Below are positions 1 to 64,000 of a DNA stretch of 64,000 bases, piece by piece (within the stretch, counting starts at the first letter, position 1; the number at the start of each line of letters is the position of its first letter). The notes beneath the pieces are model-generated. The model did no database searches. It was given only the letters and a program-made list of their open reading frames with translations, and was not told where the DNA came from. A program made the translations under genes and the position numbers. The stretch lies in NCBI GenBank assembly GCA_024704765.1, contig JAKMXF010000110.1, positions 62,001-126,000 of the forward strand, in the 5' to 3' direction. Origin of the DNA: Oopsacas minuta (taxonomy: Eukaryota; Animalia; Porifera).

Positions 1-1642
1 TGATACTCAAATCATGTTAAGTTATAATTATGATAATAGTATTGTTAATTAGAATGGAATCAGTAAGATCAATCAGAGGTGTTGATTGGATTGGGAATAC
101 AACAGTTAAGAGTTAATTTAGATTCATTGGTTAGGAAATTAGATTATTGAATGGTTAAATAATGGCAGGAGATAGTATTGACGGAATAAGTGTGATGATT
201 GTCCCAAAGTGAGGGAAAACACTTGAAATTATCGAAGTCAGAGTATAAGCAGTGGAAATAATTAAAATTATCAACTAAACAATGAGACTATTTTCAATAG
301 AAAATGGCAGAAGTTCTCGCTATCACTACCAATGTAGGCTAAAATTAAGTGAAGAAAGTTAAACTATTAATATGTGTAACTCTGTCACAAATCGTCCTGG
401 GAAGCACTTGGAAAATGGTTAAATTTGGAGCAACCGATATGATAATATTAAACGGATCTACAGTGACCATTTTCATTAGAATATTTCGGGTGGAATTCGG
501 TTAATATAAATTTTAATAAAATGACCTAATTAATGAATAGTATTATTGCGACTTCTAATAACCACAATTCTATATATATTTAGGATAATTAAAAGGACAG
601 TAGAGATAAGCAGATAATTTTGTCTGGAAAAACCATGATTATTTAGCTATTCAATAATAATAGATAATTTCTAAGGATTTCAACTATATATTATCAACAT
701 ATATATTCAATTCCTGTGGGTTTATGTAAATGAAACATATGACACTTTTGGTGTGAATAAGAAAAAAGATAATTTCGCCTAAAAATCAACCAACAATCTT
801 TGACATGTGATTAAAATTGATATTATCACCAGATCTATGAATGAATGAATGTCATATGCGTAAATCACAGATATCGAAATATTAGAATAATTCTCAGTAT
901 TATTTCTCTCAATATCCGTTTCGCAAAGAACTTTCAAATTGTGTATAAGTAACCGTGTTATAAGTCTAAAGAGCGTCAGAATGAAATTCTACGTCTAGCA
1001 GGACTAATTTTATGTATTTATGTCTAATCACAAAACCCTACAATCTGATTGGGCTAAAATACGGAGGTGTGAAAAGGTGCGAAAATATATACCCAAGAAT
1101 AATTTCAAATGTATTTGCATAGTCGGAACAGTAAAAGATTTGTAACCTGAATGAAACCTAAAGGGACATAAACTTGTCTAGCACCTGATTATTTTATCAC
1201 CACAAAGATAGTTTGTTTACATATGTTCCCTTAATCATATAGTTGTACACTTTAGTTATTCAAGGGAAGTAAATAACTACACACACGTCGTATGATAGAT
1301 TTGAATAGGAAGTAATATAATGTGTCAGGAAATGAATTCAATACCGAAGTGGTTATAACCAGACAGAAGTTAATATTAAATTATAGGTTAACCAATCTTA
1401 GTTTTGTAACATTGAAAAGCTATCACTAAGTTGAAAAATCTTGCAATATCAAATATCTCTTAACTAATATCAGGGCCATCTCGAAGATTATCAACCAGAC
1501 ATTTTCGCGGAAAGAATAAAGGTAAGCATCTATAGAACAGATTTTTACAACTGTAACATGAATAATTATTCTTAACACCAAGGAGCCAAATTCCATAATT
1601 TGAACAACCACGATTTACGCATTCGTATATTATATTATTATA

Positions 1643-1811
1643 CAGTCGAACTCAGGTAAGATGTACTCGGCATAAGACGTTACTATTTCTTAAATCTCAA
1701 AAACTTAGTCATCATCTTTATAACACAATACCTATTCGGATAAGAGGTACTCTGTTAGTACATACTAATTTTGGCCTTGACGAAGGGATATGTCTTATCC
1801 GAGTTCTACTG
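1643..1811. mobile_element. Tc1/pogo-type MITE
   Basis: Imperfect TIRs cagtcgaactcaggtaaga / tcttatccgagttctactg, with TA on both sides (1641-42, 1812-13). A related degenerate copy lies at about 11134-11314. Confidence 0.65.
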
Positions 1812-3449
1812 TACATTACAGCACTACCTTTTATGGGTATCATAGAATAGCGAATTTTGCTCACCTATAAATATCGCATCTTCACACATAGACCACGAAT
1901 ACAAATATTAATCATACTAAGTTGAATTAAGGCAGATTACTGGTCTATATTATGAGAGAGGAAGCAAAAGTTAGCTTTTAGTTCGGCAAAATATATACCG
2001 TAAAAGCATAGCAATCAATCAGGTGTGTGATATATATAACCACTATTAGATGAGTTCGACATAGAGTCTGATATCAATGATGCAAATAAGAATAATAAGA
2101 AGTAGAGCGTGTTTAGTAAGAATGATATAATGAATAGCCTAATTACAAATTAAATATATAATTGTGGTACTATCTATTAGATAATTAGACAAACTTTACA
2201 TACTAATAGTAATGTGATTTGTAGTATGAAATCGTCTTCAATAACCTCACTAAATGAATTAATTAGGATCAATTGTTTCTGACATCATGACATTCAAAAG
2301 TAGACAGTTTTCTTTTCAAGAATCTTTGAGAAGTGTTAACAGAGGATAATATGCTAGAGATAGTATCATCAAAGTTACCAGCAGGATTAGCGTCGTTCGA
2401 ATAATATAACATCAGATCGGTTAAATATACACGAAAAACTAAGATTAGAAGTCAACCAACCAATCTATTAAGCCAGTGACATATAGATAATGCATATACT
2501 CAGTAACATAATGAAATATTGTAAATATATCCTAACTATTAGACTATCCCATTAAATATGTAATATGTTGAATTCCAAGTTACAAGATTCTTCCAAAACA
2601 AATAATATATCTTAATTGGGCCGGGAAGCATGATTCAATTTTAGCCAAATGGTTATGTTGATGTTCAATCAGTTATATAGAATCAACTCAAAAGAAATGT
2701 CCAGTTGGAAAAAACCAACTATATTTGTCTGGTTTACTATTGAGAAGATCCGTTATATATTGGAAAGGGAAGCAATCGTTAATTAATTGTATTAATTGTT
2801 CAATCAAGATAATATGTATAATGCTCTTGGTCGCCATAATATTAATATAATATTACACAAAGCTCTCTTGTGTTGGTTATAACTAGACTAATCGTAACAA
2901 CACATAGAATAGATAGAACACATTAAACTTAGGTCAAGTTTACATGTGTAATATAAACAAAAGTCTAGACCAAATAATAAATTATAAATGCATCATATTT
3001 TTCCTGATTATTTCTCTCAAAACGCAATAACCAAATATTGAGCATACAGTGTATGATATCATTAAATTGTATTAGAATACCGTTATATTTGGTTAAGACA
3101 AAAATTATAGTGTATCTTAATTGAAGTGGTATGCACTATGGCTTAAGTATCTATCAGCAATAATTTTTAACATTCCTTTGGGTTCATTAGTTGATATCAT
3201 CGCATTACCAGAAACTATGTTAGTAAATTTGAGACAGTAGACCGTGTGCTGCCAAGTCTCCTTAAATTTACGTATATTAAGTATTTTGGCTGCTATCTAC
3301 GATCTATGTAACCGATTTCTACATATTCTTACGCTTTGTGTTCGACTTCAGTAAACAACGGTGTAAAGATTTCCTAGAAATATGACCAAATAACGTATTG
3401 CTCAGAATAAGAATCTGAGATCCTGGACATTTACTTAGGCAAATATGTA

Positions 3450-3550
3450 CAGTAGAAACAGCCTATTAGCAAATCGTATTTAGCAAGAATTTGCCTAGCT
3501 TATAAGGGAAATTTGCTATTAGACGAATTGCTAATAGGTTCTTTCCACTG
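3450..3550. mobile_element. Tc1/pogo-type MITE
   Basis: TIRs cagtagaaacagcctattagcaa / ttgctaataggttctttccactg, flanked by TA. Related copies at 29648-29759 and about 32560-32640. Confidence 0.65.
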
Positions 3551-3721
3551 TATATGTAAATATTGGTGATAAGGAGCAGTTGTAATTTTATATCCAGTTC
3601 AATCGGCACTGGCAGCACTGAGTAGAGTGTATATTAAATAGGAGAGTAATAAACTTGGAGTCAAGTAAATAACAAATTTACCTGGAAAATCACCAAAATA
3701 ATCTAAGTACAGTAAACTGCC

Positions 3722-3765
3722 ATAGATTTATAGATTTATAGATTTATAGATTTATAGATTTATAG
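3722..3765. repeat. Tandem repeat (ATAGATTT)x5.5
   Basis: Read directly; lies about 110 bp beyond the stop of the 7TM gene. Confidence 0.9.
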
Positions 3766-3876
3766 TTTCATACAATAACTGAATTATTTAATATCTATCA
3801 ATTAAAGCATATATAATAATACACAAAAATATATCATAAGATTACAGCAAAAATAACAGTTAATAACAGTTAAAAT

Positions 3877-5028
3877 TTAATAAATGAGATCAGACCTAAA
3901 CCCCTGAATAAAGGGAGGTCTCTGTTGATACTGCCTGTAGGGAGTAGAGAGAGTAGCATGGTACCTTTCCATCAGTGGTTTTATGGTAGCAACATTAACG
4001 GAATTGTATTGCTTCTGTTTCCTAACGAATTTCAACACAATTCCAACACAGACCATTACATACACTAAAGATACTGATATTTCTATTATTATTAAGATTG
4101 CCGTATGAATCGACATGGAGTTTTTGAGGATATTTCCTAGTATATCATTCTGCTGTTTTGAAAATGTGAGGGTAGGAAATAGACCGAAGGAGAACTTGTA
4201 TATGAAACTAGGAAAATATAACATTATCCTAATGGGTGATACATAGAATAGAATGAGTGAATCAATGATTAATAGGACGAAGCATGTAGATGTGAATATC
4301 TGTGCATAGAAGAATTGTTTGACTATTAAGCAATTAGCATAGAATACCGTAATATTTGAATGCCAACGAGCTTCATCTCTCCGTCCTTTCAGTAGAAGGT
4401 AGAAGCTTTTACAGCAAGGAATATATACACATAGATCAATAACCTCGAATGGAAAGTACATCATTTGAGAAATGTATGACAATGGAATTGACAGAGATAA
4501 AAGTACGAAGAGACTTAATCTACCAATAATAAATATTAAATAACCGATAACCCATTTTTTGTATGGGAGGTTGAGGTAAGCTCTCCTCAACACAATCAAG
4601 TAAAGACAAGTTATGGGAAGAATTAGATTTATTGTTATATTTTCAATTTGAAGTGTTATCAGAGCTAAGTTTGACATTGGAGCATGATCTGATATTAGAA
4701 AAGAATTGGATATATTTGGAAAATAAACATTCATGAACAGAGGTACATCATTCGTATCAAACATATTAATACCGCCAGCAACATTAACGATTAATTCCAT
4801 TGAGGACAGTATTATAAGGAAAGCATACACCATGGATTCTATCTTAAGATTTAGCTTTACCTTACTAAGATCGATGTCAAGAATTGTTGAAGATGGAATA
4901 TTTCTCAGCTGCACACTAACCCTATATCTTCCACGGATGAAATAGCAAGTGATGAATAATATCATGAGGATATATGGAAGCAGAAATATAGGGCCAATTG
5001 CTAGAAGAAATGATTGTAAAGAAGTCAT
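3877..5028 (-). CDS. Orphan intronless 7-TM membrane protein, 383 aa (GPCR-like topology, no DRY/NPxxY)
   Basis: Long ORF with about 7 hydrophobic segments and basic loops after TM1, TM3 and TM5. Homologous by eye to 57244-58370. Confidence 0.75.
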   Translation of the reverse strand: MTSLQSFLLAIGPIFLLPYILMILFITCYFIRGRYRVSVQLRNIPSSTILDIDLSKVKLNLKIESMVYAFLIILSSMELIVNVAGGINMFDTNDVPLFMNVYFPNISNSFLISDHAPMSNLALITLQIENITINLILPITCLYLIVLRRAYLNLPYKKWVIGYLIFIIGRLSLFVLLSLSIPLSYISQMMYFPFEVIDLCVYIPCCKSFYLLLKGRRDEARWHSNITVFYANCLIVKQFFYAQIFTSTCFVLLIIDSLILFYVSPIRIMLYFPSFIYKFSFGLFPTLTFSKQQNDILGNILKNSMSIHTAILIIIEISVSLVYVMVCVGIVLKFVRKQKQYNSVNVATIKPLMERYHATLSTPYRQYQQRPPFIQGFRSDLIY

Positions 5029-6638
5029 TTAAAGGAGTTATTGCATAAACATATCACAGTAAACAGTATATGTATAGTTATATAGCATAGTGAAATGATA
5101 ACCACGAAAATAGCTCTAAATGCCTAATCCTGTGATAATTTTAATAAACGCTAACAAAATGAATTTCATTCATATTTACGTAGAAAAAATACCGGAACTA
5201 TCAAAAATTAGATACACATACCAACTAGAAAAATTATCAGAGTTTACAATGATTACGTAATTAATTATTAGGTAATAGTTTATAGATCGCTGATATCGTT
5301 TAGAAATTATTAAAATCTGTTAACTATCTGATAAAGTATCCATAGCACTGCAATATTTAATCTGTAGCAATTAAGAAATGACTTTGTAGAGTTGAAAAAG
5401 ACCAAATGTTGGTAAAGTTATAGAAATTGTATATCAAATATTCTAATTAATTAAACTGGCATTTGATTTTGGAAATAAACCCATTGAATTTGAGGAACAA
5501 GCACAAGTGTTTTAGTACCACATACTCTTTCCAGATTGACCCGACAATACTTTGAAACCTAGCATAATGGGGTATTTTACATTAAAAGGTATTATTAATC
5601 CTCAAAAAGGTGTGAAAATTTCACTCTGTATAAAGAAACGTTGTAGATTATTTCGTATATTTCACATAAGAGGCTATATAATATTTACAAGAATACAAAT
5701 CTATCCAAATAATAGAAAAGTAACTCTCAGAACGTAAAATGCTTTCATGGTAACTTGACAACACTATAGATAACTTATAATCTAAATATATTCACACACG
5801 ACAGCAGCCATAGATTTAAGAGACTCGGAACATGGATAAATCGATCATATTTGATAATATATTACCCAGCTATACATGTCCCGAGCAACTGAATCCATTG
5901 ATTAATTCAAACGTCCTTTTTACAGTGAAACACGCTTATAACTAACAAGGATATAGTGAATAAACTCTGATGTTAATGAGTTCGTTATAATCTTGTTCCA
6001 AGCTAGTACTTTCAAATACAAAATTATTCCGAAACAGAGACAACATGCTTTTCTATTATTGAGAGAATTCTTCTCGAAATATACATATGCTAACATCCAT
6101 TAATTTTGATAAATTAGCAAAATCATCATTTTTTGTCATTTATAAATAGTGCAGTGTCCAGACACAGACGTTTCTCAAATTTTCACATTATCCATCTATA
6201 TCTCATACTTGCCAACTTTGGAAATGTGTCGCCAAGACATATCAAAAACCTTAACTGTTCCGATTTTTGGTAGTTCAGTCTAATACAATATTTTACGTCC
6301 CGTGATGTCCCGCTAAATTAGTACTTTCCGTCCCCTTTTTCTTCACTCATAGTGGCAAGTTAAGTTTAGACTCTGCTTTATTGAGTCAAATCGGGACCAG
6401 GCCATTTTGATTGGATCAAGCGGAAAAAAGGTATTGGCACGATTAACCGGAGTAAATAACAATATTTGCATGGTTCTGTTTCTGGCCAAGAGACCTGATT
6501 AACCTGTGGCTCTGTTAAGCGTAGTCTACTGTACTTGCATTCATCCATATCTACCACAGTAAGTAACCTAGTGATCGAAATAGGACATAAATATTTTAAT
6601 CTATTCTTCCTACTACTAATTATCTTCAGTTGAATGTT

Positions 6639-6679
6639 TCAGTGATTAATTGAACTAATAAAGTTCAATTAATCACTGA
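6639..6679. repeat. Perfect 18-bp inverted repeat with 5-nt loop
   Basis: tcagtgattaattgaact-aataa-agttcaattaatcactga. Confidence 0.9.
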
Positions 6680-8487
6680 GCTACAAATTAGTATCATTGG
6701 AATGTTGGTTGCTAGATATGGGATACAAATCTTTGTTTAATTAGAGTTATGATTTTGTAATCTCCAATTAATGGAATACTCTATGGTTTTACTTCATTGC
6801 AGCTTCGATTATAGAGTAGATATGTATTTCAATGGAAAGACCTTAGAACCTGTTAACAGAATATCCTAGGGATTTGCTAAATATAGCTCAAATAGACAGG
6901 TGACTGACGAATATATTAGTGTTTGATCATAGACCAGTTAACAGAATAGCTAGGTGGCTGTTGACAACTCTTGTGTGAATGGAGATGCTAGCAATCTCTG
7001 TATTATTAGGGTTGATATCAACCATACAGCAACCCTAAAGGGGAAATGCTAGTAGCTACGCCTGGTATATGGGGTGGATTATTCCTGGAGTGCTGCAGGT
7101 AAAAGATATGGCTAGAGAATAAATTGGGTGAATTAGAGCGAGATGTATAAGTACAAGTCCAGGAAAGAACTATGGTTATACAAAAAAATCATGAAAAGTT
7201 TGCACGGTATAGTTGATGGGTAAAGATAAGGATGGTTAATTAGCACTTACAATAGTAGAGAAGTTTAATAATAAACAAGCAAGGATAAATGAAATTTTAT
7301 AAGCTAAATAGATACCTGCAACTCGGGACATTTTACCATGAAACAAACAATACTAATAATGTTAATCGGGTCGAAATGCCCTGATCCCGAAATGACACTA
7401 TTAAGTGGCTGATGTAATTATAGAACAGTCAACTCCTGTTATCGAAGTTTGAAATGGACAAATATGGTCTCAACCTGTAAAAAGAAACATAAATTACATT
7501 GGTTATATCGAACTCCGCTTATATTTTTCGCAGTCCCTTGAGCTTCGATAGAATGAACATTGAGTGTATAAGAGCGCAAATATTATACGCGAGTATGTAG
7601 GACTACTCACTATATGAGAGTAAACAAAAGAAACAATTATAACAATTATGAGAAAATTATAGATGCAAATTATACTAGGTAATGGATAGGTGAAATATTC
7701 CTGAGATAAAATTATGAAGTATTTATCAGAGAACAATAGTACGTCAGAATATTTAAAGAAGCTTTTCACTTCCTCGACAAACTACGATAACTCTTCCATT
7801 ATCTACAGTAACACCTGTAGGATTAGGTATAGATATCTGTATATCAATTCAAATTGAGAGTTGAAAATAGTAATAAAGTCAGAAGAAGAATATTATTAGA
7901 CGTATCGATATAGAAGAAATGCGAATGAATCAACTGTGATCTAACTCCGTGGGAAAAGACACTCTTCTGTAGATGATATTGTAGTTGAACAGATGAAGAC
8001 AAGGAATAGATTAATCAATAACAAAAATGAATTGTGTTTCGAAGGTAAGTTGTTTGAAAAGTATCTGAATACGACAATTCATAAAATCACATATGTATAC
8101 CTAACTGTTAGATTCATCAAATGTCAGACCATGAGGAAGAGTAAATTCCAATTCTCCTTTCCTAGATTTCCCTATTCTTGAAACAAATTCCCATTAACTT
8201 GATAATTATAATTCAGAATACATAGCCTCACCATTATTATCCAATATTTTCACTAGTCACTCCTTCTGGCCCAACAAGATTTTCTAGCCCCGTTCCTCTT
8301 TTACAAAAACTGATTGTTGTACCTTGCTGTTATCGTCTATTACAGAGAATAATTCTTCCGAAAGTTGCCTGTAGCCATTTGGTTAGTTCTGTAAATTTGA
8401 GGTCAAACAATTAGAATATATAGAAAGATATCTATGAAATGACTTATAAACTAAGTAATATATATCATTGTGAAATTTACCACGATG

Positions 8488-8592
8488 AAATCGTGAGATT
8501 TTTCTAGAATCTCACGATTTTGAAAGTTCCCAAGTTGAGAGCTCTGTTATCATGGGGGATACATCCCCCATCCTCCGCCTGGATCCTCCACT
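8488..8592. mobile_element. Adjacent DNA-transposon end fragments (hAT-like and Harbinger-like)
   Basis: 13-bp hairpin aaatcgtgagatt/aatctcacgattt, then gttgagagctctg (hAT-like end), then ctggatcctccactg (Harbinger-like end). Partner ends not found. Confidence 0.35.
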
Positions 8593-9100
8593 GGAGGTAA
8601 ACATACAATTAAGACTGGATAATCAAGACATTCGATAAAGTTCATCACCAGAAGGAACCACCTCCGTTCGAGCTCGTAGATCTAGATATTAACCCTGCAT
8701 CAGACACATCGAAGACAATTCATTCAAATTTGAACCCTAGCATTGGCTGGAGTTTACTCAGTAATATTTAGAAGCCTTATGTCAAGAGTTGCATAAGACC
8801 TGGTTCAAATACTAATCCATGAAACCATACACTAACAAGGTCTTTAATCCTTAGCACACACAATTTCTCTCCTTGATAACATGAAATCTACATATAGCAT
8901 CCTTTGTTGTAAAATGCATTACAAATGTTGTCTCGCAAGTATATAAGCACTATTGACATACAAATTTACTAATAGCAATATTCTCTGTGTGAGTTCCTCA
9001 ATTGACGTAAATCAAAAAAAGTTCCAAAACTTGAGCCTGCAAATAAATCATTTTGTATAATATTGCAGGTCGCTTTCATAACTTTATTGTAGAGTATCAA

Positions 9101-9110
9101 GTATAAATAG
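9101..9110 (+). promoter_or_regulatory. TATA box of kinase 9185
   Basis: GTATAAATAG about 75 nt upstream of the ATG. The identical 10-mer lies upstream of kinase 20244. Confidence 0.6.
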
Positions 9111-9184
9111 AGCTTCACTTATTACGAAATTATTCCAGCTTTTACAATTTCAGTTTTTGTTCTAGTCACTTACAAATTTACATA

Positions 9185-10066
9185 ATGGCAGATTTTTACC
9201 AAAAGCAAGATATTGACTTCAAGACAAAGAACTTCAAGAACGAATATATGCTTCTAGACACGATTATTGGGGAGGGATCTAGTGGTTTCATATACACATG
9301 TAAATCAATCAAAGAGAACAAAATATACGCTTTGAAATGCCTTGAGGACGATGAGATGAGCGTTGCAGAAATTCACTTTCTCCAGAAATGCAGAGATAAG
9401 GAGCACTTGATTTCTCTCAAAGATGTTTTCTACAACAAAGGATTCCTACAGGAACAAAGCGAGGGAGAGAAATACTTCTATTTAGTCATGGAGATAATGG
9501 ATGGGAATCTTCAAGAAAAGACTTTACAAGGTATAACAGAATCTACTGCAGCTTATTTAGCAAGGGAAGTTGCACTTGGGTTGCTGGAGCTACACGGATT
9601 AGGTATAATACATCGTGACATCAAACTGGAAAACGTTCTTTATAAAAACACAACACTTGAAGATGGCCAATCTCACATACAAGTCATGTTAGTAGATTTC
9701 GGCTTAGCAGTAGAAGAGCGTAATAAACCAACTGATCCGATATACACAGTGTATTATGGAGCGCCGGAAATAATCGCACTTGACACTGAACTCAACCCAG
9801 AACTTGTATACAGCACTCCATACGATCACAGAGTAGATATTTGGTCATTCGGTGTCCTCGTGTATATGTTGCTCAGCAAACTACAACCTCCATTCAATGA
9901 CGTCACAGAAAGTCTAACTGGACATGTAGACTTCCCTGAACCAACCTGGAGTAATATCTCAGATGACGCTAGAAACCTAATTTGCCACATTTTACAGTCT
10001 GGCCCCGAAAAAAGACCCTCTCTAGAGGAAATATTAGTTCACCCTTGGTTCAACATACTTCAGTAA
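9185..10066 (+). CDS. Intronless Ser/Thr kinase, MAPKAPK (MK2/MK5)-like, CAMK group, 293 aa
   Basis: GEGSSG loop, YALK, HRDIKLEN, DFG, YTVYYGAPE, DIWSFG, HPW. Confidence 0.9.
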   Translation: MADFYQKQDIDFKTKNFKNEYMLLDTIIGEGSSGFIYTCKSIKENKIYALKCLEDDEMSVAEIHFLQKCRDKEHLISLKDVFYNKGFLQEQSEGEKYFYLVMEIMDGNLQEKTLQGITESTAAYLAREVALGLLELHGLGIIHRDIKLENVLYKNTTLEDGQSHIQVMLVDFGLAVEERNKPTDPIYTVYYGAPEIIALDTELNPELVYSTPYDHRVDIWSFGVLVYMLLSKLQPPFNDVTESLTGHVDFPEPTWSNISDDARNLICHILQSGPEKRPSLEEILVHPWFNILQ

Positions 10067-10406
10067 TGTTAGTAATTAATTCAATCTCTGCTGCATGATT
10101 CCCTCACCAACCTTTTCCCTTTTTGGTATTATATTTTATAATCACTTGTATATACGAATTTTATATAGGTAAATTTGTAAATTTTATTATATGGAATTGT
10201 GCTTGACTATTTCTGTTGTCATATTAATATATAACAATTTAATATTCATTAATTTTGAATTAAAATACGAACAATCTTGCAATTATTATTATATTATAAA
10301 TACGGGTTGTACAACTCTCGGAAATGTTGTTACTGTGTTGGAAATCAGTAACTTATGCATGGGAATGTTCTATGGGATTTGTTTAGGGGAAGTCTAATAG
10401 ATACAA

Positions 10407-10460
10407 CAGTGGTTCCCAACCTTTCACCAGTGGATCCCCTCCCATAGAATGGAGTAGATC
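10407..10460. mobile_element. hAT (Charlie-like) terminal fragment
   Basis: Starts cagtggttcccaacctt; no matching other end seen. Confidence 0.35.
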
Positions 10461-13400
10461 TTGTGGTCCGTGGATCACCAACTAAGGTCATTTATATAAT
10501 TCGGAGATGATTGAAATCGATAAATTTACTGAAAAAGATTTCCATGACAGTTGCAATAAATTAGATTGCTTCAATATGATTGCAATGTAATAGTATTCAG
10601 ACTTATCAAATTGCAACTATGTTACAAATTCCCAAAAACTGTAGCGTAAAGATATTCAATAGTTCGAGATAAACAAACAAAATTATGGAGCTAATTATAG
10701 CCACTTATATCAATGATGGTGACTTAATACGTAAAAGTATGTGTCATGTCATATGTGAATCAAGACGATGATGAGCAATTAATTAATTATGTAACCATAG
10801 CAACATAAACAACACATGGTATGGCTCTTCAATCTAATAATATAACAAGATCTTAGGAAGCAACGTGTTAGACGGGTGACTGGACAAAAGATACAATGTG
10901 GTTGGATTATGCAGGTTGCACTATAGTAAGTTTCATAATAAACCTGATTTTACCAATAATAGCAGAAATGGAATTTTTGGCCAATAGATCAGAACACCTA
11001 CAACAAAATCGATAGACAAAAGGTGATAATTTGAAAAATACGAACAAAATACAGGTTAAAAACGACAAAAAAGATAACAAAGCCAGTGCCAAGCAAAAAC
11101 CGATTTGGATATTAGTATAAGAATATTAAATAACAGTAAAACTCAGTTAGTACGTACTCGGCCCTCAGAAGTAATTTCAGTTAGTACCTACTTTTCTCCA
11201 AAACGGATTTCGCTAATTGTATAGGAAGAATATTCGGACAAGACGTACTTCGGTTAATATAGTACTTAGTATACTAGTATTTTTGTTCTCCAAAGGGGTA
11301 TTATTCGAGTTCTGTATCATGATATTGAAATTTAAAACAAAACTTCACGTACAGGGATATGAATTCACATAATTTGATCATTACAGGAACAAGAATTAAC
11401 GTATATAGCTACAGGAATTATATAAATTTTGGTTAGTATAATATATTGCTTCAGTATCAAATGACTATGTTATAATGACGAAAATATGAATACGTGACTT
11501 TATTCAAATCAAAATAATCATCAAAAAACTCGAACTAATGTTACAGCCTGTTCAGGATAACTTATAATCAAAAAGGGATTAGATGTTATTCTGTAGAAAT
11601 CTGAATCAGTAAGACACAAAAATTAGGAAGAAAGTAAGAATAATAATATTAGTAAGCAGAATTCAATTGTAAACAAAACAATGGAAGGATAATATAAAAT
11701 GAATTTTAAAATATTGATTACAATATCGGAAGAATAGCTAAAGAGAAATGGCAGTTAAAAGTAATTTTGAATTAACGTACAATTGAAGCAATTCAATATG
11801 ATAACGAGGAGTCTGCGAAATCTCAGGTTAAAATCCCTAATATATTATAAGTGAATTTGTCTAGGATTTCGTGTTGATATGATAATTTGCTGAAAACTCA
11901 TGTGTAATCATTAGTCAATAAGGTTTGATACATACATTTCGTTGGGAGAGAGAATATCTATTTCGAAAACTTTTCCCAAACAGATGTTCAAGTCAATTAC
12001 TAATTGTTGTCACTAAAAATACCAGAAAAGTAATTAGATAATGCTATTAGTCAATAAATAGTTTCGGTCGGGAAATTACAGTAACATACGCTATTTAGAA
12101 ATTTCACAAATGTCTCCATTCTGTAAGAATATAACCCATATCGAAAATTAACACAATGATTACACCTAATAGCTATACATAGCATAAAATCAAAATATAT
12201 AAATAAATACATAATATTGTCGCCACAATAATTCTACATGTTGAAAGTATCTAGTAAGCAATAGGTGAATAATTTCAATTAGGATAAGTACCATATCAAA
12301 TATGGTATATCTGCTAAAGGGAAACCTACTGTAATTAGTGGTCATGTGGATAAACTTGTGATTTAGAGATAACCAAAGTTCAGTCCAGGTGGACAAGGAG
12401 CAGTAATTTGAGATTAATTTACCAGCAAGGTGTATAGGAAATTGTATGGTATATCTTCTGCTGACATAAGTATTGTAAAACTACAAACGAATACACAAAA
12501 CTATCATCAGAGATATAATGAAAGTATTTGACATTAAATTATTGGTCCCATGGTATTAACAGGTGTACTGAGACTTTTTCCATTACATCATCCAAATATT
12601 TGTAGCTAAATTTAGCAGTTGATACTAATAATGGAATGAATTGTTCCAGGAAAATGTTTTGAAAACGAAACTATGGGTTATTAATGAATAAACAATGATT
12701 AGTTTGTAGAATGAAAGTATTACTAATGGAATAGTATAGCTTGCTTTTCTGTTACACAGGTTAATTACAATAAATATTCTAATGGAATTTACAACATAAC
12801 TTAGACGACCTACATTTCCTTGAATTAATCAAGTAGAAAACAAATACACTTAGTATATGAGATGATTCAACACTTGATCTACTGATATATGGCGAGCGAA
12901 AAATGTCGTAATAGATCATAATGTTTCTGGATAAGTATCAGGAGAGAAATGGGATCATTATTTCAAACTAAATCTAATCAATTACTAGCCTCTTAATTAA
13001 TATACGTAATTAAGCTGATTCAATACTAATGTAACTTCGAGATATTTGTGCTAGTATACGATATGACGACTGTAAGTTATTAAGCAGTCAGACAAGATAA
13101 ATCAACTCAGTAAAGGTAAATTGAGGTAACTGCTTGAGTAAAGAGAACGTATCCAAGTTATAATTAATGCAAGAACGATAAGTAGATAAACACACGCGAG
13201 CCTAGTGCCTTTGATTCTAATTTTTATGGCTGAAACGAAATCAATAATAGAAGCTTAGATAATAAATAAAGGCATTAAGCGTGCTATGCTAATAAAAAGT
13301 ATTCAATGAATATTAGTTTGAAACAACACATATTTTTCCGTAGAATTAGCACTAGTTTCAAATTTTACTAAAGACTTGCATAATTCTAGTATTTGTATGA

Positions 13401-13631
13401 TTGCATCCAATAATGAACAATAAATCGCCTACTATCACTAATAATGCAGATATACATATAAATAATCATAGAAAATATTCGAAACTACGTATGTCAAAAC
13501 TATAGTACAGTAGTGTTACTGAAAGGAAATGAGGTGAAATGTAAAGAACACACCCTAAGACTAGGGATAATTATTGAAGTTATTGCTGGAAAGATTGTAT
13601 TGTGCAATAAAGGCATAAAGTCACCATATAC

Positions 13632-13857
13632 GATGCAACTTTTGCATGCAACAAGAAAATAAATTTCATGCAATATTGTTGCAGGAAATTATAACATGCT
13701 CCTATTTCCATGTAACAAGTTTCATGCAACTCAAAACATTCAGAGTGCAACAATGCCCTCAATATTCCAAAAACAAATCTCATAGAATTTTACAGTATGT
13801 AAAATTCAACATACACCATGCAACTTTGTTGTTGTATCTAACAAAGCTGCATCTTGT
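13632..13857. repeat. TGCAAC/GTTGCA-rich interspersed repeat
   Basis: Multiple atgcaac/gttgca motifs with imperfect inverted ends. The same motif recurs at about 61679-61708. Confidence 0.45.
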
Positions 13858-14313
13858 ATAGTTGGCTCAAGAACGAACCTAGTTGTCAAATTGTCAATAC
13901 AATCTAAACCCATATACATCTAGAAATAAGAGCTTAAATGTTATACTACTGTAACCATGGAGATAAAGCTGGTTCAGGTCTTGTAAATTTCCCTGTTGCC
14001 TAAGTGGTACTATGTTAATTAATAAAAAAGTATGATAACTGAACTAAATGATAGGTTCATCCGAGTGTAGGAAATTGACGCTGGAATACAGTGTTATGGT
14101 ATCACAAATCACAAATCAATCTACGTATAGTGTTAAAGTATCATATTCTACAAATAAGGCTATGTAAGCTATTTTACGCCAAAATAAATAATGCCCATAT
14201 ATGGTAAAAATGGGACCAAAAATCTTTAGACGAGAGCTACTACAACTCAACGTGGGCATGTGGTAAATTTGTCGACTAAGCAAATTAAAACACGAACAAC
14301 GCATTACCATATA

Positions 14314-15217
14314 TAGGGTGTTAAACAATTGATGTCGTAATACAGAATGGACAAATAAAACATATCCTTGCAGTGTAGTATTGTGCTCCCTACTTTCCCA
14401 TATAACCACCATTGCTAGCAATACATAATTTAATCCTATTTGGCATTGAAGTTATAAGATTGGCCAAAACATCCTCCGTTACCTGAGACCATCCCAGTTT
14501 GGGATTTTTTTTCAACTTTCTTCATTTGTTGTGAGTGGTATTGAATCCAGTTGACTTTGGAGTATTGCCCACAGATTTTCTATAGGATTCAACTCGGGCG
14601 AATTCGCAGGCCATACTTCTTTAGGCCAAAAACCTTTAAGGTTCTTCAAATACCACTACTGAGTTCGTTTAGTTGTATGAGCCGGCGCCCCATCTGGTTG
14701 GAAAATGGCCTTGGATAATGTTTTTCATGATTTTTCGTGTGTAAAAGGGTCCATTATTTCTTTTTCCTTTAAGGCTAGGTACCAAACTTTCTTCAAAATT
14801 TCCTCTACATAATATTCTGTATTTACGGTCTTACCTGGTGGAATAAAGTGCAATTCTGATAAGGCAGAGCAGGATATCATACCCCCACACATTTACTTTC
14901 AGAGGGTACTTCACAGTTTCTACCGGAGGTACATTATCTCGTTTCCGAGCCCATATTCGGTCATTTTGACGATTCGGAGTATGATAAGTTGAAATGGTGA
15001 TTCATCTGAAAATAGTATCCGTCTCCAATCTTCCACACGCTAGTTCTTCCTCTCTTTGCAGAATTTTACACGGGCTTTTTTCTGAGAATCGGTTTACTTT
15101 GGCTGTTTTTGTGGTTTATAAGGAGTAGCCTTCAAACTTGTAAAAAAATTCAAAAAAGTAACGTGAGAAACTGCTACTATGCCTCTCCTTCTCAAATTCT
15201 TGGTCAATATCCTAATT
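14314..15217 (-). mobile_element. Decayed IS630-Tc1-mariner transposase, DD37E type
   Basis: Manual translation: WRRILFSDESPFQL / HTPNRQNDRIW ... FQPDGAPAHT ... WPANSPELNPIENLW ... CIASNGGYMGK*. It has stops and frameshifts, with 37 positions between the second D and E. Candidate end TA-tagggtg at about 14314. Confidence 0.85.
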
Positions 15218-15683
15218 CAAGGGTGCTCAAACCGTGGCCCGCAGATAATTGTTTTTTTCTAAACACTAAATAGATAGAATTATAGATACTCTACAAATGC
15301 ATTAATGTTCCTAGAATGAATAAAGTATTTGGTAACTCTAGTTTGCATTTACGAATTCTATCAATTATTAGAGCTTCACAAGTATAAGTATAACGTAGGA
15401 GGCAGAACCTAAATTGAAATGGCGAGATTTTTCTATAATGTTATTCTACTATGTACAGTAGAATTCTTGATTTGAGACAGCGAATCCATGGTTGTACAAA
15501 ATACAGTAGGTATCAAAGTTACCAAATGGGTATTCGGGAACTATAATTACTTATATAATATTATCTAGGTCTGCGAGTTCACCACTGGAAACTGTGTATG
15601 ACCAGGCTGCCCAGAGAGGCAGAGGCCAATACTGGTATTCACCAGGTACATAGATCCAGTCATTCGCTTTGTTTCATATACTA

Positions 15684-15929
15684 CACTGCCTGGCCAAAAG
15701 TATTGGAACACCCTGCCACAATTAATACCTGAAACAAAGGGTATGCTACCATAGTTGTATAAGCTAAAGATGATTCAAAAATGTTGAACATAAATATATC
15801 ATAAAACGAATGATAACAAGCTATTGTTCTACTTTCTGCAATATCCATAGAATCTTTCAACATATTCTTATCTAATGCCACTTGTGCACGAGTTGTAAAC
15901 AGTGTTCCAATACTTTTGGCCAGGCAGTG
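15684..15929. mobile_element. Tc1-like MITE with perfect 28-bp TIRs
   Basis: cactgcctggccaaaagtattggaacac at 15684-15711 and its exact reverse complement at 15902-15929; TA on both sides. Confidence 0.9.
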
Positions 15930-16959
15930 TAGATGTCTTTTCTATTAATTTATAACTCAATCCAACCTGATATATGCATTTAGACTCACAAATTTATGCT
16001 ATCCACACTTCATATACAGAACATAACAAGTGAAGAATACTCAGCAATACTTATACGTCATACAAGTAGTCAAATTGTCTTTCTTATAAAAAATACAAAG
16101 ATTTTCTTAGTACAGTATATCCTGTTGTTTAACAAATGGCCTAGGTTTTAAGAGAATGTAGATAAATCAAACAGTTAATTAATCCACACGCACAAGCCAC
16201 AAGTATTACCTACTTAAGGTAAATAACCTTGTGGCTTACAAAAATAGTTTGGTAAGTAAAGGAGATAGCAGTGAGTAGCCAAGAATATTCTCTTTTGAAT
16301 GCTGATGCTATGCTTAATAATATTACTGGATAATAACATGCAAATATGAATAAACTGGTCACAATGTCTTGCCCATTAGTTTATTGTACATATCCTAAAC
16401 CAGAAATATCGATAATATAATATCAAGTAAGAAATAATTATTATTAATACACCACAGACCATAAGGCTATATGGATTACGTAATAATTATCTCAAAAATA
16501 AATATGAATAAATATATAAATAAAAACATTTTGTTATTACAGGATATTAATATTGAATAGAACAATTAGAGGGAAATATTTTAAGATTTCTATAAAATAT
16601 TACAAACTCTCTATATTCAATAAAAATGTTACAAATTTGATTAACTGAGGTCAAAGTGTAATATAGATGGTCAGGACGATCATAGTTATAGTTAGGTGAT
16701 GAATATATATATATATATTACGTAGTATTGTATTAAAATACCATACTGTACACACATACAACATCTTATAATCACATCCAAAATCCTGAAAAAGTCGCCT
16801 TCCCTATCACTAAAAGGATGAAGATTGGTTATCACTATCTTAGGATCTACCCATTGACAAATTTAGTTGATTAGTAAGAAGTTGAGTAGTTCTAAAAAGT
16901 GCAAAAGGAATAGAAGTCGTACGCTAGTCAAGCTTGATATGAGGGCGGAGGGTTTAAAC

Positions 16960-17215
16960 CAGGAGTGGGTAAACATTTTCCTACGCGGGCAGTTTTGACC
17001 TACGACTACGTTCCATGTTCTAATTTATTAGAGAAACTCTACTAGCTAATTGTAAAATAAACAATAATTATACATAATAATTACCTAATATTGTTTATGA
17101 AATTTCCAAATGCGTAAGGAAGAGTAGGACAGTGATAAAATAATTAGAGTACTCATAATTTAAGCCAGGCGGGCAGGTTCAAAATAACAAGCGGGCCGTA
17201 GTTTGGCCACCCCTG
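16960..17215. mobile_element. hAT-family MITE
   Basis: TIRs caggagtgggtaaac / gtttggccacccctg (12/15 match). 8-bp TSD GTTTAAAC at 16952-59 and 17216-23. Confidence 0.85.
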
Positions 17216-19263
17216 GTTTAAACTAACAAATGCATATATTCCATATTAGGTAAACACAACCTGTACATTACGAACATCAATTGATCGAATAGCTAGATTA
17301 ATTTGTCTACTAGCTAGCTTCTGGTGCTATTAAAATAAATGATGACAGGTGGTCTTAATTACTTATGAATAATTCCAAACACATGTAGAAACTCTAATTA
17401 TTCAAACGGGGGGGTAAAGCAGATTTCTTCATACATATGTAAAGTAGATCTCTCAACCTGTAGTAGAACCGAATTCTGCTGTAAGTATATTCTATTTAGT
17501 CATATATTGAATATAAATAGCGTGGTTAAGTTACCAACGCTGAAAGGTCAATTGCACCATATTATTGCTTAGCGAAGGAAAAAAAGACAAAGGCAAATAA
17601 GCATTCTATTAGATGTCTGCAGAGCACAACAACAATCTAACTCGTGCAATTCGGTATCATGTAAGGTATTATACACAATTGATTTATCCCAATAGAAATA
17701 ACAATAATACAAATTTGAAATATTCGAATAATAAATCAAACAACAAATCAAACAACAAATTTATGAAAGAGTGTCTTAGTTGGATTACGTGAGCAGGAAA
17801 TATTGGGCACATTCTCCTAATCACATTGCATTGAATGATAACTGTCATCAAATCTATTTCCCTTATTTATTTTCTGAAGGAATGAAACTTGAGAAAATCC
17901 AATAATAAATGAAAGGCTGATAAATTTGAAGCTGTATTCTATGCAACTGATCACAAGCATTTATGTCGTGATATCTTATACTTATAGGTTTCCATAATTA
18001 GAGAACTGATAGAAGTATACTGTTTCTCAATATTTCAATGAATGTAGCGTTCAGAATATATTACATATTGTGATTGGAGACAAGTACGTTGTCAGGGAAT
18101 TTCATACTCCAGGAACATTAGCATATACAAGTCAATGCTAACGGCTACAATGTAAATGGTTTCTTTCCAATAAATATTTATTTGCTTAAATACAAGGAGA
18201 GGCCATCTTTAGTGAACATTAAAATTAAGATACTCAGTATAGTATTACAATGATTTCATAAGACAGTATATACGAAATATTGAACTAATAGCTCTGACTT
18301 ATGAAGTATTGTTTTGCAAAAAATAATGAAGTGAAAAACTAATGCCATTAAATTCTTTTTTGGAAGATGCACAATGGAAAGAATATCAAATTAATGATAT
18401 TTGCATTCTATAGATTACTTGGAAGAGTAATTATATACATTGAATGATTATCAATCAAATTATACCCAAATTTCGCATATTTTACTTAGGATATAGTGTA
18501 ACGAAAATATTCGGGTTTGTTTGAGCTTTAGTCTAGAAGTCATTTATGATCTTCAGGAGTATTATTTAAGTATTACAGGAAGATATAAGTAGAATTTGAG
18601 ATCATAAACAAATTCAAGGAACGAAAACTTAGGGAGTTCTTATTATGCCCAAGAAAAACTTATTGTATCATAGTAGAGAATTCCCTGTGTTATAATTCTT
18701 CAAACTAATCTGTAGAGAAATCGGTACAAACCAAATGTTGTCTAATATCTATTTTTCCAGCTGAACAAAATAATCTACTTTCATACATTTCGAGTATAAT
18801 GCTATAATCATGTAAGGAAGACAGTGATTTCGAAGATTAATTATTCATACAGGAATTGAAACTGCATCTGTGTATTCATACTAATAATGACGTTAATAGA
18901 TGGCATCGAATGTATGTAAAACGAGCACTAATATCTTCAGTATAACTAAATTTAGTATCAAAAATAAATTGAATCGTTGAAGAACTACTCGACACGATTT
19001 CAACTCTTTATTATTTTAGCAATACGGATGTAGTAGTTTAAATTGTGACTATTGTGATTTGAAGCAGTTTTCAATAGCCATCAATGCTATCATCGTAAGG
19101 ATATCCTGTGTGATTAGCTAGGTCAATTCAATGTATAATCAGAATATTAGATAATTCGTATTATTAATGTTTACACCAAGTGATAAAAAGAAAATGAAAT
19201 GAACTTTAGTGCAATCAAGATACTGTAAACAAAATATTTGATAAATGATTATATTTCCATGCT

Positions 19264-20244
19264 CTATGATTGGAAGTATTTAGTTTCTGAGATCCAGGGA
19301 TGTTCTAGAATCTGCTCGATGGTAGGTCTGCTTGTAGGATCGACTTGAAGACAACATTTAATAAAGTCTTTCGCATTTGCAGAAATATGACACCATTTCT
19401 GGCTATGAAACTTGTATTTAGCATGGGTAATACAGGCGTACATGTAGTTGGTCATTTCAGCGTAGTTAACCTCAGGATAGAAGGGAGGGTATCCGCATAA
19501 GAGGATATACACGACAACACCGAGGGACCATATATCACATTTGCTGTCATATGACTGTCTGTCAGCATCTGTCATTGAATGATTCCATCGTTTATCCTTG
19601 CATATAATCTCAGGTGGAGCGTAGTAAGGAGTGTAGTCAGGTTTTGCTGGGTTGGAACTCTCTTCACAAGCAAATCCAAAGTCTGCAAGCTTGAGGTCAG
19701 GGTCCTGGCTGATATCCATAATCGGGGATTTTAGGAGAATGTTCTCTGGCTTAATGTCACGATGAATTAATCCTAAATTGTGAACGTCCTTAATGGCTAA
19801 TGCAATTTTACGGATATACATAGAAGCGATATCTTCAGGGAGGTTCGCGTATTTCGTAATAAGATCGAAAAGTTCACCTCCATTCATCATTTCCAAAACA
19901 ACATACAGATATTTGGCACCAAGTTTTGCACTCGGATGTATTCCATAACCTCGGTACACATCGACAATCCTCACAACATTAGGTGACTCGCTACAACGCT
20001 GCTGCAGAGATATTTCCTTCTTGCTGCTACGATTATCAAGGATAATTTTCAATGCAAATTGTTCTCCTGTCTTCTTAGATTTACATTGGTAAACCTTCCC
20101 ACTTACTCCTTCCCCAATTGAGCTCCTCCAATTAATGTCGTAGGATTTCTGGATATCAGTGCTTTTAAATTCTTCCTTTTTAACTGATGAAGGATCGGTT
20201 AATTTCTCAGTAAATCTTATAATTGACTCCATTGTTGATGACAT
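19264..20244 (-). CDS. Intronless MAPKAPK-like Ser/Thr kinase, 326 aa
   Basis: GEGVSG, FALK, HRDIKPEN, DFG, YTPYYAPPE, CDIWSLGV, GYPPFY, HPW. Confidence 0.92.
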   Translation of the reverse strand: MSSTMESIIRFTEKLTDPSSVKKEEFKSTDIQKSYDINWRSSIGEGVSGKVYQCKSKKTGEQFALKIILDNRSSKKEISLQQRCSESPNVVRIVDVYRGYGIHPSAKLGAKYLYVVLEMMNGGELFDLITKYANLPEDIASMYIRKIALAIKDVHNLGLIHRDIKPENILLKSPIMDISQDPDLKLADFGFACEESSNPAKPDYTPYYAPPEIICKDKRWNHSMTDADRQSYDSKCDIWSLGVVVYILLCGYPPFYPEVNYAEMTNYMYACITHAKYKFHSQKWCHISANAKDFIKCCLQVDPTSRPTIEQILEHPWISETKYFQS

Positions 20245-20320
20245 GATTATTTGGATTTGGATTTATTTGGTTGTAAAGTTTTGAAATATTTTCTGTGTTA
20301 TAAAATTGTAATACTTGTTT

Positions 20321-20330
20321 CTATTTATAC
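20321..20330 (-). promoter_or_regulatory. TATA box of kinase 20244
   Basis: GTATAAATAG on the minus strand, about 77 nt upstream of the ATG. Confidence 0.6.
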
Positions 20331-21426
20331 CGTTTTACTTGTATTGACATCACTGCTTATGTATATATGAACTAATAATGCTTCATTATTAGAATTATTA
20401 TACTTTCCAATATAGTATAAGCATGATATGATAATATCGAAAATGCAATATTTTCAATTTCGTAATACTTAATTAATGAATGTTAAGGTTTTTACTATAT
20501 TAAGGCTGATCCGAAATTACCAATCAATCACAAGTTGTTAAAGAATAAGAACAAAAAGTTATGCAATGAAATAGTCTAGTTGTACTTCACAGGTACATTT
20601 TCTAGGTTTTGGTTCAGTCAAATATAAAAATTACGGAAGAAATCATTATTTAGCATTTAGAATAAGTAATCCGCTGGGTCAGTGAACAAAAAAAAAACAG
20701 TATAGTTGTGAATATATGCTATAAAAAAAAAATGGTAGCGTAAAAAATTTCGTCGTGCTCAAAGTTTAGTGTTCCGATTCAATTCAAACGTAACACTCCG
20801 ACCGTAATCAGACATAAACAAGGTAGACGAAAATTTTCTAGGAATGAATTTTCTAAGAAATCCAAAGATTCCTAATAATCGTAGCTGTAAATTTCTTATT
20901 TTATACATATTTTGCACGACAATAGATAATTCTAGATATTACACCTGCTTCACTGATAGAGCTAGATTTTAATGTTTGAGGGTATTTTAATCTGAGAAGT
21001 ATCCCCCATTTACCATACCCCCATATAGAGGTTCGTTACTATGGAAATGAACGAAAGTGGCCAAAGATTGCTCCCCTTATTGAGATTTCCCATTTAGAGA
21101 CCCCGCTTATAGAAAATCTACAAACAACTAGATCAAAGAAGAACGAACTATAATTATAAAAAGATGAAAGTGCAAAACAGAGAGGTGGTTAACATTTGTT
21201 CCAAACCGATAGAACGGAATAATAACAGTAAATTGATTACAATTAACGTACAATGACATGATATTATGGTAATCACGCATTAGAATGTGGGTTTCAGAGT
21301 TATTCAGTGGTTAATCTAAACAAAAGAGTTCATAATTAAGCAAAACGCAATTTGTATACTAACTGACACATACATATATATATCCTGTGAGTAAAAACAA
21401 ACAAAGAATACATCAATAAGGTAGTA

Positions 21427-21477
<51 letters not shown>
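21427..21477. repeat. Microsatellite (AAT)17
   Basis: Read directly. Confidence 0.95.
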
Positions 21478-21479
<2 letters not shown>

Positions 21480-24400
21480 AGTGTCTGGCTTCTGCTATCT
21501 AAATGAGGCTATAACGATATGTATCACCAAATGTAGTACGTATACGCCTTTATTGTAAATTCATGAAAATTAAAGATTGGAATAAATTATTGAAACTTTC
21601 CTCTTGGAATTGCAATCAATCTTTGAAAAATTTTAATTTCCTGCACTCCTAAACACTCCATTTATTCCATTGTGTCAGAAGCCTACATACGGGATGGGAT
21701 GGTAGGGCCTTCTTGGACAAGTATTTTAATTAATAGAAAATACGAACAAATTACTTATTGATAGGGTTATGGCCTTACGAACCTAACAAACAATAACATG
21801 ACCTACTCTTATGCATGTGATCATAAGAGTTTAATGATATCTTACAAGGAAAGTAGCAAAATTAATACAAATGACCTCCAAAGAATCAACATACTTTTAT
21901 TATACTTTCATAATATTTCCTGAGTACAGAAAGTTAATTACGTAAATCTTTTAAGTTGTAAAAATAGAAAATTATAGGTAATTTTCTTAAAAATTTCATA
22001 AAGAAAGTGTACTACTGATTAACTTTATAACCCTTATGATTAAGTGGTAAATATCGAATAACCACAGATTAGTGGCTGCTTTCACAATAAAATTCACTGA
22101 TCATCTCAAGCTCAGTTTAAGGAGAAGATATTCAGGTTAATCAGCTGAATCAACCGATGAGCTTAACAGTTATAATCAATAAATACTGCTCATGAAATAT
22201 TTCCAAATAAATTGTGAGAAGAAAATAATGGTTCAATAAAATAAATTGTAAAATTCCAGCAGTAAGAAATAACTTTAAAATAAGGGAGGATATGATGTAT
22301 ATAATGCTATCTAGATTCTAGGAGAACAACATTACTCATTATGATAGGCAATTTTATGTAGTGATAAATGTATAGAAATACGTAAATATTACTTAGAATT
22401 ACTACATGAGTATAATGACTGTAATACATACATTGTGATAATATCCAGAAATTTATTTATTTGTGGACAATTTGCTACAGAACACTTACGTAGACGTAGT
22501 TAAATAACAAAGGATTCTATTTGTATAATTAATTTAATGCTATATACATCGTAACGACAACTTTAGCAATATAAGATATTATTTCATATCTTTTAAACAC
22601 AGAGACTTCCCAAGATTAATATGGCATAGAGAAAATCATTATTATGATAAAATGATATTTTTTGTAAAATACACTTGTGTAAATATGACGTCAAATATTT
22701 CCAATATTATATGAGTCCCCCTGTGGAAAACTTATGCGATGAGTTTTTATTGAGTTAGCGTAAGAGTAATAAATATGACATATCATCAATTGAATAATAA
22801 ACTGGTTGCCATCGGTAAAAACATTCAATTATAATAGCCAGATTGGCAATAGTTACACCATTGTTAGCTAATAATTGTACACCTACAAAGTCTGTAAAAA
22901 GTACGTAGACTTTTACCGATAATAAAATAGCTTAAAGTGACACACTTGTTTTAAGCTAACTTAATTAATTACCCTCATGTTGTGTACAACCATTCCATGT
23001 AGGTAGATAACACAGGGAATATTAGATAATGCTATAACTAGAAAGGAAATAGAAAATATCCTAAAAATATTACCTGTTCAATTGTATTTGAATAAAAAGT
23101 GAAAAAGTAATCAGAAACTTCCCTTAAATTATGGTTATGATAAATGCTAACGATTATTATTTAAAGTTGTTCTGAATACAAATGTAAGGAAAAGTAGAAT
23201 AGCAGAGTAAGTATTGGGAAATATTATTGTGTGAAAACCAGTTATTCTGAAAACTGTATTAGATGATCGGGTGTAAAATGTAACTGCTCATGTAGTGCTT
23301 AATAGTATCATGATGATGTAAATGTCATCTGAGAATGTTGCATGATACAACCATGAGGATGTGAAGTGTATCATTAGTCTACTGATAATCACTAATCATG
23401 ACGATGACTATATAAAGCAATGAGTATTTGGCTCATGTGTATATTGAGAAATAATAAATTAAATTAAACCTTATTACCGGTAATTAAATTCAATACGCAA
23501 TGTTAAACGCCCAATTAAATCACTCGAGGTCATATTATTGCTGAAATAATACTGACAGATTTGTTAGATATTCTTGAGTTCATACAACTTTGAAGTACAT
23601 TGAAAACTGCATTAAAATATATCATTGCAATTAACAATTCTAATAATCGTGAATTTTAGAAAGGAAATAAATCAGTGGAATTGAGAATTTTATGATATCT
23701 GTGTTTTGTGGTACCAACTGATACGTACTTATGTGATGTGATACCTAAACTTCAAGATACGATTCTAAAATGGAAAAATTCCCTATCAAATTATATAAGT
23801 ATTGAAATTATTATCTCTCTCATTGATAAATATGCAACAAAGAAAAACTATGGCTCTATGATCATCCCTTGAACAGCTATGCACAGATATGAAATGTTTG
23901 TTTTACCTTAGCCTGTTAACCCCAATAATTAATCTGGCCTACTCTATTAAAATAACAGTATAGTCTGATTTAATACTTTTCATTTGGAGGACTCTTACAG
24001 TATAGTTGTCCAAAATAATGATCGTGCCACACTCAGCTAATTTCGACTCTTGAATTGGCTGGCCACTGGCTGAATCTGAATCTAGTGCTCTCCATGTACA
24101 TTTTATAACTAGTTCGTTGTATCCAACCAGAGATTTCGCTTTCACATAGAAATTAATGATCTACATCATTTGAACCAAGGATTAATAGAACTACCAAGCT
24201 TTTGGTTCGTTTTGTATGACAAACCTCCTATAAGGTAAAAGACTTGGGACAATGGACCTAGACAGACTTTTGAAATCCTTTGTGTAAGACTCGTATTACA
24301 GGTATACTTCACATTTATTAGGAGTCTACTGCAGTCAGCACAGCAATTTTCAATTTGAGGTATAATTAATATTTGGATTGAATTTACGTGCATTAAGAAT

Positions 24401-24878
24401 ATTAAGAAGTCAAGCTCACAGGACCCAGGATAATAATGATACATTAATCAGTGATATATTGTATCACAGATCTGAAGACAATTTTAATAAAGTAATAAAG
24501 ACACGGTACATGATTCTTGTCTCTAATTAGTTTACACATATATGAGTTTGTGGTTAGGTATGTTGGCAACGGCAATCTTAGAATATCAAGTTGAAACTCA
24601 AAAATCGAAATTGAAAAGTCTCCCTTTGGTTAGCCGAATAATATTCTCATTACTAGCCATTCGTTTAGAACAAATCCCAATGCAACAAGCCAGCCAGAAA
24701 TCTCACAGGAATATTCGTTTAAAGTAAATTTAATTAAAAGAGTTAATTAAAACAATGTGGAGTGAATCATGCAAATATTAAAATGACATTAGAACCGAAT
24801 TGTCTTTGCCTGGCTTGACAGGGAAGAAGGGATCTGTAATTATAGAGGTTTGGATTTGTAATTCCATTGATAAAATCA

Positions 24879-25865
24879 TTAAAAAGAGGATTGAAATGAA
24901 GTAGTTTCTTGGAATTTTTCAAACCATGGATGAGATAAAACTTTTTCTAAAGAACATCTATCGTCAGGATTAGATTTCAACAGCGCATTAATAAGATCTC
25001 GAGCCTCAGTTGATATCGCTGGTTCTTCAGACGATATCTTATATCTAGCATTTTGTATATTATCATACATCAGTTGAGTTAATGGATTATAATTGATTTC
25101 TGAGAAGAATGGTGTTTCGCCCAACAATAAGCAATACAATACTACACCAAGAGACCATATATCACATCTATGATCATAGGGAGCTAAATCCATAGAAGTG
25201 GGATATGGATTGTACTGTCTGTCTTTGCATAGTACTTCTGGTGCTACGTAATAGGGCGTGTACTCTACACGGGTAGGACGAGATTTCTCCTGGCAAGAAA
25301 ATCCAAAATCTGACAGTTTAGCACACAACTCCTTATCTTCTCCCTCAGATAGCAATATGTTCTCTGGTTTAAGATCTTTGTGGATAATTCCTTGTTTGTG
25401 TAAACTCTGTAAACCATACACAACTTGTTTCATCAGGTGGACAGCTGTCTCCTCTCTCACTCCACCATGACACTTGATGAATTGGAACAGGTTCCCTTCT
25501 CCCTGTAGCTCCATCACGATGTACAAGTACTTTACACCTGGTTTACTACCTGGATGATGTCCTACACATCTAAACACGTCTATTATAGGAACTACATTTT
25601 CTGAATTACGAAATTTTCTTTGTAAATTAACCTCTTCTCTACTACGTTTGTTATCTTCCAATATTTTGAGTGCATATTTATATCCTAAGAAACGTGAAGC
25701 ACACATGTAGGTACCCCCAGATATACCACTCCCAATTCTGCTCCAAATCAGCTCATAATCCTGTGAGATATCAGTTGAGAGAATCTCATCTTCCCCACTG
25801 CTAGAACCTTCAGAATCACTTCTTGTTTTCGATATTTTACGGATGAATCTACCAATTTTAGCCAT
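24879..25865 (-). CDS. Intronless MAPKAPK-like kinase, 328 aa (ATG at 25865)
   Basis: GSGISG, YALK, HKDLKPEN, DFG, YTPYYVAPE, HPW. The track starts at a TTG; the first ATG is two codons in. Confidence 0.9.
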   Translation of the reverse strand: MAKIGRFIRKISKTRSDSEGSSSGEDEILSTDISQDYELIWSRIGSGISGGTYMCASRFLGYKYALKILEDNKRSREEVNLQRKFRNSENVVPIIDVFRCVGHHPGSKPGVKYLYIVMELQGEGNLFQFIKCHGGVREETAVHLMKQVVYGLQSLHKQGIIHKDLKPENILLSEGEDKELCAKLSDFGFSCQEKSRPTRVEYTPYYVAPEVLCKDRQYNPYPTSMDLAPYDHRCDIWSLGVVLYCLLLGETPFFSEINYNPLTQLMYDNIQNARYKISSEEPAISTEARDLINALLKSNPDDRCSLEKVLSHPWFEKFQETTSFQSSF

Positions 25866-28139
25866 TAACAATATTCAGCTTTATTCATGTTACAGAAAGT
25901 ACACCAATTAGACTATAATATATACTATTCTGTAGACTTGCTTCATATTTCAGTATTACCAGTGATATAATCAACAAGTTATAATTATAGTAACACTTCA
26001 ACTAAATAATTAATAATAATTATAGTAGCACTATTCGTTTGAAGTGATTCTAAGAATTTGTGAATAGGGTCGGTTTCATAGGAGCACTTACCACGTATAT
26101 TTAAAAATAAATACGTACCTATTGTACTCGTCAGCAACAACAATAATAAATAAATAATAATATACTCTTATTAATAAAGAGGCTGGTTTTCAACATAAGA
26201 TAGATTCTCCTTTATTTTCCGACACAATGTTCGAGAAAGAAAATTCGGCCATGCGGTTATAAGAAAGTAATTCTTATATTAACTGAATAAGGGAGGGAAA
26301 TGTGTGCTTTATGACGTCATAAGGTGCTAAAATCTGGTTTTTGGTGCGGGAATTGTTTCAAACGAAGTGGTAAAATTTTAGCGTTCCCTTTCATTACGAG
26401 CGTAAAACTCCTACAGTAATCTGTTAATGGTGAAAGTCTATACATACTAAGTAGATATCATCAATGAAATTATCATATCAGTTGGAGGTATACAGTTGAT
26501 AAAACATAATACCCCTGTATTGAAACATTAATAGAGTAATATAATATAGAGAAGAGCGTGATTACTGTGAGTTCATTGCAAGAAATGCAGTATTTGAATA
26601 ATTCTAGGAATTGCCCATATTTCTATTATTAACCATTTAGGGAATGTACACCATCAGGTGTAGGGCGGGATCAAATGAACTTTAGTGCTACGTTCTCACA
26701 ACAACAGTGAATTCAAATATAATATAGACAAATATTATGCATGTATATACCCCAATATACGCAGGTGTTGGGTATTGGCAAAATATGAGTAGCTAATTAT
26801 AGCTAGAGACGTGGAGGAAGTTATTTTAATATTAATTATGTATATATTTATATGAGTGAGTAAGATTAATATTAACAGTTATATTATCACAATTAGCCTG
26901 ATGGCAAGTAATCATTGCGAAAATTCTATATATATTTCGGGTGGGAATTGAAATAACATTAAACATCACATGAGTTAACATTAAACGTAAAATGATATTC
27001 TAGCCAGAATTCCTAGGCTAGTTTTACAAAATAAATAAATGAATAAGAAAGTAATCTATTATACATTGTGAATACGGATTAATTAGTAAAAATTTCAATT
27101 TTCAGTAGGAATATCAATACTAAGAAGTGCTGGGTGGATACAAATCATATTCCAAATCTACTCAATAATTCATTTCCCATACAAACATAATCCATAGCCA
27201 TAGCCATTTGGAATACGAATATTAAAATCATATCCAAGAAAAATCCATGAAATTCATACATTTCATGGATCTGATGGATTTCTTTGGACTTTAGAGAATC
27301 CAAATCCATATTCCATAATCAATCCGGCCCCTTTGTCTATACTCTATATTAGAAAGGCGACACTCGCATAATAATTTTGTCTGAATGAAAAGGCAATTTT
27401 AGAGGATTATTATTATACATATCATTTAGGGGTTTTTAACTCTCAAGCTAGGGTGTTATTTAGAGATATTTAAGCAATCTGGCCTAGATTGCTAGGTTCC
27501 TCTAGCGAACTATTTAGTCACGTAATTACAATATATGTAGATTGCAAGTAATGTATTTGAAACAAGTACGGATATGAAAAGTGTTACTAAGAAAGAATGT
27601 TAATATAATGGTTACTGTAATCTGTTGTATGTACACCAGCCAAAAAGGTTGTAGAATGTAGATTATAAATTATCAGAAAACTCTCAAGTGTCAACAACAT
27701 CTTCTTAAGGAAATTTTTAATCGAGCGGATACATTAGTCATAATTTCCATGTAATCATTACGCATGGGATCTAAAATGACCTCAGGTTAGTGGATGTACT
27801 AGTATTCATGGGTCAAATTTGACCCCGGTAAAGTTGGAATTTGTCCTTCAGTACACTCAAAGCACAAGATATACCTCCCATTGTGTTATAATAATTAGTA
27901 TTAATCATCATCAGGTAAAAATATAAAATTATATTACGAATAATATATAATTCTAGTTATATAAAAATATAGAAACATCACAAAATATATGTCAATATAA
28001 TGGCAATATAGCACACAGAATATTATGAAAATCGAGTTTCAGTCTTACGTAGCACGTTTAGTTACAATCTATAGCACAGGCCAGTTACGTATAAATACGA
28101 GATAAGACAGACTACAGTTAAGAAGTTAAACAAACTGAA

Positions 28140-29096
28140 ATGGAACAAGTTATATCTATGCTAAGAACGATAAATCCTAATTTCTTTACGAAAAATGAGT
28201 TTAAATCTCAAAATATCATCCAAGAAATAGATTCCAGAACACAATATGACTTAGTACAATCTTCTCCATTAGGAAATGGCGCGACAGGCGTAGTATACAG
28301 ATGCATTTGTAAAGAAACGAATAAGATATATGCACTGAAAATAGTTCGGGATAACAAGGATGGTTTGAACGAAATTGTACTACAAAGAAGATGTAATTCA
28401 GAAAATGTAGTTCCTATAATAGACGTGTTTAGATGTGTAGGACATCATCCAGGTAGTAAACCAGGTGTAAAGTACTTGTACATCGTGATGGAGCTACAGA
28501 GAGAAGGGAACCTGTTCCAATTCATCAAGTGTCATGGTGGAGTGAGAGAGGAGACAGCTGTCCACCTGATGAAACAAGTTGTGTATGGTTTACAGAGTTT
28601 ACACAAACAAGGAATTATTCACAAAGATCTTAAACCAGAGAACATATTGCTATCTGAGGGAGAAGATAAGGAGTTGTGTGCTAAACTGTCAGATTTTGGA
28701 TTTTCTTGCCAGGAGAAATCTCATCCTACCCGTGTAGAGTACACGCCCTATTACGTAGCACCAGAAGTACTATGCAAAGACAGACAGTACAATCCATATC
28801 CCACCTCTATGGATTTAGCTCCCTATGATCATAGATGTGATATATGGGGATTAGGAGTAACTATATACACTCTGTTAACGGGAATCACGCCATTCTACTC
28901 AGAGATAAACGGAAGAGTAATGACACCCATCATGTACGATAATATACAAAACGCGAGGTATAAATTCCCAGAATATCAATGGAGAGGAATTTCAACAAAT
29001 GCAAAAGATCTAATTTCAAAACTACTCATAACTGACCCAAAAGACAGACTTACTCTACGACAAATACTAAAACACCCTTGGGTGCTTGAAAATTAA
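28140..29096 (+). CDS. Intronless MAPKAPK-like kinase, 318 aa
   Basis: GNGATG, YALK, HKDLKPEN, DFG, YTPYYVAPE, HPW. GTATAAATA at 28089 upstream. Head-to-head with kinase 25865. Confidence 0.92.
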   Translation: MEQVISMLRTINPNFFTKNEFKSQNIIQEIDSRTQYDLVQSSPLGNGATGVVYRCICKETNKIYALKIVRDNKDGLNEIVLQRRCNSENVVPIIDVFRCVGHHPGSKPGVKYLYIVMELQREGNLFQFIKCHGGVREETAVHLMKQVVYGLQSLHKQGIIHKDLKPENILLSEGEDKELCAKLSDFGFSCQEKSHPTRVEYTPYYVAPEVLCKDRQYNPYPTSMDLAPYDHRCDIWGLGVTIYTLLTGITPFYSEINGRVMTPIMYDNIQNARYKFPEYQWRGISTNAKDLISKLLITDPKDRLTLRQILKHPWVLEN

Positions 29097-29901
29097 TAAT
29101 GTATATTATAATTTCTTTCATTTTCATTTTACTGAATTTCACAATCATTTTTTTTCTAAAGAACCCACAAATTGACACATTCATTAAATCAATTAAAATG
29201 CTTAAACATGTTAAATATCAAAATAAAGATATCAGGGAGAATAAGTAAGGTAAATATATGAACGCTTAAGGGTTATTAAGAATGTGAAAAACTAACAAAT
29301 CGTACCGAAATCCAATAAGCAATAATATATGAAGTTTTGGAATATGCTAATTAGTGAATCAATTAGGAAATATATTAAGTTTTAGATAATAATTGGTAAT
29401 ATTTAACCAAAAGAGAACACAATTAAAATGAATTAAGAGAATCACAAGTATTTTCAATATCAAGAAATATAAAATTAGATAACTAGATATACTAGTGGCT
29501 ATAAAATTCATTGAAAATGGTAAAGAAATATGAATTATGTAAACAGTCATAAAGTATCCAAATGCTAGTAATGGTACTTCAAAATGTACGTATATCTGCA
29601 AAGCAAGGGTCGGTAGTTCTCAACCTAACATTATATAGCTCAAATTACAGTGTGATCGGCTGCTCGTCTATTAGCAATATTTGCCTTAGTTTTTATCAGA
29701 GACTTTAGTAATTAGGGAAATTCGTGAAAGATACTACTTGTAATAGGCAAATTCTACTGTATTCATATTCTAGATTTTTAAAAAATCCAGAGAATTTCTA
29801 ACGGTAAAACCTTTTAAATAATTGTGAAAATAGGAGAAATTATTCGCAGGTTGGAACAATATAATATCACACTTGTAAACTCAGAATAAATAAGTTCTAA
29901 C

Positions 29902-32900
29902 CTGTTTAGCAGATGGTCTTCTCTTAGCATGAGTAATACTCTCTGCTAGAGGAATATTAAGATGATGTGAAGGAGTAGTTATTTGCCAGAAATCACGAGA
30001 TAGTTCAATAGATAGAGGATCTATCCCATAGAGAGAGCTCACCAAGAGCATAAAATTCTGTTCATCCTGTAATACAAATATCTCATATTCTCAGAAAAAT
30101 GTGTAAGTAGCTTATCTCATGTAATTAGATATATTTAGATGTAGTTTATGAATTTCATGCAGATTCTCAGGATTAAGAAGTGTAAGCATATGATATTATA
30201 ATAAACATGGAGATAAGAATTAAGAATCATGTGATGTTGGTACTTGGTACATTTACTACGGATCCCACTGAATCCGGTGTATTTCTAGCGCGGGAAGAAG
30301 TTAATAATCGGCGAGGCGTTATACTCATAGAATACACCACCTACTCCGGTACACCCCCTCTCCCATTCCAACACAGATTCTTATTCCTCAACAAAATTCT
30401 CTCAATGCAATATTCGGACTATTTTGAACAGTAATTTAGACGAAAAGCTATAATATAAACTATCTTTTTCTATCCAAAATATAGTAAGTATACTAAATAC
30501 ACGGGTAGAGTATACCTTAATTTGCATATTGACAATATATGAAGTAACCAGTTGATGCAGTTTCCTAACATAAATCTCTTCGCTATGAAAACATTCAGAA
30601 GCAATAACACTGTCGGTTAAAAACCTGAATACACCCAAATTAATGGCAGCATCTGTCAATGCTTCATCACTCTCTACTTCCTGCAGATCTATACAAGAAT
30701 AGAATAAATTTAGAATCTTGTATGTACTAATTAACCACATAATACAGGTTCACTACAACTACAACACAACACCATATACAGTCTTGATTACAGAGTATAA
30801 TGTAAATCAACTACAGTCTATTTCTAATTAAGCAAAGCCAACTATACTGCAAAATGCTTTACACACAGCAGATAATATAGTCGGTTTAAACTTTTTTATT
30901 GACTCACACTCACTAGAACAAAATTTCAATAATTAACTGGTGGACAGAGGAAAGTTGACTAGAAAGACACTAATCGACTGAAAAATAACAAACATGCAGA
31001 ACTTCACCAAAAGACGGACAAAGAATGAAAGCCAACAATTTATATTGAAATACAAATCTACAAGTTAAGCTAAGTACCACTAAATGGAGATGCTGTAGCA
31101 CATATCCTAAGGAGCTGTCCCCAAGCAAATAAGACACAACCCTTCAACTCTTTGCATTTCCATTCCCTGTCCTTCATAAGTTCTTCAGTAACATCAGGAA
31201 TGAAGGTAGGATCAGATAGAATAGGATACGTGTCATTTAGAGTTAATTCATCTCCTATATGTATAACAGGAAATAATCTGTAATAATTAACTATTCAAAT
31301 TACCATTAAAATTCTATAAGTTAATCACTTAGGAATTAAAAGGACCAATTATTGGAGAATTTGTTTGTAATTAATAAGATAATATGAGGTATCGATCAGC
31401 TGTTAATATAAAGTGTTATGCATTGGAGTAGAGTGAAGGGAAAATGCGGTATTGTAGAAATGAGAATAATATATTAGTTGTAATTACGAATTAGTACATT
31501 AAGTAATGAGTAAATTTACCATTTCTGCTCTCGTATTACATAATAACTATTTAATATAATATGTATTAGATTACACTTTACGCACTAGTTTTGTAAACTA
31601 GCAGTGGAACTCGACAGGGAGTTGTACTAACAAAACTGTCGTGGATCTGTAATTTGCAAATTGATGACAAACAACATATACGTTGCCTATAGTGTTTCCT
31701 TATACCGAAGTAAAAAGGATTTTCTGTTTATTTTGAGTTCGGGTACAAGATGTTAAATGTTATACATATACCCACGCATATCGAGAAATCTCACCAATTA
31801 ATGGAAAACAACCCAAAAATAGCTTAGTTCATAATATTTCAATATTGGACTATATAATTAAAGATATTTTTAGCATTCTGAGAGATAATAATACTCAGGT
31901 GCTAGTAGTTTCATTTTGACTATTTGTACATAAAAATAGCAATAAAACTGCAGAATTTAACCTTACCGAGTAGTAAGTAGTAGTCATACCTGGTAGATAA
32001 TAGATTTCTATAATATACTTGCGAATCAAACAATTGTCCACATGGTGAGTAATGAAATTTCATAGCAAACCAATTAAGCAACAGCTTGATTACGACGAAT
32101 TGTAATTATTTCATAAACAAAATACTCAGAAGAATCCTGAATTTCTAGAAATTGATAAAGTCAGCTTGGGTTGGGATGTATATTACATTCTACAGTTAAA
32201 TCAACACCAATTTAATAATTCTAACTAGTGGAACAGTCCTTCAACTTGATAATGATTAATTCATTTACAAACCAAAACAAACATTAATTAGAATATTATT
32301 TGAATAAATTACAGACTTAAATGTAATAGACAAGTGATAAGCTTACCTCCCCCGTTCATTGTGCAGCTTTTGGTTGTAAGTCTAGTCAGTAGAATATTTA
32401 AGATAATTATAGAGAATCAGATGTCTCATCAATATACTACTTACATGTCTATTATGGTGAATGTAAGAGCAGACAAATCGCTGTATTTTAGTGGGACATT
32501 GACTGTTTTAAACGACGTAGCATTTTAGTATGCTTCTCTAAACAAAATTCCAAAATGGAGACTATAGCAAATCGTATTCCGCACGAATTTTCCTTGCTAA
32601 AAACGCGAATTTGCTATTAGAGGAATCGAATTATTTCCAATACAAAATAGACTATAAGTTCCAGAAAAACTCGTGACTATGCGACCTACACGATTTCAAG
32701 TGGGTTCACAAAATGCCAGATTTTGTTTTTTGTATAAATTAAATAAATACAAATTTAGCTTGTCCCAGGAAAACTATCATATTATAACCGTAGTAACAAT
32801 ATGTAATTAATCTATATCAAGGGAGTTAACATAGCAATCCCCTGCATTATACTCTCAAGTTTGCTGATCTAATTTTCAATAAATGAATGTTGACATTAAT

Positions 32901-34193
32901 ACATTTGGATGTAATACATTAGAATAATGTTCATAGATTCTTAAAATAATCGCTGTGTATTTACACATTTATAATCAAACTGTCTACTCACACTAAAAAA
33001 TGAATAACCAGATCTAAAGCTTCCAGTAAATGTACACTGAGATTCTCACCTGATTCATTTTCAAACAAATGTCCTACATCAATACTAGTTATGAAACTAA
33101 ACAAAATAGATAGAGTAACACCATCTAGAACACCATCTCCTCTGGTTTGTATCGAGTCTCTCAAGAACTTTATGAGTTCCAAACAATTCTTCTTACTAAG
33201 AGGTTCCTGACATGACAGAGTGAATAGACAATCTGATAATATCTGTCTCTGATCAGAAATAAGATAACTAAGTAGAGATCTGTGTTTCTGATCTCCTACT
33301 CCCCCTCCTTTCTCTAATCTAGTCAATTCATTCTGTACATCTATCTTACGTAGCTGATCAAATATCTGTTTAACTAATTCTCTATCAATTAGTGTGCTAA
33401 TATAATGCTGTGTGAATCTATCTACTTCTTCTGGTAGAGAGATAGACCATGATTGTCCTATCATAATTGCATAAGATTATCCATTATTCATAAATTCGAG
33501 TCATATTGAATTACTAGGCAACAATATATTTTGTTAGACTTAATCTATTTCGAGATTTACAGTATAATCTTGAAAATACTAACCAGTTACGTAATATGAA
33601 ACTCAATAAGTATTAAGTACAAAGTCGACAGCCCCTTGGTATCCGTACATCGTGGTAATGAAAGTCTAAATCAATTATGTGACCTTAATAATTTTGAATT
33701 TTGTGTTTGAAAGTCCCTACAATAATACCAGAATTTGACAGTACAGATATCTCTGAATTTGGTTATTTTAACAAACAAATATCACAGATTCAATCCACAA
33801 TTCTAATTTCGTTGATATAATTAGTTGTTTGTTACGTATACAAGCCAAATCATGGAGTTATCCTTCACAAACATATATTACCCAGTGTATCGGTTAAATA
33901 CCTTGCTTAGCTTGTAGTATAGTTTTAAGTGCTGTAAGGAGAGATCTCCTACCATCATGATATAACACAGTAGCAACTAAACCACGAGTCCAATTAGGAT
34001 ATCTACTAGCTTGATCCTCTCCCACTAATAATAGTTCTAACGAACTGAACTCGTTCAAATCTAATACATCTGATAGTAGCAATACTTCTTGTACTAAGCG
34101 AGCAGGTAGCTTCTTAGGAGGAGATGTAGGGGATAGAATTGTGCCTTCATTAGGGCCCTTGTTTAGCTCTGCTCTATGTTTAGCATTTGGTTT
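29902..34193 (-). CDS. NUP205: Nucleoporin NUP205, N-terminal part only; exons 34193-33902, 33457-33050, 31254-31078, 30688-30516, 30066-29902
   Basis: Exon translations match the NUP205 N-terminus (LLLSDVLDLNEFSSLELLLVGE...TRGLVATVLYHDG; EWKCKELKGCVLFAWG; EEIYVRKLHQLV; RRPSAKQ). GT-AG ends and splice phases are consistent. First exon and downstream exons not found. Confidence 0.8.
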
Positions 34194-36494
34194 CTAGAGG
34201 AATGACTTTATTGAAATTTATCGGTTATGCGTTTCATTGTTCTGTAAAACATTAAATTTAGTAGAATCTTTGTTACATTATACTGGACCTGTGGAAACGG
34301 TCAGGAGGTCTGGTCGTCGCGAAAATATCGCTTAATCAATTCAAATTTAATTTCGCCAGGCTTGAAATATAATGAATGAATTTTCAGCTAATTGTTTACC
34401 AAAAATATTCAATTTTAATTCTGCCCAAAATACGCATACTTCCTGTTAAATCATTAACTTCTACTCAATACAATTGAATAGTACTTTCCCTAATTAATAA
34501 CTAATAATAGCCTTCACATTTGTGTGTTTTGCTGTTAGTTTTGTTGCTTTAGCAGTTGTACAATAATGGACAAAAAACCCGATTTTAATACTAAACTAAT
34601 CATGTGGGTACAATATTCTAGAAACTGCTAAAATCATAATTTACTACTTCCAAGTGGCCTATGTAATGATATGTAATATTAATATAGCAGTAATAATTAT
34701 AGAGAACAAGCAAAACAACGGCAAATCTTATGTGATAATAGTTATAGAAAAACAACTTGAATGCTATTATTTTGATAAAAATACATAACAAATATTCAAA
34801 ATACTGAAGGACAATACAATACGGAATAAATCTTGTCTACTAAGTATAATATCGAAAGTAATTATAGACATTAATAACAAGAAAATTGCTGTATCAAGTT
34901 AACTAAGCAGAGTTAAGTTGCTAGAAATGTGTGTAAATTTAGAATGGTGGCTAATTATATTATCATAATAATGTTGATGTACTTGGAATTACGATTAGCT
35001 TGAAATAAGCTCTAAAAGTTGACAAAGTACACTTATAACCAGTAAGAAATACATCGTATTATTATTAGAGTTCAATTATGGTTAAACTTACAGGGAATAT
35101 GAGAAGGCTTGTAAAATTATTCGTATGTTGTTTCAGCAGATCTTGATATTCACGAATAAGATCACATCTCTTGTGATATATTGTGTACTGAATTGTTGTG
35201 AGAAGCTCTTTGAAAGGAGACCAAAAGGCGTTTGTGAAATCTACAAAGTATAGGGAATGTCATGATGATCAAAATTACATTTGATATTAGTAATTATAAA
35301 TGAACTCTGCAATGACTGTGAGTTAATAAAATTACGAATAGTATTGCAATAATAAAATTCCAAAAGAAAATGATATGTAGCTTTTATTGTAAAGTTTAGG
35401 ATTTTAGAGTAAGCAAAATAATCCCCAAATACGATAAAATATTATATTGCAATAAAATAACAATTGCGTCGATTCACTTGAAAAATTTGGGGTTTTCACC
35501 AGAGTTTTATAAACAACAAAAAATAATTAATGTGATGAACTTATACTAGAACAATATTAAAACTGGATAATACCTAATGGATTGGTGATATGAGATTAAT
35601 GTCATTTGGTATATTAGGAGGGTAACAAATAGAAATAGCGTATTTCCCTGTTCATACACTTATTTTCCAGCACAAAACTTATCGCATATTTGAGGAATTA
35701 AAGAAATAATACATTGTATTAATTACTATGGATAATTTACAATCAGGCCCTTTCGTTAGTATCTATACAGTGAACTATGGATATCATCAGAGAATTCGGG
35801 TATAATTAACAGCATTTATGTAATGAAAAAAAACTGGATTAGTTATAGACTTACCCATTTTCCACTTTTGAAGATATTTGGTTATTGTTAGTAACTTGTT
35901 AACAATCAATCTACAAATTAAATAATAGAAAATAGAATTAAATCATGAAAAAGATTCCTGTATCTCTATAGGAATGAATATTTTAATCGTAGCTTTGCGA
36001 TAGCCCTGTAACAAACTAAAACAGATTTGCACTACAGCTGGGGTTACGATAAATATTAGGGGTTTCTAACCAACAACCTATTAGTGACGAGAACCATGGT
36101 GTTGCTGTGGGATTTGTATGTAGCAACCTAGGTTGCTGATTAGAAACTCTGAAATATAAACAATCTAATGCAAAATATGCAATTACAATTGTAAATTGCA
36201 AGTGCATGCCTACTATATCTGTACAGTCAACTCTTGTTATATCGGAATATTCGCTTATATTGAAGTCTAAAATTGTATAAATGTGGTCACAAACCTTCAA
36301 ATTAACATACTGTATATCATTGGTTATATCGAAGCAATTATAGCGATCCCTTCACTTTCGATATAACGGGAAATTACTATACTCTGATATTATCATTATA
36401 AATTACTCATGAGAGAGTATTTGAAATAATACGTATTCGAAGTGTGAAGTAACATTTATAATAGAATTTAATAGAAATTACTAAAACAACATAA

Positions 36495-38135
36495 CTAGGT
36501 AGCTAGTTTCAGAGTAGTAGCAGTTAGATTATGTTTAACTTTAGCTTTCTTCTTTTCAGATTTCTGTAATATTTCATTCTTAGTTTGTGCTTCTAACTTA
36601 GAAAAGAATGATTTAGAACTCTTAAAACTCTTATCTCTCTTCATAGCTCTCTCATCATGTATCAGCTGTTCTCGTTGTCCCTGCATATGTTTTGCATCAG
36701 ACAAAACTTGTATTAATTTCCTCTTACTGTATGAATTCCCTAAACCAGGATTAGTCTTGTTAACTAGCTTCTGAGCACGTAGTATCATTTTACGAGACAT
36801 AGCATGCTTCTTATGCCTTCTGTACTTTCTCTTATCTTCACTTGTACGTTCTATATGTGATATCACCTGGCTTGATGGAGTAGCAATCTCCTCAGGGGCT
36901 AATCTAGTAGATGCACTACTCACGGAAGGTAACACCTCTTCAACACGTATAGCAGGTACATTAGTTATAACGATAGGTTCATATTTGAATGGTTTTGGTG
37001 TATATCTAAAGTTAGATAGAGCATCTAGTTTAGTGAATACTTCTTTCATCATATTTTTAATTTCATCTTCAATAACCTGCTCTTCTGTACGTAAGGCTGT
37101 AGATCCTGGGTCAGTTTTCTTCATAAATTCCTGTTCATAAACTTCAGCTAATCCCAATTGACTTTTCTGGGTTTCAATTTGTTTAGGTACTGAATAGTTG
37201 TATCGCTTTTCCTGAGGTTTTTCACGCCTGACAGGATCATCCCATAGCTCATCTCTAGCTCTGCGACATATCATATCTTCCAATAACTCTGTGTCTTCAT
37301 GAGTAATTAGGGGTGTAGATGGATAAGCCTGATGGTCCATGTAGCCCTCTAACAAACTGTTATCCGGTCTAGACTTAGAACGAACCTCTCCTGACATTTT
37401 CCAGTCCTTCTCTGCCATGTTCTCTCTCTCTAGCTCTTCAATACGAGCCTGTATCTTTCCTTTAACACGTGAGTAGTTAGATTGAGTTGTAGTATCAGGT
37501 TTTTGTGGGGATTTTTCTTGAAAAAAATCTTTATACTTCAAACCATCAGCAGTAGACACTTCTTCTCCAATATCTCCCTCGCTATCACTAGATTGTTCAG
37601 ACCTATCTTCTATCTTCTCTTCTTGTTGTTGGAATTCTTCCATTTCATCTGAATCTAAGGAGTTTTCCATCATCCCTGGTTCATTCGTGTCTGAATCAGT
37701 TTGTGTATCTTCATTATTAGAATGTTTGTGTGTAATTTGTTCTATTCCATTATCAATTACTGGACTATGGTTCGGACTAGAAGCTCCCGAATTAATCTCA
37801 CCATTAACTGGTAGAATATTTATATGAGCTGTAAGTAGCTGCTGTACATTAGCTGATAGGTTCTGACAGGTGGGTACATTCCAAAGCTCCAGCTGTTGCC
37901 AGATCTGTTCCTGATCAAACCCTTCAGTATATAGCTGAGATAATCCTGTATCAATGTCTGTGTGTAGTGATATAGCTAGATTGTATGTTATACGTAATGC
38001 ATCTATACAGTGTTTGTATGTATTGTCAGATGGAGACAGGAAGCAGAGAGGGTTAAATAGGTGTGATGTAGGTACAAGGGGTGCTGAGGATGAGAGAAGA
38101 TTGAGGGAGGATGTTGTAGAATCTGAATCTGACAT
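36495..38135 (-). CDS. MPHOSPH10: U3 snoRNP protein MPP10, 546 aa, intronless
   Basis: EQIWQQLEL, acidic region, WKMSGEV..RPDNSLLE, LAEVYEQEF, LDALSNFRYTPKP, LAPEE, FFSKL. Confidence 0.93.
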   Translation of the reverse strand: MSDSDSTTSSLNLLSSSAPLVPTSHLFNPLCFLSPSDNTYKHCIDALRITYNLAISLHTDIDTGLSQLYTEGFDQEQIWQQLELWNVPTCQNLSANVQQLLTAHINILPVNGEINSGASSPNHSPVIDNGIEQITHKHSNNEDTQTDSDTNEPGMMENSLDSDEMEEFQQQEEKIEDRSEQSSDSEGDIGEEVSTADGLKYKDFFQEKSPQKPDTTTQSNYSRVKGKIQARIEELERENMAEKDWKMSGEVRSKSRPDNSLLEGYMDHQAYPSTPLITHEDTELLEDMICRRARDELWDDPVRREKPQEKRYNYSVPKQIETQKSQLGLAEVYEQEFMKKTDPGSTALRTEEQVIEDEIKNMMKEVFTKLDALSNFRYTPKPFKYEPIVITNVPAIRVEEVLPSVSSASTRLAPEEIATPSSQVISHIERTSEDKRKYRRHKKHAMSRKMILRAQKLVNKTNPGLGNSYSKRKLIQVLSDAKHMQGQREQLIHDERAMKRDKSFKSSKSFFSKLEAQTKNEILQKSEKKKAKVKHNLTATTLKLAT

Positions 38136-38347
38136 TTATGGCAATTAAGCTGTAGTAATGAGATATAAGATCATTGTATAACTGTAGTAGGAAATTAACT
38201 AGTAATTCCTCTTATAATAATAAATGCAGTAAAAGGTACGGGGCTATTCTCCTTGTCGTACTAATAAACCTAGGTATTAATAATATTGACTAAAGAATTA
38301 ATACATTAGTATACTTCTAGAATATTCCTAACAATAACTATTCCTCA

Positions 38348-39246
38348 CTAAGCTACTAATACACAGGCTCCTCCAATCTCTTTAATCTTCTTCTCTGCTT
38401 TAGAAGAGAATAGTTTAGCTTTCACTATGATAGGAATCTTAGGCAGTTTCCCTTTACCTAGAACTTTAAAGTAGCCAGCACGAGATACGTCAATAACAGG
38501 AACTTTCTCTAGCGTCTTATCAGCATTCTTGTAAGCTTGTCTGTGTTTCTCACTCAGCAGAGACCATAGCTGATCTGTGTTTATGGTAGGACAGTAGTAT
38601 TTGTTCTTGTTAAGATGGAAGTACCTCATTCCTACCTATGGAATAGTATCAGGGCTTCATCTAGATTTAGGTAACCCACGCACCGAGATAAAGGCCTGCA
38701 TAGTATGTAGTTTAATTACTATGCTATGGAAATTTGCCTGTATATAAAGTGAAATTGCTGGATGGTTGGCAACTGGGAAGTATGCTATGGAAATGTGGCA
38801 ATGGAATTGAAGGGCGTGTGACGTCAGTGAGAAGTACGATACTGCGATATTTAACTCTACGATTAATACGAAATTTGAATAATCATGTTTTCGCACCTTT
38901 TTGTAAATAGCCGAATTTATAGATAATATGTAACCTAGAGTTTAGATTAAAATAAGTAATGGCTACTCAGATCCATGTATAGATTATAGGAAAACAATCA
39001 AAATTAATGCTAGTCAAATGATAAATCAGTAAAACCTGAAAATATACATCTTAATACTATAGTATTTTGTAAATAATATACCTTTCCAAAGTATCCAGGA
39101 TGATACTTATCAAAGTTAGCTCTCATATGTAGCATACCTCCTGCATTTCCTCTACCACCTGGATGCTTCCTATGCTTTCCTACTCTACCATGACCCGAGC
39201 TGACGTGTCCTCGCATCTTTCTTGTCTTCTTGAAACGAGCTACCAT
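38348..39246 (-). CDS. RPL27A: 60S ribosomal protein L27a; exons 39246-39082 and 38635-38348
   Basis: [20 protein letters not shown]...YHPGYFGK|VGMRYFH...GYFKVLGKG; 446-bp GT-AG intron. Confidence 0.97.
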
Positions 39247-39611
39247 ACTGAAATATCTATGCTCTAATAACAGGAATAAGGAAATATTTTAAACTGGACG
39301 CAACTGTGATAAACTCGAACAAATAGTTTTTAGGATACTTGCCGCAGGCTCCAGACTCCCCAGAACTAGGCTCAGAGTGACATATTGGTTGGTTAACCCA
39401 TAGGCAAAACGGTTAACCGTTCTGAGTTACATGAACCCTATAAAGCTAAAATTAGTAACAATGCTGTACAATCTCGTAATGATCTAATACTGTATGCCTT
39501 TAAATAGAAATGAGTATGATCTGTTAGTTAATATAATTATAATTACCCTATGCCATGTGGGTAATATAAGTACAAGCAAGCATTTGGATGGTATGTAATG
39601 TATAAAAGTAG

Positions 39612-40364
<753 letters not shown>

Positions 40365-40604
40365 TCATACTATATGTAGCTATATTATGTATGCTGGAGG
40401 CATTTGTTACATTATTTGATACACTATTTTAGTTTGAAACTGGGTCAAACAAGTAATAGTTAGCTCTTTATGACCCTAGCTACGTCCCTTGACTAGTTTC
40501 AGGCAACTTATGCAGAAAATTATTAAACCTAAAACTTTTTGCATACATGGCCTTACGCTATCATTTCAATACTACGGGCTTGTAACGATAACACAAATCG
40601 TATA

Positions 40605-40690
40605 TCAGTTGTAGAGCTCCGAACGCATCTTCTAGGATGGTAGCTGCCTCAGGTTCTTAGAGGTCACCAATTCCCATTAGCCATTATAGC
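40605..40690 (-). pseudogene. Degenerate partial duplicate of stomatin exon 2
   Basis: tcagttgtagagctcc...ccattagccattatagc matches 41292-41382 with substitutions and small deletions. Confidence 0.8.
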
Positions 40691-41187
40691 CAATAATTAA
40701 GTAATACTATCAGCAAGTGCAATTGGATGTTAGGTAATGTATAATTACAGATCTATACGTATGATGCATTCACTTAGTAGAAAATACAGACTTAGTCTCT
40801 GTTATGTTTTCGGCGTTGCCATAGCAAAAAGAAGGCTTTGGCTAGGCCGTCCTGTTTTTCAAAGTGAGAGAGCTTCGCCCTCTCACTTTGATGGAAATTG
40901 CTTTCCAAAATGAAAATCAAAAAGTAACGAATAGTTTTATATAGCTAAGCTACACTGTAATGCGTTACATGAAAATAACGATAACCCATTTTCATAAGTA
41001 TAAATACAGTAATATAGAGGTGAAATACATGTCAACCATACACACTAATTCATACAAAATATCAAGATAAATAAATATAACTTACATATTATCGGATCCA
41101 AACATATACGGATACATACTAATAATTATCTCAGAATTCAACTAAATATTCTCACAAACAATGAATCATAGTAAATATATGAGATAA

Positions 41188-42391
41188 TTAATTGACTTTC
41201 TTGAATAAGTCATAGAGTAGATCAATTGGTAGAGGGAATATATATGTGTGATTCTTCTCTCCAGCAACCAGATTGAGAGTTTGTAAGAATCTCAGTTGTA
41301 GAGCTCCGGGTGCATCTTCTAGAATGGTAGCTGCTTCTCTCAGGTTCTTAGAGGCCTCCCACTCACCATTAGCCATTATAGCTTTAGCTTTAGCTTCTCT
41401 TGTAGCTTCAGCTTCTGCAGCCATTGCTCTCTTCATGTCATAAGGAATGCTAATATCCTTCATCTCCACACTCTCAACCTGAACAAACAGAGATTAATGC
41501 TAATAATAGTAATAAATTCATACAGTCAATTCTTGATATAGGAGGATAGAATGACTGGCTAATTCTTTGATCGGCTAAAAGAGAATATACATTCTCTTCC
41601 ATAAAGTTCTACTACAGTCAATTCCCGTTTCATCGAATACGAATGTATATCTAAGTCAAAAATTGCAGAATTATAATCCCAAATAAAAGTACAAAGTAAG
41701 TAACATATATATCATCGGAGTAATATAGCGGAGAGTTGACTATATTAAATTCTGGATATGAACGAAGTAAATATAATTAGAGTCATAAAATTTTACACAC
41801 TTATCAAATAATTAAACTCACCTTGATCCCCCATGGGTCAGTAGCCTCATCAAGAATAGAACTTAACTCATCTCCCAGCTTTTCTCTATCAGTAAGGATC
41901 TGGAACATAGTTTTAGATCCTAACACACTCCTGAGGGTGCTCTGAGCTAGTAATGTAGTAGAAGAATGTGGATTAGCCACGTTAATGACAGACAAATATG
42001 GATTAAATATGCGATAGAATACCACTGCGTTAACGTTTGCGTTAACTGAATCCTTAGTGAGAATTTCTTGCGAGGGGACATCAATCACATGGGTACGTAG
42101 GTCAATTTGTTTCTTAGAATCCACCCACGGGAGGGTGAACACAAACCCTGGACCCTGTGCTCTCTTGCTGACGATACGTCCCTGTCTGAATATGATAGCT
42201 CTCTCGTATTCCTTCAGTACTGATAGAGAGCTTATCATTGTTAGAGGGAAGAATGCAATGAATATTATCCAACCTACAATAGTGAAGAATCTACTGGACC
42301 CTGTTAGCTTTATATCTCGGAATTCATTATCATATTGTGATTCAGGAGATCTGTCTACACTGACTGGAGCGATGGGCTCGTTTTCTGCCAT
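41188..42391 (-). CDS. STOM: Stomatin (SPFH/band 7), 286 aa; exons 42391-41822 and 41478-41188
   Basis: EYERAIIFRQG, GPGFVFTLP, QEILTKDSV, PWGIK|VESVEMKD, RAMAAEAEA, LQLRFLQTL. Confidence 0.93.
41615..41742. mobile_element. pogo-like MITE in the stomatin intron
   Basis: cagtcaattccc ... gagagttgacta with TA flanks. The family is also at 7426-7566, about 46645-46729 and 51594-51663. Confidence 0.5.
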
Positions 42392-42420
42392 AATCTATTG
42401 ATAAATACGAAATTATAATA

Positions 42421-42548
42421 TAGTGAACTATCGTTATAACCAAGTCAGATATAATGAAAGTGTTTTGAAACTCCCGTTATAACGAAATAATTATTTCCCC
42501 CAAATGATACCGAGCTCACGAGCACTTCGTTATAACGAGAGTTTACTG
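42421..42548. mobile_element. pogo-like MITE 30 bp upstream of the stomatin ATG
   Basis: tagtgaactatcgttataac / gttataacgagagtttactg with TA flanks. Confidence 0.6.
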
Positions 42549-43156
42549 TATTTACATAGTGCAGCGATAAAGATTGAAATATACTACAGATACTTCATCT
42601 TATATAAATCTCATTGCATTTGTAATAAATATAATGTTAAATGAGGTCTTAGAATAGCCACAAAAGCTTTCGATCCAATTAAGCAACCATGACTGTGACC
42701 CTGAAGTCCTGTATGTTAGTATATTGTATATTATATCTATCAATTATTGGACCTAAAGTAATTTACTGTGGTATTGTATTCTACAACAAATTCGCATACT
42801 CTGATAGTCTGACTGAGTTAGAAATAAAGTTTGTTAGTTATTTGTTTGAACCAGGGACACCTAACTTCCTCAAAACTTGAACGAGGCAGAGCTAATATAT
42901 TTTGCATTAGTTGTATTGGGGGGTCATAACCAAGCAAAGAGGGCCCAAGCACCCTACAAAATCAAGGTGAAGTTATAAGAACATGCACAGATTAATTAAT
43001 CTACCAATGAGCTAACAGGTAACATCATATATAATAGTATAATATAATAAGTAAAGTCAAGAAAGTAAAACGTTACAAACCAATGAACAGACAATGCAAT
43101 ACTAGATCAAGTCATTATTTCTATCAAATAGCTCCAGGTGATTAATAACATTTTAT

Positions 43157-43816
<660 letters not shown>

Positions 43817-44679
43817 TTAGAGTTGGTAGTATTCAAATAAAAGAGAGAGTGAAAAAAGAAGTGATCTATTACTAGTTAGTATTTATAATAGAGTGGGCAA
43901 AAATGGATACTCCGAAATAGGTATATAGATACTAGCTACGTATGCGAAAATTTAATATATAGTAAATCGATGGTAAAAAACAATTCGAAACTTCCAAATT
44001 TATGAAGGGGTCGTCGTTATTGTGTAGTATATTTACTAGGCAGCACTGACGTAAGCTAAAGTCTCTATCATAGGCTGTATGCGGTAGATAGTATCTGATA
44101 GACTAAACCAGAGCAAAGCAAGCTCTATAATATAGTATTCACAAATTCATAATGAAGGAACCTGCACAATTACTGCTGCAAGGGCGTACCTGCCATTTAT
44201 GTCAGATCCCTGGACATCGATCTTAAAATGCCTAATTTACAACCAGGAGCAATATTGACACACTAATCCAAGGTAAAAGCAAGTGCGACGCTTGTGTACA
44301 GATATATGTATACACAAATGTCGCACTAGCTTAGTACACAAATGATAATAAACAAATGTATATGTGTGTGTGTATATAAACGGATAAATATCTAATCAGT
44401 AATAGTAGAAATAGAACAGAAAACATTTTACTTAGCAGGTAGTCCACACAATAAATCTATTATAAACAATAATAGAATTTATGAAATAAGAATTCATCTC
44501 TACAACTTTACACGAAACAACTCACAATAACGAAATATTAATTACAATACCCTCTTGATTTACAGAATATAGATTGAAGTATAATTCACACATATACAAA
44601 ACTAAACCTACAAGCAAGCTACAACTAACGTATCCGACTGTAAAAACATCTCTAAATACATACTCAGAGAGTTCTCCCA

Positions 44680-47600
44680 TTACACAGCACTCAAGGGATT
44701 AGAGTAGATAGGTGGCGTAAATTCTTTTGGGGGAAGCTGGAAATCTGGGCTGTGACTAAGGAACTTGTCTAAGATCGAGATAACTTGTTTGTTTACTTGT
44801 CTGTGTATCTTTATCCTCTTGATTATCTTGTTAAGGTCCATGTTACGGTACCGAAGCCTTTCCTTAGGGTCCTTGAGAGGAGGCGGTGGTTTAAGATGAT
44901 GTACATTCAGTATGTGATAGCAGAAATCTAGTGCTTCAAAACGTCTATGCTGACCAAGGAGGTATATGATAGTTATTCCACCCCAAATTAGACCATCACC
45001 GAATACCTCTTCAGGGAGAGGACCATCCCATTCAGCCACACACAGCACGTACTGTATAGCACTCCACATTCGATGGAATTCGTCACATTCTTCAATATTC
45101 ATTACTCCGTTTATAGGCTGTAATCCTACGAAACAGTCATGATTCAATACTTCATCTCTCATTCTACACATTAGTTTCTCGAATAGAGTTAGTCCTCTAC
45201 ATAATCTCTCTTTTGTTAATAGCTCAGCTTGTTTAGCATTGTTAGCCTGCAGACTATCACCGTATGTTTGAGCTATTTTATTCAGATGCATACCACTGTA
45301 ATTCTGCTCTAATTGCTGTACAGCCATCTCTTGACTCTCATCAGATTTTACGTAAGGTTTAGGCATCTTAGCCAAGAAAGGAGCTCCTAAGTGTAAATCC
45401 ATCATCTCTTCTTCCCCCATAGCTTTCTCCAGCAGTATAAAGAACAGTATAGTATTACCGAATTCTCTGAATGCTTGGAATACGCTAGTCTTAAGATCTT
45501 GGTATGTGACTAATGGTTCTACCTGTGCATAGTAGAATTCTGCTACACCAATTGTCCCGTATTGCCAAGAGGGGAGTTTACATTTAGGAGGCATTCCACC
45601 CTTAAGAGCTTTCACATACGTCACGATACCATCCTCTTCCGTTACCTGCCCCTTACAGAATGATATTAGTTTTGTTACTATAGAATATGTACTGTCATAG
45701 CCTAGCAACCGAGCCATGACTGAAAAATGTTTCTGTCCAATGAATCCCTCATGCATTTTGATGATAGTAGCGAATGCATCTTTCAATTCTTTCTTACCGT
45801 AGAAGTAGAATGGTGGAGCTCTTGGCTCTTTCTCCCTATCAGGGTTAACATCTGATATGAGATGTTTTGTCTTAACAAATCTATCCAGTTGACTGTTGTA
45901 ATTATAATTCGGTAAGAAATCTTGTATTAGTTCAGCCAGTATGTGAGATTCTACTTTACCACTACCTGTAACAGATTCGTTAGCTTCATCGTAAATAGCA
46001 GTGAATGGATCCATGTCCATGTGTTCAGACAATAACTCAAGGGTTAATTTGTTTATCTTAAGCAAGATGTCAAGCTCTATTATCCCTGATAAATCAGAGC
46101 TCTCAAACTTAGCTATAGCCAGCTCTACAGACTTGAATAAATCTGCTCTTATTCTCTCTGCTAGTAAACAATGCATGTCTATAGAGCGACCTAATAGCTG
46201 TACATGCCTTTGTTTCAGAATGGTATCCAAGCGATTAAACTTAGGAAATGGAATGTTTACCCCTCCTACGCTTAGAGATGCACGGAATGTGTTGTCTAGG
46301 ATAATACCAGCTGCTCGCTGCTTTACGTGAGTTAGTACCATCTGGGCTACCTTGAAAATCAATTGATCGAATATCAGATTCACTTCTGCTTCTATCTCAT
46401 CGAATAAGTACTGTTTCTTAAATCTAAGGATTAATGCAAAATATATAAACTTGGAATTAAATAGAAAGTGAAGTCAGTTTGTTATTTTCCTGAAAGGACT
46501 CCTAAGATGGCACTTCTTTGGACAGTAACAAATTTACCCCTGTACTAATTTAAGTCTCATGGTAGGCATTTTTTGTCCTTTATTGCTGCTGAACTAACAG
46601 TTTTACGTGCATGCATGCATCCAACCAAAGTACCAAACATTTAATTAGTCATATCGAACTCTACTTATATTGAGGGAATTATCACATATCACCGTTACTT
46701 GAGTTTCGATATAACGGGAGTTAACTGTTATCGATAAAAAGCTTACTTGTATAGCGCATAGAATGCACTATCACTGTATAAGTCCAGTGGATACAATAGA
46801 TACTCCAGCATGTTCTTTTCTTTACTTTCTATAATACAAGATGTTAGCATCCATGGTAGAGACTGGTCAATAGGGAACTGTATGTTGGCTCCCATTGTAA
46901 GCTCAAGGAAGAATTCTCTATACCAGAGTTGTGATAGATCGCCTGCTTCTCTGATCATCAGAGGGAAGTTAATCAGGTCAGGATAGAAGAAAGATTCTCT
47001 ATGGAACTCTTTAAGTGCTTGCAGAGACTGACTTGATATCATTCCATCCAGGGTCCTGCCTTTAGCGAGACCTAGAGAGGAAGTATAGAGTGGATTAAAA
47101 TTTTAGTTATAGAAAACTTGTTCCAGCTCAACATGATGTCCAATTGTCCATCAAAGCATGTATGCTAGGCGAACAGCATATTATATATGATTATTAATTC
47201 ATTTATGACGTAATCATGAAAGTGGACCATCCATGGCTAAATTTCAATGACTCTATGTACTTCGAATAATGAGACTATTGATAGTTAGCAAATGTATTAT
47301 GTGGTTGAATTTCACTCAGATATTGTTGAAATAGTGACAATATTTATACAGCAGGTGAACTCGATGGGGCTGTATAGCTGAAACAAGTTTCTAACTAAGA
47401 TTAGCTTAAACACTGCAAACCGTATCACTATCACACACCTTCCTGTAGTAGAGACTCTAACATAGTCCTAACCATGTATATTTGTGTTGAAGAAGGTGCT
47501 ACCTTCCTTTTTGGTATTTCTATAGAATAACCATTCCTAGGATCTTTCTCTCCTTTCCAAGCTGGATCCTCTCTTCTAGCACTACCTACTCCATCCATAA

Positions 47601-50600
47601 GATCTATAGCTGTATCTCTTATAGACATTAGAATGATAGATATATCTGTTTTCTTTTTCTTTACAACAGGTCTAGCTGCATCTCTCAGGGTTCTTTGTAG
47701 GAATATCTAGAATAATAATACAGATAAATTTATCAATACATACATACATACAATATATTTCCACAAAAAGATATATAACTGTTCAATATAATAAATCGTA
47801 ATCGTATCATATTTATGAAGACTAATTCAGGGATACTATCATGGGCTATAGGATACAACGTAGGTCACGGATACACTTTGGCATAAAATTCATGACACGC
47901 GCAAGTTGACTTATTGGTTCATATTTGGCCACATTTGGATTAACTTGACCAAAAGTGAGGTAAAATATTTCGTGGTGTGTCCAAGCTTAGTCATACGACG
48001 TCATGTGACTACACGATGGAAATCCCGCACTAAAGTATACACAAAGACGTTAAAAAAGCCGCAATTTATACGTACATTCGGTTATGATATTACAAGTATA
48101 TAGTAGCTCAGTATTGGGTAACTAGCAGGTCACATAGTCATTTCGTATACGCCGACATGAAATATACTAAACCATGACGTCAGATAAGATAGCCTTCTAT
48201 TAACTAAACACACGAGATTACATCACTGTATAGTCTCTGTTTCTTGATCAAAACATACAGGAAGTATAGGAGGTTTTAAACTATCCTCTTGAATACTGGA
48301 ATCACATTTCTCCACTTTTTTATCAGACTTGAGAGATAATAAATGAAAATTCTCTTTAGTTTGACATCTGACAGATCTCCTGGCTACACCTGCTCTACCT
48401 GTAGCAGCTTCATGTAGTATAGATAATTTTGTTATCTTCTTGTCAGTATCTATAATCTCTGTCTTAAGTCTCTTAACAATATCATGTTGTGTTATTATTC
48501 TCTCTTTAAGTAGCTTATTACTTTCTTCACAGATAATTTTATCCTCACGGTATCTTTTGTTAGCCTCGTATGAATCATTAAGCCTTTCTTCTAACTCAGT
48601 GACGTCAACACGTAATTCATTAATCTCTTGTGTTTTCTTATTAATCTGTTCCTCTTTTCGTTCTATCTCTCCCTCTAGATCTTGTATAACATATTCCTGT
48701 TCATCTAGTATATGTCTTAGCTCGTTATATTTCCATTCCTTAGAGTGATGCATGTATAGCTCTAGGTTACTCAAATGCTCGTCCATATTAGATATAATCT
48801 CTTGGAATTTGACTATCTGATACAGCCTCACATCTCCTCCGGCAAACGGGATAGGTTGTCCTTGAGATTGTTTTCGATGAGTGAGGAGTGATGTCAGAGA
48901 AGTAGAGGTTGTAAGAGGGAAAATGTGTTGTACATCTTTATCAGGCTTGTTGTGAGAAGATATACTACTTGAGCTAGTAGTATTCCCATTGTGTAGACTG
49001 ATATAGCGGTTAGAATTAGTTGTACAGAGATCACTGCTCAGATATTCTGTCATTAGTCGACACTGATACGAATATATTGTTTATGCATAATATACTTATC
49101 TTAGAGAGAGGAAGACAATCCATTGGTTGGTTATTTAGCCCTTGTATCTTACAAATTCTATTAAAGATACGAAATCTAGGAATGACGTCGATGTATGTGT
49201 AATATTTATTAATTAATTAAGGAGAATTTACTGTAACTCTATACTATCATCAGATTAATTATACAGGCGGGAATATCTACAATAATTACAGTAAAAAGTC
49301 CTAGTTGAAATAGGGCATTTTTGTCCATCAAATTACACTGCCAAAGCGAAAATATTTCGAGTTCCCTGACTAGAGAGGCTGGGTCCATTCTGATATAACC
49401 AAATCTAAAATACCATAAACTCCTTACCTGCATTCTCTGATGAGTGTTTAGAGCTATAGCCTCAGAGAATAACTCCTCCATACTAACCAGCATGCTACTC
49501 AATCCCTTTATCATAGACAATACCTCTGTAACAGCAAACTTCTCCTCTTGAGAGTAGTTATAACGAATAGCCTTCTCATAGTTACTAGCATCATGAGGAC
49601 ATGATTTGTTAAGTAGAGGGTCAGCTGGATGAGATAGCTTCCAGTAGTGCATGTCTAACAGCTGACAGGTCCATGAAGTTAATTTACGTATGTTTGTGTA
49701 TGCTAGCTGGTAGAGATCTTTTATTTGCTCCTGAATGGAAGAGATAGTATAAATAGTGTGCTAAGAGAGAGCAAATTTACGTAGTATTAGTGAATTGGTT
49801 TATAATAATAGATTGTATTTAACGCCCTGATAATGAGAAACTTGTTTCAGCTCCACAGGACATGTCCATCTTTATGACATCACCATAATACGTACAAGAT
49901 GACCAATTCAAGGAAAAGTTAGCAATTGTTGAAATAATGGTGTTAAGATGACAATCATCATGTGGCAGGTACGGGTGATGAAGCAAACAAGTGTCCAACT
50001 GTATATTACGTAATAGGAAAAGTCTTGCTAGTAATGGGAGTAAAATGTCCCATCTGGAATCTGTATTACAGAATTTCAGATTGCGGTTACATTGGTTAGG
50101 TTAGGAATAGCCATTAATTAAAATAAGGCTAAATAAATGGCGGTAAATACGTTGTACAAAGAGAAAACCTTATACGGTATGTAAATATCCTTAATTTATA
50201 ATATAAACTAACATCAGATAGATCCCCACTGCAACTAGTCTTAAACTCATTATTCCTCTTAGCTAGCTCAGCGATAGAAGAGAGATGTTCCATACGTAAC
50301 ATTGGCATTCTCTGCTGAATAGACATGTTAGTCTTATCCTCCACCTCATCAAGAGTACAGGTCCATTTAGAAGGATCATAGTGCTTCAATTCTCTTACTA
50401 AACCAGCCATAATAATGCTGACGTCACCGTATAAAGGGGCTACTGGATTGTGCTTAAATATTTTATCAATTTCCTTGAGATTAATCCTCTTGAGTTTGTT
50501 AATATTAACAGCATTAGAATCTAGTACTAGCATCCCATAGCCTATAGCTTTTAATAGAGTGTATTTTTGTTGTGGCAGTAAATACATCTCATTGTCAAAG

Positions 50601-51998
50601 TGCTGACAACACAGGATTATAGTAGATGACAGTACCTATAGGTAGAATATGGGATGTAAGATACAGTATTATTGGCAGGATTTGACACAAATCTTAGGAA
50701 CATAGAATTCAAATTCTGACCAATTAATTGTACCAGACACAATAGTGGTTTGATTAAAGTAGGGTAGGAAGTTGGGAATTTCCTGATAACCTCCCATTCC
50801 CCATTTATAAAATCAAGGTTCCACTGAAATTTGCTTATTTGTTCTTAGATATTCAGACTGTATTTCTGGAATTGGAGAACGCATGACATTCAGGGATATT
50901 AAATTATGTGCTTGGTCGGTAAGCGCGTATCTTGCATGAAATTAATGCATCATAGATTTTACATACAGTGCAACATCGATTATCCATACTCGTTTGGACC
51001 CGTCAAAAGTGTTCGGATAGGGCTTAACGAAATGGTATTATTATTAGTAGTAATTCAATCATTTCGTCATATTTTAGATATAAATCTCGTATTTAAAAAT
51101 TAATAATTATACCTCCTCGTATCCCTCAATCTTTTCCAGATTATCCTTAAGCATATAAGTAATCTCTTTCTGTTTAGCAAAGAACATAGATAACTTCCGA
51201 TCCTGCTCCATAACGAATGCGTTAATCTCGCCTCTTTTCAGTATGGATTCAGCTCTCCTGTAACAAGCAAAATCGTTGTTTATACAAGATTTCATATCCT
51301 TAAGAGCATCTAGTACAGCAAACATATTCAATAGCTTAGCTAGCGTAATATGGTAAGTCTCTGATATGAAATCTTTTCTCTTCTGGGGTCTAGCTAGCTC
51401 TCTTAACTCATCACAGAATCTGATAATAGTGTTTTCTATGAACTTGAGGAAGTCTCGTAATTTTTGTACTTCAGGTTCCAAGATTGCTAGAGTACTCTCG
51501 TATATCGATACTCGGTTAGCTTGATCTGGCCTGCTTACCTATAAAATATAATTACTGATAATCAAACTAATATTCTATAATTCTCACAATGTACTGTCAA
51601 CTCCGGTTAAATAGAAGCTCAAGAGACAGCGACAATTACTTCGATATAACGGGGAGTTGACTTTATAAGGATAAATTTCTTAAATAAACCTGAGGGATAG
51701 CTCTAGAAATAGACCTCCAGGTGTAGAGCATGCTAGAGAAATTGTTCCCCTCTTCTAAAGTCTCATTCAAATTACTACACTTCGTAGCCTCCTCATTGTA
51801 TCTACCTGCTCCAAATATGAATGCTCCTCTGTCTTCAAAATTCGTATCAAAGTTGACATTATATCGAATGCTAGCAGGTTCTGCTTCTATATTGGGTTGA
51901 TGATCAGGTAGCTTAATGTCATCCAGACACTGGATATTGATCTTAGCATCTTCTAGGGTGTGGTCCACTCGAATGTCGTTACCTTCCGCGTTTGACAT
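44680..51998 (-). CDS. CYFIP1: CYFIP/Sra1 (WAVE complex), about 1265 aa; exons 51998-51690, 51538-51113, 50635-50213, 49730-49428, 47706-47439, 47071-46747, 46423-44680
   Basis: All exons match CYFIP ([71 protein letters not shown]). Junction phases sum to 3798 nt. Confidence 0.95.
48223..49053 (-). CDS. Coiled-coil protein of unknown function, 276 aa, nested in CYFIP intron 4
   Basis: 831-bp ORF with host-like codon style and a heptad-like E/K/L/I-rich central region. Confidence 0.7.
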   Translation of the reverse strand: MTEYLSSDLCTTNSNRYISLHNGNTTSSSSISSHNKPDKDVQHIFPLTTSTSLTSLLTHRKQSQGQPIPFAGGDVRLYQIVKFQEIISNMDEHLSNLELYMHHSKEWKYNELRHILDEQEYVIQDLEGEIERKEEQINKKTQEINELRVDVTELEERLNDSYEANKRYREDKIICEESNKLLKERIITQHDIVKRLKTEIIDTDKKITKLSILHEAATGRAGVARRSVRCQTKENFHLLSLKSDKKVEKCDSSIQEDSLKPPILPVCFDQETETIQ

Positions 51999-53184
51999 TA
52001 GTGGATTCTAATATTCATATAACAATATGCTGAAAAGATTCAAATGGGTAAATGAATTAGAGATAGAAGATGTCGTCAATGAATGACAACCAGAGAGTGG
52101 GAATGGAGGAAAGGAATGTTAGGATGTTTGTCAAATGGGACATCAAACAAGTACAGTTGACAGGCCCTATCTCAAAAGTATTTAATCTATAAATATTAAA
52201 GTAGTAACGGGACATGGACGGTAGGCCATACAATGTATTTTAACTGACACTACTGTGGAGAGATAGTCTTATATAAACACAGCAAAAATACCCAACAATT
52301 GGTAGAATTTCATTCGAACAGTACTTAAATTCCAACCTGATTAATCCGATAAAGTAATACGGTCCTCCCTGTACCTGCCGCACAGTTGTGTCGCCCTTAC
52401 GGGATATAATATTCACATTGTATAAATACCTTTCTAATAAGCAATAATAGCTAACAATAGTAGAATTAGATGTAATACATAATGTTAGTATCTTATTTCT
52501 CTATCATAACTTTATCAATATGATATCTCAAGAATTAGAGGCTAGAATTCAAGCTCTTTCAGAGAATACTATTTGTTGGAATGTAATTACACGTAAGCTC
52601 CATTAGTTATAATTCCAAATATATTTGTGGATATTCAACATAAGGCAACTGATAGTTGGAAACTTGTTTCAGCTCCACCGCCGAATGAATATTGTCATAG
52701 AGAATTATTGTATGTTTTTCAGTATTTTCTTAGTAAATTTACTAACTAACAGGTGAATAATAGTGATTTTATCTCTCTAGAGGCCTAGACTTCCTTTAAC
52801 ACGCTTAAATAAATTCTTCCATGAATTGGCCACTTTGTATTAGGTTGACGTCATAAAATAATGAGATAATGATATTGAAACGACGTCCGCTTGCATGCTT
52901 AGATGGACAGCTGAAACATGGATGTAAACGTAATTGAGATCGCATATTATACGCCCATAAATTATAGTCACAATTTAATTCATCGATGCGACTTTAAACA
53001 ACTTTGTTCCGGGTATAATCAAGTATATAAGGGATCAGACTGCTGCTATGGAGTAATTTGAAGAGCTGCTAGCTGGTGACGAATGATAGTACGTATAATT
53101 GTGTACGTCGTAGCACAAAATAGAGAAATAAACATATACTGTATGAAGGTACTTCTTAAAGACATACCCAGTATAGATAGATTA

Positions 53185-54057
53185 TTATAAATCATGAACA
53201 TTACATTTGATATAAGAAGCAGATAACAAATAACCAGTATGAGACGGCATACACAGTCTAGGAACTACACTAAGTACATGTCTCTCTTCTCTCTTATCAG
53301 TACTCTCATCTAACCTAGCTTCTGTAATTCTACAAGAACTAACTTGTAATTGCTGAGACAAACACTCATGCATTTGTATATCAATAAACCCAGATTCCCG
53401 TAGAGCAATACAGCTCTTCTGTATCTGCTCTACACAGGGGGAGAATGATACTATACGGCTGTACCCGGGACTGAAGCTCTTGGGACAATGTGGAATAACT
53501 TCCCAAGGGTTAGGAAGATCTAAGAATATAGCAGTAACATAATTCTCTACATTGAATCCCTCTCTACACACATCTCTACATTGACATGTTACTAGCTCAC
53601 TCAATCCGTGAGCTGTAAACTCATCATTAGCTTGTTGTACTCGTTCTGCATGGAAATCATATGTGTACAGATGTCCTGTAGGAGCTATTGTACGAGCTAT
53701 AGCATGAGATAGGGAGCCTGAGCCTGTCCCGCTCTCACATACAGAAGTACCAGGGATAAGTTCTAGCAGACTGGTAATGAGACTAATGTTAGGGGTGTAT
53801 AGGATTTGTGTCCTGTGGGGGAGGGAGAGTGTCCAAAGTTCAGGAGTGGGGTGTAGCGCCCACCTGTATGTTTTACCTTTGTTAGACCACATTTTACTAC
53901 CGTATTCTTTACCTAGCATGTCTGAATGTAGAAACACTCCATTACGGGATTGTACTGATTCTCCAGGCTGTACAGTTATTGATTGTAGTCCGTCCTGATC
54001 AGACAGTATTACTGTATCATTCAGTTTTATCTTAGATTTATAACCCTTACTATTCAT
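53185..54057 (-). CDS. TRMT61A: tRNA (adenine58-N1)-methyltransferase catalytic subunit, 290 aa
   Basis: LHPTPELWTLSLPHRTQILY, ESGTGSGS, GHLYTYDFH, IFLDLPNPW, SFSPCVEQ, HTGYL. Confidence 0.96.
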   Translation of the reverse strand: MNSKGYKSKIKLNDTVILSDQDGLQSITVQPGESVQSRNGVFLHSDMLGKEYGSKMWSNKGKTYRWALHPTPELWTLSLPHRTQILYTPNISLITSLLELIPGTSVCESGTGSGSLSHAIARTIAPTGHLYTYDFHAERVQQANDEFTAHGLSELVTCQCRDVCREGFNVENYVTAIFLDLPNPWEVIPHCPKSFSPGYSRIVSFSPCVEQIQKSCIALRESGFIDIQMHECLSQQLQVSSCRITEARLDESTDKREERHVLSVVPRLCMPSHTGYLLSASYIKCNVHDL

Positions 54058-54979
54058 ACTAAATTATATACACGTTATAATTAATACTAGTGTCTGGGGC
54101 AATATATGGATTCAGGCGCGGACATCCATTGCAAACTGGTACAGCGGAATATTTTATAATATCTAAAATTGCGGGATAAAATAATACAAAATGGACCGTG
54201 ATTATTTATGCCTCATTATTCCCCTGTTCTTCTACATAATTTGCATTTCAATAAGCGGACACAATATAAATATCCTTTGCATCAATTTTCTTTACTGGCA
54301 TTGCGTGACAAAGCTCATACAAACGGGAGAACAGTTCGAAAAGTTGTACGACGCTCGCGGCCCCCTGTGATTTTTAAAGGGTAACCGGATATTAAAGTAC
54401 AATGGGCATTGCTAGAAGAACACGGTTTATAAGAACATATCGACTATAAGAACCATCATACTATATCACGTGTCCCCTCCCAATACAGTTCAAATAGATA
54501 AGCCATTTTAATGCCAGGGTTTCTCAGCCTGTGGTCATATAATCAAACTTAGCCAAATAGATATTTACGTCATTACTTTTGGTCAAATTAAATATATATA
54601 GCCTTTAACAAAACTTGAACAAACTTCAAAACCTGAATAAGCAAGTTGATCTGGGTGTGGTCATGATACAAATTTCATACAAAGAGTGGCCATATTCGAG
54701 AGTTTGAGAAACTATGAATTATAATCCATAGAAAACCATCCAAACAGTGATATTGAATACTGATGCTAAAACACACACACACACCTAGTGATAGTGTCCG
54801 GGATTATTCCTAGTGAATAGCAATTAACCTATCTCTTATTATACAAATAAGAATTCTAGAACAGTATATAGTGATAAACGCAGTGAATATATATCTGCAT
54901 TGAATGATACAATTGTGTACACCAGTCTAGATAGTAGAATTACATTCAAAGTATCTATAAATGTGAATATATTTCTAAT

Positions 54980-55687
54980 CTATATATTCTTATTATGCCA
55001 CAAATCAAGGTACTCATTGTGTGTGACACGACACTTCTCTGTCTGGTATCTTGTCAGAGAGATTGAGTCTAAGATCGGTTGGGTAACAGCACCCTTAAGG
55101 CCCCCTTTCTTCAGGAGAGAGTTTATAGTTTCTATCCTGTCCCACCCTTGTTCCAGAGCTACTTCAGGGAGGTAAGTAGCTTTCCTTTTCTTCTTGAAAC
55201 CATCAAAGAATTCTATCGTTATCCCGTGTACACCTATTTCCCAGTCATAACAGTCCCCGCCCGGAGTAAAGTTAGTCAATAGAGACACAGAACATTCAAG
55301 TTTGTGTACTTCAGCTAGTGTTACTGGATGGAAACGGTTGTCTTCCATGGAAGATTTTATGCAGTAGTCTCTGAGGCCTTTGTGTAGAGGAAGGGGGTCA
55401 AATGTACCAATACAGCCTCGTAGTTTCCCTTCATGTCCTATCTTCCATGTAACAAACAGTGGAAATGATGCATCAGTAAATGAAGGGATATATCCAACAT
55501 CTTGTTTATACAGATATGCGATTAAAACATCAAAACAGAAGTAGCACATGTCAGATGAAATGACAGAATTTTGTGGTAGGATTCGTTCGATATGGTTGGG
55601 TAAGGGAGAAGCGCCTTCTATTTCACATTCCTTTACGCCTATTTGGCTGTGATTAGATAATGATTCTTGCTGCATGTGTACGTGCAT
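54980..55687 (-). CDS. AMMECR1: AMMECR1 family protein, 235 aa
   Basis: CYFCFDVL, PLFVTW, LRGCIGTF, DNRFHPV, ATYLPEVA. Confidence 0.95.
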   Translation of the reverse strand: MHVHMQQESLSNHSQIGVKECEIEGASPLPNHIERILPQNSVISSDMCYFCFDVLIAYLYKQDVGYIPSFTDASFPLFVTWKIGHEGKLRGCIGTFDPLPLHKGLRDYCIKSSMEDNRFHPVTLAEVHKLECSVSLLTNFTPGGDCYDWEIGVHGITIEFFDGFKKKRKATYLPEVALEQGWDRIETINSLLKKGGLKGAVTQPILDSISLTRYQTEKCRVTHNEYLDLWHNKNI

Positions 55688-57243
55688 GTAATGTAGGTGT
55701 GTATGTGCTTAGTGAGATAGTAAGATATTAGCCATAAGAAAACGCATAAGCTCTAAGAATCATATCATTATGTAAATTAGGAGGCTAATAAACTCTTATA
55801 GGAGGTGTTCAAGCGTTACGTAACATGAAGTGCGGTCTTAGTATCTAGCAGACCCGTGGCCAGGCCGAGCACAAAACCTCAACACAGTGTAAATGCTCCG
55901 TTCCCTCCTAGGACAGCCAATGAGCAACACTCATATCAAATTTCCGGGATGTGAATTGACGTGACATAATAGGCAGTATGAATAGACTGGGAATAGTTTT
56001 GGGTGGACAGACACTCACTACAACTAAATTTACAAGTTATATGCTACATCTATGGCTGGATACTCGAGTGTGTATGTACTCAGCTTCAACAAATCTAAGA
56101 ATTGTAATAATATACCAGACAGGCATCTTCAAATCGAAACATGCATAACATTCTAATTACCTGAAAACATTATAAGAGTAAGACCAGTTTCCCTCCAAAA
56201 TATTGAAAATATAGATTATATTACAGTTTATTTATAACTCATGTATTTTGACAAGCTGTACATTGTTAATTTGTTACTATACACGTAGATATTATTGCAA
56301 GGTTTACAGTTTTGGAGACAGTAGAATTATAGAAGTTTTATATATGAACATGTTGTTTAGAACAAGTCAAAATACCTTATGCAGTGATTGGAGTTTCTTG
56401 ATATTCTTCTACCTCCCAAGGCCTCACTATCAATATCAGTGATTACGATATCTGAAATTATGCACCATAATGAATATATGAGGAACGGTATGTCAGTAGC
56501 CGTAGGGCAGTGCTCGAGAATTTATTCCTATTAGTCACCAAAATCCTGAAGTTGGTGGCTTAGTTAAGCCACAAAAAATTTAATAGTGAGGAAGTAAAAA
56601 TGAAAATGTGACTGTGTTAATGCATGAGTCTCACTCACTTTGGATCCGTGGGACTTAACAACTATGCTTTTAGGAAGTAGGTCAGATCATCTGACTTATA
56701 TTCTTAGCATTTGATTAATCATATTTTTCACCATCTGGGAAAATTCAAAATAATTATGATTCAGATTTGTAATGGACACGAGCTGCCTCGGTAAATCGAA
56801 TGGCATTACTTAGTATTTCTCATAAAATTAGCTCACCAAAATATTGAAACAATTCGACATAATGGTTTGTATATTTCCCTCTGTATAATGTATTTATTTA
56901 TATTTACTATTAATGGAATTAATTATTATCTGCTTAAGTAATTATATGGCATTATTCGTATTACTTCATTGACGACACATTTCACTGAAAAGATCTAATC
57001 AAGAAATGTTCAGCCTTACCAAAGCTTACATAAATATCTCGCTCATATTAGTAGAAATTATGTATAATTATTATATACCAGTTTAAGGTTTAATCATTTT
57101 TGGAAACTGTCCCTCTGTGTGTGTGCAATAATCTATTTATTTTATGAATTACATGTAAATTACTGTTTATGGCATCTAAATCTTATAGATAGTACTTAAA
57201 GCGAAATGTTCTGTATGTAGTGTAGAAATTCCATTCATTTAAA

Positions 57244-58370
57244 ATGACTTATAGTTACATTCAAGTTGATATAATTGGGAATGCAATGCCTTGCATAAGT
57301 ATTACTTTTATCAGTTTAATTTGGATAATTGTGATATCTAAAAAAATGATACAAAATGTTAAAAATTATAAATTGAATAAGGAAAGGTTTTTCGCCAATG
57401 AAATATATAGAAAAAGAATTCTATACAATCTTGAGACACATATTGTGAAGGACATTTTCTTATTAATTTTAATTGTATTGGAATTAATAGAACCTCTATC
57501 TGGATTGATACATATACTTTCTACACTACATCATTATCCATGGTATCTGAATATGAAAATGAACATGACCAAAGTAGAAGATTGTTCTGACGGAAAAGCT
57601 TTCAAATTATTCCTAGCAAATAGTCATTGCAGTGAGTTCTGTAATTTCTTTGACATAATATATTATTGTCTGCTCATGATTGGAATATGTATTTCATAAC
57701 AATACTAAGCATGCTATGTCGCTATCTAGCTGCTAGATACTTCAAACACCCCGTTAACAAGATTATGAAGAAGTACATTGTATGGTTATGTGTACAAATA
57801 GTTGTATTTACTCCTGGTTTCAGTAAATACACGCTGGGATTGATTCTGATAATTTCACCATTTATCATGCTAACAGATTGGGTATTACTGTATAGAGACT
57901 ATAAAGTGCTAAGAAATGTACTCAAATCTCACATGAAAGAGTTACAACTGCATTTCAGTAGGAGACTATATTTGCAGGTAAAGAAACTATATTTTACCTA
58001 CAGAATCTGTATGATGACTCTCTTAGCTTCTCTGTTGGCCTATATTATAGGAACAGTTCTGTTTAACATTCTTCGCATGATGTCTGCCGTGCTAACCAAC
58101 AGCTGTATTTTATCACTAATCAACACGAATAATCACACTTATCAATCGCAGATAATCTACCAAATGGGAAGTACAATTTTACAGGACGGCATTCGTGTAT
58201 TTATAGCCATACATTTTGCACTGTTAATTCTCCCGCTACATATAGCTACCTTTATAGCTTTGATATGCAAATTAGTTAGGAAGTGCAGAGGAGTGAATAA
58301 AAAGTATATACGCTATAATTACGAGATCATGCAGGACTTATTACAAAAACAGGAACAAAGAAGAAATTAA
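57244..58370 (+). pseudogene. Orphan 7-TM protein, paralog of 3877-5028, split by one frameshift at about 57650-57697
   Basis: Two overlapping ORFs (57244-57699, 57666-58370) together give about 7 TM segments aligning with the 383-aa protein. Confidence 0.6.
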
Positions 58371-58629
58371 ATAAATGTTTTCGCATTCTTGTTATTCCAT
58401 TATTCACAATCCATATTGCTTTTATTTCTCCTATTTTGTGCTCATCTCTTGAAATAAAGCATTAATAATTTGAATCAGTGCCTAAAAATCTGTCTTCATT
58501 AATTATTGATTAAGTATTACGATATATGCTAAAGCCCACCATACAACAAAAATTGAATTCAACATTATTGTATGAAAAAAGTTTTTGGAATTTTGAAGGC
58601 AATTTTGTTGCACTGTGTATGGTAAGGTT

Positions 58630-58770
58630 TAGCGCCTATAAAGGACAAAAATGGTGGCCGCTATAGAGAGGTCATTATATTATAAATGGGAAATCGGAGG
58701 GGCTGTTTTTAGGTGGCTGCTATGTACATGTCACCTTTATACAGAGGTGGCCGTTAAGCAGGTTTGATTG
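58630..58770. mobile_element. pogo/Tigger-like MITE fragment
   Basis: Right end gaggtggccgttaagcaggtttgattg+TA, with internal repeated ggtggccg motifs. Confidence 0.45.
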
Positions 58771-59008
58771 TATATCGCCAAAATGTGTTGCGTATTGAGA
58801 ATTTCACATACTCAATCGTCATATGTTACTTTTCACATAGTTTTCAAATTATGCTGTATCACTAGAATCGATTACTGTTTATTTTACACCACCCACATTC
58901 ATTATAGGCATACTGATAGTAGTATAAATGATTTAAACTAACCTGAATTCACATTCGTAAGTTCCTCACTTATAGCCAGCAGCTCTTCAAAGAAACATTT
59001 GGACACGA

Positions 59009-60948
59009 ATGGCATTTCGTTCAATATTACAACGCTTTTCACGTCCCTCTATCTTCAAACCTTCCAATGCTAGTTCTGTCCTACAGGCACGTGCTATCAA
59101 CTCTCAGTACCCGGAAGATAACCCTAGCTTCAGTCAGATGGTATCAGAGTATTTGAAGAAAGCTGAGGAATATATTATCAAAGATGAAATGCGTATAACA
59201 GGACATCCTAGAGAAGAGATAGTCGGTATTTTGGATACTATACGCTCTTGTAATCACGTGCTGAATGTTACCTTTCCTCTCCGTCGTGATGACGGTACAA
59301 TCATGAATATTGAAGGATGGAGAGCACAACACAGTCTACACAAAACTCCTTGTAAAGGAGGTTGTAGGTTCAGCGACGATGTAGACGAAGACGAAGTGAA
59401 AGCCTTAGCAACGCTTATGACATATAAGAATGCAACAGTAGACGTGCCGTATGGAGGAGCAAAGGCAGGAGTGAAGATAAATCCCAGAAAATTCTCAGTG
59501 GGAGAGTTGGAGAGGTTGACAAGACGTTTCGCAATTGAACTATCAAAGAAGGGCTTCTTAGGACCTGGTATTGATGTTCCTGCTCCTGACATGGGTACTG
59601 GAGAACGAGAGATGGCTTGGATAGCTGATACATATGCACATACTACTGGACATCTGGATATCAATGCACATGCGTGCATAACTGGTGAGTAGATAAATTA
59701 TTTGCAAGGTTGAAACCGCTCGAACGGAATATCATATCAGTATCCATGAATAGCATCCTTACCAATACTGATACGAATATGTATTGATAATATTCGGTTT
59801 TGATCAACTGAATACCGATACTAGATAGAACTGGTCACATTCGCCGGTACATGGGCGCAACTAGGATCGAATAGGTGGGCACTAGATTCGACTCCACCAT
59901 AATACAAAAATGTAAAGGGTGGATGGGCATGACGTCAATCTTTGCCCATCCAGACTCGAGTGCCTAGTAGCGCCTATGTATCGGCATATCGATCATGAAA
60001 TCTCCATGTTGCTAGTAATCATGACAAGTATCCCATTCAGGTAAACCAATCAGTCAGGGAGGAATACATGGACGTACTCAAGCAACAGGTCTCGGTCTAT
60101 TCTTTGCTTTAAGGAACTTCATACAAGATCCTGAATTCATGTCTTCTATAAACGTAGTGCCAGGCTTCATTGGGAAGAGCTTTATCGTACAAGGATTTGG
60201 TAATGTAGGCTTTTACATTGCTCGTTACTTACACAGAGCTGGCTGTAAATTAGTGGGAGTGATGGAGTATGACGGATCAATCTACAATAAGGAAGGAATG
60301 GATCCTGATGATATAATTGCGTACAAGAAGAAGAACAGAGGTGTATCCGGGTACTCTGGTGGTGAGTTTGTAGAGGGGTCCTTATTTGACAAGGAGTGTG
60401 ACATTCTTGTGCCATGTGCTACTGAGAAGTCTATTCATATGGGTAATGCTGACTCTATCAAAGCTAAGATAATCATAGAAGGAGCGAATGGACCTACCAC
60501 AACCAAAGCTAACGATCTACTCCTGTCTAAGAATGTCCTGATGATACCGGATATGTATGCAAATGCTGGAGGCGTTACTGTCTCGTATTTCGAATGGCTG
60601 AAGAATCTGAATCATGTCAGTTTTGGACGTATGACTATGCGTTACGAGCGTGATTCTAACTATGCTCTGTTAGACAGTGTGCAGAAGAGTTTGGAAAAGA
60701 AATTCGGTGCTACTGCAGGTTCCATTCCTATCCAACCCACTTCTCAATATCTTAGTCGTATGTCAGGAGCTGATGAAGAAACACTAGTTGAATCTGGACT
60801 GGAATACACCATGGATAGAGCAGCTGGCCATATAAAGAAGTTAGCCAAAGACTCTGGTCTTGGTTTAGATTTAAGAACAGCTTCTCTTATCTACGCAGTA
60901 GAGAAGATTTATAAGATATACAACGAAGCAGGACTCACTTATATGTAA
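59009..60948 (+). CDS. GLUD1: Mitochondrial glutamate dehydrogenase copy 1, 527 aa; exons 59009-59684 and 60041-60948
   Basis: [34 protein letters not shown]|[31 protein letters not shown]; animal antenna present. Confidence 0.97.
59850..59978. mobile_element. MITE in the GDH copy 1 intron
   Basis: TIRs catgggcgcaactagg / cctagtagcgcctatg (14/16 match) with TA flanks. Confidence 0.55.
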
Positions 60949-61259
60949 CATTTCACTTCACTCAATTAGCAATACATTACTCCGATATTTATTCATTAGT
61001 GTACATTCTTTCATTATCTGTGTTACTTGTACTTAGCAAAATTTCATGTGTACATTTTCTGTTTCAAATGAAATTCATTCGACTGTACTTTCTCTATAAG
61101 ATTCTAATTGGGCGTTTCAAGTGTTACCACAAAGTTTGTTGCATGACACATCCTGCATTGCTGCATACAAGTACATAAATATCCAAAATTAGCGAGAAAT
61201 GCAAATTACAACGATGTAATAATTATTTATACAATTTGTTATATATGTCTTGGTATGCA

Positions 61260-61408
61260 ATTACCTTCATTAGTTTATTATGGATACGTGTGTTATATGT
61301 AAATGTTCATGCCAAGATGTTAAAAATATTAAATCGAACAAGAAAAACTGCCTCAATGAAATATACAGAAAAAGAATTCTATAAAATCCTAAGACATAAA
61401 TCGTGATA
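61260..61408 (+). pseudogene. Relic of the 5' part of the 57244 7-TM gene
   Basis: Translates ITFISLLWI...DVKNIK...NEIYRKRIL* versus ITFISLIWI...NVKNYK...NEIYRKRILY; has a frameshift and stops. Confidence 0.75.
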
Positions 61409-61817
61409 ACGAGGTCTACTGTGTATGTACTGTATTGATTTAACATGTGTTATAGTGCCTCAAATCAATAGTGTCACTTTAGATAATGTCAATTAATATA
61501 ATAAGCTATCTGTACAGGTTGTAATTTAAGATTTTTCTAAGTCTTATTTCACATTTTCCTTCAAAAGAATCGAGAATCGACTATCAATTGATAATCAAAG
61601 CTCTGACAATTTAGCCTTGAAGGCACTTAATTTTGTGTAATTATTTGATCTGATCAGTTTTCTAAAGCCTACCATCAGGATGCAACTTTGTTGCATCTTG
61701 AATGCAACAAACAGCATTTTGGAAAAATTTATTATATAGTTATTCGATTACGAAGCATTTAAGAGAATAATAAGTGATAAAATAGAAACTAATAAAGTGT
61801 AAAAGAAAAATAGACAA

Positions 61818-63567
61818 CTACATATAAGTGAGTCCTGCCTCGTTGTATATCTTATAAATCTTCTCTACTGCGTAGATAAGAGAAGCTGTTCTTAAATCTA
61901 AACCAAGACCAGAGTCTTTGGCTAACTTCTTTATATGGCCAGCTGCTCTATCCATGGTGTATTCCAGTCCAGATTCAACTAGTGTTTCTTCATCAGCTCC
62001 TGACATACGACTAAGATATTGAGAAGTGGGTTGGATAGGAATGGAACCTGCAGTAGCACCGAATTTCTTTTCCAAACTCTTCTGCACACTGTCTAACAGA
62101 GCATAGTTAGAATCACGCTCGTAACGCATAGTCATACGTCCAAAACTGACATGATTCAGATTCTTCAGCCATTCGAAATACGAGACAGTAACGCCTCCAG
62201 CATTTGCATACATATCCGGTATCATCAGGACATTCTTAGACAGGAGTAGATCGTTAGCTTTGGTTGTGGTAGGTCCATTCGCTCCTTCTATGATTATCTT
62301 AGCTTTGATAGAGTCAGCATTACCCATATGAATAGACTTCTCAGTAGCACATGGCACAAGAATGTCACACTCCTTGTCAAATAAGGACCCCTCTACAAAC
62401 TCACCACCAGAGTACCCGGATACACCTCTGTTCTTCTTCTTGTACGCAATTATATCATCAGGATCCATTCCTTCCTTATTGTAGATTGATCCGTCATACT
62501 CCATCACTCCCACTAATTTACAGCCAGCTCTGTGTAAGTAACGAGCAATGTAAAAGCCTACATTACCAAATCCTTGTACGATAAAGCTCTTCCCAATGAA
62601 GCCTGGCACTACGTTTATAGAAGACATGAATTCAGGATCTTGTATGAAGTTCCTTAAAGCAAAGAATAGACCGAGACCTGTTGCTTGAGTACGTCCATGT
62701 ATTCCTCCCTGACTGATTGGTTTACCTGAATGGGAAAAATATAAAATTTTCAAGCTTCTAACTCTCCAGTATAAATATATCACAAATTCATACAAGGGTT
62801 TGGGAATTTGGGATATTTGAAGAGTATGTAACTATTCGGATTATTAAGCATTACCTAGAATTATACCAGTTAGCTTAAAATGGCAGTGGTAACTTACCAG
62901 TTACACACGCATGTGCATTGATATCCAGATGTCCAGTAGTATGTGCATATGTATCAGCTATCCAAGCCATCTCTCGTTCTCCAGTACCCATGTCAGGAGC
63001 AGGAACATCAATACCAGGTCCTAAGAAGCCCTTCTTTGATAGTTCAATTGCGAAACGTCTTGTCAACCTCTCCAACTCTCCCACTGAGAATTTTCTGGGA
63101 TTTATCTTCACTCCTGCCTTTGCTCCTCCATACGGCACGTCTACTGTTGCATTCTTATATGTCATAAGCGTTGCTAAGGCTTTCACTTCATCTGCATTCA
63201 CATCTTCACTGTATCTACAACCTCCTTTACAAGGAGTTTTATGATGACTATGCTGTGCTCTCCATCCTTCAATATTTATAATAGTTCCATCATCTAGACG
63301 GAGAGGAAACATAACGTTCACAACATTATTACAAGGACGTATAGCATCCAAAATACCGACTATCTCTTCTCTAGGATGTCCTGTTATACGCATTTCATCT
63401 TTGATAATATATTCCTCAGCTTTCTTCAAATACTCTGATACCATCTGACTGAAGCTAGGGTTATCTTCCGGGTTCTGAGAGCTGATGGCACGTGTTTGTA
63501 ATCTCAGATTGGAATGTCTCAGGATGGAGGGACGTGGGATATGGTAGAAAACTTTGCGTAGAGCCAT
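61818..63567 (-). CDS. GLUD1: Mitochondrial glutamate dehydrogenase copy 2, 525 aa; exons 63567-62898 and 62725-61818
   Basis: Same motifs as copy 1; 172-bp GT-AG intron at the same position; different presequence. Confidence 0.97.
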
Positions 63568-64000
63568 TCTTATTATGCTTATTTAGATAATTTATACACT
63601 AATTCAGGAAACTTACGAAACATGCAAATAAATATTTTGAAATTGTTTAGCTCTTATTCTGTTTGGTTTTGAGATATGAGTCATAGACCAATCCATTTTC
63701 AGGAATAGAATGTGAATACAAATACAAAGAATGACAATTGTTTACTAGGAAAGGGGAGAACTTGTTATTAGAAGTTTGTTTCTTTCCTCTTTATGTATGT
63801 AGGTGCACTACTGCGTATTATGGGAGCAGATTCTTAGTGATAGGACAATTAATGAAAGACGTTTCGTGACAGGACATTTCGTAACAAATAGTAAATAGTT
63901 TGTCGGGCAATTTACTTTGTATTTGTTATGAATTACAAGTTTATTATTCGTTTGGTACAATTACATTTGGATTTGTCAGCCACAAGAAATAAGTAATAGA

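Follow-up and report, generated by a model that had tools for sequence, protein, structure and literature searches.

Old, closely linked inverted paralogs in Oopsacas minuta share near-identical coding segments, probably through repeated interlocus gene conversion

Three inverted paralog pairs, encoding protein kinases, Rab6 proteins, and glutamate dehydrogenases (GDH), lie at positions 24879 to 63567 of a 64,000-nucleotide stretch of the Oopsacas minuta genome (referred to here as the window; assembly GCA_024704765.1, contig JAKMXF010000110.1, forward-strand positions 62,001 to 126,000). Each of the three pairs contains one or more near-identical tracts with sharp edges. We consider it probable (roughly 0.85) that these are old linked duplicates that have been overwritten repeatedly by interlocus (non-allelic) gene conversion. 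This is classic concerted evolution, and we regard the locus as a new, well-documented instance of a process already known, with no new mechanism.

A preliminary description of this DNA, made from the sequence alone, reported three inverted pairs within 40 kb, with the kinase genes head-to-head and the Rab and GDH genes tail-to-tail. Repeat finding and self-BLAST bore out both the pairs and their orientations, returning exactly four inverted matches in this span, and Pfam confirmed the gene identities (Pkinase; Ras; ELFV_dehydrog_N plus ELFV_dehydrog). The arms of all three pairs are just 0.9 to 3 kb apart. Base-by-base comparison showed that the range of tract lengths given earlier (128 to 908 bp) was correct and that gene ends, introns, untranslated regions (UTRs), and spacers are, as had been claimed, unalignable or strongly diverged; sliding identity beyond the tracts is 35 to 60%, the level of unrelated AT-rich DNA. 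Synonymous divergence (dS) is 0 to 0.04 within tracts versus about 1 (0.97) to saturation outside them. A runs test that follows the logic of Sawyer and GENECONV, setting runs of agreement against shuffled sites variable among species, gave p values of ≤1e-4 for the tracts of the kinase pair, the Rab pair, and GDH exon 1. Scanning the window for Rfam families and tRNA genes yielded no hits. Coordinates are collected in Table 1.

Table 1. Genes, exons, and conversion tracts of the three inverted pairs (window coordinates)
Feature	Positions	Strand	Evidence or remark
Kinase A	24879..25871	-	ORF; Pkinase 5.5e-56; orthologs in L001, L002, L003
Kinase conversion tract, arm A	25155..25609	-	455 nt, 4 mismatches
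Kinase B	28140..29096	+	ORF; Pkinase 3.1e-62; PDB MAPKAPK2/3 about 1e-45
Kinase conversion tract, arm B	28393..28847	+	Repeat finding, base-by-base comparison
RabA, divergent Rab6 paralog	39732..40364	+	Ras family 5e-59; translation
Rab conversion tract, arm A	39788..40014	+	227 nt, 1 mismatch (39983)
Band_7/stomatin-like gene	41188..42391	-	Translation matches Band_7 gene of relative L010
RabB, canonical Rab6	43157..43777	-	PDB RAB6A 7e-102
Rab conversion tract, arm B	43495..43721	-	Coordinates derived from ungapped register of repeat match
GDH copy A exon 1	59009..59684	+	Phase-1 donor GT at 59685; Pfam, base-by-base comparison
GDH copy A exon 2	60041..60948	+	dS 0.005
GDH copy B exon 2	61818..62725	-	ORF, Pfam; tail-to-tail with copy A
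GDH copy B exon 1	62899..63567	-	ORF, Pfam

The two kinase genes are separated by a 2.3-kb spacer. Kinase A is intronless, MAPKAPK-like, and of the CAMK group, and its start is likely the ATG at 25865; kinase B has orthologs in four relatives at 63 to 73% amino acid identity, and the best named MAPKAPK matches for the kinases reach 37 to 40%. The inverted match (99% identity over the tabulated 455 nt and 94.5% over 523 nt when extended) has mismatches at 25197, 25279, 25383, and 25502 and spans the end of helix C, the hinge, the catalytic loop, DFG, and the APE/activation segment, to just before helix F. dS is 0.021 in this core versus >2 in both ends. The preliminary description spoke of a shared catalytic core with different ends, and this holds as a description only, of a tract that runs from after helix C through APE. 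As a check on GC-biased conversion, we compared GC3 values, which gave at best a weak signature: they were 36% in the core and 23 to 30% in the ends but 39% in the unconverted kinases K9 and K19.

Within the Rab inverted match (39731 to 40271 with 43238 to 43778; 541 nt, 84%), the tract reaches from the P-loop across switch II to beta 4. Its dS of 0.04 compares with 1.09 in the remaining gene, and orthologs compared over the same codons give 1.2 to 1.8. The RabA reading frame is open from 39618, and the Met at 39732 is the likely start. The Band_7/stomatin gene sits between the two Rab genes and outside the repeat, and the pair is not a bare palindrome.

GDH was analyzed exon by exon. Exon 1 (inverted match 59082 to 59690 with 62892 to 63500; 609 nt, 94%) is a mosaic in which the N-terminus is diverged and two perfect tracts (59109 to 59236, 128 nt; 59393 to 59676, 284 nt) are separated by 156 nt (59237 to 59392) of only 80% identity; dS by segment is 1.16, 0, 0.97, and 0.015. 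The exon 2 match (60031 to 60947 with 61819 to 62735) covers 917 nt with 1 mismatch, at 60927; it begins 10 nt inside the intron and ends within the stop codon (TAA versus TAG). For exon 2 alone, the runs test gave a p value of only 0.045, because the whole exon has been converted end to end. The introns (356 and 173 nt) are mutually unalignable, as is the spacer, which measures 869 nt between stop codons (60949 to 61817) and 871 nt between repeat arms. The presequence in copy B exon 1 is 6 nt shorter than that of copy A. The two copies had been thought to carry different targeting ends; on inspection, both N-termini resemble mitochondrial presequences (basic, hydroxyl-rich, and with no acidic residues), and that suggestion was not sustained. 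The best named GDH matches are at 54 to 60%, and an exact-product look-up of the exon 2 ORF returned no record.

Contigs of three relatives (S1, S2, and S3, the last being L004/L012; the window is W in the trees) provided evidence on the age of the pairs. The head-to-head kinase pair, adjoining Nup192-like and Mpp10 genes, is kept in L001, L002, and L003, and the tail-to-tail GDH pair, adjoining AMMECR1 and a gene that we call gene X, is kept in L005 and L006. The best named matches of Mpp10, at ~40%, are in hemichordates and other bilaterians. S3 contributed only a kinase B ortholog: kinase A was absent within the 4.4 kb before the contig end, and other genes occupied the Rab position. The kinase and GDH duplications predate the divergence of the species, as indicated by the shared arrangements and neighbors, by the orthologous kinase ends described next, and by an unconverted 3' end of GDH in S1 (dS 1.42). 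In the tree of the kinase ends, the A-ortholog clade had support of 100/99, and approximately unbiased (AU) tests rejected W_A+W_B (p = 1e-4) and S1_A+S1_B (p = 7e-54). In the tree of the kinase core, in contrast, W_A+W_B had support of 93/96, and AU tests rejected both ortholog clades (p about 2e-5). The claim that the pairs are old duplicates partly homogenized by gene conversion is thus upheld by the conserved arrangements, by kinase ends that group by ortholog and cores that group by species, and by the dS contrast. Over the codons that are identical between paralogs, orthologs in the relatives differ at a dS of 1.2 to saturation, so that constraint at the codon or RNA level cannot explain the identity; with silent sites saturated in this way, we rejected purifying selection as the cause of the tracts.

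Homogenization has proceeded independently in each lineage. GDH copies are 99.9% and 92.5% identical within species versus about 77% between species, and the converted extents differ: in the window, exon 2 is fully converted and exon 1 is mosaic, whereas in S1 the exon 1 copies are 98.5% identical and exon 2 has a dS of 0.058 over its first 651 nt and 1.42 over its last 252 nt. In three lineages, the kinase island begins at the same codons on its 5' side. In kinase A, the differences between the two haplotype contigs of S2 are clustered, and at these sites (alignment columns 539 to 592) one contig has the B state; this is suggestive of ongoing conversion, although many of the sites could be new mutations. 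For the Rab pair, the gene order read in the relatives' orientation is RabB(+), Band_7(+), RabA(-), Mpp10, and by this synteny RabB appears to be the counterpart of the relatives' Rab3. The tree of the unconverted part grouped W_RabA+W_RabB (support 63/93) and did not reject a RabB+Rab3 clade (p = 0.245). The apparent age of the Rab pair is therefore read from synteny and from the dS of 1.09.

The preliminary description attributed the tracts to a process specific to inverted repeats, in which the two arms fold back and pair within one chromatid, in the style of Y-chromosome palindromes, so that geometry drives or favors homogenization. All three tract-bearing pairs in the window are indeed inverted and 0.9 to 3 kb apart, and nearby inverted repeats are able to fold into hairpins, which can cause breaks. 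However, direct Rab1/Rab2 pairs in S1 and S2 carry comparable tracts, with exact runs of 110 to 151 nt and 97 to 100% identity over about 270 nt, whereas exact runs between orthologs in the Rab genes are only 20 to 41 nt. (In S2, an inverted pair, Rab1/Rab3, shares an exact run of 219 nt across a distance of 6 kb that includes Rab2.) Because the process acts on direct neighbors as well, inverted orientation is not the driver, and in this small sample homogenization did not depend on it. It had also been proposed that equal homogenization of direct pairs would count against fold-back pairing; tracts in direct pairs do exist, which goes part of the way to such a refutation, but the three direct pairs available all belong to one Rab family and do not imply equal rates for the two orientations. 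Moreover, the arms are not near-identical over their full length with noncoding sequence included, as those of Y-type palindromes are, identity being limited to parts of exons while promoters, like gene ends, introns, and UTRs, fail to align, and an entire Band_7 gene lies between the Rab arms. Two unpaired kinases (at 9185 and 19264) had been offered as a contrast. They do lack a tract, but they are 45 to 54% identical to the pair throughout, and at about 50% their divergence is too great for homologous repair of any kind, so that they cannot serve as a control for orientation. We therefore consider fold-back pairing an improbable account of the tracts.

That the copies truly differ and were made identical in the consensus by mis-assigned reads seems less probable still. 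In its favor, the reading frame of neighboring gene X is broken by 1 nt within a short run of T, which could be an assembly indel. Against an artifact stand the independent long-contig assemblies of three relatives, in which the same genes are homogenized to different extents and which include two haplotype contigs per sample. In addition, the tracts hold isolated mismatches, end within a few bases at breaks in homology, and are flanked by older, intermediate tracts (80 to 94%) that polishing would not create.

Conversion templated by cDNA, with the spliced transcript of one copy serving in repair of the other, would explain why GDH identity ends at exon edges while the introns differ. The 284-nt tract and the 908-nt exon 2 are almost contiguous in the message, with two mismatches near the end of exon 1, and the intron between them in the gene is unalignable. 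Even so, we rejected this reading, whose probability we put near the bottom of the scale, because intron sequence is shared: identity enters the intron not only for 10 nt before exon 2 in the window but also for 16 nt after exon 1 in S1. A junction-spanning template should also have removed the intron, the identity ends at the stop codon and does not continue into the 3' UTR, and the edges of the kinase and Rab tracts, where there are no introns, are equally sharp. Recent partial duplication, by which each tract would be part of a gene copied lately into another gene, unrelated or older, is common in some compact animal genomes (PMC3966223) but deserves next to no credence here, as the flanks are homologous and in protein register, the kinase, Rab, and GDH domains are complete with no indel at the edges, and the same segments were homogenized independently in other species; in-register replacement of a segment by its paralog is, by definition, gene conversion.

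For interlocus conversion between old duplicates, we infer the following mechanism. A break in one copy would be repaired by homology-directed repair templated by the nearby paralog, so that coding stretches are overwritten. The identity that runs into introns points to DNA, and not cDNA, as the template. Both the start and the extension of a tract would need copies similar enough to pair, and conversion would thus be confined to islands of similarity (the kinase core, the Rab G-domain, and the GDH exons) and would halt where homology has already been lost, in gene ends, introns, UTRs, and spacers. Such confinement would be self-reinforcing and would explain the kinase 5' edge shared by three lineages. 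Inverted orientation may at most help a pair to persist, since crossing-over between inverted copies deletes neither of them.

The palindromic pairs Hsp70Aa/Ab, Hsp70Ba/Bb, and Amy-p/Amy-d of Drosophila, which show concerted evolution in coding sequence only (PMC3924832), resemble the pairs described here in that they are close inverted paralogs, older than the species and more similar within than between species, with flanks that evolve independently. Unlike in the Drosophila pairs, however, just parts of the coding sequence are homogenized here (the kinase core, the Rab G-domain, and a mosaic GDH exon 1), and the divergence between the kinase ends is about that seen among other family members. 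In Caenorhabditis elegans, conversion between paralogs is known from the hsp16 inverted modules and from col-12/col-13 (PMC3966223), and conversion has been reported in both orientations (PMC3924832, PMC3966223). A compact genome, adjacent inverted and tandem duplicates, tracts of a few hundred base pairs in both orientations, and diverged flanks are common to the Caenorhabditis cases and ours. Caenorhabditis tracts often include very short introns, whereas the introns here (173 to 356 nt, with much longer ones in a relative) do not align and the tracts stop within 10 to 16 nt of exon edges. The arms of human and ape Y palindromes measure 9 kb to 1.45 Mb and are >99.9% identical from end to end, noncoding sequence included (PMC3723533; PMC3403216). 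In them too, intrachromosomal conversion preserves the similarity of inverted repeats on a single chromosome, but the arms here are single genes, and their identity is patchy and limited to conserved coding segments. Models of mosaic divergence predict islands of low divergence beside stretches no longer subject to conversion, the boundaries between them being stable (PMC3924837; bioRxiv 10.1101/2025.10.29.685298); those are theory or plant or fly cases, whereas the boundary reported here is conserved in three animal lineages.

In a poorly known animal lineage, these pairs provide a clean, multispecies case of concerted evolution over long times, with three unrelated families within 40 kb combining old duplicates, saturated ortholog divergence, and recent tracts whose edges are sharp to the base. 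Unless converted segments were masked, phylogenies of genes from this genome, and the dates given to their duplications, would be badly misled: the unmasked kinase core would make the duplication look recent, whereas the kinase ends place it before the species splits. The conserved kinase 5' edge is also a natural case in which to ask which of the two, loss of homology or selection, fixes a boundary. It is conceivable, though we think it unlikely, that this lineage carries an unusually large genome-wide load of close inverted pairs that are long-lived and converted in their cores only, with conserved boundaries. If so, the boundaries might be held by selection, in a "modular" concerted evolution with a shared catalytic module and free regulatory ends, or the pairs might reflect repair that favors inverted copies. 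In that case, the convergent 917-nt GDH repeat might additionally give rise to double-stranded RNA.

The window is AT-rich eukaryotic DNA (G+C, 29 to 39%) with long exons, and Pfam assigned its ORFs to two protein kinases, two Ras-family GTPases and two proteins with ELFV_dehydrog_N and ELFV_dehydrog domains (GDH). Against the PDB, RabB matched RAB6A (7e-102) and kinase B matched MAPKAPK2/3 (about 1e-45). The best named matches in protein word searches were from animals (MAPKAPK-like, 37 to 40%; GDH, 54 to 60%; Mpp10, about 40%). Repeat finding and self-BLAST yielded four inverted matches, all within the span (24879-63567) for which the preliminary description had reported three inverted paralog pairs. 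Its orientations were correct (kinases head to head, Rab and GDH genes tail to tail), and the inverted arrangement of the Rab pair stands, but that picture must be corrected to include a Band_7/stomatin gene between the two Rab genes. At the base level, we confirmed in detail that near-identical tracts end abruptly in diverged surroundings: beyond them, identity drops to 35 to 60% inside a few bases. In GDH, no alignment is possible for the 5' regions, for the introns (356 nt in one copy and 173 nt in the other) or for the 869 nt that separate the two stop codons. Of the GDH tracts, the one over exon 2 begins 10 nt before the acceptor AG and ends within the stop codon, which differs between the copies (TAA versus TAG). 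Outside the pairs, a perfect 31-nt inverted repeat (15681-15711 / 15902-15932; spacer, 190 nt) may represent the termini of a small transposable element.

Inverted matches in the window, the tracts within them and the gene between RabA and RabB
Feature	Coordinates	Orientation or strand	Length and identity
Kinase match	25155-25609 / 28393-28847	inverted	455 nt at 99%; extended, 523 nt at 94.5%
Kinase tract	25155-25609		4 mismatches (base-level comparison)
Rab match	39731-40271 / 43238-43778	inverted	541 nt, 84%
Rab tract	39788-40014		227 nt, 1 mismatch (base-level comparison)
Band_7/stomatin gene	41188-42391	minus
GDH exon 1 match	59082-59690 / 62892-63500	inverted	609 nt, 94%
GDH exon 1 tracts	59109-59236; 59393-59676		128 nt and 284 nt, both perfect; 156 nt between at 80%
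GDH exon 2 match	60031-60947 / 61819-62735	inverted	917 nt, 1 mismatch
GDH exon 2 tract, approach to the exon included	60031-60947		1 mismatch

Silent sites (dS, Nei-Gojobori) follow the same boundaries. Kinase dS was 0.021 in the core tract versus >2 at both ends, and Rab dS was 0.04 in the tract versus 1.09 in the remaining gene. In GDH exon 1, the tracts gave 0 and 0.015, the N terminus 1.16 and the middle 0.97; exon 2 gave 0.005 across its entire length, which leaves no outside-tract part to compare. In a runs test of the Sawyer type, applied to the sites that vary across all sequences, p was <= 1e-4 for the kinases, Rab genes and GDH exon 1. Together with the segment trees, AU tests and synteny described below, the dS contrast strongly supports the view that these are old duplicates kept in partial concerted evolution.

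Orthologs at 60 to 87% identity were present in several unannotated ENA long-contig assemblies, and syntenic loci were taken from four samples: S1 (ERZ25072730; L001, L005-L007, L009), S2 (ERZ25072740; L002/L003 and L010/L011, two contigs 1.5 to 3.4% apart), S3 (ERZ25071281; L004, L012) and S4 (ERZ20067936; L008). The head-to-head kinase pair is kept in S1 and S2, adjoining Nup192-like and Mpp10 genes, and the tail-to-tail GDH pair is kept in S1, adjoining AMMECR1 and a 371-aa membrane-protein gene; the one GDH of S4 lies in another neighborhood. Two long contigs per locus, differing by 1.5 to 3.4%, occur in both S1 and S2 (L002 versus L003, L005 versus L006, L010 versus L011) and are probably haplotypes.

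Kinase nucleotide identities were taken by segment (N-terminal, core and C-terminal) from a codon alignment. Paralogs share 43, 99 and 53% in the window (W_A versus W_B), 42, 91 and 55% in S1 (S1_A versus S1_B) and 45, 88 to 90 and 55% in S2; the ortholog values are 71, about 74 and 65% for W_A versus S1_A and 71, about 81 and 69% for W_B versus S3_B. In a maximum-likelihood tree of the ends, the A orthologs form a clade (support, 100/99), and AU tests rejected W_A+W_B (p = 1e-4) and S1_A+S1_B (p = 7e-54). In the core tree, W_A+W_B (93/96) and S1_A+S1_B (77/98) are sisters, and both ortholog clades were rejected (p about 2e-5). This grouping of ends by ortholog and of cores by species indicates that the kinase duplicate is older than the species compared, themselves saturated at silent sites, and that its core was homogenized independently in each lineage. 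All three lineages share the codons at which the homogenized block begins on its 5' side, directly after helix C, and the 3' edge shifts by about 60 nt. Within the block are the catalytic loop, DFG, the activation segment and APE; outside it are the glycine loop, the VAIK lysine and everything from helix F on. Kinase A differs between the two S2 haplotype contigs at alignment columns 539 to 592, which is suggestive of a polymorphic tract. Third-position G+C is 36% in the kinase core versus 23 to 30% in the ends, but it is 39% in the two unpaired kinases, so any signal of GC-biased conversion is weak. The two unpaired window kinases (9185 and 19264) do lack a tract, as previously noted, but at 45 to 54% identity to the pair throughout they are far under any homologous-repair threshold and are thus uninformative as a control for orientation.

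In an exon-by-exon comparison, by reference, the two copies of GDH exon 2 share 99.9% identity in the window and 92.5% in S1, against about 77% for comparisons between species. Its dS in S1 is 0.058 over the first 651 nt and 1.42 over the last 252 nt; thus, the S1 pair too is an old duplicate, and conversion in it covered a different extent. In exon 1 of S1, identity is 98.5% throughout and runs on 16 nt into the intron. An assembly artefact could have made the window tracts identical, and it is excluded by indirect evidence only: the phenomenon recurs, with differing extents, in relatives that were assembled independently, the window tracts bear isolated mismatches, and older, partly decayed tracts flank them.

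The Rab genes bear on the proposal that conversion occurs by fold-back between inverted arms. Three Rab6-like genes occur in S2, where the order is Rab3(+), NHL, Band_7(+), Rab2(-), Rab1(-), L27A, Mpp10; at least Rab2(-) and Rab1(-) are present in S1, and the order and orientation of window RabB, Band_7 and RabA match those of the relatives. An exact run of 195 nt occurs in the inverted window pair and one of 219 nt in inverted S2 Rab1/Rab3, which lie 6 kb apart with Rab2 between. Self-BLAST showed Rab1/Rab2 to be direct repeats in S1 and S2, and these pairs also bear tracts, with exact runs of 151 nt in S2 and 110 nt in S1 (97 to 100% across about 270 nt); Rab orthologs between species share exact runs of 20 to 41 nt only. 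Direct pairs thus share, at least in part, the homogenization of inverted ones, so it is not tied to inverted orientation, and a fold-back mechanism is not supported. A tree of the Rab sequence outside the tracts does not resolve orthology, and the probable age of the pair rests on synteny and the dS of 1.09. S2 Rab1 (L010 7680-8243) is chimeric: strong divergence marks the N-terminal P-loop region, a C-terminal cysteine motif is absent, and in the middle its DNA is the same as that of the canonical Rab6 (Rab3) 6 kb off. In S3, three copies of a 380-aa ORF without a Pfam match (L012 1-1120, 3600-4742 and 7122-8264), upstream of Mpp10, occupy the place of the Rab and Band_7 genes of the window and other relatives.

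Tract identity cannot be put down to selection, whether on protein, on codon usage or on RNA, because orthologs of related species, over the same codons, show dS of 1.2 to saturation even with an invariant protein (Rab tract versus the S2 ortholog: dN 0, dS 1.46). A cDNA template for GDH conversion is likewise ruled out by identity entering the introns (10 nt in the window, 16 nt in S1), so the template was DNA.

The tracts are best explained by ordinary interlocus gene conversion between paralogs in close linkage; the process is known, and these loci are a well-documented new animal example of it. A break in one copy would be repaired from the other, with heteroduplex formation limited to stretches of persisting similarity; converted islands would remain similar, and regions that escaped (ends, introns and UTRs) would drift out of reach, which would account for the stable tract boundaries. 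As in the window and its relatives, conversion has been reported in either orientation for hsp16 and col-12/13 of C. elegans (PMC3924832, PMC3966223). Since crossing-over between inverted copies deletes neither (PMC3924832), inverted orientation may aid the survival of such pairs.

The preliminary description had also proposed different targeting ends. For GDH this is not supported: by inspection, both window N termini are basic, hydroxyl-rich and without acidic residues, and they look like mitochondrial presequences. Codon composition of GDH exon 2 has shifted strongly between related species, with third-position G+C of 57 to 67% in S1 (L006 9905-10807) versus 29 to 41% in the window (60043-60945). 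Beside the window GDH pair, gene X (57244-58370, plus strand) encodes a multi-pass membrane protein without a Pfam match. It is one 371-aa ORF in S1 (L006 2027-3142), and the window copy changes frame near 57693, 1 nt short in a brief T run, which reflects a pseudogene or else an indel in the assembly. The window GDH spacer carries a gene-X-related fragment (61260-61406; about 75% identity to 57301-57448, direct orientation), and in the S1 spacer (L006 11465-11587; L005 11478-11600) an opposite-strand fragment encodes X residues 326 to 368. Beside the single GDH of S4, a 407-aa ORF includes a long tandem array of coding sequence whose period is 12 nt (L008 6785-7994).
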